Assembly: GCA_008632985.1 (NCBI GenBank)
Contig: QPGO01000336.1
Location: forward strand, 1-52,598
Origin: Psammoneis japonica
Taxonomy: Eukaryota
Length of the DNA: 52,598 bases
Reading direction: 5' to 3'
Part shown: piece by piece, positions 1 to 52,598 of the stretch
Numbering within the stretch: position 1 is the stretch's first letter
How the letters are laid out: every line of letters begins with the position of its first letter
Translations under genes and position numbers: made by a program
The notes under the pieces: model-generated
The model's input: the letters and a program-made list of their open reading frames with translations, nothing else
Told to the model about the DNA's origin: nothing
Database searches by the model: none

Positions 1-649
1 CTGGCATGCTTTTTGCACAGAAGCTGCCCAAAAGCCAAGCACATCAGAGCCCACAATGTGGCGGCCATCACTTTCATTGGTTTTTGCCGCGCAGCTGCAT
101 TTTGTTGGTGTCATTCTTTTGATTGTGGCGCCAGTGCTTGAATGTTGTTTTCACAATGCAAGGTGTTTGACCTTTTCATGAGGATTTTATTTTGCCCATT
201 TGTGCTGATTGTTCATGCTCAAGCAACTCACATTTGCAAATGTTTTGTGACCAAAGCTTTGGGTGGTGACAACCCATGCTCCATGCCTTTGACAATTTGG
301 CTTTTGTGTTGGTTTGTGCTTTTTTGTTTTTGCCCCCCTCATGTGTCACAGCACACAATGCTGTCCACATCTGCCCAGTCACCTCTGTGTGTGCACGCAT
401 TTCCTTGTTGCTTCGCACCTTTTTCCAGAACTCTGTGACAGTTTCTCTGCTGTGTTCTCAGTCTTTTTTCTGCACACACCATTTCCTGCACATTTCACAA
501 CAACACACCCTCTCCCCAAAATCAATTTGACCAGAGTGTGCGATGTTGTGATTTGCTCACTTTCTGCATGTTCCGCGCAAACAGATGGCTGGCCACAGTG
601 ATCAACGTGCCCATCAGCGGAGGAGGNCCAACCCCAACCCCTCCTTTGT

Positions 650-1400
650 CTTTCCTGATGATGTCAATTTTGATGACACAGAACATTTCGCCAATGGCTT
701 CAATGGTTGAGTTTGTGCATCAGATCATTGCCGGTGAGGACCTCAATGACCCTGTCTCCGGCAAGCCTTGTTTCCATTTTTTTAGTGCAAAAATCTCAAA
801 TCTCTGATTGACGACTGAGCACAGGACCTTCGCGCTACAAAATTTGTTGTCAAAACAGCCGTGCATCCCATGTGGAGAAGGGTGGTGGAGTCGGGCAACA
901 CAAAGGTCATGGAGCTGGCCATGGCAAGCAACAAGGCACTGGCGCTGTTGGCATTGGAAAATTGCTGGAAGGTTTGGGAGCACAAATCCAAGCTGGAGGG
1001 AAAGGAAGAAGAGAGTGAAGAGGAGGAGAAGGAAACAAAACTGGCGCCCTTGCACACAGACCCACTGCATCAGCGCGACTCTTGGAAGGATGGGGAATGA
1101 AGCGATTCACTGCCCTGCTTGAGGAGTTGAAGGATGACAGGGCAAGTGAGCCGGGTGTGCAGCTCGACACATGGCACGCTGATGGAAAGAAAAAGGAGAG
1201 TGAGGGAAATGAAAAAAGAGCCAAACCACTGAAAAGCCAGCGGGGGTGGAGATGAGAATGCAAGCAACAACAGAGCTTTCTGGTGACAATGAGGACCATG
1301 AAGAGAAAACGGATGAACCAAGCAACAGAGGCAACAAGGAAGAAGATGAAGACAGCAAAGAAGACAACAATGACAAAGAACATGTGCAGACTGCAGTGCA
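650..1400 (+). pseudogene. Decayed ORF relic, acidic C-terminus, probably TE-associated
   Basis: Fragments ALALLALENCWKVW...PLHTD plus an acidic tail, broken by stops and frameshifts, in TA- and CG-depleted DNA. Family not securely recognised. Confidence 0.35.
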
Positions 1401-2165
1401 GGCCTGTTGCAACTTAAAAAATGCCAGACAACAGAGCATCAATTTGGCACTCATTGATGCACCATGGATGCATTCCAGCCCCAGGCGGGACTCCATGTTC
1501 CGCAGTGCCAGAAGTTGGTCAATGGATGCACCCATCTTCAACATCAAACAAATGGCCAAGCTTGTGGTGAAATTGTGCCTCTTGCCACTTGATGTTTTTG
1601 CAAGTGCACCTGCCCTGCACGACTCTCAAGACATTGCAGAATTGCGCTGAAACAAAAAATGTCAAGAGTTGTTGGAAGGATTGCTCAACAAGTGCACTGC
1701 AAAATGGGACCTTGCGCTGCTGAACTGTGACAACGACAGTTTTTGAATCATGTTGCATGTCAGGCACGTGGATTTCCACATGATTTTGGNNNNNNNNNNN
1801 NNNNNNNNNNNNNNNNNNNNNNNNNNNNNNNNNNNNNNNNNNNNNNNNNNNNNNNNNNNNNNNNNNNNNNNNNNNNNNNNNNNNNNNNNNNNNNNNNNNN
1901 NNNNNNNNNNNNNNNNNNNNNNNNNNNNNNNNNNNNNNNNNNNNNNNNNNNNNNNNNNNNNNNNNNNNNNNNNNNNNNNNNNNNNNNNNNNNNNNNNNNN
2001 NNNNNNNNNNNNNNNNNNNNNNNNNNNNNNNNNNNNNNNNNNNNNNNNNNNNNNNNNNNNNNNNNNNNNNNNNNNNNNNNNNNNNNNNNNNNNNNNNNNN
2101 NNNNNNNNNNNNNNNNNNNNNNNNNNNNNNNNNNNNNNNNNNNNNNNNNNNNNNNNNNNNNNNAA

Positions 2166-2344
2166 CGGCTGGTGCTGAGTCAACCGTTGTGACGTGTTAT
2201 CGGAGGGAAGCGTTGTTTTTCCCTCCAATGGCGCTCACTTGTTACGAGTAGTTGTAACAGGCCTAAGAGTATCTTTGGATCGTTAGATTGTTATCATACC
2301 AGTACTGTGAGTAGCTGAGCCACTCGGCAGCTGGATTTACTTGC
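2166..2344 (+). repeat. 5' LTR (3' part; start lost in N-gap)
   Basis: Ungapped 179-bp alignment to 8585-8763 with 12 substitutions. Confidence 0.9.
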
Positions 2345-2346
2345 TT

Positions 2347-2357
2347 TGTCAGAGCCA
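2347..2357 (+). other. Primer-binding site resembling tRNA-iMet PBS
   Basis: TGTCAGAGCCA sits immediately after the LTR end. It matches the canonical (TGG)TATCAGAGCCA with one TA>TG change; the leading TGG is absent. Confidence 0.6.
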
Positions 2358-2648
2358 CAGTCCGCACTCCGCGGTTTGGCGATGAAAAACGATGAATGAC
2401 GTGATTGTGACGGTCATGTCACGATGGCACGGTTTTGACGACGAATGCCAACTAACCTGAGGGTATTCACCGTTGAGTGATGCCTTCGCATCAGTGTATG
2501 CGCAAAGCAGTGGGAGATGAGGCCACATCTCCGCACTCTTGAGGCCTGCGCGCATCGTCAACGCGATTTTGTGAACGTCAAAGTTTTGATGCACTTCTTC
2601 TAACACAACTGCTTTGTCTTATGATGCTGTGATGACTCAAGTTTCACC

Positions 2649-3931
2649 ATGGCGGCAAACCCCCCGAACCCGATGGAAACGGCCCTTGCTTGGATCGGTT
2701 TCCAGTCACCTGCTCAGCGCAGCGCGATCATGACTGATGTCGCTGCGTTTGACGATGTCGTCGACATGAAGGAATCGGACATCGATGCGCTCGCGCAGTC
2801 TTACTCGAGGAGGACTGCTGCTGAGGGGCGTTTCCACTTTGGACCAGCTCGCACCCGTCGCCTCAAGTCCCTCATTCATTGGGTGCATGACTTCCAACGC
2901 GTTGGTGAAAATCCCACCATCGACGGTTTGGATCAGGCGCGTTTTTCTCGATGCGCCATCTGCTGCGTTGTCGAGGGCCGATGTTCGCAGCCAGATGAGG
3001 GATCAATCCAAGTCTGTTGCTCGTGAGGCATCCCCTGGACTCTTGGAGAGCGAAAAGGTCTGGGTAAAATGGAGTGCCGCTTTCAAGAACATGCTCAGCA
3101 CGATGCTGGGAGTCGACGGCGTTCCGTTGATTTGTGTCACACGCGAGAACGAGGAGCCCGAGCCTGAAGGGCATGAGACTTTTATGCAGAAGTCGGTTGC
3201 ATGCACTCCACTCGAGGGTCCAGCTTTCGAAGCTGATTCTCGCACCGTCAGCCAGCTAATCGTTTTGTTCACAAAAGGTGCCCCAAGCGAGCAGTGGATC
3301 AAAGAGCACCGCAACAGCCAGAACGGTCGTCTCTACTGCGAATCTTTGGAGAACCACTGTCAGGGCGAGGGCAATGCCACCCGTCGTATCTCAGAAGCTG
3401 AGCGTTTGGAAAACACTCTGCACTGCAGGAGTGAACGCTCCATGACGTTCGAAACGTTCGTGAACAAGCTTCAGGAGATGTTCAACATTTTCGAAGAGAA
3501 TGATGAACCCAAGATGGAGGCTCAGAAGCTGCGATTGCCACTCGACAAGGTGCAACACCAGCAGTTGCAGAACGCAGTGGAGACCCTGAAGGCGCAGAAT
3601 GAGTTTGGAGGAGGGATCAGTTTCCACCACAGCGTGCAACCATCTTGCCGCTAAAGTCGCCACCCTCCCGGAAACAGTTGCGCACCGTCGTGCGATTTCC
3701 TCTGTTGTGTCCGGCGTCAGCAAGGAAGGTGATTCCATTTACAAAGAAGATGGGTCCATTGACACCGGATTTCATAAAAATTGGCATCAATTGAGCAAGG
3801 AAGACAAGAAGAAGGTCATGGATGAGCGTGTGCGTTTGGGACTCAAGAAGAAGCCGGGTGACCCGAAGCGCCGCGCTGCATCCGTCAGATCACTTAAAAA
3901 AGAAGAATCAGAAGCTGACGTCCCAGCTTGA
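2649..3931 (+). pseudogene. Copia gag, frameshifted
   Basis: Overlapping ORFs 2649-3026, 2785-3654 and 3599-3931 join into one gag-like protein (GVDGVPL.CV.RE, PLEGPAFEAD, L.CRSERSMTFE.F) downstream of the PBS. Confidence 0.8.
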
Positions 3932-4116
3932 GCAAGCGAACTGCACTGTTTTCTTCCTTGGAGACCACTGCCGGCACCGATTCCGGAAACGTTGGTGCAG
4001 GAACTGGCGGTCGAGGCGGCAACAATGCCGGAGACGCATTTGGGGGGCACCAGGAGCGTCAGCGACGCAGCTGACTCCCAAGCTGGACCCTGCTTTGTGG
4101 CCTCATCCAGTTTGCA

Positions 4117-7100
4117 TTGTGGCCACTTCATTGGGGCGGGGGCCAGCCGTGTCGTTCGAAAGAAACGTTGGTTCATGGGGACTGTCGTTGCATTTGTGAA
4201 ATTGCTGCTTCCACACGACGAGTCTCTGCGGCACGGACTAACACGCGTGCCACTCACGTCCGAACAGACGATCAGGTAAAGCATGGACGACTAGAATTGG
4301 ATTCACATGCTGACACTGCTGTTTTTGGTTCGAACTTTACCCTCTTGGGTTACACTGGAAGAGAATGCGACGCATCGCCTTGTGACGAGGGATGCGAAGC
4401 CATCAAGAGTGTCCCAATCGCATCGGCGGCCACTGCGTGGACCTCACCAGCGATGGGAGCAACGCACATCCTGGTGTTCCATGAGGGGCTTTGGATGGCA
4501 GATTCCATGGAGAATTCTCTCCTTGACCCGAATCAGATGAGGCATTTTGGTGTCACGGTTCAGGATGACCCCTGTTCCGAGTTGCCGTTGCATGTCCTTA
4601 CGGAGGACAAGGGATTTATGCTACCTCTCGAGTTGATGGGAACTGGTGTCGTTGCGGCCACTCGGACCCCCACTGACAGGGAGCTCCAAGAGTGCCCACA
4701 CATCCAGTTGACCTCCCAACAACCTTGGGATCCACACAACGTCAAGTTTAAGCAGCCCAGACCTCGACGTTCTGTGGAGGAGGAAATGGAGTTGATTCGG
4801 TCGGTCGCAAGTGTTCGGTCAAGCCCCAGCTGCGCGTTTGGTCAGGATCCTGATTGTGGCAACCCTCAGTCCGGGGGCTGTTGTGATGGGAGACTTGTCT
4901 GCTGTGTGGACCAAGTTCAATCAAGATTGATGGCGTTAGTCCAGGTGGAAGCGGATGTTCAGATCGCGGCCACTGAGACGATCGGCTCGGAACTCGAAGA
5001 CGCGCCGTCCCCGAAGACTTTCATGTCCAAGGAACGGCACAGTTCTGTCACCGCTGTTGACTTGAGCGAGCGCTGGGGCATTGGATTGAAACAAGNNNNN
5101 NNNNNNNNNNNNNNNNNNNNNNNNNNNNNNNNNNNNNNNNNNNNNNNNNNNNNNNNNNNNNNNNNNNNNNNNNNNNNNNNNNNNNNNNNNNNNNNNNNNN
5201 NNNNNNNNNNNNNNNNNNNNNNNNNNNNNNNNNNNNNNNNNNNNNNNNNNNNNNNNNNNNNNNNNNNNNNNNNNNNNNNNNNNNNNNNNNNNNNNNNNNN
5301 NNNNNNNNNNNNNNNNNNNNNNNNNNNNNNNNNNNNNNNNNNNNNNNNNNNNNNNNNNNNNNNNNNNNNNNNNNNNNNNNNNNNNNNNNNNNNNNNNNNN
5401 NNNNNNNNNNNNNNNNNNNNNNNNNNNNNNNNNNNNNNNNNNNNNNNNNNNNNNNNNNNNNNNNNNNNNNNNNNNNNNNNNNNNNNNNNNNNNNNNNNNN
5501 NNNNNNNNNNNNNNNNNNNNNNNNNNNNNNNNNNNNNNNNNNNNNNNNNNNNNNNNNNNNNNNNNNNNNNNNNNNNNNNNNNNNNNNNNNNNNNNNNNNN
5601 NNNNNNNNNNNNNNNNNNNNNNNNNNNNNNNNNNNNNNNNNNNNNNNNNNNNNNNNNNNNNNNNNNNNNNNNNNNNNNNNNNNNNNNNNNCCTTGACTTC
5701 GGATTCTACGATCGGGTTTGGCACAGGGAGAATGCTGGTCTTGGTGACCAGAAGCTCGGCAGGTGGCTCGGAGTGTCCCACCGGATTGGCAGTCTAATGT
5801 CACATTACGTGTTGACGCAAACCGGTCATGTCATGTCGCGGACATCTGTTCAGCGAGTCACCAACTTGGAAGCTGGCACTCAAGAGAATCAAGATCGGTT
5901 CAAGGCTTTTGACGAGGAGATCCAGCGCAGACTTCGTGACCAAGATTTTCCCGAAGACGAAGAGCGCAGGATCAGCCCCGAAGACTGGAAGGACTGTCTT
6001 GGGTGTGACGATGAATTCCTCGACGAGTGCGATCGCGTCATCAGTTCTGAAGATGTGTCAAACAAGGACGACGACAAGAAAGACGAGGAAGCCTCCCCGG
6101 AAGCGGCGGATTGGTGTCACCTCAATGTGGAATTGGCTTTGCCGAGAGATGATGATGGTCCCGAGTTCGCGCGCGCAACGAAGAGGTTGAGGGATGCGAA
6201 CGGCATTCCCATTGGGACAGCCAACGACAACCCAATCCCAGATGCTCGAATGCATCAGGTGGAGCATCCCGATGGTCACACTGCAGCACTCTCAGCTAAC
6301 TCTGTTGCCATGAATGTGTTCGCACAGATTGACGAGGACGGAAATCGGCATGTTCTGTTCGACGAGATTGTGGACTTCTGTGCGAATGGGGACGTCCCGG
6401 AATCCGATTTCTTTGAAACTGAGCAAGGCAACAAGAGGCGACGCAGGACCACGAAAGGATGGGAACTCTTGTTCCAATGGAAGGATGGCAGCACTGCTTG
6501 GGTTGACCTGAAGGACGCGAAGGAAGGATTCCCTGTCCAGGTCGCCGAGTTCGCCATCCAACGCAAGATCTCGAAGGAGCCGGCGTTTGCTTGGTGGGTT
6601 CCGCACGCAATGAGGACCCGCAAGCGTTCTTGTTGCGAAGGTCAAGTCGAAGCATTGGTTGAGAACCCATGAATTTGGTGTGCGAATTCCCAAGACTGTG
6701 AAGGAGGCACTGGAGCTCGATTGTGCGAACGGCAACACCTCATGGCATGACGCCATTTGCTTGGAAATGAAGAATGTTCGAGTTGCGTTCGACAAGTTCG
6801 AGGGGGACGAAACGGAACTGCCTCCTGGGTGCCAACAAATCGACTGTCACATGATTTTTGATGTCAAGTTGGGAGAGAACTTTCGGCGCAAGAGTGGGAT
6901 GGTTGCGGGTGGTCACATGACCGACACCCCAACTGCCATCACCTGCTCCTCAGTTGTTTCCAGGGATTCGGCAAGGATTGCTCTTGCACTTGCCGCGCTC
7001 AATGACTTGCAAGTCTTTGCCTGCAACATCCAGAATGCCCACTTGACAGCGCCGTGCCGAGAGAAAATTTGGACTCGTGCCGGTGAAGAGTTTGGCGCGG

Positions 7101-8369
7101 AACGCGGTGAGATTGTGATTGCAGTCAGGGCACTCTACGGATTAAAGAGCTCCGGCGCGGCATTCAGGGCCTTCCTGGCGGAGACGCTTTGTGATCTAGG
7201 ACACAAGCCCAGCAAGGCTGATCCCGACGTTTGGATGAGGCCTGCAGTGAAGCCAGACGGATTCGAGCACTACGAGTGCATCTTGGTGTGCGTCGACGAC
7301 TCACTGTCGATCAGTCATGAGCCGATGAAGACTGTGGATGGCATCAAGTCGAAGTTCAAGCTCAAAGACGATAAAGCAGCGGAACCCGAATCCCACTTGG
7401 GTGCCAAATTGTCGAAGATGGACCTTGCTGACGGCACTGCCTGCTGGACGATGTCAGCAGAAGAATGCTGCAAGGCGGCGGTCCGGAACGTTGAGGACAA
7501 ATTGGCCAAGGAAGGAAAACGGCTACCGAGTAAAGCACACACACCTTTGAGCAGCGGATGCAAGCCGGAGTTGGACACTTCAGGCGAACTGGATGCAGAA
7601 GGCCTCAACTGCTGCCAAGAGCTGATTGGCGTTTTGATTTGGGCCGTGGAATTGGGCAGGGTCAACATCATTTTGGAAGTGTCAAACATGTCGGCTCACC
7701 TTGCCTTGCCGCGCATTGGTCACTTGGAACAGGNNNNNNNNNNNTTTGCATGCCCCCAAACAGGTCCCAAAGCGTCGGGTGGCGTTCGATCCTACGCATC
7801 CGGTCATCGACGAGTCTAGGTTCAAGGAGTGCGATTGGCTCGACTTCTGCCGAGACGCGCAAGAGGCGATTCCCCCCAACATGCCACCACCTCGAGGTGA
7901 CATTGTGTCTGCTCATTGTTTCGTGGATGCCAACCATGCTGGTGACGTTTCAACTCGCCGCAGTCATGCAGGCACTCTGATGTTCCTGTGCCGAGCACCC
8001 ACAATCTGGCACTCGAAGAGACAGAACACCGTGGAGACCAGTGCTTTTGGCGCCGAGATCGTGGCACTCAAGGTCACGGTGGAACTCATTGAAGGTCTGA
8101 GGTGCAAGCTTTGAATGTTTGGAGTTCCTGTTGAAGGTTCTACGAACGTGTTCTGTGACAATGAAGCAGTGTACAAGAATTGCTCCATCCCGGAGTCTGC
8201 TCTCAAGAAGAAGCATCATTCCATTGCATGCCATCGCAACAGGGAAGCTGTTGCTGCGGGGACTGTTCACTTGGCAAAGGAGGATGCGGAAACCAACCTC
8301 GCGGATTTGTTCACGAAGGTCATGACTTCGATTCGTCGCAATTTCCTGTTGGACAAGTTCACTTGTTGA
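4117..8369 (+). pseudogene. Copia pol (PR-INT-RT-RNaseH), frameshifted, premature stop, Tyr-eroded
   Basis: ORFs 4117-6672, 6659-7819, 7701-8114 and 8115-8369. Motifs include DSHADT, LGRWLGVSHRIG, CHMIFDVK, ALYGLKSSG, CVDD, SKRQNTVETS. An in-frame TGA falls at LRCKL*MFG (probably CGA>TGA). Confidence 0.93.
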
Positions 8370-8530
8370 ATTGGCGGCAAATGGGGTTTGGATTTTTGGG
8401 AATCGGGTCGGTGGTGATTTTCTTCCCCAGTGAGGGTTTACACCATGGCCAGCACGGAGTGTCAATGTGGTTGATTGCATTGGTTGAATTGTGTCTGTCA
8501 AGCACGCCCTTGGCTTGTTAGAAACATTTC

Positions 8531-8547
8531 AAGGGGACCGAAAGAAA
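8531..8547 (+). other. Putative polypurine tract / 3' LTR start
   Basis: AAGGGGACCGAAAGAAA lies ~160 bp after the RNase H stop and just upstream of the region homologous to the 5' LTR. Confidence 0.5.
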
Positions 8548-8763
8548 TCCGATGTGTCGGATTTAGTTAGAGTGCTGTTGGTGGCGGCTGGTGCTGAGTC
8601 AACCGTTGTGACGTGTTGTCGGAGGGAAGCATTGTTTTTCCCTCCAATGGCGCTCACTTGTTACGAGCAGTTGCAACAGGCCTAAGAGTGTCTTTGGATC
8701 GTCAGATTGTCATCACACCAGTGCTGTGAGTGACTGAGCCACTCGGCAGCTGGATTTGCTTGC
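8539..8763 (+). repeat. 3' LTR
   Basis: 8585-8763 aligns to the 5' LTR. The start is inferred from the PPT and an imperfect terminal inverted repeat (GAAAGAAATCC ... GGATTTRCTTGC). Confidence 0.8.
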
Positions 8764-9694
8764 GATGTGGAGATGCCAGATGCCCACCGCGGATGCACTT
8801 CCAGTCAGCGCGATGGCGCCGCTGTTCAACCGCAGTGTTGCTGTGATCTGGGTCTCTGCCAGTGGAAAATGCAAGGAAACTGAGCTTGCAGGGATGGGAA
8901 GACTTGCTGGCGTGTTGCTCCCTTTCCATTCCCAAGCTGCAATGGCATGACCAGAGGGAGGGAGAGGAGGGAGCACTTTTAACCTGGTGTTCACACTGCT
9001 CAACTTGTTGCCGCTGCTGCTGCAGCGAAACTCGCCACCCCCCTCTTACAAAGAGCGAGAGAGAGCAGCAGCGGCAGCGCTGGTTTGCCAACTTGCTCAC
9101 ATTCAATTGGTGATGAGAGGGGTGTCAGGGGGTTGTGAGCTCAACTGGCAATGAGGAATGAGGCATCTCCCCTTGTCTGTGTCTTGATGGCCAGGCTGGA
9201 AACTGGCATCACTTCATCCGACCTCTTGTGGTGATCTGGTGCTCCAAGGGTCTCGAGGGAGCTGAGCTTGCAGGGATGGGAAGACTTTGTCATTGACCCT
9301 TTTCCCTCCAAATCTGGAGTGGCATGGATGCTCCAGTGACGTGCACATGCAGTGCAAGGCAAGGCACACACCAGAGGGCAGCGTTTGGGAGGGCAGGGCA
9401 GGCCTGGCCTGGCTGGGCGGCTGTGGCAAGGCAAAGCAGTGTGCCACACAGCTGAGAAGGCTCTTGGCTTGGTGGCAAGTTGAGCCTTGGCATCAGGGTG
9501 AAGAACAAAACTGTCACCAGCCAATGAGCAAAAGTTCACTGCAGAGTTGGGGGTTTCAGAATTCTCGCGTGCTTTGTGGGGGCAATGTGTGTCATCCAGG
9601 AGGGGTCACAACTGCACAAGGGTTGGAAAAGTGTCACCTGGGTTGCATCAAAGACCTTCATTGCCCTCAGCCTGCTGTTCTTGGGTTGGTTGGT

Positions 9695-10262
9695 GCTTTT
9701 GCAGTGTCCTTTCACTGTGGTGTGTTGGGATTTTCAAGTCTCAGCCTTTCTGAGGCAAAGTGGCTGCTGGGGTGGCACAGCTGCATGAGGGTGGCCTTGC
9801 AACCCTCAACGACAGATCTCCAAGTGTCGCATGTGGTCTTGAAAAGACCCTCAATGCCCTCAGACTGCAGTTGTTGGGTTTGCTGGTCTCGCCATGGCAG
9901 TGTCCTTTCACAGCTGAGTTGGGATTTTCAAGTCTTACCCTCTTTGTCCTTGCAAGCTTCAAAACCACAGTTCTCAACACATTGCCTTGGGTGTCCACCC
10001 TGCAGCTCTCAGGTTGGTGGGTGCCACCATCATGTCCTTTTGCTGTGTGGAGCTGGGGAATCCAAGTCTTGCTCTTTGTGAGGTGAAGCAACAGGGGGGG
10101 GGGGGGGGGCAAAAACTGCTGCGCACACAAGGCCACCAGCAATGCTCTTGGCCACAGCTCTCAAACCCCACAATGCCCACAGGCTGCTGTTCTTGGATTG
10201 GCCAGTCCCCTCCATTGTGTCCTTTCACAGTGCAAGGTTTGAGTCTTGTCTTTCTTGTGAGG
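9695..10262. repeat. Degenerate dispersed-tandem repeat (4 copies of a GTGTCCTTTCAC...TT.CAAGTCT core)
   Basis: Core copies near 9701, 9897, 10031 and 10213. Confidence 0.6.
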
Positions 10263-13200
10263 ACAAAGTGACATGGCGGGGCTGCAGCACTGCACCACCA
10301 GAAAGACCTTTGAAGTCTCAGCCATGGCTCTAAAAGTGATCCCTTGTGTTTTGTGTTTGCCAAAGACCTGCAACACCCTCAGCCTGTGACTCTTTTGCTT
10401 GACGGTTCTGTCAGTGAGGGCTCCAACAACTCTGAAAAAGAAAACAGCTGCAAAAACAGTCTCGCAGGCACAAACAAACCAACAAGCAAGCTGTGTGAGT
10501 CCCGCCAGCACAAACAATGTGAAAATTTCATTCTCCACAAGAGCACACTTCCATCACAAAAAAGCTGCAACATCAGTCTTTGTTGAACACAGATGTGCTG
10601 CTTCAGATTTGAGCCACAGCAAATGTGACAGCTCCCGCGTCAGCCAGCAAAGAGGCTGACAATGAAAAGATTCATTTGGGTCAACTTAAATCACAAAAGA
10701 ATGGCCACTTGTTGCAAAATGTCAGAGTCATTTGGGTGAACTTAAATCGCAAAAACCTCACAAACAGGAGAGATGTGGTCAAAGGGCACCAAAAAAGGCC
10801 ATTTGCAAAATGACATGGCAATGATCACCAGGCCAACAGGCTTGGCTGAAAGAAGGCAAAAAAGGATCTTTGCCAAGACACACATCAAGTGTCATTTCCT
10901 GCTGCTCTGCACATGTGGTTGGTCATTGACAGCTCATCATTGACCATGTCACCAAAAAGCATGTGGGTGCCCTTGCAAGCATCATGTTGATGCTGCAAAA
11001 ACAGGGTTGTGCACCCACAGCCCACACCATGCAGGCTGATCAAACCCCGTGTTGTTGTTGTTGTCTAAAGAACAGCATGTTTTGGATGTCACATCCAATG
11101 CATTGTCAGCTCCACACGTGCTTTCATTGAAAACACAGTGCTTGCATTTCTGTTGTTGCTGTGGTGTCAACATGGGCCACATCACATGGCCTCTCTCACC
11201 TGCATTCTCAACACATCATTCAGTCACACTCCAGCAAGCCACTTCTCTGCCACATCTGCCACAAGCAACAGCTCTGACAAAGCAGCAGAAAAGACCACTG
11301 CAAAAGCAGCAATGAACCATTCTGTGCTCCCACTGTGAAAAAATCATGGGCAACTCCACCAACATCTCCAAGTTGCCCCAAAGAAAGTCAATCATGACAT
11401 TCTCCAATGAACCTTTTCAGTTGGCAAAACCACAGCATGCTCTGCAGCACTTGGTAAAAAATCATGTGTGTGCACTTCATGGCTGTTTAAAAAAACAGAA
11501 ACCACATCAAAAGCTCCAAGGAAAGAGACAGCCTGTTTCCTCCTGCCCCTCTGCTCAATGGTTGGGGCATGTCCAGTGCATGAAAGCTGATTGCGCGTGC
11601 ATGCTTGACAGCATGCAATGATCTTCTGCCAAAAGAATCTACTTTGTCATGCATTTTGAGCCTGCTCATGAAGCACCTCCAGCCAATTGCCAGTGATTTG
11701 CAGGTCAATTTGGTGAGCAATTTGCCACACTTTGCCCCATGGCAAAATGAGGGCTGCCAATTTTTTTTGACAGCCACAGGAGGAGCAAAAGTTTTGAGTT
11801 GCGTGACCCTTGCATTTGTCAAACAACATCAGTTCTGCAATGTTGAGCCACTTGGACCTGGGCCAGATGGGGACCCTGATGGAATCACAAAAGGCCAATG
11901 AGAGCAGAGCGAGTGGAACACCCGATGGAATGTTGGACAAGACAGGAGTGGAACAAGGAGACACGCTTGTGCTTGGGCTCAAGAAAGGAGAACTTTGCAG
12001 TTAAAGCTGTGGTGTGCTGCTCAAGCTTGGCTGACAAGAAAGACACTCATTGAGAGCTTTTGATGAAGCTGGGTCAACACTTGACGGCTGACCTGGCGTG
12101 CTGCAAATCAAGTGGCTTTGCACTGCAGATCTCAAAAAGAGAAATGCCCACTGAGAAGGGTCCATTTTCCAGTGCATCTGCCAATTTGAACAAGTCAAGG
12201 AGCACATCAGGTGGCACAAGAACCCCAGCTTGGATTGGTTGTGTTGGTTTCCACTGGCACTGCCTCGGTCAAGTTGTGTGCACAACCCCCACTCTTGCTG
12301 TGAGCATGCAGCCTTGCCCACACCTGGACAAGCGGTGCTGCTGTGCCGCAAGACGAGTGTCTCGTGAAGAACATTGGTTGATTTTAATGTGCTCTGAAAA
12401 CCCGGCAATGTGAACGTTGGATCTGATTCTGTGATCATCTCCATCAAATCATGTGAGCATTTCTCTGTTGCCTTGCGATGGAAGCATCTCGGAATGACTT
12501 TCCCACGGATTCTTACATGGCCCACATGTTCAAAATTAACATTTTGTGCAGATTTCACACAGGCATCGCTGATCCAATCGAAATCGCGCAGTGCGCACAT
12601 CCAGTGTTCATTGTTTTTCGTGTCATTTCCACGAGCATTGCACTGCCAATGAATCCAAATAATTTTGTTTCCATGTTTGACCGCAAATGCAGTGTTTGTC
12701 ATTTTCCTAAACAAAATCTGTGAGACATGAAGACACGTCGGACATTTTCCTGCTTGGGTTGATGACATCATCCATTGCTGTTTTAATTGAGCCTTCGACG
12801 CCAACGAGGCCGGTTTCAGGGCTGCAGCAGTTCCGTGCATCTGCACGTTCTGCAGTTACATGGATTGGATGAAAAAGCTTCATCCATTTGAGCTTTTGCA
12901 TGCAGGGTCATTTTCACTCCCTGTGACCGGTGTAGATGCTCGTTCATCATAAATTTTTTCATTCCAGACATTGTTGTTTCCATTTGTTTATTTTGTGTGT
13001 GTTAAGGCGGGCCGTCGGCTTGTTTTTTTTGCACGTCTTTTCCGGGTTTTTACGCGTTTTTGACGGGTCGCGACAGAAAATGACACGACAAAAGCACGAA
13101 CGACAATGATGATGTTCGTGACGAGCGGTGAGTTGCAAAGCATCACCTCACGAGGGACACTCATTGGTTTTATTGTCGTCACACAGTGCAGATTGATTCA

Positions 13201-14133
13201 CATGCTTTCGTCCCTCGTGCCACTGGGCCAATTTTGAGAGACAGCGCAATTGCCGTCATCGTCGTGCTTCGATTGCGGTGCCTGATGTTCTCGTTTTCGT
13301 GGGCGATCGAACAATTCTTGTGTTTAAAATTGACAATTGCAAACAAACGCATTCAAACACATTGCCAATTTTAGGACAAACATGGAAAAAATGGGTCGGC
13401 GGTCCCCCTTGAAGTTGCCACATGTTTTTCATGCAATCTCCTTGAGTGGACACCTCATGCATTGTTCTGCGTCCTTTTCACGCAGGATTTCTGATCAATT
13501 TTTCTGCCCAATTTGTTCCTGCAGGACTCACTCAATCCTGTTAACTGCCCCTCACAAGACCCAACACACGTCAACAAGGACACAATAAAAATGTCTTTCA
13601 TGACTGCAAATCTACGACCACACGAATCATGATGCAAGAACAAATCCATCACCCTTTTATTCCCTGCAACACCTGAATGACAGAATTGCTGCACCCGGAA
13701 CCTTCTGCCCAATGCCAGAGTGATGCACATGTTGTTTTTTGTTTGCATCCCAATGGAAGCCGGTGCAACCGATCCAACACCTTTTTTGGCTGCATGTTCT
13801 TCTTCTCAGAATGCTCTTTGTCGAAAAAAAGGCATGCACCGAATCAGACCATGATGATCCTTTTTTGTTGCTGAACAATCTCACCCCGTCCTTGCTGTCA
13901 CTGTTTTCGTTCTTGGAGATGAAGGACAGCATTCTTTTTTTATCATGTGCAATCACCGCAGTGGATTTGACCAATGCCACTGCAGCAGCGGACGCGGTGC
14001 ACCACATGGGGGTCGTCGCGGCCATGTGGGGTTCGCTCGTCATCACAGTGGTTCTGGTCTTGCTGGCATTGGCGGTGGCGGCACATTCACCGGTGGCAGT
14101 CTAGGCCGTGGCGGTGTCCGGGGTGGTGGGTGT

Positions 14134-15065
14134 GGATGTGGCCGTGGTGGTGGCCCTCCTTTTGCATCTCATGGTGGAACATCGTATGACGGCAGTGATG
14201 GTGACGGCAACAGTGTTGGTGGCAACATCCTTGCAACCCGGTGGCCGTCCCATGATCAGCCCTCATGATGGATGTTGTGGTGGACATTTGTGTGATGGCA
14301 GTGGGCGTGGATGTGGCTGTGGTGGTGGCCCTCCTTTTGCATCTCATGGTGGAACATCGCATGATGGCAGCGATGGCAACGGCAACAGCGTTGGTGGCAA
14401 CAGCCTTGCAACCGGCAGGCGTCCCGTGATCAGCGCTCCCCATGGATGTCATGGTGGACATTCGGATGATGGCAGTGTGTGCGGATGCGGCCGTGGTGGT
14501 GGCCCTCCTTTTGCATCTCATGGNNNNNNNNNNNNNNNNNNNNNNNNNNNNNNNNNNNNNNNNNNNNNNNNNNNNNNNNNNNNNNNNNNNNNNNNNNNNN
14601 NNNNNNNNNNNNNNNNNNNNNNNNNNNNNNNNNNNNNNNNNNNNNNNNNNNNNNNNNNNNNNNNNNNNNNNNNNNNNNNNNNNNNNNNNNNNNNNNNNNN
14701 NNNNNNNNNNNNNNNNNNNNNNNNNNNNNNNNNNNNNNNNNNNNNNNNNNNNNNNNNNNNNNNNNNNNNNNNNNNNNNNNNNNNNNNNNNNNNNNNNNNN
14801 NNNNNNNNNNNNNNNNNNNNNNNNNNNNNNNNNNNNNNNNNNNNNNNNNNNNNNNNNNNNNNNNNNNNNNNNNNNNNNNNNNNNNNNNNNNNNNNNNNNN
14901 NNNNNNNNNNNNNNNNNNNNNNNNNNNGGCGTGGTGGCGGCCGTGGTGGTGGGCGTGGATGTGGCCGTTGTGTGGGCCCTCCTTTTGTGTCTCATGGTGC
15001 AACATCGGATGACGGCAGTTTGGGTGGTGGTGGTGCGGGCGACAGCCTTGCAACTGGCAGCCGTG
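14134..15065 (+). repeat. ~174-bp tandem repeat encoding Gly/Arg-rich units (GRGxGRGGGPPFASHGGTS...)
   Basis: Units start at 14134, 14309 and 14483 (the third runs into gap 14524-14927), with another copy near 14957. Confidence 0.85.
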
Positions 15066-15121
15066 GTTCTGACAGTTTTGTCAGCCCCAACTCATCTTCT
15101 TGATCGGTTCCTGCATCGGTC

Positions 15122-18100
15122 ATGACAGGTGCTCATTCGGACACCACCTCATCACCCGGCAAGCCGGTGCCAAAGATGAGGAGATGGCTTGAAGAAGAAT
15201 GGCACAGTGACTCTGAGACAGATGGGCTTGGCGATGAATGGCACAGTGACTCCAAGATGGATGGGCTTGGCCCGAACAACCAGATTCCAAATGTAGATGA
15301 GTTGGCCAGCAAGTCTGATGATGACAGCGATGCCAACACAGAGGTCAGCTGTGACTTCCTTCAAGGTCGGCATGTCGACTCGATGTCTGATGATGTCGAC
15401 GATGATGGTTTCGGTCAAACACACTGCGCGGATGGGGCCCGTGGGCATCAGACTCTGTTGGATGACCCCGTTCAACCTTCCGTGAGTGCATTGATTGATC
15501 ACACAAAATCCGCCAAGCCCACCGATCTAAAGTGTGAAAGAATCAATGTTGCTTGTGCGGACTCGGAGTCGTCATGCCGCCACAAAATTCATCTGTTGTT
15601 TGAAATGCATGACAAACCCATTGCCACTTTCAAGGACAAGGACAGCTCCAATCTCACCCATCTCAGCACGCCCGGCACACATCATGTCTTGGCATGTGAG
15701 AGAGCCGATCATGGATTTGTGATGGCGAACAATCTTGAGTGCTCACCTCATTTTACTCTGGAGGATTCGATGCTTGCCAGCTGCAAGTTAAAATGCGATC
15801 GTTTGAACATCCAATGTGCCGAGGCAAAGGCCTGCCAGCACAACACCTTGAAGCATGGGGGGAATGTCGCGTTTGCATCCATTGGCGAGGAAAGCTTTAT
15901 GGAGGACATCCTGTCTCTTGACCTTGAATCCGCATGGTGTGATGTCATGGTGAAGGACGATGAGTCGGATCCTCGGAAGAAACATGTGGCACAATGTGGC
16001 CCCAGGGGCAACCGAGGATTTGCCGTCGGAATTTGTGGGGACCAATGTGTTGATTGTGACGAAGATGGGATTGCTCATCCAGAATTCAAGACCGGGACCG
16101 CCCGGTGCACTCCTTTGATGTTGGCATTCAACAAACTTTGTAAGAAAGCTCACTCTGCATTCCTTCCCGACAAGCCGTTCATGGACGAAACCCTGTTTCC
16201 TGCTAGGAGGAAAGACTTCGCCATGAAAATTCATGAGGAAATGGACCTGGAGTTTGTTTCTTGCAATTTTTTGATGCATCTGAACGATGGGTCGTTCACT
16301 GGACCGGACCGTTTAAAGCATCACACCGACTCACAGGGATGCCGCACACACAGCGACCTGCATGATGCGTGGCAAACATTTGTGTGCAAACGCACCAATG
16401 TCAGGGTGACGGCTGCAATGACGGGTGGTTGGAAAAATTCTGTGTCCAACTGTCATGAAAGGATGGAAATTTTTGGCAAGGCAAGTGATTGCTTGATCCA
16501 CCAGTGCAACCAACCACCGGCCGAGCGATGCAAGGTGGTTGCCGCCCTCCACTGTCCGGACACAGTCCCTGTCAAGACAACACCCGTTCATTGCCAGCCA
16601 TTGGCCCAAATGGTGTCACTGTTTGACAAGATTCTCAGAGTCTCCAATGCACTGGCCGAGGACGGCCGCACAATGTCGGGTTTCCTGTTTCTGGAAATGA
16701 TGTGCAGTTTTCATGCATTCTCCAACAATGTCTGCTGATGTGAATTGTTTCGTCGTTCTTGCATGGAGGTGAGTGAGTGCGATCCTTTGCCTGTGCTCTC
16801 ACTCCCGGTTGCCTCTGTCATTTGCCAGGATTGGGGCTGCTCGTTTCGCCCTGGTTGGTCGTACGCCAAGGAGTGCCGCAGGTTCCTGGGACAGAACTTC
16901 CCATCCTTCGATGGTTGCCGTGACTTTGACGGTGAAAAGGTCGGCGGCGTCCGACACCAGTCGACACCGTCTCACCCCATGATGGGTGACAGTTCCGACA
17001 ATGCCTGCTGAGAATTGCACATGATTGTGTGTCCCCCCACCGCAATGTCTCCATCTCCCATGTCACACGCAAGAAACTCATCAAAAAAAAACAATTTCAA
17101 AAGTGGCTGGTGCACAAGATCTGAAGTCTCAAAAGGTTGTCACCGGTTGTTCCACCCTGGCGAACGAATTTGACATCAATGTCTTGAACATGGCGCATCC
17201 GGGAAGTGACATGGGAATGAAGAAGAAGCTTCGTTTGGCTGGCTTCGACATTCCAAACAAAGAATCTATGACAATGGTTGTCAAGAGTGCATCTACAAAG
17301 ACGAAATTGCCCATCATGAATGGTGAAGAAACAACTTGTGTCGTCACGCGGTCGATCGGCGACGGCCGCCGTGATGAGGGCGAGGACAGCATTCCTCGCA
17401 ACGTTCCCATTCCCTTTTCACAACTGAGCGACGATGGATTGCCCGAGGTTCATTTGTCGGACAAGTCCAATGGCCGCCGACCACGATTGCTGCAGCAGAT
17501 TCATCTAAATTGGAGCTTGGATCCCACAGCAAATCATCATGTGCCGACCTGGGCGCCGGTGAATTGCAATTCGGCCGACACTGTGAGTCAATGTCTGGCC
17601 ACGAGAAAGCTGTCTCTCATGGCAAGAATGCCCACACTGAAAAATCATGAGTGGTCTCGCAAGGCCAGGACTGCCGTTCAGGGGCGGGAGAAGTTGGAAT
17701 CGGATGACACCATCACTTTAACGGATTTCTCTGACACCGTGGCTGTGTTGCAGAAATTGTTGAACAAGCGACAATGCCTGGCGCTTCATGATCCATCGGA
17801 ATTTGTTGCAACCAAATGCTTGGGCATCCAATGCAAATCTCTGGTTGAATCAATCGAAACAAAGAAGCACTCTGACGGCTCTTTCAAGGCCAGTCTGTCC
17901 TGTTCCGACATTCCCCGACATGTGAAGACCGCTCAATTCGGATCACTTCACAAAGACCACTTGCCACCACTTGGACCAGTCGGCTGGGACAAGGGATTGT
18001 ACAGCACCAGACATGATGCCTTGAGCGCGTTGTTGTTGACTCTGATGTTTGAAACCAACTGTGGAAACGGCAGGAGCTGGTTGTGGCACCATCTTCGAAT

Positions 18101-18311
18101 TGCTCGTGAGTTTCTAGTGCTGTTGCCGTCTTCTAAAAAGAATGCATCCGTGGTGCGGGTGGTTGCAATGGTGTGCAGAGAATCCAAGAATGCATCACGG
18201 GAGCCCCGGGTGCATGCAAGACACTTGTCCGAGAGCAATGGAAAGGCACTGCGTCCCTTGGAGGTGGCAAGAGATGCCCATGGTCAATTGGATGGTTTCT
18301 GTTTGTCGTGA
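15122..18311 (+). pseudogene. Large (~1000 aa) uncharacterised gene relic, convergent with the MULE transposase; possible 2OG-Fe(II) dioxygenase-like segment
   Basis: ORFs 15122-16738, 16745-17011 and 17025-18311 read as one interrupted gene with an acidic N-terminus and nearly no Tyr. The Gly-rich repeat region from ~13.9 kb may be its true 5' end. Confidence 0.6.
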
Positions 18312-18354
18312 AGCACTGCCATGTTTACATTGTCACATCTAAAATGGAGACGTG

Positions 18355-18452
18355 AACCATCTTTGCACTGTCTCGTGTTGGTCGAACTGGCCTTGGTGGG
18401 GTCAACCATCTTTGCACTGTCTCGTGTTGATCAAGCTAGCCTTGGTTGGGTC
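18355..18452. repeat. 49-bp tandem duplication
   Basis: AACCATCTTTGCACTGTCTCGTGTTG... at 18355 and 18404. Confidence 0.85.
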
Positions 18453-18540
18453 GTGTGCAATGGTGACATGGGCAAAAGCATCCCGCAAAGTACATTGCAT
18501 GTTGCATGCACACGCAGCACGGTGGTGGACAGGAGCTCAT

Positions 18541-18690
18541 GTTGGACACAAACGGGGTGGAATGGTTGGTTTGTTCGTTTGTCGGCAAGTGCCTGAATCC
18601 AACATGAGTTGCTTCATTGGATGCAAACGGGGCGGAACAGTGAGTTTGTTCGTTTGTCGGCAAGTGCCCGAATCCAACATGAGTTGCTTC
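18541..18690. repeat. 75-bp tandem duplication
   Basis: ...TTTGTTCGTTTGTCGGCAAGTGCCYGAATCCAACATGAGTTGCTTC in units 18541-18615 and 18616-18690. Confidence 0.85.
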
Positions 18691-21410
18691 GTTTGCAGTT
18701 GTTGGCTTCCTTGCCACAACGGCACCCAGCTTCCTCATTTTCTCACGTCGCTCTGCTTCCACCTGAACAGCTTTGGCATCATCCACTTGACTTTGGCGGG
18801 ATCTTTTCCTCACCAGCAACTTGTTCGTTCTAGATGCAAGGATGTCTTTGTGCTGCAGTGCGGCTGCATGAGGACACTTGGTTGTCTTGTGGAACTCTTC
18901 ACAGTCGCCCATGCAAAGGGTGCGGCCACCCGGCAAATGTTTCATTGTCACATGGCACAGACCCATGGTGAGCTTGTACAATGCATCATGTGAGTGCTTG
19001 CAATCGCCGACAAAGTGACCCCTCAGGGCATTCTCGCAGTCGATCATTCGTGTTGGATCGATGGGTGTCCCAAGGGACTCTTGGGTGTTCACCAAGTGGC
19101 CACCCTTGTGTGCAACCATGTCCTTCTCCAAATCCATCTTGCCAATTTCCTCAATGACATTTTGGGTGAGGGCCTTGTCCTCATCGAGAATGCGCCAACC
19201 CTTTCCAATGGCAGAACACTCTTGCGTGTGTGTGTGCACCAACCCAGGCAATGTGTCGTTGAGTGCACGATGCATCAAGACACCAGAGGGAAGGAGACCA
19301 ACGAACTGATTGCTTCCCCACATTTCAAGATTCATTCTGCAACGCAATGACAGGTAAATTGCATGAGTGTGGAATGCGGCAACATGCAATGACAACAGAA
19401 ATGGCACAGACTCACCTTTCGTGCGAGTTGTTTTGGGGCACGCAGCCCGGCTCCCCGAATGTGGAAACAATGCCACTGAGAAAAATCTTTGTTCTCGACG
19501 CACTGGGAATCAAACACCTCCGCAAGCTTTGTCTCTCCTGCCATTTTTCATGAATGAATGACCATCTTGGCCATTGGGCAAAACAGCTCCCATGTCTTGC
19601 ATCGATGAAGCTTCCTCACATCCTTTGTGGCCACCCTCATGAGGAAGCTTTGGTCTTTGACGCACTTGCGACATTGTCCATTGTGCTTTCTCGTAAAGTC
19701 GGTCTGGAATTTACGCATGAGGTGTGGGCAGCAAGTTGCAAAAGGATCTTTGGGAAACAACAGTTTGAACGCATTCCGGAATGAGTGCAAGTGATCCGAG
19801 CACAATCCGCCACCAAAGTGCAAGTCGTCTGTGCCGAACAAATCGAAAGCCGCCTTCTTTGTTGCAAGCAGCAGGTGCAGTGCACCCTCTTCGTGTTCCG
19901 CTGTTGCAAGTGCATAACCGACAGGCTTGAGCAAGGACAAAAAATGTTGCTTGCCCCCCCTTTCTCGTTTTGTGTGGTCCGTGACTCCAAAAACAATGGT
20001 CACAAAATCATTGCCGACCACACCATGCATGCCGTCTATCATTCCAACTATTTTGAAGTCGAGGTCCTTGCAGTCGCACATGTTTCTGAGCAGGCCAAGG
20101 GACGAAAACACGATTGTGTTGTCCATTGCCGGCAAGAATGGACCCTTGCTCCCCTTTTTCTTGTTGTGCGATTCCTCGGCATTTCGCTGACACAACAGCA
20201 TCCTGTCTCGAACCTTTTTGGGAAGGTCGCCGAGGTCGGGGACCGGAAGACAAAACATGTCTGTGTGGGGCATTCCCTCTTTGCTGTGTCGCTTGCCCCG
20301 GCATCCGGTGTCACACAGATCTTTGGCGAGTTCCATCATGTGAACCTTGGAGGCCACCAAATGGGGCTTGCAGGTGGATGGAAGACACAGAGCATGGTTT
20401 CAACTGAGTGCAAGCAAGTCTTGTGTGCACTTGATCTTGACCTTTTCGGTGGGATTGTCCCCAAGGGATGACTTGGGACGTTGATCGTTGCTTCTGTTGT
20501 TGGAATCAAGCAAGCGACAAATCTTGTTGCTCACCTTGTCCCTCAGTTCTTGGGTGGCAAACAATGGGGTGATGGATGGGTTTTCGGAAACCGACAGTTT
20601 GGCAACTGTGCGGCGGGTGATGTCCTTCGGTTTGAGGGTCCTTCGGTTTGAGGGGACGGGTCGTCCTGTTTTAGCCTGTCCACGTGATCCTTGACCAGCG
20701 GCGGCAAACCTCGGGGAACCAGTGGACAGCATGTGGTCCACCCACGTCCGGCGCGTGTGGGTGGAGTGATCTCGGAGGATGCGACATTTGCAGTGCTCCT
20801 TGCCAGGGAGCGTCACTGTCTCAGCTTGAAAGGGACAATCCTTGTCAACCTTGCAGCTGTGTGTTGTCGTGATGGGCTGCAGCGGGTCTTGTCTCCTCAG
20901 GAATGTGTTGTTGTTTCTGTCCGTCTTTGCGTCTGGGCCCAGAAAATGTTTTGCCTCGTTTGCAGACTTCATGAGGTCACCTGGAACGAGGTCAAGGGCA
21001 CGGCCGGAATCATGATCATGGCGGGCAATCAGCTGGGGCAGAGAAAGGCTGCTGGCTGTGTCAGGGCCACACAGCTCGGGTGGAATGGCTTCTGGCCCAT
21101 GAGTTTCGGAATCTCCATTGACAGATTCTTTGCATTTCACGACGGAGGAAGATTTCTTTTTCAGAAAATCATCACAAACGGCAGCAAGGAGCTCGTCGCC
21201 CCTTTCACCCAAAATGGAGTCTCCAACGTGCTGGACCCGCTCAGCAAATGCTTTGGAGTCCGGAGCAAAAATGGAGTGATCCTCAGTGCTGATCTTGCGA
21301 GCCATGACCGCAAGACATGAATCTCTGATGGGGCCGGGACCCACCCCTTCAGCCAGAGATCGGAGGCGGGTGGCGGGAGATGGAAGGTCGCCGTCGCTGA
21401 GACCAGACAT
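18690..21410 (-). mobile_element. Mutator-like (MULE) transposase relic with N-terminal C2H2/WRKY-like finger, DDE domain and SWIM finger
   Basis: ORFs 20400-21410 (SCKVDKDCPF...DHSTH), 19548-20360 (MIDGMHG...; CSDH..FRNAF..LFP....CCPHLMR) and 18436-19503 (CMGDCEEFHKTTKCPH). Frameshifted; TIRs not identified. Confidence 0.8.
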
Positions 21411-23236
21411 CAAAAGAGCGGTGAAAAGGAAAAACGCCATGGCAGATGTGCCAAAATGAAGGAAGCAAAACAAAAAGAGCATCACGGGGTGCCAGATCTC
21501 AGTNNNNNNNNNNNNNNNNNNNNNNNNNNNNNNNNNNNNNNNNNNNNNNNNNNNNNNNNNNNNNNNNNNNNNNNNNNNNNNNNNNNNNNNNNNNNNNNNN
21601 NNNNNNNNNNNNNNNNNNNNNNNNNNNNNNNNNNNNNNNNNNNNNNNNNNNNNNNNNNNNNNNNNNNNNNNNNNNNNNNNNNNNNNNNNNNNNNNNNNNN
21701 NNNNNNNNNNNNNNNNNNNNNNNNNNNNNNNNNNNNNNNNNNNNNNNNNNNNNNNNNNNNNNNNNNNNNNNNNNNNNNNNNNNNNNNNNNNNNNNNNNNN
21801 NNNNNNNNNNNNNNNNNNNNNNNNNNNNNNNNNNNNNNNNNNNNNNNNNNNNNNNNNNNNNNNNNNNNNNNNNNNNNNNNNNNNNNNNNNNNNNNNNNNN
21901 NNNNNNNNNNNNNNNNNNNNNNNNNNNNNNNNNNNNNNNNNNNNNNNNNNNNNNNNNNNNNNNNNNNNNNNNNNNNNNNNNNNNNNNNNNNNNNNNNNNN
22001 NNNNNNNNNNNNNNNNNNNNNNNNNNNNNNNNNGATGAGTGAGATTGTCAGAGGGAGGGGCGGGTCTGTGTCCACTGAAACTCAGACTCCTGACGCCGCT
22101 GCTGGAGGAGCCGATGGAAGGGCGCGGGTGACCGGAAGATCGACCAGCGGGGTCCATCTCCAAGCCACTCAGACCTTCCTCAAACATCCATGACACCGAC
22201 CAAATGTCTGCAAGGAGCTGCGGTGCCTTCCCAGAGAGTCGAAGGGAAGGAAGATGAAGGACCTGTGGGCATGATGGGAAAGCGAAGAGCGAAGCCACCA
22301 CGAATGGACAGATGATTCTTGTTTGTGCTGTTTGGCTAAACGGCCATGATCTGGGAAAGGCAGAGCAGGGTGGAACGATCGTGTGATGAAGGTGCAACGT
22401 CGCCGTTTGTCAGGACCGATTGAGGCAAGACGAGATTGCGTTTTGTTGACTTTGTGCCCAAAAAACACCGAAAAATTGAGCTCACCATCATGTCTGGTTG
22501 CGTTGAATCTAATTTTTGAATGTTTCCGTTGGGGTGTCTTTCGGTCATTTACGTTAAATTTTTCTCAAATGTCACAACGGCCCGTAGATGCACGAATGAC
22601 CACATTGTAGATACAGCACACATGGCGAGCGTTTCAGGCAGTTCCGTCCGACGCACGCCTACCCAGAAAGACCCTTATGACGTCATTAATGATGTAAGTT
22701 CAACTCACACTAAATGTTCGAATAAAAGTTACCTAAATGCAATTGTCACGTTTCTTCGCCAATAAAGTCTAAGGAATAAGTAATCATCCGGGATAACAAA
22801 TAATATACACTAGATCGGTGACCCCTGTAACCTCTAGCTAGAGTACTACGGTAGGTAGGACTCTACGACAACTTTTTATAAACCACTGATTTCTATTCGT
22901 AGGACCTACGGGAAGGCACCTCTGAGCGAAAGTCTCTGAAGAAATGGCACCCCTGAGTGGTAATGATAACATTTATGCTTTAATAAATCATAACTTTTAT
23001 AAGGATATATGTGCTTGTACAAATAATTATGTCTCCACTCACATTCCACAGACAGTGCTGCCGTATGTTACATAGCTCAGAACCTTTTGCTTTTCAATTT
23101 TCAACACGGACGCGACGAAACGATAAACGATGCGGTGTGATTGCGACGATGACACCTCTAGCTAGAGGGAGCGACATATTGCGACTTGCAACTGCATCTG
23201 TATCATCGTTTTGGAGTACTTTAGACGTTGGTTATC

Positions 23237-24901
23237 ATGGTGGAATCAGATTGCGAATCTTGCGGGTGGATAGGTAAGAAAAGACAGTGTGTGCTCTCGA
23301 TGAGGAAAAGAGACGCTACTACACATGACTTATGCCCATTCATGCTGATTTCTGCCGTTGCTTATGTTCAGCGGCAATTCTCTCCATCATTGCCTTTGGT
23401 TCGTTTGGTGCTCCAATCAAAAGTGATGCTGCCAACAGTGTGGATATCGACCCGTTGGTGTTTCAGAGCTACAAGACATTTATGTGTTTCGTGACGTCTT
23501 GGATTGTTCTATTCTTTGGTAAGAGAGTATGATGCGTGTTTCGCTCTGTAAAAGCCATCATGGCCTCTAAATCTAACTGTCGAATGCCCCCGTTTCGTAG
23601 GTCAAGAATTCACATTTACACCGTGGGGAATTGTATCGGGACTTTTCTGGGTGCCAGGAGGAGTTGCAACAGTTTATGCAGTGAGAACTGCTGGCCTAGC
23701 AATTGCGATTGGAATTGGTTCTAGCTTTATCGTACTGGTACGTTGGCAATGTGGCAAGTACTTTTGGTAAACAACCGTACTCGTTTCAGCCACCATATCT
23801 TACCTTGCACGATATTCTTTTAGGTTTCGTTTATTTGGGGGATATTCATCTTTGATGAAACTGTGCGATCCAGATTTGGAGCTTGTGTTGCGGTGTCGCT
23901 CATGATGACTGGTCTGTGGGGAATGAGTTATTACTCGTCACCCGAGACAAACGACAGCTTGCAAATGATTGGTACAGACGTGAATGCTCAAGTCACAGCT
24001 GGCACTTCTTTAGGGTACCAGGGCGTCGTCGATCACGACGAGAACGATGAACAGGAAAGTGCAGATTCTGCGGAGGAGTTGTCAAGCGAGAACAACAATA
24101 CCGAGGCAGTGTCTTACCCAATGGAGTTGGGTCGTTCCGAAACTAGTGATGAGTCTACGCAGCCACCAAGGGTCCATATTGTTGCTAGTCCGACTGATCA
24201 GGTTCACATATGCGGCTTTTCTGTAACTCGTCGCAAGTTGGGGATCGCGGCTGCTGTGTTCAACGGCGTGTGGGGAGGGAGCATCATGGTGCCCATGCAA
24301 TGGTCTGGGTACGTTACGGTGGTTGCTAGAGTCGCTTGTCACGGATTGCACTTTCTCTTATTCTTCATACGTCTGTCACTTTTAATTACGCCAGAGATGA
24401 TGCAAAGGGGATTGGTTACGTGATTAGTTTTTCGATTGGTGCTTCCATCATTACGCTGCTACTCTGGTTGCTACGTTTTCTCTTTCACTTTTGCCGGACT
24501 CGAAGTACAAAGCGGGCATTGCACTCGTTGCCTTCTCTGCACATTCGAGTCATGTGGTTGGCTGGAGGTTTGTCGGGGACATTATGGAGCATTGGTAATT
24601 TCTTTTCGATGATCTCGGTGGAATATCTCGGTGAAGGTGTTGGGTACAGTGTCGTCCAAACAGCCATGCTTGTTAGTGGTCTCTGGGGTATATTCTACTT
24701 TCGTGAGGTCGTGGGGACAGCTACGATTGGTAAATGGTTCGCGAGTGCGTTTTTGACGATTTGCGGTGAGTGCCACTAATCAGTCAGAGTTCCGAATGTT
24801 GCCAGGCGTACTAACCCAATGTCCTTGCGTTGACGCCCTTGTGACCGATAGGTATTTTGCTTCTAAGCTACGAGCATCACAAGCCTTCCACATCTGATTA
24901 A
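23237..24901 (+). CDS. TMEM144: TMEM144-like drug/metabolite (sugar) transporter; exons 23237-23273, 23372-23518, 23601-23737, 23824-24308, 24395-24765, 24852-24901
   Basis: Five GT-AG introns keep the frame. Motifs AFGSFGAPIK, DPLVFQSYK, FTPWGIVSGLFWVP, GTLWSIGNF, LVSGLWGIFYFRE. Confidence 0.88.
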
Positions 24902-26129
24902 TGTGCATTGCTACGTCTCTAGAGGTGGGGATCAATCGAATCACAGCCACCTTTGATCTACCCCTTTTGATTGTCATGACCACGTTACTCCTTCAACCCA
25001 CAGCTGCCGTTCTACCTTCCCGTCTTTGTTTCTTCCTAGAGTTATCCATATGCACCAAGTTAAACCGTTCGTAACACCCGTCGTTCCGTGTTGGCCCGTA
25101 ATTATTCGGAACGGCACACCAGCTTTGAAAGCTTGCAACAGTCGCCGCCGGTTGATTCGTGAGCGACCCATTATAGTTTGGCTACCTTTAATATTCCCGA
25201 TGCTAGCACTAACAACATGGCCGGGAGAGGTTGAGGAGGCATTATTGATGACTCGATGAAAAACATCTTCGCAGCTAGAGGAGTGAGCAAGATATTATGA
25301 AGGAAAAGTTTGCAATATATTGTGCAAGACGTTACCGGTAGCTCTTTTGAGTTTTCTTGCAGAAAATAAGAGTATGAAGAATTTCTTGGATATGGGCTTT
25401 GCACTGCAGAGCGGCATCGCTTGGATTAGGTATGCCGCCATTGTGTGCTCCCCTACTTTTCCTGAATCACCATAGCCTTTCGTGCAACTGGGAGCGGAAG
25501 AAGAAAGCAATATACTTTGTCTCTCGTTTGTCTGCACCTTTCTCGTGTGCTTTGCCAATGTTTTGTTGGCATTTGTTTTTGGCGCAGGAGCTCTTGTTTC
25601 TTCTTTTTGTCGCGACTCGCCAAATCAGACTCGATGTGATTCGCAAACTGCACCGTGGCACTTGTCTCACATTTTCCATGATGAGGACATGATGGTGGAA
25701 GCTGCCACATGTGGACAATCCGGAGTCGTCATTTGGCACCGCTGGATCGCCCGCTCCAAACATGGGAGTGCGACGCCGATTTGAACAAACGACAAAAGAA
25801 CGAGCGACTGGCATGAAGTGTTGTGCGGAGTTGCAGCCTGCTGTCATCCTAACTTCGATCAGTGTCAAGTCCAGCAAGAGAGATGAGCAGTGGAAACAAA
25901 CGTCATGCATCCTGAATCGCAACCTTGCACCCATTCTTTTGAGTCCCGCGAGATCCGCGACCCGCATGGAATTCAGCCTTGACTTGAGACACGCCACGCC
26001 GCGCCCTTGCGCGACCCACTCAAAGTACGTCCGCCCATCATTGATGACGACCGCTCCTCTCAGCTCGCAGCATGACACACGACACACCACATTAACATGC
26101 ATGCAACCTCTTCCTAAAGTAACATAAGA

Positions 26130-27127
26130 ATGGGTTCAACACTTGCGTCTTCTTCTGCTTATATGGCATCATCAGTTCCACGTTCTATTGAAAAGGTAGT
26201 ACCTTGTACGCCAGGAACGGTGAATCGACTGATTGGAACGGTGGATATCGACGGCAAGGGCACGACGCATGATGCGCTCGCCGACTGCGATCCGTGCATG
26301 CTCTTGGATCAAGGCACCATTACCAAGAACAACATGCCTCCCTTTGGTGCACATCCTCATCGTGGTCATTCCGTCGTGACAGTTCTTATGCAAGGATCCA
26401 TGACGAGTTGGGATTCCTTTACAAACAGCAAAACCACAATTACGGGTCCTTCTGCGTATTGGGTGAATGCAGGATCGGGCGTCTTTCACGATGAAGTAAC
26501 AGTCATTGAGGATGAATCCGATCCAAAGCAACACGTGTCACTATTTCAGTTGTGGGTTGGAGTGAAGGAAGTAGATCGTCAGAAACAAGCCACCCTGAGT
26601 TGGGCCAAGGATTTGCCTGTACAGAAACTCATGGAGGAGGACGGTCAAGAGATTGGAAACATTATTTATTATGTGGGCGGAACTACCACGGAACTCGATA
26701 TTCCTAGACCACTGACTGTGGCACAAGTTTGTCAACAGGCTGGAACCACCTATAAGTTTCCAATTCCCTCCGATCATACAGGCTTCATTGTAAATCTGAG
26801 TGGAGCGCCAAATGTCGATTCCAAATCCAAGCCAGCGTCGTTTGGCGGAACGACACCTACAAAACTCAATGACGTGTTGGTATTAGTAAGGATGGTAATC
26901 ACATTGAGATTGTATCCGACACGAATCATCCTACGGATTATCTAGTTTGTGTCGGAGAACCCCATGGCGAGCCTTGGAGTAAAAAGCTCGTGGCCAACGG
27001 AGCTGTTATTGCCAAGTCTCCTGAAGAGGCTCAAGAGATTGCAGCCAAGGTGGAAGAAATGTCCAAGCGAGGCAAGGAGACTGGAGACTTTTCTCCCTTT
27101 GGGATGAAACCAATGGCAAAAGAATAA
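26130..27127 (+). CDS. Pirin-family cupin protein (one apparent 1-bp frameshift near 26885)
   Basis: DPCMLLD, FGAHPHRG, AGSGVFHDE, FQLWV. The C-terminal pirin segment (YLVCVGEPHGEP...) continues in a shifted frame to TAA at 27125-27127. Confidence 0.85.
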
Positions 27128-27231
27128 GTTGATGTCGCGATATACTCTAAAAGTTTCATTCGTTCATATGAAAACAACAACACACCATTGTTGGAAATCT
27201 ACAATACACTCAAACTATATTACCACTACGA

Positions 27232-28116
27232 TTACTCATACAAAGACAGAAACACAAAGCGAGGAATGCAGTCTGAATTTCCTGAAATTTCAGCCCTACC
27301 AATAACGGAAAGCTCGTTCGTACTGGGCTTGAAGCGGACCGTCACGGTGTATCCAAGATGAAGTTCCAAGCCCTCGCGAGAAAAGTGATGCTTCAGACTC
27401 TCTTTATCCGATGACGAGATTCCAAAAATCTTCTTTGAGGCACACTCTTTTGTATAAAAGGCTCCCCTTTTACAAAAGGTTTCAAGCTTAACGTCGTATG
27501 GACGACCTACAAGAGCTGCAAAGGTTTGGGGTTGGACACCGGGAACATCAATGCGCCAATTCTTTATTGGTGCTCCGGATGCTTCAAAGCCCAACTGCTT
27601 CCTTGCTGCTTTCAACAAGCAGGCTCGAAACCCTTTCATTGCCTTGGTGTCTGGGGCAACGGTGACGTGCTGCTGCTTGGCTGTCATGAGTTTGGCATGT
27701 GCTTCCTTTTCCTTCAGTCGCGTCTTGGCCTCTCGTTTGTAACGGGCTTGCAGCTTCTCCCTCAATCCTGAACGACCGTGTTTACGCAAAGCGGCACCAA
27801 GCAAATGGCCACGGTTATAATACTTGACGGGTGGACCGATACCTATACCGCCTCCGCCCTCCGACTCGTACTGCAAGTGGGACAAATCTTGAGGAGTAAG
27901 AAAGTACTCCTTCTTGGCCTCAGTAGTAGGAATCCATTCCTCGCTATTCTCATTGACCAAAGAGGTCAACAAGTCGTGTGGAACATGAATTTCGTCTTGG
28001 GGTGATTTGGGTTTTCTTGCGTTGGTCTTTGGCGAGCGAGATGCGGGTTGCTTCGTCTTCTTCCTCGCTGCCCTCTCGCCAGCTTTGACACTTGCAAAGG
28101 CACTCTTGCTTGACAT
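27232..28116 (-). CDS. XPA C-terminal-like domain protein, paralog 1
   Basis: Intact 294-aa ORF. WIPTTEAKKEYFL..DL...P.VKYY...AL.KHG..GL resembles the XPA-C/Rad14 DNA-binding subdomain. Clear paralog at 34689-35468. Confidence 0.7.
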   Translation of the reverse strand: MSSKSAFASVKAGERAARKKTKQPASRSPKTNARKPKSPQDEIHVPHDLLTSLVNENSEEWIPTTEAKKEYFLTPQDLSHLQYESEGGGGIGIGPPVKYYNRGHLLGAALRKHGRSGLREKLQARYKREAKTRLKEKEAHAKLMTAKQQHVTVAPDTKAMKGFRACLLKAARKQLGFEASGAPIKNWRIDVPGVQPQTFAALVGRPYDVKLETFCKRGAFYTKECASKKIFGISSSDKESLKHHFSREGLELHLGYTVTVRFKPSTNELSVIGRAEISGNSDCIPRFVFLSLYE

Positions 28117-28849
28117 GATTAGACCGAGTTAGACTTCTACCGTATGATGCCTTGAGTTCTTCTGCTATTAGCAGACCGTGCAAAGAAGGTTGGTTGTGCG
28201 ATCGATTGTTGGCGAAAGTTGTGGTGAAAACTTTTGTCAAACGACTACTTTTTCGAGTTTTTCGGAGGACTAGACCTACTCTAGCTAGCGATTGTTTTCC
28301 GGGTGCCCCTCGGAAACAAGATTGACGAGTCACGTACACTCGTGACTGAAACGAACAAGCATACCGATAACGAGAAGTTGATTTGGATCGGATTATTGGT
28401 AATGATTGCGGATTGCGGACCACTTTTAAGTTCGTTGCGTGGTCTCTCGCTTTTCATCTCTCTGCCTTTATGAATCACCTTACTCCAGCTCTATTCTCAG
28501 TTCTACTTTGGCTGCAAATGAGTGACTCTTTACCTTTTAACCGGCACGATTTCGCTTAGCCAAAGAGCAGAGAATATGTTTTCCACAGATCTGAGCTAAC
28601 GCGGAACTTGATGCATTCAAATGACACAATCATACTCGACCAACCAGGGAAAAGAAAAGACGGTAAATTGACGAATGTATCTTTCAGAGATTTAGGGGAA
28701 AAGTCCCGGCACCCCGAAAGCCAACCGCTAGAAACAAAAGGGCGCGCGCTTTTCTACTCTCAACATTCTACTGGGACGTCACTCGTGAGTCAAGACGGCT
28801 ACCACGGTCGCGATGGTCGCCACGATGATATAACAGAGTCCATCATACA

Positions 28850-30150
28850 GCACTATGAAGGAGGACAGAGCATTTCAACTGGAGGAAACGGGGACAAGTC
28901 AAATCGAATTCCAGGAGAGATCTCTCGTTTCTCAAGAGAAGAAACTCATTATTTCCGCAGACCAAACGTCGAGCTTCCGCCGGGATGAGGTGAAAAGTCG
29001 TATGCCTTGGAACGCTTTTGCTGTTAGAACGAGAAGGAGTAGGTCCCAACCAAGGAAGAGTTCAATCTATAATGTGCGTAACACTGAAACTAATCGTGGT
29101 GGATCAAGTCCCGGACTTCTTGAATGGTTCTGGACTGGTTGTTGACATTCCTCCCTCGAGATTGATTGAAGCCATCCAGACAAGCTGTACTGAGGCTTGC
29201 ACAGCATCAATGGTGAGAATGAAGCATTGGTCTGGTTCCTGAGTTGCGCAAGGATAACTTGTTTGTGATTGACGAGAGGATAGGGATGCCTCTGACCGAC
29301 ACCGAGTTTCCTTCTCGTGTGTTGGAGACCTTTATGCTTCCAGAATCCATTTCATTTGCAATTAAGAATGAAATAATGGAACGCGCCATCCAGGAATACT
29401 CGGACAAGAAACTTTGGGATCGCATGTGAGATTTGCTTTCAATTTACACAGGCCGAAAAGGTAATTGCAATGTTCCTTATGATCGGGTCCGTATGATATA
29501 AGAAGGACGGAAGACTGTATGCTTCTCGGCAGAAGCGACTCAAGGAGGCTGGAGTCGTGTGGGACATGTTGGAGGATCAATGGGGTCGCATGTACGATTT
29601 GCTCTTGGTCACAAACGCCTTGAAGAGCATTGCAATATCCCTAAGATGCACAAAGAGGAACAAAGAAACTAGGCGCTTGGCTGGATACTCAACAATCGGC
29701 TAAAAAGTATGGGAGACTGGACCGCGTCCGAGAAAAACGACTTGAGGATGCTGGCATTGTGTGGGGCGTGTTGTAGTATCAACGGGAAATTATCTTCCTA
29801 TTGGTGTTTCAAGGAGTCGCATCGAGCACGGAAAGAATCTAGGAAGTGGGCTGGACCAGCAACTATCAGTAAAAGGAAACGGGAAAATGACCACTTCTCG
29901 GCAAGGACGGCTTGAGGAGCTTGGTGTCGAGTGGAATACGTGCATACCGGTAGGTCAATGGGGTTCCATGTTTTTGTATTCAATTCGATTTTTGAAGGGA
30001 GGAGCGTTGCAATGTTCCCTACTCGTGTCTCAGAGAGGATGGAGAGGTATTGGGAGTTGGTTGAAATCGCAACGGCGAGTAAAAAGAATGGGAGACTGGG
30101 CACTTCTCGGCAATAACGACTGGTGGATATTAGTGTCGTTTGGGGGTCAA
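28850..30150 (+). pseudogene. Partial helicase / helicase-associated (HA) repeat gene relic, copy 1
   Basis: Repeated W..M(Y/F).LL....GxCNVP....WL..QR...RL..LG..W units broken by stops and frameshifts. Similar to 32050-34200. Confidence 0.7.
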
Positions 30151-30369
30151 AGGTTTAAGTACTGTACGACTCGTCATCAGAAAATAGCAGCCGAATGACA
30201 TTCAACTGCGTGGCGCTCGAAGTTGACCTTGTTATACACTCTGCATTACTAGCAGCTAGATCCTACTATCCAATATACAACCTCTTGCGCTAATACTCCA
30301 AATAAAACTATACGACAGCTAATCCCGCGCTACAAAGCCACACCCCTCTCGTGTCGTACTCGTACACGA

Positions 30370-31308
30370 CTAACAACTAACCCAATTCACCGTATGATTT
30401 GGATCGGGGCACAAGGAACGTCCCCGACTCTTGAGATCGTGCTTACCCGTACTCGCACCCGGAAAAGCTCCTCCACGAGTTTTGAACTCTCGTCCACCAA
30501 TGTTCGGGAAAAACAATTTTGGCTTCCGAAATGGCATCGTCGCATATTTTTCATGCAAATTACGAGCCTGAGTTTGAACAAGTGTGATAAAGCTATTCGT
30601 TGATTCTTGAACTCTCGTCCACCAAGGAAATGGCATCGTCTTGTATTCTTTCAAAATGCGAGCCTGAATTCGTGCCTTTGTGATGAAGGTCTTCAAAGAG
30701 TCATAGGCGATCTGGTGCAAGCTCGAAACGGTTTCGCGGACAGTCTTGGTCTTGAATAAAGAGGAGCCATGGAAAATGGTGTGCAACCTCGACGTGGTTT
30801 CATGAAAAATCTCGGTAAGCGTGGTCTCTTGAAGGATTTGTTGGAAACGGTCGGACAACTCGATTTCGTGCTCGAAGGAAAGGTCGAAGGAGTGGCAGAC
30901 AGAGCTCGATTCTTTCAGAGCCTCAACTGACATGTCATCCGTAGGTGTGCAGTTTCGAATGGCGTTGTGAAGAAGGGTGGAGTCGTAGTCCTTGTGGTCA
31001 AAATACACGCAATGAATGCTCGACCGGATCAGAGCTTCGATGGGCATGCTTGTGGGCGTGGTGTTGCTGAGAATGTTTTGGAGGCGGATGAAGGAGTCGT
31101 CATGGCTTTCGATCGTCGTAAAGATCGTTTTGGCAGACAAAGCAATACGAAGGATGTCTTGACTTGCTTTCGAGGCAATCGACACACCTTGCGCCGTCGC
31201 GTCAACAACGGCCGAAAGCGAAAGCGGGCGGGCAAAGGGACCAGCGCTCATGGCACCGGCAGCAATGCCAAGGGAGATGACAGCAAGGTTCTTGATTGAA
31301 GCAATCAT
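30370..31308 (-). CDS. Hypothetical protein with N-terminal hydrophobic segment and an internal repeat (QARxLxEYxTMPF)
   Basis: 312-aa ORF with normal composition; family not recognised. Confidence 0.55.
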   Translation of the reverse strand: MIASIKNLAVISLGIAAGAMSAGPFARPLSLSAVVDATAQGVSIASKASQDILRIALSAKTIFTTIESHDDSFIRLQNILSNTTPTSMPIEALIRSSIHCVYFDHKDYDSTLLHNAIRNCTPTDDMSVEALKESSSVCHSFDLSFEHEIELSDRFQQILQETTLTEIFHETTSRLHTIFHGSSLFKTKTVRETVSSLHQIAYDSLKTFITKARIQARILKEYKTMPFPWWTRVQESTNSFITLVQTQARNLHEKYATMPFRKPKLFFPNIGGREFKTRGGAFPGASTGKHDLKSRGRSLCPDPNHTVNWVSC

Positions 31309-32049
31309 GGTGATGACTTTACTATGCTACTTTCCTCGTCAAAGAAAGATTGTGAGAGAATCGAGAGCAAAAATTGAGGCATCCATCGAGAGGAAGCATC
31401 GACGTCAAGTACCAGACACGTAGAAATCTACGAGAAACGCACCTCAAACAAAAACCGCCCGTATCGATCGTGTCGCCCGAGAGAGGCAGAGATGGTGTAG
31501 TCACCATTTACAATATTCAATATTGGGCTGGATATGAGGTATGATTCTCATGAAATGAACCGGGACTGCAGAACAACGGCGAGTTTTGGTGTTTGTTTTC
31601 AGCCGATGTTGTGATGAGGTCGGAGGGAGATTGGAAGTGATAGCGATTTAGCTCTTGTTTTCTTTAGCCACGTAATAAGATAAGTGACCGTATTCCACTT
31701 GTCTATTTATTATGCGATCAAATGACATTTTTGCTCAATTTATGAATTGCCCCTCTAACCGGCGCTTCTTTCCCATACTGATTTATTTCGCGGCTTTGTC
31801 TGATTTGGCTCGCAACTCTGCAACCGCTGCAACCGCAATGAGCAGCGAGCATGTTTTCACCTGAAATCAACGCATCAGAAGCATTTATTGACTAAGTCAT
31901 AGACCAAGCTGAGACGAGCACTGCAGCTTGAGAATAGAGAACTTCAAATTCCGAAAGTTGCGCAAATAAAGAGAAAGTGCCGCTCCCGGAACTATGGCAG
32001 TACGTCACTCCTCATGAGTCAGGAGCCCAACATACGTTAATCTAAGGAG

Positions 32050-34200
32050 GCAAGAGTATGTCAAGTGGAGGAAACGGGGAGAATTCAAATCGATTCCGGA
32101 AGGGATCACTCGTTTCTCGATAGAAGAAAATCATTTCCGCAGAGCTCACCGGGATGAGGTAAAATGTTGTAGGGGCCCTAGGTCTTGGAGACGCTTTCGT
32201 GGTTTGCACGAGAAGGAGTGGGTCCCCATTGATCAAGAGCTCATTCTCTAATTTGCATAACACCGAAACTGATCTTGGCGGATCAAGCCCTGGACTTCTG
32301 GACTGGTTGTGCTGACATTCCTCATTGGAGATTAATTGTTTCCAGCCAGATAAGCCATACTGATAGGTTTGTACAACAGCATTATTTGACGAAATTGAAG
32401 CATTTCTCCCTTCTGATGAGAGTAAGCTACGTTTTCACTTGCTGCACTTACAACTCGCTACCACGGGGTGGAGAGGCTTTTGAAGCGATTCGTTTCCTTT
32501 TGCATTTTTTATGAAGCACAGCAGATGGAAGGTGCGGGGAGTCTATTTGGATACAGTATCTACGGCTCTATCGATTCACTACTTCTGATTGATTTCCTAT
32601 CGCTAACTCCTCGTCTGTACACCCAGTCTCCGAAACAAATCGCCGTTTTTGGGTTCCAAGCTTGACAAGTACGGTGTGCAAACACTATTGCCGAAACGGG
32701 AAGTGGAGACCGCTCATTGCCTCTTGGGCGTTAGGAGCTATGTCGGTGAAGTGATATTTGGACTGTGCTTTGAACGACGGACGTTGCAAGATAGTGTGGA
32801 GTAAAACATTACAGTCCCCATTACGCCATGTGTTGTGGATCAAGGCGAGATCAGTGAGCATGTATCTACCGATTCCAGCCAGCTCTCCAAAGATACCTTG
32901 CTACCTTATGCAATCCAAGCGGCTTTCTAAGTTGAATGTTAGCCGTGCTGTATCGTTCCTCTCTACCACAGTTCGAGCACGGGCTTTTGCGGACTCGACT
33001 GGAACGGCAAATTGAAGGACGGCATTTCTACCTTTGATATATGATATGTGGTGTTCCCAAAATGTCGGCAGTGAAACGGGAACAGGTACTACCCCAGAAG
33101 CAAAAGGTTTGCGTCGAACTCAACCATTGCCAATTGCAAGGTATTGGCGGAAGGTGTCGACGAGGTGGATTGGTATTTGGTGACAATAGCTGATCCTGTC
33201 CGACGCTCGGTTCTGGCACCACAAATGCTTGGACGTGTAAGCCGGAAAGGTCCTGGTGATGAACGAGGTTACGTTCTTGTTCCCGCAACCATTGCTGCTG
33301 ATTCTGAGTTAGCAGAGGGTAAGGATAGCTTTGAAATATTTTTACTTGCTTTGGAGGCCATGGTTGGTCTAGATCCTGAGTTACGCGCAAGGATGTCTTG
33401 TTTGTGATTAGGTAAGAAGAGTGACAAGTCAATGCCTTTGATGGACACCGCGTTTCCTTCTCGTGTGTTGGCAATGGTAATGACCTCAACATGCACGAAG
33501 AAAATGTGATTAATTTTTGGGAATATGGTTGAGAAATCAGCGGGTCCGCAAGATAAGGACGGAAGGCTGTATACTTTTCGGCAGGAGCGACTCATGGAGG
33601 CTGGCGTCGTGTGGGACATGTTAGAGGATCAATGGGGTCGCATATACGATTTGCTCTTGGTTTACGATCACCATGAAGAGCATTGCAATATCCCGACGAC
33701 GCACAAAGAGGATGGAATGAATCTAGCCATTTGGTTGGATACTCAACGATTGGCTGAGAAGAATGGGCGACGGGAAAACGTCCGAGAAAAACGACTTCAG
33801 GAAGCTTGTATTGTATGGGACGTGTTGGAGGATTTCAATTCAGCGAAGAAGAGGGAAATTGCGATGTTCCAAGGAGGCACAGCGAGGGTGGAAAGAACCT
33901 GGGACGTTGGTTGAGCAAGAAACGATCAGTAAAACAAAACTGAAAACTGACACTTGTCGACGAAAGTAACTGGGGAGCTTTGTGCTGTGTGGGATGCATT
34001 CGCAGATCATTGGGAGGTTATTTTGCCTCTCCTTATTCAGTTTGGGTAACGCGTTGGACCTATTAATGCCGTCCCTTAGCAACACATTGAAGAAGGCGTG
34101 AAATCAGGAAAATGGTCGCGACAATCGAAGAAAAAGGAGGTGCTAAGTGGCAGTCACCTCTAGAGTGATTGGAAGAGGTTGGGGTTGCTTGGGTCATTTT
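32050..34200 (+). pseudogene. SF2 (ResIII-like) helicase with C-terminal HA repeats, relic, copy 2
   Basis: NCKVLAEGVD...IADP....QMLGRVSRK...GYVLVP (motifs V/VI) followed by HA repeats (GVVWDMLEDQWGRIYDLL...HCNIP...WLDTQR). Many stops. Confidence 0.75.
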
Positions 34201-34348
34201 CCGTAGGTGAGTGACTACCTGTAGCATTTATGCTCAAGGCCATTACTTTATAACATAAGCAATCAAAAGGCATTGGCTGCGGTATTATGCACGTCTATTC
34301 TTTGAACACTATTATCTTTTAGCCATACAGATAACGATGGAGCAAGAA

Positions 34349-34623
34349 ACCTACAATCATGTAGGTGCTTACTACGTAATGTTCATGCCAAGAAACACAT
34401 TGTCCACCTTTACCATGCAATCTTAGCCTATCCAGTGATGCATAATGCATTGGCACGGGAATTGAAGCGAATCGTGACGGCATCTCCAATACGTTGAGCC
34501 ACGCCTATTCTCGAGCAAAGTACAGTACCACGTCAAAGCATCCTCAGACGAGGTTCCAAACAACTTCTAGGCGCTGAAACTTTTGGAAAAATAAGCTCCG
34601 TTCTTGCAAAAGGTCTCGAGTTG
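34349..34623 (-). pseudogene. Diverged tandem duplicate of the 3' end and 3' flank of the XPA-C-like paralog 2
   Basis: 34349-34623 aligns with 34625-34893 (CCTACAATCATGTA...TTCTTGCAAAAGGTCTCGAGTTG). Confidence 0.8.
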
Positions 34624-34688
34624 AACCCTACAATCATGTACGTGATTACTACGTAATGTTTATGGAAAGAAAGAGTATTGTCGAACCT

Positions 34689-35468
34689 TTACCACGCAAT
34701 CTCGGCCCATCCAGTGATGGATAGTTCATCGGCACAGGGCTTGAATCGAACGGTGACGGTTTCTCCAATACGTTGAGCCACGCCTTCTCGAGAAAAGAAC
34801 CGCGTCAAAGCCTCCTCAGAAGAAGTTCCAAACAACTTCTCGGTGCTGTAACTTTCGGAATAATAAGCTCCTTTCTTGCAAAAGGTCTCGAGTTGCTCGT
34901 CCGAGGGGCGTCCCATCAAGGCAGCAAAGGTCTCGGCTTGCACCGCAGGGACTTCGACACGCCAGTTCTTGGGAGCTCCCGACATTTCAAACCCCATACG
35001 CTTCTTTGTCATCTTCAAAAGAGAAGCCCGAAGCTTCTTGATGCCCGTGGTATCGGGAGCATCCGTAGCGTGCTGTTTCTTGGCTTTTTCGAGTTTGGCT
35101 CGTGCTTCTGCTTCCTTTTGGGCTTTCTTGGTTTCTCGCTTATGACGATTTTGTAGTTTCTTTTCGAGTCCCATACGGCCATGTTTCTGTAATGCTTCTT
35201 GAATAAGATCGTCCCTGCTGTAGAGCTTCATGGGAGGACCGCATCCAATACCGCCACCAATCGACTGGTGGAGCAATACAGACAGGTCCTGAGCGTTCAG
35301 AAAGTACTCCTTTTTGGCCTCAGCCGAAGAAATCCAGATTTCGTCATTATCTTCAATCAACCGATCTACGAAAGTACGGCGAGCTTCAGGGACTTTCTGA
35401 GAGTCACGAGTCGACGACGTCGCGCTTTCGTTGTTGCTTACGTCCTGAAGAGCGTCCCGGTCTGACAT
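34689..35468 (-). CDS. XPA C-terminal-like domain protein, paralog 2
   Basis: Intact 259-aa ORF: WISSAEAKKEYFLNAQDL...PPMKLYSRDDL..EALQKHG. Confidence 0.72.
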   Translation of the reverse strand: MSDRDALQDVSNNESATSSTRDSQKVPEARRTFVDRLIEDNDEIWISSAEAKKEYFLNAQDLSVLLHQSIGGGIGCGPPMKLYSRDDLIQEALQKHGRMGLEKKLQNRHKRETKKAQKEAEARAKLEKAKKQHATDAPDTTGIKKLRASLLKMTKKRMGFEMSGAPKNWRVEVPAVQAETFAALMGRPSDEQLETFCKKGAYYSESYSTEKLFGTSSEEALTRFFSREGVAQRIGETVTVRFKPCADELSITGWAEIAW

Positions 35469-35809
35469 GGCTTGACAAAATAAGAGCTATGCGGCTAAGA
35501 ATAGAGAGTAAGGAGAAAAGGTATGTCTTATGAGATGAAGTGATTCTGTTTTTGACATCGTGTCGATCTTCGCTCGCACCGCTTCTCGTTTCGCGTCCAA
35601 TTTTTTTGGCGCGACCCGGCTGTTAGTTGGAGCGAAGGCCAGAACTGTAGGAACGGCTGACGGGCTGACGTATTCTGGCTACATTACATGCAGCACATTC
35701 TCATTCAACCGGACATCATCCTGTGAAAGAGGTGCAGCAGGCTGGGTGTCGGAGGGCTTAAAAATGAGGGGAATGCCCATCATGCACGCTCCACTGTCAC
35801 AATGGTAAA

Positions 35810-38780
35810 AGCAAAATTCCTGGCAATGCAACACCACTTTCTGAAAAACAAGAGCACTGTTCTTTGTGGTGGAACACACGTGTTGGGAAAAGCAACACAG
35901 GGGCTGGGATGGCCGCCTGTCTCTGTTGCAGCAAATGTGAGCAATGCACATGACCCAGCAGTCTCTGTTTCTGACTCTTTTTCTTTTCTGGAGCAATGCT
36001 TTCCAGAGTGCAATCTGACAGGCAAAGTGAGAAAGGTGTTTTGTTGTGCTGCGCGCCAAAAAAAGCTGACATGCTCGCTCAAGACTCGCCGCAGACATGG
36101 CGTGCTCCAGAGCTCCAGGTGATGTGCAGAGGCACATGATCCCCATTGCTGGCCCATTTTTGCATTTGGCACAATGAGCTCCTTCAATTTTGATTTTTTC
36201 CAACATCGAAGGCCAAGTGTGCATGAAGCTTTTGTTTTTTATGTGCGCCCACCTTTCTTTTTTCGAAACTGTCAAAACAGAAGGAGTTTGTTGTGCTGAG
36301 CGCAAATTTCACCAAGTGTTGTCCCATTCTGCATGAAAAAATGCTCTCTGTGCACATGCATTTTTTCTTTTCTTTTTTTGGCTCATTTTTGGTCTGCGTC
36401 AACTCAACTGTGACGTCCGAACATGCCCTGTTTTTCCACAGACACCAAACACAACATTTTTTGGAGCGCACCACAAAATCAGGATGTCCTCTCATCCGTC
36501 TCATCCACCAGCCTCCTTTGTGCACATTTTGCTGATGCCTCCAATGCACCACGGTTAAGAAGAGGAAGCAAAAGTCAGCTGGCCATCACAACAAGTCAGG
36601 AGCTGGCAACAACAAAAACAAAAAGTGTCATTGTGATGGGTTGCCCTTTCTCCTTTCCAAGAAAACCTGCCCTTTCCCAAGTCAACGCTGAAGGAGCAGC
36701 TGCCACTCCCTTCCACCTCACCTTTGACAATGCCTCTGTTGCTCCTTCTGCATCTTTTGCAGACTGCTGGTGCTGGGACAATCTGACGATGTCCAGGACA
36801 GATGACAATCATGCATTGGAGAAGAAAGAAAGTGAGCAAAGGAGAGATTGTTGGATCTTGACAATGCATCTGTGCCAGTCTGTCCAATGCAACTTGGGCA
36901 TGGCTTTGACAACAGAGGACAGTCCATGACTGGGGCAAATGCAGCCATCATTGCATGGAACAATGTGATGAAATGGCCCTGCGAAACAAAAAGCTTTGGG
37001 GTCTCGAGCATCAGGCAGGCATGGATGTTGGTGGAAAGCACTGCCAACTTGGCAGGAAGTTTGAGGGACCAAGCACCAACATCTGCAGGTGGCTTGCCTG
37101 AAGGCACCATGACAGACACAGCAGATTTGACATGCAATGTGATGTCATCCACAGGATCCATCCTGGCATCAAAATGGTGGGCGCATCTTCAACATGACAA
37201 TTTTCATTCTTCCTGGCAGAGTCTTGGCAACAAGAGCTGCATCTTGAACCACAGATGCAACAGACACATCAGAACCTCCATGAGGAAGATTGCTCTTCAA
37301 GAATGCATTGTTCATGACTTGCTCGCGCTGCTTTGGACCAGGAAACAAGCAGCTGAGAGGCCTTGGCAAGACTTCAGGGGTGAACCCTGCAGCAGGGTTT
37401 CTTGTCTGGTTGATTTGCTTGTTGACAAAAGCACTTCTCTCACTTTCAGAGAAACTGGCAGTTGGATCCAGTGAAACCAATGCTCCTCAAATCAAGAATT
37501 TGGAAGGCTCAACAGTTTGCAACCAGATGTGCTCAAACCATTGCCATTTCTTTTGGCATGGTTTTGCAGTCAGGCAGTGCTGGCCTGCTCCAGTTGTTGT
37601 GTGCTCCCACAGCATGTTGTGTGTGTCCCACATGCTGGCACACAAACTGAAGTTTTTTGTGCTCAGTCTGAGCACTGCTGACAAACGGGGAAAAGAAGAT
37701 GCTTCTTGCAAGGCTTGGCTGATGTCACATGAGATGGCAATGGGAGGGGGAAGGTGGCAGCAGCTGGGCACAGTCTGCTGGCCTGTTCAAGCTCCCAGGT
37801 GTCAAAAAAAGGGGGCATGATCTGTTGCTGGCCCATTTTTGCATTTGACGCAATGAACTCCTTCAACCTCAATTTTTCAAAATTGAAGGGTGAGTGCACA
37901 CACACAACTTTTATTTTTTTGTGTGCAATCACCTTTCCTTTTTTGAAAGAATCAAAATTGAGCAGTTCATTGTGCCTGCAATGTTTGGCTGGCATCTCAT
38001 GTGATGGATTGCGGATGACCTGGATCCACAACAGGCCTGCTGCAGTGCAGCACATGTGCACAGCTGACAATCTTCTCATGGGATGACAACATTTGCTCTT
38101 TTGAGCAGCAATGTTGGAAACCACAAGCCATGCACATTTGAGAGCAACACATTTTTTTGTTGATTTTTGATGTTGCTGCAACATTTGCACTGGACAGCCA
38201 ATCTCTTGTTCCTCTGATTGTCTCAACAAAGCGACTGTGCAAAACTTGGGACAAACCAGTTTGTGATGGCTCTCCCAGCTGGGAGCTGCTTTCCTCTCTC
38301 TGGCAGCCCCAAAGCTGTGGAAAGAGTTTTTTTTTCATCAACCCTGCAAAGCCAAGAAGTCTCATCTGACCTTCTCTCTGACACCACACCTCTGGCCCAG
38401 AGCAGCTTCTTGGCACAGAGGCCATCTGCTGTGCACACCCCCAAAGGGTGTGTTGTTCATCATCCCAGAAATGCACCCTTCTCTGAAGATGCAATGATGC
38501 TGCTGTTGGCTGCTGCCATCCACTTGCAGTGGCTGCATTGTGGGGCCAATGTGCCAGCCATCACCCACTCAAGCCTGAGTTTGGTGGCAATCCCTTGGGC
38601 CACTGGTTTCTCAATTTAGCTGTCTCCTTGGTTTTCATTGTTGTCTCACTGTGCTCTTCAGCACAGTCAATGTCCAATTTGTCCTTCATTTGGGGTGCAA
38701 TGAGACAAAACTTCATCAACTGCGTGTTTTTGACAACCTCTTCTTGTGGACATGTGAAGAGCTTTCACAGGTGCAACAGG
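35810..38780. other. TpA- and CpG-depleted relic block with an internal duplication
   Basis: About 3 TpA in 35810-38610. 36110-36290 resembles 37790-37970. No recognisable protein family. Confidence 0.7.
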
Positions 38781-39312
38781 TGCCTCTAATGGATTCGAAT
38801 GCCATTCAGCCATTCGAAACTCAAGGAGTTGAACAGGTTGATTTATCTCCTTTTCGCGGATCTTGAGTTTTGAATGCGACCAGTGAGGTCGGATGATTGC
38901 CGGACGTGCCTTTTCACAGCAGGGTAGGTGAAATGAGCGATGGGCGACGGATAGCGTAGTACCTTCTCCCTAGCTAATAGCTAGCTAGAGTATAGAGAGA
39001 GAGGGAGAGAGGGCACTCTAAAGGTGATCGTTTAACTCAAAAGAACAGGGAATTGGATTTGTTCACGCCGCATCTACGATAGAATAGTCATGACCACGAC
39101 GGTTACTGTGTGGAATGATGGTTTCGAGACACTCATTTCTCAAAGGTCGGCGTTTCACTTTCAAACTGATGTTTATAGCTTAGTCGTACACGTGGCGAGG
39201 CTAACTGTGCAAAAGGCCTTGAGTTCTCTTGAGAGCAGAGAAGCCTCCCGTTTTGTGATTTTGTGGTAATGCGGTGAAAATAGCCATGCCTGATGCTATA
39301 GCTCCCAGTGCT

Positions 39313-39954
39313 TTAGTCATCAATGTCAAGCCATCGTGGGCGAAGTTGACCATGCGGTTCTGAAGCTGCACCACAACTGCTTTGTAATGTGAAAGAGTAT
39401 TGTGGCAGTACCCCTTGTGTTTCCGAAATCAAAGTTGTGCAAGACAAACCGAGTGACTCTGGATGCAGCCAATCGTCGTCATCCTCCTCTTCATTCGACA
39501 GGGGTACATTATACAAGCATTCTTCGGAGGCTCTGGCAGCAATTTCATCAACCGCCGCCAACTGTTTGGCAATGGCTTTAGAATTCTTGGAAATTACCAT
39601 GGAAGCTAGCATTAACTGTGCCGGATCGTGAATACCTTGCTTTCGTTGGCTCTCTTGCTCATCCAACACAAATCGAATAGCTACCTTTCGTGTCTCTGAA
39701 CCGCTGTAGTGAATAAATCTCTCTAACCCACGTATACAGAAGCTGTTGTAGTCCAGTGTATTCTCTCGTGCGCTCTGTATAATGTCTCGGCATTCCTGGT
39801 GGAAGAACGCGTAATCTTGACGAGAATAGCACGTCCTGAGGATATCCTCCGGCGTTTTCCTGTCGACAATGTGTGTCTCGTAGGGACCGTCCGCAAATCG
39901 AACAACCTTGTACGAAGGACCGTCGGATAAGAAATCTATCTGTCTTGGAGGCAT
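39313..39954 (-). CDS. Diatom-type hypothetical protein (VRF...Y....RGLE...VLDEQ..Q family)
   Basis: Intact ORF; likely ATG at 39954. Shares motifs with 42204-42806. Confidence 0.7.
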   Translation of the reverse strand: MPPRQIDFLSDGPSYKVVRFADGPYETHIVDRKTPEDILRTCYSRQDYAFFHQECRDIIQSARENTLDYNSFCIRGLERFIHYSGSETRKVAIRFVLDEQESQRKQGIHDPAQLMLASMVISKNSKAIAKQLAAVDEIAARASEECLYNVPLSNEEEDDDDWLHPESLGLSCTTLISETQGVLPQYSFTLQSSCGAASEPHGQLRPRWLDIDD

Positions 39955-40810
39955 GCTTTGATAAAAATGGAAAGGCTTTGGGATAATGGCGAGTCGATTC
40001 TGCCGTTGGGTGACAATTATGGTGTTGTGATGTTTAGTTGTGTGCTCGATGCTCAACATAAGTACTCGTAAGCGTTTCCCGTTTCCCGGGTCTTTTGAAA
40101 TTTTGCTGTTCGCAGCGTGTCCGTTGGTGACTCCCGATTTGCATACCACTTGTCCTCATACTCGTATGATATAATTTCCTGATTGCGGATGGTCGCGACT
40201 CCAAACAAGACTGACAACGCGTTTCTTCCGCTTTTTTGCTCGCGCCTTATAAACCTTCGTGAGAGCGAAATGCAAAACTCGCAACTCGCAAACTCAACCA
40301 TGTCATGAGGAATAGGAAATCTTGCTCTACGAAGCGGAGGCGCTCGCATCATTGCAATCGATTGAACTGTATGTACAATTCGTGATAGAGTGCCGCGGTG
40401 CGTACGAAGGATGGGATTAGAGCTGGGGCTCATCGACTTGAAAGAGTGGGTTCTTGGATAAGGAGAGAGTAAAACGAAATAATCGCAAGAGCCGTCATGT
40501 GTAGACCGTTAAATTAGTAAGGGGGAATGCAGGCATTGTTAATGGTTTGAATGGCTTCCGCTCTGCTACCAGCGGCGCCAGAAAGGCGGATTCAGCCTAG
40601 CCAGCATGGGTGCGAAATGCTCGGTCGAGATAGATGTCGCATGTCGCAACATTCAGACACGCAACACGCACTTCGACGCGCGCAGCGCAGAGCGATTGCG
40701 CCTATTCTATCATCGACGGTCGACGATCGACGATGATTATGGTATTCTGTCGTGACAGTCGTTAGCCCTGCAATCGAATACTCGTAAACGAGACTGATTC
40801 TGTTCGAATA

Positions 40811-41488
40811 ATGGCTGTTATGTGGCGCTTGTTGCGTCTTTTTGGTCGCGGATCATTACTTCTTCTCGCAAGCCACTGCTGTGTTGCCCATGGGCTCGCT
40901 CCTCCCCAGATTTCTGTCAGGAAAGCTTCCTCCATGCTAGATGTAATGAAGCTTGCGGATTTACGTTACGATGAATGGATTTCAGGCAAGTTTGACACGA
41001 GCCGCGATGCTTTTCGGGCAGCGACTGCTGATCTCGTTGAGGAACGAAAAGCTGATGCTACGGTGTTTCTGGCTGAGCTGGGAAGGGTAACCGTGGGTGC
41101 TGCTGAACTCAGTGCATTGGAGCTACAAGGGGCCCTAGCATCAAAAAACTTGGCGCTCTATGTAACGGATGTCGTGACGGCTCAAGAGCATCGTCGCAAA
41201 GGCGTTGCTCGAGCCCTTATGGATGCCATGGAGAAAGATGCCAGTCAGCAAGGTGTGAAGTACTTGCTTTTGCACGTTGAGGATACAAACATCGCGGCGC
41301 AGAGCTTTTACGAAAAGGCCGGTTACAAAGTAGCTATGCCATCTAAGCTGAAATTGCTGGACAACGACAAACTTGCTGAAAATGCAGGAACGCAGGGGCA
41401 GGTGCTGTTGAACAAGAAAATGCAACCAGCAAAAGCTACAAAAAGTGGTCGGGCGGCTGGAGGTAGGGGCTTTCAAAAGACGTCGTGA
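40811..41488 (+). CDS. GNAT-family N-acetyltransferase with N-terminal signal/targeting peptide
   Basis: YVTDVVTAQEHRRKGVARALM (motif A), LHVEDTNIAAQSFYEKAGY (motif B). Confidence 0.9.
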   Translation: MAVMWRLLRLFGRGSLLLLASHCCVAHGLAPPQISVRKASSMLDVMKLADLRYDEWISGKFDTSRDAFRAATADLVEERKADATVFLAELGRVTVGAAELSALELQGALASKNLALYVTDVVTAQEHRRKGVARALMDAMEKDASQQGVKYLLLHVEDTNIAAQSFYEKAGYKVAMPSKLKLLDNDKLAENAGTQGQVLLNKKMQPAKATKSGRAAGGRGFQKTS

Positions 41489-42203
41489 TATACAATGACA
41501 AGTTAGGGAGACTCGTTGAAAAGCTTGAAAGAACGGGTGCTATGTGGAACGACTTTTGCAGTTTCTAGCTACACGCGCTTGTGACAAACACGATGAATTG
41601 CTGAGCTTACTCTCTCAAGACGCAGTACTGTTTGCCAGGAGACGGTGGAAGCTGCCATTCAGTCTTAGATTCGACTGATGATGCACGCATACACGCATAC
41701 CTCTAGAAAGAGGTCGGAGAAGAGCAAGATGGTCATTTAGCATCCGGCAAAGATTGGCTTGGCTGCTTCAACGCCTGCGCAGCTAAACTGCAGAGCCACC
41801 AGTTTTAGTTTTTAGTTAGAATTTTTGACAAGTTGGTAATTGTCGATGGAATTTATTTCGTTTTGCGCCATTGGTCTTGACACGCGTTATCTTCAGTTGA
41901 CACGCCGTGTTACCTGTAACAGAAGGCGTGATCGGAGATAGCAAGGGACCAAAAAATGGTGGGAAGGCCGTTCCAGTCATGTTCCTTTCATGTGCATCAA
42001 AATTTCAACCTCATAATATATATGTTGATCTTTATATAAAGACTAAATTTTGTATTTAAATAACACGATTAAATACGACCTAATTACCGGATAAAATATA
42101 TCACAAGAAGACTCAACGCACATTTTGAAATCGTGGGGAAGGGGTCAAGAAACGAGATGCGGCAGGTGTTGCCACATTTCTCACCGTGCTTGTCCTTTCG
42201 ACC

Positions 42204-42806
42204 ATGCTGAAGAAAAAATCGAGGCGTTCCATCACCCCAGAGACGCCAATGATGTCTCCCAAAAAGCAGATTGATCAAGACCGTGTAGTGACAAAAGGTA
42301 GAGTGCGTTTCAGTTCGGAGTCCACTCAGCTAAAGGTGATTCCCAGGAGAACCCCGTTGGAACAGAGAGAGTGTTGGTTCACCGCACACGACTACGCGTG
42401 TATCAAGAGACGCAATCAAGCTGCGATTAATAGTGCCAAGAACGGGATGTTCTTTGAGACTGAGTACGAGACCATTCGGGGTCTTGAAAAATTTATTTGG
42501 TTTGCTCCCAACGAGAAGCAACAACGACGAAAAGCTACCATTGGACGGATTCTGAGTGAACAGAAACGACAGAAAGCGCTTGGTATTAACGACCCAAGTA
42601 TGATAAAGGTGTTGTCGTCCATATACTCCAACTGGGAAAAAGATAAGGCCCTTGAGCTGGCAGCGGAAGACGAAACTGGCGTGTTAGAAACCAGAGAACC
42701 GAAGTTTCCGAGTTTCGAGAAGATGGTCGTCGTCGCAAATTGTGTCGAGAATGCGATTGAGGCATTCGCGAGTAACGCATTTGAACGTCGTACTATATGG
42801 TTGTAG
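42204..42806 (+). CDS. Diatom-type hypothetical protein (VRF...W....RGLE...ILSEQ..Q family)
   Basis: Intact ORF with the family motifs. Confidence 0.7.
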   Translation: MLKKKSRRSITPETPMMSPKKQIDQDRVVTKGRVRFSSESTQLKVIPRRTPLEQRECWFTAHDYACIKRRNQAAINSAKNGMFFETEYETIRGLEKFIWFAPNEKQQRRKATIGRILSEQKRQKALGINDPSMIKVLSSIYSNWEKDKALELAAEDETGVLETREPKFPSFEKMVVVANCVENAIEAFASNAFERRTIWL

Positions 42807-42950
42807 ATACAATATGCGAGGCAAGAAACGGCGAAGAGGCCACAGAAAATATTATTCATATGTGAAAAATGTAAACTGAGAAGAACGCTTTAAACTACTT
42901 GAAGATTTTGTACAGTCAAGCAGACTCTCTCGAACCGCGTCTAGTACATA

Positions 42951-45081
42951 TTAGCTTTGCTGAAACGCAACAGCTGCTGCTCTAAGTGGTGCAGCTTGAA
43001 GCATTGTAGTTGGTCGATCCAGCCACTTAGATTCTTTGGATGCTTCCCAGACCTCGCCAAAAACTTTGGTACTGAGGTTCGTCAATCCCCTCGCTTGCAG
43101 TGAGGATAAGGTGAAGAGAAAGTTATTCGAAACAAACTCCAAGACAGTTTGACACAACGCTTCGTCATTTTCCTTGACAATCGGAGCCCAGTAGCGAAAA
43201 ATATTGACGAGGAGATTCTTGAGTCGATACACTTGGCCTTCCGTTGCAAACTCCATGGCTTGGTCCAAGAAGTCAATTTGAGCCGCCTTGGCTGCTACGT
43301 CACTGCTAGCGACAAGTATAGGAATAGACACAGAATCGAGGCATTCACGGATGTATTGCACCAGTCGTACCCTCAGTCGAGTCACACTACGACTATGTGG
43401 CATAATCCCAAACACCCAACGACAAAACGAGGATATCGCCGTCTGGCTTGTCGAATATAAATTGTAGGCGCCCAATTCCAAAATTTTGACAACAGCGGCA
43501 ACCAAAATCTTGTCAATAACTTGTTGAAGAGGTGATGCATCCTCCGATTCGTCTTGGTCGCTGTCTGAACTTTTTAACATTTCTAACCAGTCGAGTTGTG
43601 GGTGCTGTTTCTCCCCGAAATGCAAAGGATTCAAGTCCGAGCACATTTCAACGCGGACAAGAACACCCAACAGATCGGCAAAACTAAGAGACGCAAAGCA
43701 CTGCTTGTATTCATCTGGATAGTGTTGTCGCCATTCCTCAAATACGCCAAAGAGACTTGACGTCGACGTGTAATCCTCGCTCAGTTCCTGCTTTGCGACA
43801 TGAAGCGCCTCTAAAAGCGCAGTCCGTCGCTCTTCCTGGTCCTTTTCTTCATTCGAAGAGAAACCGTTACTCGAGTAGTAGTCTTCCAGTGAGAGGCTCT
43901 CGTCCGTTTGTTGCTTTTCCCATTCTTGTCGACTCTGGCGTCTCTGTCGTGCGCGCTGTTCTCGTTGCAGCGATTGTTGTGATTTGACATCTCTACCGAA
44001 TTCATCAACTTGCGTCGCAACTTCTCGTGCTGGTATTTCTACTTGTTTTCCCAATACGCGGTCCAGTAACTGTGCCTCGGATAACGTCGCAATGACATCT
44101 GCCTGCCATTCTGCAAGTGCTGCGGAGAAGAGATTTCGGTTTCGAGTTCCAACAAAGCTTGCTGCACCGGCTGTACTTTGGATTGCAGTTCTCGCAAGGC
44201 CCCTACCCATGACGCTAGTGTCAGTCGGAGCTGCTGATAATACTCCAAAGCCTTGCTACTCTTGTCGAGTTCTTGTTCGTGTCGCTGTAATTCTGACCTT
44301 GTCTGCTGCAGTTCCACCATGCGAACATCGTGAGCTTGTTTTATGTCATCCTGTTGGTTCCTCAAGTGACCCAGCGTCGATTCGACTTGTTGTTTCAATT
44401 GACTGAGCTTGTTCGAGGCGTCACCGTTTGTGTTTGGTATGGCTTTGGAAGGTAGAATGCCTGCTCGACGAGCAACTTGCGCCTCCCAATCTTGCGCTTC
44501 AGCATTACAATCGTCGGTAGCAGGAAAGGTTTGCTGCGGTTCCAATTCCATTTGCTCATGACTTTCATTCTGGTCAAAATTAATCGCCTCTTCTCCTGCC
44601 AGAATGACTGGCTCCTGTCTCTTAGCGGTGGAGAGAGGTATGTACGAAGGGAGAGACGTGCCTCCATCAGCTTCTACGTCTCGCGTCTCGGTACGTTGCT
44701 CCTCCGCTTCGTTCTTCTTTTCAATCTTTTTCTTTTGAAACGTTGCTGCGACTTGAGCTTCTCCATCGCTTCCTTTCCATACATGTCAGATTCGACGGCT
44801 TCGACGGTTTCCTCTTCAGCTTCAACAGTTATTTGTGCTCCGCCATAGCCCATACCGCCTCCTTTTCTCTTTTTCTTTTTCGTGGGTTCTTCTGTATCCA
44901 ACTCGAACGAAATTTTGGAGGGAACTTTGGCTTTCTTTCGCCCTGATTTTTGCTCTTTGGACAGGACGCTTTACCACTACGATTTCATCTTCGGAAGACG
45001 ACCACCATCTTTATCATCACCACTACTAGTTGACGTCGTCACGACTTTCTTCTTTTTCGGTCGTTTTGTGGGTCGAAACAT
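42951..45081 (-). CDS. GCFC-domain protein (GCFC2/PAXBP1/ILP1-like, spliceosome-associated); several apparent 1-bp frameshifts
   Basis: FEEWRQHYPDEYKQCFASLS..DLL...VRVEM (GCFC domain), a coiled coil and WEAQVARRAG. The 5' part is split over ORFs 44674-44901, 44395-44667 and 44039-44551; ATG at 45081. Confidence 0.75.
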
Positions 45082-46569
45082 GCTGATTCGGTACAAATTC
45101 TTGTTCACCTAAATAATCACGAGAAGCATAGCTCAGTTTTTATTCACACAGACAACATGAAGCGAAGGATCATTGTGTAGGGCCCTATGTTCCGGGTTGC
45201 GGGCGGGTTTCAGGTTATGCGGTATCGTCTGCGGTGTGCTGCTAATTCTGGAGCTCGGACCTCGACAAAGAAGACGTCATCGGTCATCGGCGGCAGTTTT
45301 TTTTTGCTACCGTAGAGCCTACGGCGGAATTGGTAATCCGATAGAGAGTACCAAGTTCCTACCAATTTTCTACATACGATATAATGGTATTAATTCTACT
45401 TAGGTACACAAAAAAGATAGTGATTGAGAAATTTAGAAACGGTCACGACACAACAAATCTCTTCGACTTTGCGCTCTCTCACACTCGTCGTCTCGCACGA
45501 TGTGTTGTTGTTTGCCAAGCCTGAATGCCGTTATCGCCAAGGATGGCTCGCCCTTCCTCTGGATTGAGACCTTGCATTTGTTTGGCATTCCACAACTCAT
45601 TATGCTTGATGGCGTGTTGTCTCTAGGTGGCGTAGGTGTTGCCAGTTAAGTCCAGAGGTCGGGGCAAATCGAATGCGTCTCTCCGGCCTTGAGTCCATGT
45701 CACTCTCGTGTCTTTGAGCGTAGGAAGTTGCCTGTTCGCTTGACCCGTCAGGTCACGGCTGTTGAAACAGACAGCGGTGTTCGTCTGCGAAGCAGCAAAA
45801 GCTCGCCGAGCAGATCATACTGTTGACGGAACACAGGTTTGGGGTTCTGTCGTATCAGTGGCATGATACGGTAAGTCTTCACTCGTAGGGAGTGTTGATT
45901 TAGAACACGGTTGACTCGCAAGTTTTCTTGTTGTCTCCGTAGTACGTCCCCCCTTTTACTTTTTTTTTTGTGATATTTTGTCACTCTGAAGATACGTAAA
46001 AGCTTGAGCGCTATCTTTTGATGACGCTCTTGAGGCAATGTTACCCTACGCTACCAATTTATATCAACTTTTGATATTGGTGTGTCTCGAATATTTGAAA
46101 CACGCTTTGAACCTTTACAGTAGATGTAGAAATACTTAAAGTACGACATAGCAATCTTTATTGGCGTGTTATTCATTCCGTGCGTACGTCAATGTGGACT
46201 GCGATGGCGGTCGTAGCGCTTGCAATGTCATCGCACACTTTAAACATGGGGTCCGCGACGGGGCATTCGTTACAGCGTGTTGTCGTTGATATGTGCTGGA
46301 CTATTTCGGCGCTGATCGCCTGCATATTTTTATCGATTCGTCGTATTCACTTGTTGTTCGGGAGGAACAGAAGAATGCCGACTCTATGGATTCCGCTTGA
46401 TCCTGTCAATGCACTTCTGTTTAAAATTCAAGCACAAAAACCAGAGGAAGCAGCGCAGAGCTACACATTACAAAGTCCATTAAAGATCAATTATGAAACA
46501 AATATACAGTAATATGAAGGAAAGTAGAAGCTGAACCGATCCTCCTTGAGCTGTCCATCCTTTTGTCGC

Positions 46570-49500
46570 TTAAACAAGGGGAGTCGTCTCAGTTTCTACT
46601 TCATTCTGCTGAGCATATGCCACCTTGATATCTACAACGTTCATACAACCTGGCCATACCTCTCTCCACGCAGCTCTCATTTCGTGGCTTAGTTCAGGAT
46701 GGTACCTTTCGAATTCCACCGGGCTTCCCGCAAAACAAACGAGAACGGCATTGACCGAGCTACTAATGATTCCAAACAGGACACTGGTCAATACCAGCCC
46801 GACAAGCACGCCAATTCTATCGTGTGCGATACAAATAAGAAATGAGCAAGGAAACAAACAAGGCAAACGAGCTTCCACTGGAAATTAGAACTTACGCAAA
46901 CGCCTTTGCCGTCGCTCCCTGCAAAGCTTCTCTGTCGCCATTGATAAAGTTAAATCCTTCCAAATCTTCCACCAAAGACCCAAAGACCCCGGTGCAGCCT
47001 CCAATTACCAGACTAACCATGAGTAAAATGTTTGGGATCAAGTCGTCCGCCACAATCTGCGCCCAGCCTCGCTTCTCAAATAGCTTCGTGGCATGGTGAC
47101 CGGCATCAAGCAAGCTATATCCATACAATCCAACATAGGTAAAAGCAAACGGATTAAAATATGCCGCCAAATTGTCCGCCACGGAAGCAATGCAATTTTG
47201 AATACACGACAGGCACTCGTGCAAGCACATGAGAGCCGTGTCGTCCACTTGGTTGGGACGGAAAAAGAGCGAAAACTGACGAATGAGACGGACGGGTCCG
47301 ACAAGAAGGCTTCCAAAGCAAATGGATCCAAAGTACAAGGAAATTGAATACAAGACATTCCTTGTAGGAGTTCCGTCGCAAAATCGAGCATGTTCCTTAA
47401 ACCACCAACAACCAATCGTCCCGGCCACCGAAACTTGGACAATATTCTGAACAGCAAACCGTGAAAATAGAGGATTAGATGAATCGAAACTCCGTACTGA
47501 GACACAACAATCGTAAACAATATTCTTACCAATAGCACATGAAATGTCCAATAGTAAGAAATGGCAAGCATGGTGTACAGAAATATTGTAGCCTGTTTAC
47601 CAATGACAAGATCGCCAGTTTCAATGGCGTCGTATACACCCACAACAACAAAGGTGTAGTAAATGGACCAACCCAACGCCAATCCTTGAAAGAAAATGAN
47701 ATTAACACGGTTCCAAAGTTTTCTCGGATAGCACTGAGCGCCGTCAGCAGATTCGCCGTGGCAAAGGGGATACGGTCCCAAACGACAAAGGTATAACCAA
47801 CACTCAGTGCAAGGGCAATGATTCCGGTAATGGGAACAATATTCTTTGGGCTCAGACCAATCCCAATGGTTCCCCAGCAAAAGCTCAAACCAATCGTCAG
47901 AATGAGCGCCACTTGAACCACACGACGAGCAAACACTGCCATGAGCCACAAGACGAGCGACGACACGGCAATTGCAAAGGCCCCGCAGAGACAAGCCACA
48001 TAAATGACATTTGCATAAGCCACCGTCACGTGTAAAGGATCATCGTCGTCATCAATTGAACCGTTCCTTCTGCTAAACGCGTCGGGACCATACATGGAAC
48101 CCAAGTACACCATGCCAATCAAGTGCAAGACAAACAAGACTGCAAACAAGACATCCTGCAAGCCTTGGGCTGTTGCGTACCCTTGGATTCTTCCATGTAG
48201 ATTTGTGCCGACTGCTGTCGCATATTCATCTTTCGGATGGATTGCGCCGATCGCTTGTGCCTACCGGACGATGATGATTCCTTGTTGGCTTGAATCAAGT
48301 CCTCAGGGACACCACCACCCTCTTCCACAAAGTGCCCAAGCTACGGGGTGTGTGAGGAGAAAACGTCACACCACGAGGATCCTCACCACCGCCGGGATAC
48401 GATGACGGACCACTATTACTTCCTTTGCGAAGGACCGATGCCGGAGGAGGAGTCATGGTTGCCGGAGACAAGCCCGGCGGAATGCCCATGGTTGTGTGAG
48501 GCGAAACCTGTTGGTAGGTTTGTACAGGAGACTGTGGGGGTGTCCTTCGGCTCCCACTTGTTGGTCGCTGCGGCGAAAAGGCATTGGCCAACGACATGAT
48601 TTCGCCGCGAGGAGAAAACTGACTGCGAGGAGAATATTGCTGTCGAGGGAGCTCTTTCGGGAGTAATTCCGGCGGATGTTGGAGGCGGAACTGGCTGCTG
48701 CATGGAGCCGTACTGCTGCTGGATTTGTCCTGAAGCAGAAGAGGATCGTACCCGGTTGCTAGAGAACTGTTGGTTGCGGATACGACGAGAACCACCATTC
48801 TCCATAGGTGATGCGTCTACGGCCATCCCATCTTGATTTAAAATAGGAATGAGGGGATTGCCCGCAGGAGAAAGGGCGGGTGACTGACCATTCCAATATC
48901 CTACCATATCTGGAACCGGTACGTTGGGATCACTCTGAACACGGTGATGCCCACGCATACGTTGGTGCGCTGGTGGACTCTGATACATTACCTGCTGCTG
49001 CTGTTGCTGCTGCTGTTGCTGCTGCTGTAACATATACTCCTGATACGTGGCTGGAGGATACAGTTGAGGAGGGATGGGGTAGCGCTGCTGCATCTGTTGC
49101 GCATAATATGGATCTTCCTGAGGATGTCCGTAGTAACGATAATCTTCACTGGTCGTTCGTCGATGGTGGTGATGGTGGCGCCGAGAATGATGACGTTCGC
49201 TTACTGCTTTCTTCCCAAACTCATTAGAAGCATACTGCTCTTCTTCCGTCAGCATGGGGCCCAAGTCTGAATTTGCTTTCTTACGCCTCCTCCTTCGCTC
49301 TGATTTACTAGACGTTCTGGTTGAGCCTCTGGAGTCGACCGCAGCAACTGGAGGCCGCGCCGTAGCAGAGGGCCCAATGGTTTCCAGAATGGATGGCTGC
49401 TGCAGAGCTGTTGATGGTTCTACGAGTGGCTTGGTAGGCGGATCCTCGCCTGCTGTGTCTTCACGGTTGTCAGTTTGCGGTGTTGCGGTCGAAGTTGACG

Positions 49501-49606
49501 CCGGCGAGCCAATGTTGTTCTGCGTCATGGTTGTTGCCTCGGGGAAAAGTTGCCGAGGCCCGGCGTCTTCTACCGCCACTCCTCCAGCCATCATGGTCTC
49601 AGTCAT
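46570..49606 (-). CDS. Choline-transporter-like (SLC44/CTL/PNS1 family) protein with a long disordered polyQ-containing N-terminus; introns at 46817-46895 and 47447-47529
   Basis: QDVLFAVLF, RIPFATANL, VAGTIGCWWF, FGSICFGSLLV, FNPFAFTYVGLYGY, SSVNAVLVCFA. GT-AG introns. Exact structure of the 5' half is uncertain (frameshifts, one N). Confidence 0.85.
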
Positions 49607-50774
49607 GTGGGGTGGTGATGGCTACTACTTCGCAGTTATCACCCCCACACGACGGGATTGCCGGGAAACAACTCCGGCACGTTTGTGAATTCTTCCGCTT
49701 CATGTCGCGTCCCGCATGCATCGTACTTGGATCGCGAGCGGAGTTTTCCCGCCAAAAATACCGGCAGACAAAATGAAATTTTCATATCGAATTTTTATTT
49801 ATTTAGGACGGAGAAACTTGACGTCGTAGTTCTTAAGTGATCTGGCGTGCTTTCCACGTGTACTTAATAAAAGAAATTTTTCGACCGTTAGATCAATGAA
49901 TGATGTATTCGGATATTAATAGATCACTTATTGGACAAACTTCCGCAAATCATTTCGGACCCACACTCGCGATCTCACTCTTCGCAGACCGGAAAGCTCA
50001 CCCACCACAAAACGACATGGCATTGACACGCGTTACCAGCGGCCCTTCCCGGGCGCAGCAGCTCTTTGCTGCACCTTCTTGATGGCTTGTCAAGGGTCAT
50101 TGATGGATGAAAAAATCAAACGGCACTCTTTGTCTCTCGCTCGTTCGTCAATTTCAAAACTGAAAAGCTTTGAGTTTGCCACAACATTTTCGGTTGTCAG
50201 CCTTGCACAACAATGGCCGACATTGTTGCTGTTGCTCTCACATGGCTCTTCCCACAAGAAGTGTCCTCCTTTGATGTGTGCCAGCATTTCAAGTGTTGGT
50301 CTTAGATTGTTTCTCTCTCGACGATTTTTTGGTTTCCAGCGGCCAAGCTGTGCAACAACGTGGCGGCTGTGCCGACCAAACTCATTTTTCCATTTTTTTG
50401 TGTGGTGTCAAGGGCATGTTCATCCTGTCTCTGCAGACTTTTTCAAGCAAACAGAACATGGAATGCATTGACATGGTTGGGAAATCACATCTGAGTTTTG
50501 TCACACCACTGGGGGCACAAAGGCGTGTTTGCAATGTCAAAACACGCAGATGAGAGCAATCAACCACGAGTGCATCAACTTCTCCAACAAAGGTGCAGAC
50601 AGACAGACAAAAAAATGTCATTCCAGACAAGGTCAAAAAGCAACAATGTGCTGACAATGGCGGAACAAATCTGTGCCCAAATGACACCCCAGCCCACTTT
50701 CGGAAGTTGAGAGCTTTCACAGTGTTCCGCGACATGGAGAGTGTTGGTCAGAGCTCTTTTGCAGTGGATCAACC

Positions 50775-52553
50775 TTGTCTCTTGACCACTCTCCATTTCT
50801 GCTTCTGGCTTCATTGCAATCCATTGAAGCTTGGGTGGGTCCCTCTGCCATCACCTTCTTGGGCTCGACTCCATCCTGCCGTGTTGCCCTGGATTCAACA
50901 GCAACACCAGCAGCTTTGCATCAGGCAACTTTCAAGACTGCTGTGGAGCCAGATGATCCATCAACCACAGACTTGGGTGGACAATGATGCTGCAGCACAT
51001 CTCATGAACCTTGTCAAAATCAATCCCAAGTCCAAGGCAGGGCATGCAGCCAACTCGTGGCCACAAAGCAGGTGCCGGTGCCCCACAACCTCCTTGATTT
51101 TGTCTGGCTGGAGGCTGGGATTGGGGTGCCTTTTTGCATGTCCTCTCTCAAGATCATGGTCAATGGTGGCACCAGTGGCCCACAGGAAGTTGGTCCACAG
51201 TCAAGCCCTTGACTGGCATCATGGAAATGTCGTTGCTCCAAGGGCCTGGTCAGAATGCAGGGGTCTGTCAAAAAAGACTTTGAAAAAAGACATTTGTGGC
51301 AGTGGCAATGCAAGCTTCTTGGGAGGTCTGGGCACACTGCATCAAAAGAAAAGAAAGATGAAGAGGAGGACCTTTTGACAGACAGCAAAGCCCATGTCAA
51401 ACATGTGGGAGGCCCGCTGCACACGTGCAACAGCAAATCTTCCACCACAACAGTGTTGGAAGTCACCGTTTGACCTCTCACTGTTGTCAATGCTCCCCTG
51501 GACGTCAATGGATTGGTTGACAACATTTTGGAGTTGTTGTCTGAGAATCGCATTTTGGAGTTCTTGGCCATTGCACCCAAGCCAGCCAAAGAGGAAGAGG
51601 AGTGCAAGACAAACAGACCAAACAAAGAAGAAGCCAATGAAGCTGAAGGGGGAAATGCCTCAGAAAAGAAACCCTTGGGAGAATGATTGAACTCAACCTT
51701 TGACAAGGTTGGTGGCTTGGATGCCCAGCTGGACTCCATCATCCATTGTGTTCTTGCCAGTGGCGCCACCCCTGAAGCTGCCAAATGACTGGGCATCAAC
51801 CATGTCCAAGGCATTCTTCTGAGTTCTGAGTGGGCCTCCTGGTTGTGGGGTGACCTTGTTGGCAAGAGAGTTGGCAACCTTGTCAGGTGCCCAAGAACAA
51901 ATTGTCAACGGCCCTAAAATTCTTGATGAACTCATTCCGAAAAGCAAGTCCAAGCCCTCTTTGCTCCTGCAGAACAGAAATGCAAACAAGCTGGCAACAT
52001 GTCTGCTTTTTTCACATTGTTGCTCTCAATGAAATGGACGCCATTGCCAGAAAGAGAGGCAGCGTGACAAGCAACATGGCTGGAGTGTGTGGCAGCATTG
52101 TCAACCAACTGTTGGCCATGACATGGATGGAGTCCAAGAGGCCAACAATGTCCTCATTGTTGGACTTGTGTGAATCAACCTGATCTGCTGGATCCAGCGT
52201 TGTTGCATCCTGGTTGACTGGAAGTGCATCTTTGGGCAGAATTGCCTGATGATGCTGGCAGAAAAGACATTCTTTGAGCTCATGCAAGGTCAACAAAGGA
52301 GGCAGGAGGAGTCAGCAAAGATGCCCAAGCATGTCTTGAAGACCTTGGCAAGAAGGGATTGCCTGTCATCACAGAGCACTGCACTGGAGCTGAACTTGCA
52401 GAGGCTTGGTGCGGAGTGCTGCAAGCTTTGCCTTGGCATGCACCACAGTGGCAGCAGGATGATGATGGTGCCAATGGTGTTCTTGCAGTCAAAGACCTCA
52501 ATGATGCCTTGAGAGAAGTTCGGCCAGTCTTGGGAAGCAAGATGAAGTTTTGA
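50775..52553 (+). pseudogene. NSF: NSF/Sec18-like AAA+ ATPase relic, heavily TpA/CpG-mutated
   Basis: VGGLDAQL..I...LAS, LGINHVQGILL, GPPGCGVTLLARELA, IVNGPKILD, EMDAIARKRGS...GV..SIVNQLL, MDGVQEANNVLIVG, PG*LEV, spread over several frames. A signal-peptide-like FLLLASLQSIEAWV lies near 50790. Confidence 0.8.
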
Positions 52554-52598
52554 AGGCAAGATGTCCTCATGGCACTGGCCTTTGCTCTTCTTCCATGA

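Follow-up and report, generated by a model that had tools for sequence, protein, structure and literature searches.

RIP, known from Neurospora and other fungi, is triggered by duplication and acts through C→T changes that turn CpA and TpG into TpA. Pre-integration editing by ADAR or APOBEC works on a single RNA or cDNA strand and leaves strand-biased patterns, and ADAR is said to prefer U before the edited A. The only description so far of targeted mutation of TpA itself comes from a single 2026 preprint on the unrelated alga Bigelowiella natans (Mettrop et al., bioRxiv 10.64898/2026.01.13.699255). According to the available text of that preprint, mutation-accumulation lines acquire de novo TpA to TpG/CpA changes in an integrated virus that is single-copy and transcriptionally silent; the change is A:T→G:C at TpA, gives either TpG or CpA according to strand, and is limited to integrated foreign DNA (NCLDV and virophage), with other DNA mutating at the normal rate. 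The same text describes clustered genome windows poor in TpA and rich in CpA+TpG, a hypermutated zone reaching ~21 kb past the earlier viral annotation, and a proposed role in defence.

The stretch analysed here (the window: 52,598 nt of Psammoneis japonica contig QPGO01000336.1) is a diatom nuclear scaffold in which nearly all TA in the transposon-rich stretches between genes has become TG or CA, while the adjacent genes are unaffected; the switch takes roughly 200 bases. The signature is the same as in Bigelowiella, A:T→G:C at TpA, but Bigelowiella is a rhizarian and the present organism a stramenopile, and what is targeted there is integrated DNA of giant viruses and virophages, here LTR retrotransposons and other repeats. 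As far as the available text goes, Bigelowiella shows mild depletion (rho_TpA 0.45 for the NCLDV region) and its mutation rate was measured directly, whereas depletion here is near saturation (0.02-0.10) and the rate is an indirect estimate. That text mentions diatoms 0 times and gives no flanking-base rule (the supplementary tables may hold contexts), 100-bp borders or co-located CpG decay. New here are a strong preference for RTAY over YTAR sites, a 505-bp erased block, a border within a single element, and host paralogs that are unaffected.

The window was segmented with a two-state HMM on P(A|T), which yielded the following partition:

TA-free segments: 2-2197, 2499-22549, 25516-26020, 35817-38914 and 49931-52596
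TA-normal segments: 2198-2497, 22550-25513, 26026-35806 and 38925-49929

The 26.6 kb of TA-free DNA holds 121 TpA against 1103 expected; A follows 121 of 6636 T there and 1059 of 6374 T (0.166) in TA-normal DNA. A sequence-only reading had proposed exactly such a partition, with sharp borders and TG/CA enrichment, and both the HMM and a 100-bp profile bear it out; its TpA counts (3 in 35810-38610, 1 in 50310-52598 and 11 in 22801-22860) are exact. TpA o/e in 200-bp windows has two modes, one at 0-0.1 and one at 0.5-0.7; a unimodal distribution is what that reading had named as its own refutation. It had overlooked the 505-bp TA-free block at 25516-26020 and the TA-normal patch at 2198-2497 within the 22-kb TA-free block. 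The segments contain these features:

2..1789, left-end repeat block, TA-free and CpG-poor, with an N gap at its right end
2164..2445, + strand, copia 5' LTR, truncated at left by the gap 1790-2163, with the TA-normal patch 2198-2497
2499..8582, + strand, copia interior (gag-pol, RT at 6614-7732), TpA-erased, CpG-normal
8583..8866, + strand, copia 3' LTR, TpA-erased
8867..12500, block without recognisable coding sequence, TA-free, CpG-poor
12501..14523, high-copy repeat, partly erased, CpG-normal
14107-14523, resuming past the gap and running to 15068, ~175-bp tandem repeat (tandem families D1 and D6)
14928..22549, once-coding low-copy block, TA-free, CpG-normal, with ORFs on + (15104-18990) and - (18439-22409)
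22550..25513, + strand, TA-normal island with a TMEM144-like gene (PF07857, E 3.2e-08, 24330-24776; rho_TA 0.79)
25516..26020, 505-bp mini-block between the TMEM144-like and pirin genes, TA-free, CpG-normal
26026..35806, TA-normal island with pirin, duplicated HA-domain genes and further ORFs (Pfam)
27256-28003 and 34665-35404, paralogous segments
28999-30144 and 33038-34193, paralogous segments
35817..38914, block between borders B and C, TA-free, with a CpG-poor core
38925..49929, TA-normal island with a GNAT acetyltransferase, a choline-transporter-like gene and others (Pfam)
49931..52596, block from border D up to the window end, TA-free, CpG-poor from ~50.5 kb

Adjacent TpA bracket the four main borders as follows:

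Border A: 22337 to 22510/22550
Border B: 35759/35806 to 36240
Border C: 38844 to 38925
Border D: 49929 to 50034

The TG+CA count per 100 bp rises abruptly in the matching 100-bp bins. Judged by the spacing of the flanking TpA, erasure ends over ~80-435 bp, and it does so 70-390 bp off the adjacent genes. None of the four borders falls at an N gap (1790-2163, 5096-5690, 14524-14927 and 21504-22033), and the gap-free stretch 22034-47699 contains both TA-free and TA-normal DNA. Contig joins or contaminant DNA, also named beforehand as refuting explanations of the borders, are ruled out by the gap positions and the segmentation. TE termini were looked for at borders A-D and none was located, so each block may equal one inserted TE or a TE nest, bounded by insertion edges, and "regional" is at these borders inseparable from "exactly the inserted DNA".

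The recognisable host genes do lie in TA-normal DNA, as had been claimed from the letters; the pirin ATG is at 26130, and the named relatives of the choline-transporter-like gene are nearly all from diatoms. The companion claim that all TE sequence is TA-free holds for the sole recognisable TE domain and fails at the TA-normal 5' LTR (2198-2497), its one exception. The earlier interpretation is partly supported: it stands in its partition, borders and TG/CA enrichment. Among host paralogs of 67-86% identity, TA-type differences make up just 6-13% and are symmetric, and TpA is unaffected in the 86%-identical tandem pair, although pairs this old and short (270-1190 bp aligned) test a duplication trigger only weakly.

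The direction of change is TA→TG/CA, on both strands. A TA deficit of 39.9/kb and a CG deficit of 18.0/kb together equal the TG+CA excess of 57.9/kb, and the sums per flank class are -0.1, +0.5 and -0.5 per kb; with CpG decay overlaid on TpA erasure, TG/CA is fed by both. TpA survival is 0.27 at YTAR, 0.095 at mixed sites and 0.02 at RTAY, and the preference for RTAY recurs in 5/5 block groups (Fisher p = 2.6e-15). It is as if, on each strand, the A of 5'-TAY-3' were mutated ~3x faster than the A of 5'-TAR-3' or, equivalently, as if the T of 5'-RTA-3' were mutated faster. This per-strand model predicts a strand choice of ~3:1 at mixed sites, whereas ~1.5-2:1 is observed, and His also found after 5' C at three Tyr codons counts against it. 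Among the 32 best-supported events listed in a comparison with sister contigs, 7 are double differences, TG↔CA at one and the same site; in 16 of the 32 best-supported differences listed, the sisters have CG where the window has TG/CA. The same context ranking was found in an unrelated public contig (L060), where 17 Tyr columns read 8 His, 5 Cys and 4 Tyr.

The effect on coding sequence is clearest in the copia element, whose RT gives an RVT_2 match (E 1.5e-11). Its interior has 2052 sequence relatives (best E 2.7e-161; tblastn footprint 5812-8363) and carries 7.5 TpA/kb, compared with 50.9/kb in 78 environmental relatives, which are TA-normal with a single rho_TA mode at 0.6-0.7. Tyr makes up 0-0.6% of its ORFs, and the catalytic RT motif YVDD reads CVDD. 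Only 2 of 13 conserved RT Tyr columns are kept (6 became Cys and 5 His), against 195/223 of the other conserved columns. Across pol, the Tyr outcomes (9 Cys, 6 His) fall into 8 runs, with 8.2 expected. The LTR pair is 93.3% identical over 179 bp by blastn, and 287 bp can be aligned in purine/pyrimidine space. The 5' LTR retains 12 TpA, and the patch around it has 15 TpA among 86 T (P = 5e-11 at the TA-free rate); at the same 12 sites the 3' LTR has TG at 5, CA at 5 and TA at 2. Within the 179-bp core, 10/12 mismatches are TA in the 5' LTR and TG (5) or CA (5) in the 3' LTR, with 0 in the reverse direction. The spared 5' LTR places a border inside one element. It may instead reflect a chimeric assembly, because it adjoins an N gap; contigs leave the window's own letters uncovered at several places and for that reason do not confirm the link between 5' LTR and interior. 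If the assembly were chimeric here, post-integration action would lose its best argument, which is also the best one against a homology trigger.

The remaining TA-free blocks differ in copy number and CpG content. The left-end block (rho_TA 0.03, rho_CG 0.37) reaches a summed contig depth of 976-19667, compared with ~30 for single-copy pieces, and 1-14 kb is largely multi-copy. Block 8867..12500 has 3.3 TpA, 12.1 CpG and 220 TG+CA per kb, a summed depth of 42-87 in the 10.0-12.0 kb bins, and no ORFs above shuffle expectation. The repeat at 12501..14523 keeps 10.4 TpA/kb at a depth of up to 2829. Block 14928..22549 has ORFs of 544, 428, 367 and 357 aa (shuffle 95th percentile 306, maximum 361) with 0-0.8% Tyr, one distant relative (E 1.6e-11), and a second contig at ~90% identity over 18274-18671. 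The mini-block, where 22.3 TpA would be expected, has 1 (P = 7e-10); its rho_CG is 1.02, and a search for its sequence relatives found none. Between borders B and C there are 6 TpA among 858 T (rho_CG 0.22) and a diverged internal direct repeat (36106-36297 / 37786-37976), and ORFs show no excess over chance in shuffles. The block beyond border D has 3 TpA among 656 T (rho_CG 0.30).

We favour, at a probability of roughly 0.65, a TpA hypermutation that acts at the DNA level after integration and is directed by region at transposon DNA. Between the gene islands, the sequence would be transposon-derived and mostly repeated (contig depth data cover 1-20 kb), and after integration its TpA would be converted to TpG or CpA on either strand, at a rate probably about two orders of magnitude over background. 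The target would be chosen by region, or by a silenced or foreign DNA state, and not by sequence homology; erasure also covers tandem repeats and unclassified DNA. A positional, domain-like rule is favoured over a sequence rule by the opposite fates of one copia's two LTRs and by the unaffected host paralogs, including the 86%-identical tandem pair, and a link of TpA erasure to heterochromatin is plausible. Ordinary CpG decay (CG→TG/CA) is added on top in older parts. This decay of methylated transposons through 5mC deamination operates here too and has the same products, but it is unable to remove TpA; the copia element, 14.9-22.5 kb and the mini-block are TA-free yet CpG-normal, so TpA erasure is separate, and either faster than or independent of CpG decay. 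Older TA-free parts are also CpG-depleted (o/e 0.07-0.37), the expected record of cytosine methylation.

A RIP-like process would instead mutate any multi-copy sequence over its exact repeated length, with borders at repeat ends. There is a real likeness to RIP in a dinucleotide-specific transition burst that kills transposons and leaves a lasting compositional record in sharp blocks beside normal genes, and copy number fits in part: depth is 230-19667 over 1-9.3 kb and 12-14 kb, against ~30 for exact single-copy pieces, and 40-190 over 14.7-20 kb, and unique host DNA is TA-normal whether coding or not. The direction, however, is opposite, since RIP creates the TpA that A:T→G:C destroys here. 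We consider a homology trigger unlikely. Host duplicates, among them the 86%-identical tandem pair, are unaffected, and LTRs that were identical at the start kept TpA at 12/12 sites in one copy and lost it at 10/12 in the other. In the bin of highest depth, the window has CA at place 1627, where its sisters have TA in 5518/8356 of the depth (22 contigs). The main Bigelowiella target is, by the preprint's available text, single-copy (bioRxiv 10.64898/2026.01.13.699255). Deamination of retrotransposon RNA or cDNA during replication, with borders at insertion edges, shares with ADAR and APOBEC the deaminase-type hypermutation of selfish elements. It would suit the sole classifiable element, an LTR retrotransposon, and copy-specific patterns such as the TG↔CA doubles, but is very improbable given about equal strands (9 Cys/6 His and 5 TG/5 CA), an LTR asymmetry of 10 to 0, and erasure of non-retroelement DNA, namely the ~175-bp tandem repeat and unclassified sequence; in-situ de novo mutation of integrated DNA is moreover documented for Bigelowiella in the available text (bioRxiv 10.64898/2026.01.13.699255).

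Hypermutation of integrated DNA leaves the mutated base to be considered, since TpA is self-complementary and sequence shows no difference between T→C preceding A and A→G following T. Our favoured chemistry is adenine deamination by a putative ADAT/TadA-like enzyme. The alternative, somewhat doubtful but compatible with regional targeting and modelled on 5mC decay at CpG, is TET/JBP-type oxidation of T at TpA in silenced DNA, where 5hmU would lead to 5-formyluracil:G and T→C. TG/CA outcomes are symmetric and without strand runs, as for a symmetric duplex mark, and 5-formyluracil is described as mispairing with G (fU·G), with A·T→G·C as the main outcome (PMC7051996, available text). Dinoflagellate 5hmU, as the available text of PMC11572971 presents it, is TE-enriched, linked to TE silencing and replaces T preferentially in TA and TC, a model for the mutagenic mark laid down in domains that the sequence-only reading had imagined; that text describes no mutational footprint, and TC is undepleted in TA-free DNA here (-2.8/kb). 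The Bigelowiella authors, in the available text, prefer an ADAT2-like adenine deaminase (bioRxiv 10.64898/2026.01.13.699255).

That the elements always avoided TpA, or that errors of sequencing or assembly at a modified base mimic erasure, is hardly credible. A modified base could in principle skew base calling, but catalytic and conserved Tyr are replaced, relatives are TA-normal, and TA-free and TA-normal DNA share gap-free contigs. Independent contigs from run X1, a possible source sample, match TA-free stretches of up to 1355 bp with 0 differences.

The 505-bp block and the 300-bp spared patch are both below the usual size of a heterochromatin domain.

Across the window, a 500-bp profile of the TpA observed/expected ratio (rho_TA) gave values of 0.00–0.23 in bins of 1–22500, apart from bins consisting mostly of N and the bin with a spared 5′ LTR, and the same range across 36001–38500 and 50001–52500. 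The stretches between these blocks had ratios of 0.28–1.00, the exception being bin 25501–26000, which contains a small TpA-erased block (the mini-block). A two-state hidden Markov model (HMM) on the probability of A after T was used to segment the window into TpA-erased (TA-free) and TA-normal DNA.

HMM segments, block borders (as spans between neighbouring TpA), N gaps and parts of the copia-type LTR element, in forward-strand coordinates
2–2197: TA-free
2198–2497: TA-normal
2499–22549: TA-free
22550–25513: TA-normal
25516–26020: TA-free (mini-block)
26026–35806: TA-normal
35817–38914: TA-free (block B–C)
38925–49929: TA-normal
49931–52596: TA-free (block D)
22337 to 22510/22550: border A
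35759/35806 to 36240: border B
38844 to 38925: border C
49929 to 50034: border D
1790–2163, 5096–5690, 14524–14927, 21504–22033 and three tiny stretches: N gaps
2164–2445: copia 5′ LTR
2499–8582: copia interior, with reverse transcriptase (RT) at 6614–7732
8583–8866: copia 3′ LTR

T is followed by A in 1059 of 6374 cases in TA-normal DNA and in 121 of 6636 in TA-free DNA, where 1103 would be expected. A recount reproduced the TpA numbers behind the sequence-only reading, which had proposed a partition into TpA-free blocks and gene islands with sharp borders (3 in 35810–38610, 1 in 50310–52598 and 11 in 22801–22860). The distribution of rho_TA is not unimodal, 200-bp windows having modes at 0–0.1 and 0.5–0.7, and the borders do not fall at joins or foreign DNA: none of the four main borders is at an N gap, and the gap-free stretch 22034–47699 contains both TA-free and TA-normal DNA. 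With a bimodal ratio and borders away from joins and foreign DNA, the proposed partition therefore stands. The borders are also as sharp as had been claimed, with edges bracketed by adjacent TpA at A–D; TG+CA shifts in the same 100-bp bins as the borders, and CpG within 100–300 bp of them.

TA-free DNA is of two kinds. One, comprising the copia element, 14.9–22.5 kb and the mini-block, is CpG-normal with a GC content of 0.52–0.57, and the other, at 1–1.8 kb, 8.9–12.5 kb and the cores of B–C and D, is CpG-poor, with a CpG observed/expected ratio (rho_CG) of 0.07–0.37. The mini-block, which the sequence-only reading had not listed, spans 505 bp between TMEM144-like and pirin genes and has one TpA where 22.3 are expected; a solo LTR, a TE fragment and host DNA are all candidates for its origin.

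In TA-normal DNA, Pfam analysis of 60 ORFs (≥100 aa) identified TMEM144, pirin, HA-domain, GNAT and choline-transporter-like proteins, the last with named relatives that are almost all from diatoms (best identity ∼60%). TA-free DNA supplied 100 ORFs of this length, and their only match above cut-off was the copia-type reverse transcriptase, RVT_2; ATG11, DUF4131 and DUF3649 were rejected, as these matches lie below their own Pfam cut-offs. Pfam matches and segmentation together bear out the claim that host genes lie in TA-normal DNA. The companion claim, that all TE sequence is TA-free, holds for the copia interior and 3′ LTR and fails for the 5′ LTR and leader (2198–2497), which are TA-normal. 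By the segmentation, mutation is confined to integrated foreign or selfish DNA and the rest is normal; the TE assignment is that of the copia element, and B–C, D and the mini-block are unclassified. The gag, protease and integrase region of the element (2770–6669) has no Pfam match at E ≤ 0.01, and its RT scores E = 1.5e-11 in Pfam versus 2.7e-161 in a direct sequence search. Since even the integrase region is blank, a Pfam blank is uninformative in TA-free DNA, and TpA erasure blunts profile-based TE annotation, with most domains here escaping Pfam.

Copy number was gauged from contigs of one public sample (three runs, possibly the assembly's own source) aligned at 85% likeness or more. Summed contig depth was 230–19667 over 1–9.3 kb and 12–14 kb, and 40–190 over 14.7–20 kb, with exact-match pieces at ∼30; the high summed depth indicates that much of the left block is repeated DNA. 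ORFs of 544, 428, 367 and 357 aa occur in 14.9–21.5 kb, where shuffled sequence has its 95th percentile at 306 aa and its longest ORF at 361 aa, and this stretch was formerly coding, of unclassified type. The 544-aa ORF (15104–16735) had no atlas match, no relative among 2620 candidates and no match in viral contigs; the ORF at 17025–18308 likewise had no match in viral contigs and the mini-block ORF none in the atlas. ORFs in the remaining TA-free blocks are no longer than expected by chance from shuffles, given that TA-free DNA retains TGA as its only stop. A purine/pyrimidine self-comparison, in which matches below ∼140 bits were judged noise-like, found no TA-free block to be a mutated copy of TA-normal DNA within the window. 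A sequence-index search gave no match for block B–C, the mini-block or the copia element, the last a positive control, and these blanks are uninformative about copy number.

Four independent lines of evidence agree that TA was changed to TG and to CA. In an alignment of the copia RT with 60 relatives, the 13 conserved-Tyr columns comprise 2 with Tyr kept, 6 with Cys and 5 with His, while 195 of the 223 remaining conserved columns are kept; the catalytic YVDD motif reads CVDD. Over pol, Tyr outcomes were 9 Cys and 6 His, so that both products (a change on either strand) are present; 5 of 22 Tyr-consensus columns, which carry Phe or Gly and lie in two badly aligned end pieces, were excluded from this count. 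TE ORFs contain 0–0.8% Tyr versus 2.1–3.4% in host ORFs. The LTR pair provides the second line: a 179-bp core has 12 mismatches, comprising 10 of TA type, one of CpG type and one other transition, and every TA-type mismatch has TA in the 5′ LTR and TG (5) or CA (5) in the 3′ LTR, with none in the reverse direction. In the third, pooled TA-free DNA has a balance per kb of −39.9 TA, −18.0 CG and +57.9 TG+CA, which holds per block and per flank class; the TG and CA excesses are 27.8 and 30.1/kb, respectively. Finally, TpA density is 50.9/kb in 78 of 79 environmental loci with RT relatives (a single mode at rho_TA 0.6–0.7) versus 7.5/kb here. Collectively, the Tyr losses, LTR pair, balance and TA-normal relatives indicate that the TA-free state is derived and not native to the element lineage.

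The young copia element has lost ∼85% of its TpA with CpG intact; TpA erasure is therefore faster than, or independent of, CpG decay. Judging by the LTR core, in which one copy lost 10 of its 12 TpA and the two copies together show 2 further mismatches over ∼155 positions, the rate excess at TpA would be about two orders of magnitude (∼100-fold). Among the 32 best-supported differences from sister contigs, out of 40 of the 883 differences, 16 are CG versus TG/CA in the window, 7 are TG↔CA doubles and 3 are TA↔TG/CA. This indicates that copy-specific CpG decay operates beside TpA erasure, and the TG↔CA doubles show that the same ancestral TpA was mutated independently, on opposite strands, in different copies.

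TpA loss depends on the flanking bases (R, purine; Y, pyrimidine). With TA-normal DNA as the reference, YTAR sites survive at 0.27, sites with mixed flanks at 0.095 and RTAY sites at 0.02. Each of the five block groups shows this order (Fisher p = 2.6e-15). ATAT, ATAC and ATAG, which number 219 in normal DNA, have no survivors. These values fit an additive per-strand model (log survival of mixed sites −2.35, mean of the extremes −2.61), by which the conversion rate would be about threefold higher for the A of TAY than for that of TAR. Strand choice at mixed sites is biased in the predicted direction, to a smaller extent than predicted: YTAY sites have a TG excess of 9.4/kb versus 6.5/kb for CA, and RTAR sites a CA excess of 9.6/kb versus 7.4/kb for TG. 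A rule that Tyr→His requires a 5′ purine was rejected, as three His follow a 5′ C. Outcomes along pol form 8 runs where 8.2 are expected, so the end state carries no sign of strand-coordinated tracts.

All of the borders lie near genes. Border B is ∼220–340 bp from the ATG at 35468, border D ∼320 bp from the ATG at 49606 and the right edge of the mini-block ∼105–110 bp from the pirin ATG at 26130, while the 3′ end of an ORF, at 39316, lies ∼390 bp from border C. A putative first exon, with its ATG at 22622 and then GTAAGT, lies 72–112 bp from border A; Pfam support for this gene covers just 24330–24776. No convincing target-site duplications or TG...CA termini were seen by eye at borders A–D or the mini-block. 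In the 5′ LTR and leader of the copia element (2198–2497), every TpA has been kept: 15 of 86 T are followed by A (P = 5e-11 at the TA-free rate), and the sites include RTAY, which is almost always lost elsewhere, while the 3′ LTR, identical to the 5′ LTR at birth, lost 10 of 12 TpA and the interior was erased too. If the assembly is right, this contrast shows action after integration, without a sequence-identity trigger and with one border inside the element; the 5′ LTR adjoins the N gap at 1790–2163, and this join lacks support from the aligned contigs, which leave many places of the window's own sequence uncovered, so a chimeric assembly is possible. Transversions make up most of the differences between host paralogs (67–86% identity; a 272-bp tandem pair among them), and the 6–13% that are TA-type are symmetric; as a control this is weak, the paralogs being old and short. 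These paralogs lie in TA-normal DNA: HA-domain genes and neighbouring ORFs are duplicated locally (27256–30144 and 31982–35404, 67–81% identity), and the tandem pair falls within 34346–34895 (83–86% identity).

The same signature is rare elsewhere. Tyr→Cys/His replacement was found in 2 of 120 RT relatives in the database, one with 3 Tyr, 9 Cys and 4 His at 17 Tyr-consensus columns (P0051) and one with 7 Tyr, 2 Cys and 4 His at 14 (P0076), and in 1 of 79 environmental loci, a public metagenome contig (L060). Such frequencies indicate that hosts of these elements do not generally have this process. L060 (1–6429) is gap-free and carries a copia gag-pol with 0.2–0.4% Tyr, in which 17 Tyr-consensus columns read 8 His, 5 Cys and 4 Tyr, and TpA survival again follows the order YTAR > mixed > RTAY. 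It is TA-poor from ∼600 to 6000, with far more TpA over the first 600 bp, an end that is nonetheless short of RTAY; no LTR pair was found in it, and a purine/pyrimidine alignment of its ends was weak. L060 thus provides a second, independent record of the process. Together, the 5′ LTR, the paralogs and L060 make targeting by position, possibly sparing promoters, the reading that we lean to. That the blocks are heterochromatin-like silenced domains, as the sequence-only reading inferred, is a good hypothesis, of which CpG decay in the older blocks is the sole, indirect trace in the window; in Phaeodactylum tricornutum, the portion of the source available describes copia TEs as the main carriers of H3K9me2/3 and H3K27me3 (PMC4504042).

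Native composition or an artefact does not fit conserved Tyr residues that have been replaced, or relatives that are TA-normal. Editing of ADAR or APOBEC type leaves a strand-biased pattern restricted to retroelements, and such editing of a retroelement before integration fits neither the two-strand symmetry nor the LTR asymmetry observed here; moreover, non-retroelement tandem repeats and unclassified DNA were erased too. A trigger by homology, that is by duplication, fits in part: the high copy numbers agree with it, but an LTR pair with one member spared and one erased is at odds with it, as are the untouched host paralogs and tandem pair. Repeat-induced point mutation (RIP) of fungi is set off by sequence duplication, mutates both copies and creates TpA by changing C to T at CpA. 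The logic here is similar and the direction opposite, TpA being lost, and a duplication trigger does not describe a spared 5′ LTR beside an erased 3′ LTR and intact host paralogs, subject to the gap by the 5′ LTR and to the age and shortness of the paralogs.

A search of full-text literature found no account of TpA erasure in diatoms, and a single relevant source, a preprint on integrated viral DNA in the rhizarian alga Bigelowiella natans. According to its available text, two integrated viral regions received 231 of the 302 nuclear mutations in mutation-accumulation lines, almost exclusively A→G or T→C, with every change of these two types on TpA; of the two regions, one is present as a single copy and is transcriptionally silent, and the hypermutated zone exceeds the earlier annotation by ∼21 kb (Mettrop et al., bioRxiv 10.64898/2026.01.13.699255). 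On that portion of the preprint it is the closest match, sharing A:T→G:C change on TpA with TpG and CpA as products, and it differs from the present case in host (here a diatom), in targets (here retrotransposons and other repeats) and in depth of erasure (rho_TA 0.02–0.10 here versus 0.45 there).

Our best reading is that a TpA-specific A:T→G:C mutator would act on DNA that is already integrated and would target transposon or foreign sequence according to its region or state, with methylation-driven CpG decay as a layer beneath it. Because TpA is self-complementary, two chemistries are candidates. ADAT/TadA-like enzymes naturally act in tRNA on an A that follows U. Adenine deamination by an enzyme of this type would be one option, and is the candidate put forward in the available text of the Bigelowiella preprint (bioRxiv 10.64898/2026.01.13.699255). 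Alternatively, the T of TpA could be oxidised enzymatically. In the parts of the sources available, dinoflagellate 5hmU marks and silences TEs with a reported preference for TA and TC (PMC11572971), and 5-formyluracil gives mainly A·T→G·C changes (PMC7051996); TC is undepleted in TA-free DNA, which counts somewhat against this option. The RTAY >> YTAR preference (TAY > TAR per strand) is the specificity required of any candidate deaminase or thymine oxygenase. A wider extension of the mutator reading, which we regard as speculative and rather unlikely as a whole, is that silenced chromatin would carry an enzymatic, strand-symmetric, mutagenic mark on the A or T of TpA, leaving TG/CA as a permanent record of silencing; the mark would halt at active promoters, and would be shared by Rhizaria and stramenopiles as an old genome defence of the SAR lineage. 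Halting at active promoters would account for the spared 5′ ends of host genes and the copia 5′ LTR, and such a mark, if real, would be the counterpart of 5mC and CpG decay.

Diatoms rank among the major primary producers of the sea, and their genetics is well developed. If confirmed, the process would mean that diatoms kill transposons by targeted A:T→G:C mutation, a mirror image of fungal RIP in a second lineage beyond that of the 2026 rhizarian-alga preprint, to date its single report. As the blocks are near-saturated and sharp, rho_TA offers a simple sequence read-out for mapping the process across genomes, and could be used to date insertions and be overlaid with methylation and histone maps. 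TA-free blocks also skew GC and dinucleotide statistics, and because TAA and TAG stops cannot form in them, they give rise to long false ORFs and distorted gene prediction.

Some further observations concern the repeats of the left block. The stretch 1335–2001 is a very abundant dispersed repeat with a summed contig depth of ∼19,700, ∼650 times single copy; since no Rfam family matched anywhere in the window, rDNA is excluded as the identity of this very high-copy DNA near 1.5 kb. Position 1627 within it reads CA in the window and TA in most of the sister contig depth. A tandem repeat of ∼175 bp lies at 14107–15068, on either side of the gap at 14524–14927; CG/TG accounts for 10 of the 27 differences among its copies and CG/CA for one, a one-sided CpG decay. 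In one public-sample contig, the end of the copia LTR core (8763) is followed, after two letters, by sequence resembling the window from 234 onward, which suggests that another copia copy may adjoin a repeat of the 1–1789 type, or that the arrangement is nested or in tandem.

Follow-up and report, generated by a model that had tools for sequence, protein, structure and literature searches.

The element and its setting

The window, the whole 52,598-nt stretch of DNA that was analysed, comes from a diatom (stramenopile) and contains a dead LTR retrotransposon that, judged by its reading frames, is of the Ty1/Copia type (Table 1). A taxonomic search of a protein atlas gave bacterial pirin clusters only. 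The pol frame carries RVT_2 (E 1.5e-11, Pfam scan) and has 1892 relatives, the best of which shares 69% identity across 99% of the query, and its catalytic YVDD motif reads CVDD (codon 7289). The gag-like ORF aligns with upstream ORFs of about 500 aa in related elements, and against its two frameshifts other copies, seen in public-run contigs, show one-base indels at 2942 and 3624/3626. A terminal direct repeat is present, as a repeat search recovers the pair 2166-2344 and 8585-8763, and the left end and target site fall inside the N run. The 3′ LTR probably starts within 8364..8584. No further LTR or pol copies occur within the window. Nothing consistent in the relatives corresponds to an initiator-tRNA-type primer site after the 5′ LTR, and a candidate PBS with a TA>TG change was dropped, the 7-nt core of the window occurring in relatives only at unrelated places.

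Table 1. Parts of the element and its surroundings, in positions of the window.
Feature	Position	Strand	Remarks
Older flank	1..1789		TpA-free, CpG-poor: 4 TpA vs 121 expected; highly repeated in public DNA run
N run (assembly gap)	1790..2163		Conceals 5′ LTR start and left target site
5′ LTR copy, partial, at contig edge	2164..2344	+	12 TpA, O/E 1.07; TpA-rich, no detectable TpA loss
Leader, LTR to gag	2345..2672	+	TpA-poor already: 5 observed vs 19.4 expected, O/E 0.26
gag-like ORF	2673..4068	+	Frameshifts near 2944 and 3625; 3/3 conserved Tyr are Cys
pol, Ty1/Copia-type (RVT_2)	4186..8363	+	N runs 5096-5690 and 7734-7744; frameshift near 6627; one stop, 8112
Stretch from pol stop to repeat	8364..8584	+	Purine-rich tract; TpA O/E 0.28
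3′ LTR copy	8585..8763	+	10/12 TpA erased (5 TG, 5 CA); O/E 0.21
Older island, the element's insertion site	8764..22500		TpA-poor, partly CpG-poor

The LTR pair and the direction of change

Recomputation agrees with the first-pass annotation that 2166-2344 and 8585-8763 align over 179 nt without gaps and with 12 differences, all of them transitions. Of the 12 TpA in the 5′ copy, two recur in the 3′ copy, which has no others. A TA of the 5′ copy faces TG at five positions (2199, 2271, 2304, 2313, and 2339) and CA at five others (2249, 2255, 2284, 2292, and 2297). A single CpG out of nine differs between the copies, at 2212 (CG vs CA), and the remaining difference, G/A, lies at 2314. With 24 of the 179 bases lying in TpA, the binomial probability that at least 10 of 12 differences fall there is 9.6e-8, and the comparison of TpA (10/12) with CpG (1/9) gives a Fisher P of 0.002; chance is thus ruled out for the TpA clustering of the LTR differences. 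Outside TpA, the copies differ at 2 of 155 bases. The contig-edge bases 2164-2165 are AA and face GG in the 3′ copy, giving an alternative reading of 181 nt with 14 A/G-type differences; of the two differences so gained, no more than one can involve TpA.

A check of these states against independent reads held for one copy of the pair. An independent public-run contig equals 8659-8900 with 0 differences; it links the 3′ copy to its flank and bears out TG/CA there at 10 of the 12 sites that differ. No entry for the 5′ copy stood among the differing places listed (40 of 490). Those 40 places stem largely from one diverged contig and are mostly CpG-type differences to diverged copies: the window has CG where the other sequence has TG/CA at 11 and TG/CA where the other has CG at eight, and it has TG/CA against TA at five only. 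The search of sequencing runs returned one matching DNA run and listed no RNA run.

Taken alone, the ten LTR sites are symmetric in direction, and the TpA O/E of the 5′ copy (1.07) exceeds the family median (0.65). Both points are consistent with a RIP-like polarity, in which the 3′ copy would be ancestral and the 5′ copy would have gained TpA via C>T at CpA (G>A at TpG). RIP is triggered by duplication in a premeiotic phase, depends on RID/DIM-2, and changes C to T at CpA, which creates TpA and stop codons. We infer the direction at the ten LTR sites from the element interior, where the window was compared with 83 full-length relatives (1300-1450 aa) out of 120 listed, over the 438 columns that reach at least 90% conservation. 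At the 19 pol columns with at least 90% Tyr in these relatives, the window has Cys at 10, His at six, Tyr at two, and Phe at one. None of the conserved Cys (7 columns) or His (9) columns reads Tyr in the window, and none of the 29 conserved Trp (18) and Gln (11) columns reads stop. The 53 changed conserved columns comprise 18 single TA>TG changes, 11 TA>CA changes, and none in reverse, the rest being five cases of CpG decay, one other transition, nine transversions, and nine columns needing more than one change.

This independent test bears out the direction TA to TG/CA (29 against 0 at conserved pol columns) and excludes RIP polarity there. The repeat islands of the window are, moreover, all TpA-free, not TpA-rich, and the loss in the 3′ LTR (10/12) equals that in the interior (16/19 Tyr), leaving a RIP-like origin of the LTR differences extremely improbable. 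The proposed restriction to TpA is likewise upheld, by 10 of the 12 LTR differences, by 29 of 35 single transitions being TA>TG/CA, and by a preceding T in 8/8 of the first-position A>G changes. Both strands are affected, with 5:5 in the LTR and 18 TG to 11 CA at Tyr codons and LTR sites (P = 0.26); a strand-run test for patches gave 11 runs against 14.6 expected, which is not significant (P = 0.10). The coding direction, the CpG counts, and the strand counts distinguish the process from RIP, from CpG decay, and from strand-biased editing of retro-intermediates, as had been claimed. No dedicated system would be required if mutation or repair were passively biased, for instance by GC-biased gene conversion between repeats, which would also change A:T to G:C in repeated DNA. 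However, the change here affects one dinucleotide only, with a further context bias, and it took 10 of 12 TpA in the LTR against 2 of 155 other bases, while non-TpA A:T>G:C makes up only 1/35 of the single-transition changes at conserved columns; a passive origin is scarcely credible.

The first-pass annotation took the two copies as the LTRs of one insertion, identical at the outset, and concluded that the mutations arose after integration, a step that is not secured. From 2345 on, about 85% of TpA are mutated, and the 5′ copy has 0/12 mutated. At a per-site rate of about 83%, as seen elsewhere, this has a chance of about 6e-10, and a domain-wide process fails to explain its escape. The step is weakened further by the position of the 5′ copy, whose 181 nt open a contig beside a gap, in a multi-copy family. 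It is a serious possibility, though somewhat less than an even one, that these 181 nt come from the unmutated LTR of another family member through mis-assembly, conversion, or recombination, in which case the process would be real and its post-integration timing lost. Along with the absence of mutated sites, the start of TpA-poor sequence where the LTR ends or close by (leader O/E 0.26) points this way, as do the adjoining N run 1790-2163, which ends 2 nt before the aligned copy begins, the 1439 contig pieces of one public DNA run with at least 80% likeness to 1500-9500, and the share of only 0.38 of sampled words of 2164-5095 that are present in that run. Against it, the contig 2164-5095 is continuous with no sign of a mis-join, and only 2 non-TpA differences in 155 bases fit one young insertion. 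Whether the 5′ copy is the element's own LTR or that of an unmutated family member, the pair displays the mutational spectrum cleanly.

TpA depletion, sequence context, and related elements

The interior of the element has a TpA O/E of 0.15 (44 observed vs 298.7 expected), and 80 related metagenome elements have a median of 0.65 (range 0.29-1.05). About 83-85% of TpA sites are gone from the leader, gag, pol, and 3′ LTR. The element and the islands of the window range from 0.03 to 0.15, as opposed to 0.62-0.63 in host stretches, and their borders are sharp. The other islands are without a recognised transposon domain: when 62 ORFs in the remaining TpA-poor parts of the window were scanned against Pfam, none turned up, and the sole match, to ATG11, fell below the cutoff. 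In one old island, the 544 aa encoded by ORF 15104-16735 include 0 Tyr, compared with 3.5% in 30 homologs, which were found by full HMMER search (a word-based search found none) and among which the 14 scanned matched no Pfam family. CpG O/E is about 0.9 in the element and 0.07-0.4 in the older flanks. Since CpG is kept in the element, and TpA and CpG are both depleted in the older flanks, TpA erasure is faster than CpG decay.

The TpA sites that survive in the element are 18 YTAR, 24 mixed, and four RTAY (46 in all), and these differ from the shares in 76 unmutated relatives, namely 18% YTAR, 48% mixed, and 34% RTAY (P = 4e-5). In the old islands the survivors number 33 YTAR, 34 mixed, and five RTAY (P = 9e-11). 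The surviving sites point to a 5′-TAY target, with RTAY presenting the putative target on both strands and YTAR persisting longest. A pyrimidine follows the mutated A at 32 of 42 sites in the window, a count inflated by Tyr codons, and at seven of 10 in the LTR alone. A test on the product side (TGY vs TGR, RCA vs YCA) was negative in the element and weakly positive in the old islands, and is uninformative at near-complete erasure.

The same signature occurs in some related elements. Over 22 conserved Tyr positions the window has Tyr at two, Cys at 11, and His at seven, and Cys and His together number three or fewer in 77 of 80 metagenome loci; at 25 conserved Tyr positions, metagenome locus L064 has Tyr at three, Cys at 11, and His at 11. 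Between L052 and L016, the 79 differences that could be polarised include 40 of the type TA>TG/CA and three in reverse, and a pyrimidine lies 3′ of the mutated A in 39 of the 40. Terminal repeats in 31 metagenome loci are mostly exact assembler overlaps (96-127 nt, 100%) instead of LTR pairs; a few pairs have diverged, and in these, which serve as a rough control, TA-type differences are a minority (e.g., 1/12, 3/13, and 2/29).

Sharp borders between TpA-poor elements and host genes would also result if an ADAR/ADAT-like or other deaminase had edited RNA or single-stranded cDNA during reverse transcription, before integration, so that every element came in with its mutations, and some relatives do show strand bias (TA>CA 26 vs TA>TG 14 in L052/L016). 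Nevertheless, RNA editing would yield identical LTRs and the LTR copies here differ, and the strands are about equal in this element (18:11), while APOBEC-type editing of cDNA is described as strand-biased (PMC4866542). In addition, the same signature is reported to have arisen de novo in integrated DNA of Bigelowiella natans (Mettrop et al., 2026; bioRxiv 10.64898/2026.01.13.699255). Editing before integration is accordingly given little credence.

A possible mechanism and known systems

A directed, TpA-restricted mutation process has, to all appearances in the sequence, acted on this dead Copia-type element in a diatom repeat island, and we hold this to be very probable. It turns the A of 5′-TpA-3′ into G on both strands, which appears on the + strand as TA>TG or TA>CA. 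Sites with a pyrimidine after the A (TAY) are lost first, and CpG and other sites are left almost untouched. The process is probably enzymatic, and its putative target is double-stranded DNA already integrated, within the chromatin of transposons or repeats. Adenine deamination to hypoxanthine by a TadA/ADAT2-like deaminase may be the chemistry involved, a tentative choice yet the likeliest of those considered. The natural tRNA substrate of TadA/ADAT has a U before the edited A (A34). Alternatively, the same targeting could operate through thymine oxidation (5hmU/5fU, by TET/JBP-type enzymes) or another modification that mispairs with G, the primary change then being T>C. This would leave the same spectrum on double-stranded DNA, so that sequence cannot separate the two, and its context, seen from the side of the T as a preceding purine (RTA), is equally compatible. 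We know of no TpA preference in TET/JBP-type enzymes, whereas the TadA/ADAT substrate offers the U-A step just described, and thymine chemistry is considered unlikely. The authors of the B. natans preprint likewise propose a deaminase (bioRxiv 10.64898/2026.01.13.699255).

A bolder reading, which we regard as doubtful, is that diatoms possess a heritable genome defence in which a TAY-specific DNA adenine deaminase acts on transposon chromatin and alters TpA on both strands much more quickly than CpG is lost, a system shared with or convergent on that of B. natans. This defence would be widespread in marine diatoms, because its signature is visible in environmental contigs, and the untouched 5′ LTR would reflect local protection, for example by a bound promoter, and not a flaw of assembly.

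Until now, the only description of A:T>G:C mutation directed at foreign DNA after its integration was one 2026 preprint on one alga, to which a diatom retrotransposon may now be added. The diatom element and its environmental relatives suggest that such a defence, opposite to RIP and APOBEC editing, is widespread in marine phytoplankton. In the annotation of diatom genomes, dead transposons would then look different, having few stops and spuriously long ORFs, with Cys or His standing where Tyr is expected. Candidate enzymes can be tested against the signature given by the TAY context together with the ranking RTAY > mixed > YTAR, and a natural DNA adenine deaminase, if one is involved, would be of interest to base-editing research.

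The first-pass annotation was aware of no described pathway, a view now outdated, as TpA-only A>G/T>C hypermutation is reported for silent integrated viral (NCLDV, virophage) DNA in a mutation-accumulation experiment with B. natans (Mettrop et al., 2026). A full-text search of the literature returned this preprint as the only relevant report of such a pattern. A diatom Copia paper (PMC2806351) makes no mention of RIP, hypermutation, dinucleotide, or point mutation, and the consulted text on P. tricornutum mutation accumulation (PMC6604790) gives a GC>AT bias and reports no TpA hot spot. PMC4504042 was set aside as a source on TpA, its sole text match being the word "Tpase."

The diatom pattern resembles that of B. 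natans. According to the preprint, changes there are nearly only A>G/T>C, each at a TpA that becomes TpG or CpA by strand; they are confined to delimited stretches of foreign silent DNA; and their lasting trace is low TpA with high CpA and TpG (Mettrop et al., 2026). Among its low-TpA genes, reverse transcriptase and DDE domains are over-represented. The systems differ in host, a chlorarachniophyte (rhizarian) there and a diatom (stramenopile) here, and in target, which here is an LTR retrotransposon with the surrounding repeat islands. Erasure is far fuller here (O/E 0.03-0.15 vs 0.45 in their NCLDV region), and a TAY context bias is present, whereas the main text of the preprint makes no mention of trinucleotide, context, or flanking. 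Moreover, the process was watched in culture lines there and is deduced from sequence here.

RIP in Neurospora and other Pezizomycotina resembles the present pattern as dense, transition-only mutation of repeated or foreign DNA that has a dinucleotide preference, affects both strands, and kills transposon genes. In contrast, RIP makes TpA and stops, whereas the present process removes TpA and introduces no stops. The decay of 5-methylcytosine at CpG likewise leaves an excess of TpG and CpA in silenced repeats and is present in the older flanks, but it explains only one of the 12 LTR differences and five of the 53 changed conserved columns. APOBEC3 also leaves deaminase-type hypermutation with a dinucleotide context, fixed in genomic copies of retroelements (PMC4866542). 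However, it is described as converting C to U on antisense single-stranded cDNA before integration, with strand-biased G>A as the outcome, as opposed to A:T>G:C on both strands here (PMC4866542). TadA, ADAT2-ADAT3, and ADAR turn A into inosine, which is read as G, at targets preceded by U, but they are RNA enzymes. As cited in the B. natans preprint, ADAR prefers a U upstream of the edited A, and DNA activity has been reported for amphioxus ADAT2 (10.64898/2026.01.13.699255).

Differences between the two LTR copies

Pairwise comparison of the 5′ and 3′ LTR copies of the Copia-type retrotransposon gives an ungapped 179-nt alignment, which a repeat search also recovers, with 12 mismatches that are all transitions (12/12). 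The 5′ copy holds 12 TpA dinucleotides, only two of which are retained in the 3′ copy, while the other ten read TG (five) or CA (five). A single CpG of nine is mismatched, and the remaining difference is a G/A adjoining a TpA site. The concentration of at least 10 of the 12 mismatches within the 24 TpA bases has P = 9.6e-8, and TpA (10/12) and CpG (1/9) differ with P = 0.002. The 12 transitions and the TpA and CpG tallies of the first-pass annotation were reproduced. An N run (1790-2163) ends two bases before the aligned 5′ copy; where these two read AA, the 3′ copy has GG. Over 8659-8900, a contig from a public sequencing run agrees exactly with the window, so that the 3′ copy is confirmed in its mutated form and as joined to the flank; the LTR-pair observation is confirmed.

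The 5′ copy itself shows no TpA loss (0/12), whereas depletion has already set in within the leader directly 3′ of it. With a per-site loss of ~0.83, as seen elsewhere, all 12 sites would escape by chance with a probability of ~6e-10. The 5′ copy forms the first 181 nt of its contig, adjoining a gap, and the family is multi-copy, with 1439 contig pieces at a likeness of at least 80% in one public run. The assembly may have run into the unmutated LTR of another family copy, or conversion or recombination with such an LTR may have produced the 5′ copy. Alternatively, this may truly be the LTR of this insertion, locally protected. Whichever of these three readings holds, the pair shows the spectrum of the process; it is a clock of post-integration events only if local protection applies.

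Direction, strand use and sequence context of the changes

The carrier is recognized by its Copia-type reverse transcriptase (Pfam RVT_2, E 1.5e-11, in 6614-7732) and by 1892 relatives in a protein search, with a top identity of 69% and full-length polyproteins of ~1400 aa. Neither the LTR nor pol has a further copy within the window. The gag and pol frameshifts at 2942, 3624-3626 and 6630 fall where other copies in public DNA sequencing run X1 are one base shorter, which marks them as one-base insertions in this copy or its assembly.

Features of the window
Feature	Coordinates	Strand	Remarks
5′ LTR copy (partial)	2166-2344		
Leader	2345-2672		
gag-like gene	2673-4068		two frameshifts; mapped from upstream ORFs of related elements
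pol	4186-8363		frameshift near 6627, two internal N runs; mapped from full-length relatives
3′ LTR copy	8585-8763		
Old-island ORF	15104-16735	+	544 aa, Tyr 0; Cys and His in excess
Tandem repeat, old island	18542-18691		75-nt unit, 88% identity
Islet	25514-26025		~500 nt, TpA-poor; single TpA at 25850
ORF spanning islet	25470-26135	-	
Pirin gene	26118-26945		

For the direction of change, pol was compared with the 83 full-length sequences that occur among 120 listed relatives out of the 1892; 438 columns are conserved at 90% or more. At the 19 conserved Tyr columns the window carries Cys in 10, His in six, Tyr in two and Phe in one, and the catalytic YVDD of the reverse transcriptase has become CVDD; in gag, all three conserved Tyr (3/3) are Cys. 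Among the 53 changed conserved columns of pol, 18 are explained by a single TA-to-TG and 11 by a single TA-to-CA change, with none in reverse, and the others comprise CpG decay (five), one other A:T-to-G:C transition, transversions (nine) and multiple changes (nine). All eight first-position A-to-G changes in pol are preceded by T (8/8). Within the window, Tyr occurs at none of the conserved Cys (0/7) or His (0/9) columns of pol, and a stop occurs at none of the conserved Trp (0/18) or Gln (0/11) columns. Ordinary RIP read backwards is refuted by this coding sequence, given the 29 TA-to-TG/CA changes against none in reverse and no Trp or Gln converted to a stop.

TpA content was set against a control of 80 related elements taken from metagenome contigs, in which the observed/expected ratio (O/E) has a median of 0.65 and a range of 0.29-1.05. 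The corresponding values are 0.15 for the element interior (44 observed, 298.7 expected), 0.21 for the 3′ LTR copy, 0.26 for the leader and 1.07 for the 5′ LTR copy. Of 22 conserved Tyr columns in a 20-sequence alignment, the window keeps Tyr in two and carries Cys in 11 and His in seven; Cys and His together number three or fewer at conserved Tyr columns in 77 of the 80 control loci. The same signature is found in environmental Copia relatives. The whole locus L064 (6429 nt) has a TpA O/E of 0.29 and carries Tyr in three, Cys in 11 and His in 11 of 25 conserved Tyr columns; against locus L059, with three outgroups, it shows 96 TA-to-TG/CA changes and 22 in reverse. When L004 serves as the outgroup, loci L052 and L016, which are 98.3% identical, show 79 polarized differences, of which 40 are TA-to-TG/CA and three are the reverse; each locus has ~20 private TA-to-TG/CA changes, at a CA:TG ratio of ~2:1.

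Both strands are used: TG and CA outcomes are 5:5 in the LTR and 18:11 over sites at which both are visible (P = 0.26), and a test for patchiness of strand outcomes was not significant. No conserved Tyr column of pol holds Arg (TA to CG), which implies that a site once changed ceases to be a target. The element retains 46 TpA, made up of 18 YTAR, 24 mixed and four RTAY, compared with shares of 18%, 48% and 34% in 76 unmutated relatives (P = 4e-5), and survivors in the old islands number 33, 34 and five (P = 9e-11); context shares in the host stretches of the window resemble those of the relatives. The base 3′ of the mutated A is a pyrimidine in 39/40 cases in L052/L016, 77/96 in L064 and 7/10 in the LTR. 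Together with the survivor contexts, this makes the target look like 5′-TAY. Independent evidence supports the direction, TpA specificity and strand symmetry proposed in the first-pass annotation, which had also set the process apart from RIP, CpG decay and editing of retro-intermediates; all three explanations fail.

TpA-poor domains of the window

Sharp TpA-free domains occupy 1-22,500 (except the 5′ LTR), 25,514-26,025, ~35,800-38,600 and ~49,930 to the window end, and the intervening host stretches have a TpA O/E of 0.62-0.63. The TpA borders fall at ~22,340-22,510, 35,810-38,620 and 49,930-50,030. CpG is also depleted in the older domains, whereas the TpA-erased Copia element keeps a CpG O/E of ~0.9, which shows that TpA is erased far more rapidly than CpG decays. 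With TAA and TAG gone, the TpA-poor DNA of 1-22500 holds many long open frames on both strands when all six frames are read; 48 frames of at least 100 aa lie in 1-10500. Such frames would mislead gene callers.

The old-island ORF has 30 homologs (best E 6.5e-43, 31% identity), which average 3.5% Tyr; no Pfam domain was found in the 14 of them scanned. It is probably a hypermutated gene of an unclassified mobile element. At two dinucleotides of the tandem repeat, one copy has CA where the other has TG, the outcome to be expected from independent hits in each copy on an ancestral TA (or CG). The left flank (1500-1766), TpA-free and CpG-poor, is extremely repeated in X1, with a summed word depth of ~49,000 vs ~30 for two exactly matching flank contigs. 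The islet, which may be a small insertion of young age, is surrounded by normal host sequence just upstream of the pirin ORF and has a CpG O/E of ~1; the ORF spanning it matched no Pfam family. The relatives of the pirin gene that carry names are all diatoms (Nitzschia, Detonula, Synedropsis, Seminavis, Amphora and Cylindrotheca), which identifies the host as a diatom.

Comparison with a described process

The first-pass annotation knew of no precedent, a claim overturned by a preprint describing the same spectrum in B. natans (10.64898/2026.01.13.699255). According to its main text, two integrated but silent viral regions gained 231 mutations in mutation-accumulation lines, of which 230 were A-to-G or T-to-C changes on TpA, some lines being affected and others spared, and an ADAT2-like deaminase is the enzyme proposed (10.64898/2026.01.13.699255). 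The words trinucleotide, context and flanking are absent from that main text, as regards context beyond TpA (10.64898/2026.01.13.699255). Beyond this preprint, a full-text literature search found no further relevant report, nor any for diatoms. For the present element, we infer an enzyme and its targeting. The process is thus already described, yet both diatoms and LTR retrotransposons are new settings for it. The spectrum is the same in both systems, having been watched directly in lines of B. natans and read here from sequence, and the host here is a diatom rather than Bigelowiella.

Follow-up and report, generated by a model that had tools for sequence, protein, structure and literature searches.

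The window, by which we mean the whole 52,598-nucleotide stretch of DNA that was analysed, carries, in a diatom-like genome, an LTR retrotransposon of the Ty1/copia type that is full-length but dead. The surviving pieces of its pol are collinear with 88 intact relatives of 1250-1450 amino acids over profile columns 7-1378, with the reverse transcriptase at about columns 812-1168 and the presumed integrase core under a run of N. The element lies in the first of three blocks of DNA that are poor in the dinucleotide TA. The features are as follows.

1..22336, no strand: TA-poor block (by TA count) that contains the element
2164..2349, + strand: left LTR, visible 3′ part, its start under an N run (1790-2163); 12 TA retained; direct repeat with 8585-8768
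2649..3654, + strand: gag-like region of two overlapping frames (2649-3026 and 2785-3654), probably gag by its position
4117..5094, + strand: pol piece A, the N-terminal part, profile columns 7-293, with the family's DSHAD motif
5096..5690, no strand: run of 595 N, masking profile columns 294-492 (about 198 codons)
5692..6669, + strand: pol piece B, profile columns 493-801
6630..6630, + strand: frameshift site, one extra letter relative to sister copies, shifting the frame between pieces B and C
6653..7732, + strand: pol piece C, reverse transcriptase, profile columns 809-1168, Pfam RVT_2
7289..7291, + strand: codon for the Tyr of the reverse transcriptase YVDD motif, now TGC (Cys); column 1021, Tyr in 87 of 88 relatives
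7746..8111, + strand: pol piece D, profile columns 1177-1294, preceded by an 11-N run (7734-7744)
8112..8114, + strand: in-frame stop TGA, at a column that is Arg in 87 of 87 relatives
8115..8369, + strand: pol piece E, profile columns 1296-1378, the end of pol
8585..8768, + strand: right LTR, over the stretch that matches the visible left LTR; direct repeat
About 36241-38616 and 50035-52598, no strand: two further TA-poor blocks (by TA count)

When six pieces of the element were searched against Pfam (E ≤ 0.01), RVT_2 (PF07727) alone was returned, at residues 53-237 of the open reading frame 6659-7732 (E = 1.4e-11; 44.9 bits, cut-off 31.6), and no family was found for the gag-like region, the N-terminal pol or the RNase H piece. 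Piece D is assigned to RNase H by its position C-terminal to the reverse transcriptase, and collinearity with the intact relatives leads us to presume that the N run at 5096-5690 covers the integrase core; searches for integrase and RNase H with an intact relative and a 40-sequence profile as queries gave no PDB sequence match. Named diatom relatives, from Fragilaria crotonensis and Nitzschia sp., are 58-63% identical. The extra letter at 6630 is absent from all four contigs of a DNA run, X1, that span the site, and the TGA at 8112-8114 probably arose from CGA by CpG transition.

The initial annotation had proposed that tyrosine is systematically replaced by cysteine or histidine along this pol, up to and including the catalytic motif of the reverse transcriptase, and alignment to the 88 intact full-length relatives bears this out. 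Of the columns conserved in at least 80% of homologues, 22 are Tyr, and in 20 of these the window has another residue (Cys in 11, His in 7, Phe in 2); of the remaining 515 it departs from the consensus in 55. With 91% of the Tyr columns hit and 11% of the others (Fisher p = 1.3e-16), tyrosine is eroded well beyond other conserved residues. At a 60% threshold the figures are 24/29 and 122/704 (p = 1.4e-13), and for the reverse transcriptase alone, set against 120 shorter homologues, 8/10 and 14/173. Both conserved Tyr codons of piece A now read TGT or TGC; piece B keeps one of six (TAC at 5707) and has three His and two Phe; the counted part of piece C keeps one of 11 (TAC at 7136), the other ten being Cys or His. 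An invariant Tyr at column 809 (88/88), just upstream of the listed start of the reading frame and in the reverse transcriptase frame, has become CAT (6653-6655) and was left out of the 22-column count. In the 289-aa reading frame at 2785-3651, in the gag-like region, tyrosine makes up 0.3% of residues.

All ten motifs quoted in the initial annotation are present in place, and nine fall on columns that are Tyr in 74-88 of 87-88 homologues: LVCVDD (the YVDD motif), TCSSVV, ESHLGA and SGCKPELD (88/88 for each of the last three), GLRCKL (86/87), NAHL (84/88), SIACHR (81/87), PPGCQ (79/88) and NCCQELIG (74/88). The tenth, IWHSKRQ, is ambiguous, since its column 1261 reads Tyr in 53, His in 17 and Phe in 17 of the 88 homologues and has no clear Tyr consensus. 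Relatives that share Cys or His at the Tyr columns would have argued against erosion; among the intact relatives, the residue of the window occurs in just 0-1 of 83-88 homologues per column.

The substitutions behind these losses are specific to TpA. Among the 75 differences at conserved columns, 36 are single TpA changes (23 TpA>TpG and 13 TpA>CpA), and 36 of the 37 A:T>G:C changes lie in TpA; outside it we count one A>G and no T>C. Applied to six unmutated relatives, the same classifier finds 0-1 TA-type changes among 10-30 differences. Both strands are affected: TG and CA outcomes stand at 23:13 over the conserved columns and at 5:5 between the LTRs, and the Tyr columns give 11 Cys and 7 His. 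Any clustering of TG and CA events into strand runs was judged by eye to be uninterpretable, since the two kinds of change are unequally visible as amino acid changes at codon boundaries. The composition of 4117-8369 records the same process, with observed-to-expected ratios of 0.13 for TpA, 1.35 for TG, 1.31 for CA and 0.90 for CG, and about nine in ten TA steps of the element have been rewritten to TG or CA. Since the median TpA ratio of 80 environmental relatives is 0.70 (interquartile range 0.60-0.78, minimum 0.24), the depletion belongs to the window copy and not to the family.

TpA is mildly under-represented everywhere we looked, in the gene zones of the window (0.45-0.74) as in the relatives, and one might suppose that the family, or the repeats of the host, avoid TpA for reasons of expression or stability and tolerate the resulting Cys and His. 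Intact relatives, however, keep their tyrosines: across 79 loci, Tyr fills 1335 of 1545 Tyr-column cells, and Cys or His only 27. In the window, by contrast, the catalytic Tyr itself is replaced, the copy also carries a frameshift and an in-frame stop, and its RVT_2 score has fallen from the 63-67 bits of intact relatives to 44.9 (38.4 in the environmental copy L050, described below). We give selection on composition practically no weight.

That TA is the ancestral state, as the initial annotation had it, is supported in three ways: (i) intact relatives carry Tyr at the columns that are Cys or His in the window; (ii) in the same Tyr codons, sister copies have TG and the window CA; and (iii) all ten LTR differences of the TA versus TG/CA kind retain TA in one of the two copies. 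The direction of change is thus from TA to TG or CA. By blastn the LTRs pair at 2166-2344 and 8585-8763 with 93.3% identity over 179 bases; of 12 differences, 10 set TA in the left copy against TG (5) or CA (5) in the right, which has lost 10 of the left copy's 12 TA. In the left LTR and 5′ leader (2164-2663), 17 of an expected 31 TA remain, compared with about 10% over the rest of the element; because this TA-rich portion adjoins an N run, two copies may have been joined here during assembly, in which case the LTR argument would be weaker.

The family is a multi-copy one, with 364 contigs of run X1 matching 5691-7733 at 80% likeness or more; runs X2 and X3 gave no match. Seven of the 33 variant sites listed (40 of 133 rows) are double differences on a single dinucleotide, CA in the window and TG in the sisters; four of the seven lie in conserved Tyr codons, and for two more a conserved Leu or Arg points to TA as the original state. 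TA itself stands in the other copy at four of the listed sites and in the window at two. The copies, in other words, have been changed independently of one another. Tandem and dispersed duplicates elsewhere in the window also show CA/TG doubles, which make up 2 of the 7 differences at 18542-18693 and 5 of the 28 at 36146/37825; these are ambiguous, because a CpG that has decayed to TG in one copy and to CA in the other looks alike.

An element that sits between N runs, belongs to a family of this size and is compared with contigs of run X1, which may be the source of the assembly and therefore offer no independent proof of its letters, invites the question whether a modified base at TpA in repeats has been miscalled, or reads of many copies merged. 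Miscalling would not give a complementary split into TG and CA, however, and the X1 contigs hold the TG and CA versions of one site as distinct sequences; the sized N gaps, too, look more like the scaffolding of short or Sanger reads than like uncorrected nanopore data. The pattern also recurs in an unrelated environmental set. L050, an independent contig with a TpA ratio of 0.24, has Cys or His at 19 of 22 Tyr columns, with choices between the two unlike those of the window; 41 of its 132 differences are TA-type, and it retains a single open reading frame of 1404 amino acids. Two other environmental loci, L040 and L064, show the pattern in part, and the three together suggest that natural cases come in degrees. 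An artefact seems to us very improbable.

The depletion reaches well beyond the element, to the roughly 20 kb of DNA around it, and is confined to blocks. Within the window, the three TA-poor blocks contain 128 TA in 25,361 non-N bases and the gene zones 1061 in 24,439 (5.0 versus 43.4 per kb), and the TpA ratio falls to 0.00-0.06 in several kilobase bins. The edges are sharp, to within about 100-430 bases (22337/22510, 35806/36240, 38617/38787 and 49929/50034), and genes 300 bases past them have normal TA. None of 53 open reading frames of at least 110 amino acids in the other TA-poor blocks scored above its Pfam cut-off (ATG11 fell below, at 20.3 bits against 22), so that these blocks may still be of retroelement origin, and a homologue search with the frame at 17025-18308 returned none. 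Among 14 long reading frames across the window, Pfam recognized Pirin alone (26130-26942), with a sub-threshold match to GCFC.

Copies that each carry their own pattern, as the CA/TG doubles do, are also what editing during retrotransposition would leave, with an ADAR-like A-to-I activity on RNA, or a deaminase on single-stranded cDNA, marking each copy before integration as APOBEC3 does for retroviruses. The LTRs of one provirus can in principle differ after cDNA editing (PMC4866542, in the excerpts used here), and ADAR favors U before the edited A (excerpts of bioRxiv 10.64898/2026.01.13.699255); the LTR differences alone are compatible with such editing. Yet editing of one strand predicts TG alone or CA alone, whereas both outcomes are found in the three counts given above and the two dinucleotides are equally enriched. 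The 20 kb of surrounding DNA and the two blocks without reverse transcriptase homology are TA-poor as well, and ADARs are known as metazoan proteins. We consider editing during retrotransposition improbable.

The TA-poor blocks overlap CpG-poor DNA (observed-to-expected 0.11-0.46 at 1-2, 9-12, 36-39 and 50-52.6 kb), as would be expected of methylated, silenced repeats. This overlap, like the sharpness of the block edges, would fit a real, DNA-level by-product of base modification or repair bias in silenced chromatin, with TpA as the modified site and no dedicated defence behind it. We know of no enzyme for a TpA process, which also speaks for such a by-product. Against it, the Copia element has lost about 87% of its expected TpA while its CpG ratio still stands at 0.90, so that the erasure of TA runs far ahead of CpG decay; and in Bigelowiella natans a comparable process is on in just 11 of 15 lines and is regarded by the authors as regulated (bioRxiv 10.64898/2026.01.13.699255, in excerpt). 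A by-product is, in our judgement, unlikely.

Taken together, these observations make it quite probable that a dead Copia element has been swept by hypermutation of integrated DNA from TpA to TpG or CpA on both strands, in a process restricted to repeats and foreign DNA that spares genes and matches the one described in B. natans. The proposed process would make A:T to G:C transitions at TpA on either DNA strand; it would act on DNA after integration and be confined to repeat or foreign DNA, and it may have a role in defence. Adenine deamination within 5′-TA-3′ is the leading candidate for the chemistry; thymine oxidation followed by mispairing would leave an identical footprint, because TA is self-complementary. 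More tentatively, and with slightly less than even confidence, we suggest that in diatoms an enzyme directed at repeats edits double-stranded DNA and converts 5′-TA-3′ to TG or CA, fastest in ATA/TAT and slowest in TTA/TAA, soon after insertion and well before CpG decay. It might share a common origin with the Bigelowiella process as an old SAR-wide defence opposite to RIP, and would amount to a base editor of duplex DNA that occurs in nature and works on adenine (or thymine). If an enzyme is behind the pattern, it would constitute a genome defence, present in a major phytoplankton group, whose chemistry is unlike that of RIP or APOBEC and turns A:T into G:C within duplex DNA at a palindrome of two bases; its natural specificity would be relevant to base editing.

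The coding consequences follow from the genetic code and agree with what the initial annotation had anticipated. Targeting TpA strikes every Tyr codon, since each contains TA, and therefore yields Cys or His. Other outcomes within codons would be Val to Ala (GTA), Leu to Ser (TTA) and Leu to Pro (CTA), and a T|A step over a codon boundary would give Ile to Val, Lys to Glu, Asn to Asp, Thr to Ala, Met to Val or Arg to Gly. Enumeration of all codon pairs confirms that no sense codon becomes a stop by TA>TG/CA and that the change removes TAG wholly, and TAA too save by way of TAA>TGA. Because stops cannot arise, the enzymes are lost but their reading frames remain uninterrupted, and because existing TAA and TAG are removed as well, dead elements retain long reading frames; frames of at least 150 codons number 18.0 per 10 kb in TA-poor DNA versus 9.4 in gene zones. 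Nor does the DNA become AT-rich, the element having 54% GC and the gene zones about 47%. The process may have evolved as a means of killing enzymes. Its corpses, with their long open frames, will be counted as live genes by gene callers and in censuses of intact elements, and a tally of Tyr-to-Cys/His changes against a family profile offers a cheap diagnostic.

With the diatom Ty1/copia elements of the CoDi groups, the window copy shares an RVT_2 reverse transcriptase, LTRs and diatom relatives; it is unlike them in being hypermutated and dead. Our literature searches found no diatom report of TpA hypermutation, and the excerpts of Maumus et al. 2009 (PMC2806351) that we used make no mention of dinucleotide, TpA, RIP or hypermutation. 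What the process shares with APOBEC3 and ADAR is a hypermutation of the deaminase type that strikes retroelements and prefers certain dinucleotides. Those proteins work on RNA or on cDNA in single-stranded form, so that their signature falls on one strand, as G>A in the case of APOBEC. A signature of that type is not what we find, the TG and CA outcomes being similar in number and the non-Copia neighbours TA-poor too. RIP, in Neurospora and other ascomycetes, resembles the process in being a dinucleotide-context transition hypermutation of repeats that acts on both strands, inactivates transposons and produces block-like compositional domains. It changes C to T at CpA, however, creating TpA and stop codons and making DNA AT-rich, and we reject it here: a TpA ratio of 0.13, a CA ratio of 1.31, 54% GC and the making of no stops all point in the opposite direction.

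The closest likeness is to B. natans, in which Mettrop et al. describe how NCLDV and virophage DNA, once integrated, is hypermutated at TpA in mutation-accumulation lines (bioRxiv 10.64898/2026.01.13.699255; this and what follows on B. natans are taken from excerpts of that preprint, whose Discussion also draws the comparison with RIP). This alga is a chlorarachniophyte, unlike the diatom host of the window, and our findings fit a signature so far reported in that one unrelated alga only; the excerpts contain no mention of diatom, stramenopile, tyrosine or retrotransposon. The rate in B. natans was measured in real time, whereas the process in the window is known from its footprint, and the regions hit there retain many of their TpA steps (in the NCLDV region, rho is 0.45), in contrast to the near-complete erasure seen here (0.13). 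In the B. natans lines, all 230 AT>GC changes in integrated viral DNA (of 231 mutations) were at TpA, and reverse transcriptase and DDE endonuclease domains are over-represented in the TpA-depleted coding sequences of that genome. In both organisms the changes are almost solely A>G or T>C, fall at TpA only and give TpG or CpA on either strand, and in both they are restricted: in B. natans they strike DNA that is foreign or silent and the mutation spectrum is otherwise normal, and within the window they keep to blocks outside the gene zones.

The pol of the LTR retrotransposon spans 4117-8369 of the window, and the element's visible LTR parts (2166-2344 and 8585-8763) are 93.3% alike over 179 bases. 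Pfam RVT_2 was matched in 6659-7732 (E 1.4e-11; 44.9 bits against a cut-off of 31.6), and the Pfam search returned no family in the other five pieces of the element. At E<=0.001 the window's RT matches 2081 database relatives; among the 120 best, those with names come from Fragilaria crotonensis and Nitzschia sp., and on this basis we call the host diatom-like. Our reference was a profile of 1379 match columns drawn from 88 intact full-length relatives (1250-1450 aa), which five frame pieces of the window cover collinearly.

Pieces of the window's pol and the profile columns covered
Piece A, 4117-5094: columns 7-293
Piece B, 5692-6669: columns 493-801
Piece C, 6659-7732: columns 812-1168
Piece D, 7746-8111: columns 1177-1294
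Piece E, 8115-8366: columns 1296-1378

The run of 595 N at 5096-5690, which covers the presumed integrase region, corresponds to the absent columns 294-492. Because its length equals, nearly to the base, that of the 199 absent columns (about 597 bases), we take it to be sequence of true length and not an unsized gap; and since the pieces and this run together account for the profile in order, the copy is full-length. Pieces B and C are frameshifted by one surplus letter at 6630, missing in all four contigs of sister copies that span the place, and the codon at 8112-8114, Arg in 87/87 relatives, reads TGA. A third break is the run of 11 N (7734-7744) at the join of pieces C and D.

The initial annotation had proposed that Tyr codons of this pol were eroded to Cys and His, and the preference for Tyr is pronounced. 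At columns with at least 80% agreement among the 88 relatives, the window differs at 20 of 22 Tyr columns (11 Cys, 7 His, 2 Phe) and at 55 of 515 non-Tyr columns (Fisher p 1.3e-16); lowering the threshold to 60% gives 24/29 against 122/704, and a separate RT alignment with 120 shorter relatives gives 8/10 against 14/173. Tyr is retained at two columns (TAC at 5707 and TAC at 7136). When the relatives were checked for the same Cys or His at Tyr columns, it occurred in only 0-1 of 83-88 per column. The Tyr of the RT catalytic YVDD, present in 87/88 relatives, is indeed lost, reading TGC at 7289-7291, and column 809, another invariant Tyr, has CAT (6653-6655). Nine of the ten motifs originally quoted as examples lie on strongly conserved Tyr columns; the exception is IWHSKRQ, whose column is naturally His in 17/88 relatives.

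The route proposed for this erosion was TpA>TpG or TpA>CpA, hereafter TA-type change. We classed the 75 conserved-column differences according to which one-base change would restore the consensus residue.

Conserved-column differences by class (of 75)
TA>TG: 23
TA>CA: 13
Transversion: 18
At least two changes required: 14
CpG transition: 5
G>A at non-CpG sites: 1
A>G at non-TpA sites: 1
T>C at non-TpA sites: 0

Events at residues other than Tyr are those the genetic code predicts. Within codons they are Val>Ala (from GTA), Leu>Ser and Leu>Pro; where the preceding codon ends in T, they are N>D, I>V, K>E, M>V, T>A and R>G. Enumeration of all codon pairs yields this same set together with S>G and I>T, neither seen at conserved columns, and under it a TA-type change never converts a sense codon to a stop. 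With TA-type changes set aside, the window differs at 37/515 non-Tyr columns, not far from the proportions in six unmutated relatives (10/642 to 25/343), each of which carries 0-1 TA-type change under the same classifier.

That TA is the ancestral state, as had been suggested, follows from the profile of the 88 relatives, which has Tyr at these columns, and from sites where one copy reads CA and another TG on a conserved Tyr, Leu or Arg codon. Such doubles came from X1, the one DNA sequencing run that contains this stretch and possibly the assembly's own sample. At 80% likeness 364 of its contigs were placed on the stretch, and the family is therefore multi-copy; they differ from the window at 133 variant places, 110 of them transitions.

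Site classes among 33 sites (40 rows) listed of the 133 variant places
CA/TG doubles, window and other copies opposite: 7
TA in other copies: 4
TA in window: 2
CpG-type: 9
Other changes: 11

Four doubles fall on conserved Tyr codons (5803, 6253, 7040, 7202) and two more on a conserved Leu (6741) and a conserved Arg (6896), positions that rule out a CpG origin for these six. Since the same TA was changed independently in different copies, the changes postdate copy divergence. The left and right LTRs show 12 differences. At ten of these the left LTR reads TA and the right reads TG (5) or CA (5), and the remaining two are one CG/CA and one other transition; thus the right LTR has lost TA at 10/12 sites, with other positions about 1% different. 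At 2164-2663, where the visible left LTR and the 5′ leader adjoin an N run (1790-2163), 17 TA are present for 31 expected, and from about 2664 on the element's retention is about 10%. The process may have acted in patches or tracts, or the leader may have been protected; conversion from a copy of more recent origin, or a join made in assembly at the N run, could also account for this tract.

Observed over expected TpA is 0.13 in the window's pol (TG 1.35, CA 1.31, CG 0.90). Since 80 environmental loci of the family have a median of 0.70 (interquartile range 0.60-0.78, minimum 0.24), the depletion is a property of this copy. It extends over some 20 kb surrounding the element and recurs in two further blocks, with edges at which the transition takes about 100-430 bases.

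TA-poor blocks (about 1-22336, 36241-38616 and 50035-52598, pooled) against the two intervening gene zones
TA count/non-N bases: 128/25361; gene zones 1061/24439
TpA observed/expected per kb: mostly 0.00-0.21; gene zones 0.45-0.74
TAA per kb, both strands: 4.3; gene zones 20.2
TAG per kb, both strands: 2.4; gene zones 18.0
TGA per kb, both strands: 44.6; gene zones 35.8
Frames of at least 150 codons per 10 kb: 18.0; gene zones 9.4

The scarcity of TAA and TAG agrees with the expectation that these stops would be removed, and a GC content of 54% in pol with the expectation that the DNA would not become AT-rich. ORFs of the two further blocks, searched against Pfam, gave no RT homology. Neither editing of the sense transcript nor editing of a single cDNA strand fits: both strands are changed about equally, and the TA-poor state covers some 20 kb as well as the blocks that lack RT homology. 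Given both strands and the reach beyond the element, we favor a process acting on integrated duplex DNA. TA reads alike on both strands, so adenine deamination would leave the same footprint as thymine oxidation with mispairing, and the two cannot be separated from sequence.

CpG is retained in the Copia element (0.90, against 0.11-0.46 in neighboring blocks) despite the loss of TpA, so TA erasure outpaces CpG decay. The stretches 1-1789, 9000-12000, 36241-38616 and 50035-52598 combine TpA of 0.01-0.21 with CpG of 0.11-0.46 and TG and CA of 1.5-2.1; the Copia element and 13-21 kb are depleted in TpA with CpG at 0.60-0.99. This division suggests two processes of unlike speeds or targets.

In TA-poor DNA, a 544-codon ORF (15104-16735, + strand) has 0% Tyr and 11% Cys plus His. 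Its 30 homologues (best E 6.5e-43, 31% identity) form a family without a Pfam name, and it has Cys at 3 of 6 columns where they are mostly Tyr; the likely reading is a hypermutated gene belonging to an unclassified element. A homologue search with the adjacent ORF (17025-18308) gave no match. Direct repeats of about 150 bases (36146-36296 and 37825-37975; 75% alike, 1.7 kb apart) flank most of the small TA-poor island and may mark the termini of an old element; CA/TG doubles make up 5 of their 28 differences. In the gene zones, a diverged dispersed duplication (28858-29900 and 32044-33959, 73-78% identity) and a tandem repeat (34346-34895; 272 bases, 2 copies, 83%) show ordinary differences, many of them transversions and few TA-type.

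The process occurs outside the window's assembly as well, as three environmental loci of the family indicate. L050, 59% identical to the window's RT and with TpA of 0.24, has lost Tyr to Cys or His at 19 of the 22 conserved columns, the choice between them differing from the window's at many; TA-type changes make up 41/132 of its differences at conserved columns, and it keeps a single unbroken ORF of 1404 aa (490-4701). L040 and L064 show partial loss, with five Cys/His each at Tyr columns; in L040, TA dips locally at 3601-4400. The other 79 loci have Tyr in 1335 of 1545 Tyr-column cells and Cys/His in 27.

The TAs that survive show a non-random context. ATA/TAT against TTA/TAA stands at 1 to 24 in the window's Copia element and 14 to 22 in L050 (relatives 6907:4863; p 1e-8 and 0.018), and at 4 to 40 in the other TA-poor blocks (gene zones 335:286; p 2e-9). 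ATAT is absent among 111 surviving TAs of the TA-poor blocks, left LTR and leader excluded, where 8-10% would be expected. This suggests an extended context preference of the mutator; part of the bias could come from new TAs arising by other mutations.

Full-text literature searches found no diatom report of such TpA hypermutation, and the terms TpA, dinucleotide, RIP and hypermutation were absent from a diatom Copia paper (PMC2806351) and from a 2025 diatom TE preprint. The Phaeodactylum mutation-accumulation paper, in the portion available, gives CG as the most mutable dinucleotide. A 2026 preprint on Bigelowiella natans (10.64898/2026.01.13.699255), whose available portion mentions neither diatoms nor tyrosine, describes two integrated viral regions that carry 231 of 302 new mutations, all but one of the 231 being A>G or T>C, with every such change at TpA, and proposes an ADAT2-like DNA deaminase. 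Among classical systems the closest analogue by logic is RIP, although its direction is opposite to the loss of TpA seen in the window.
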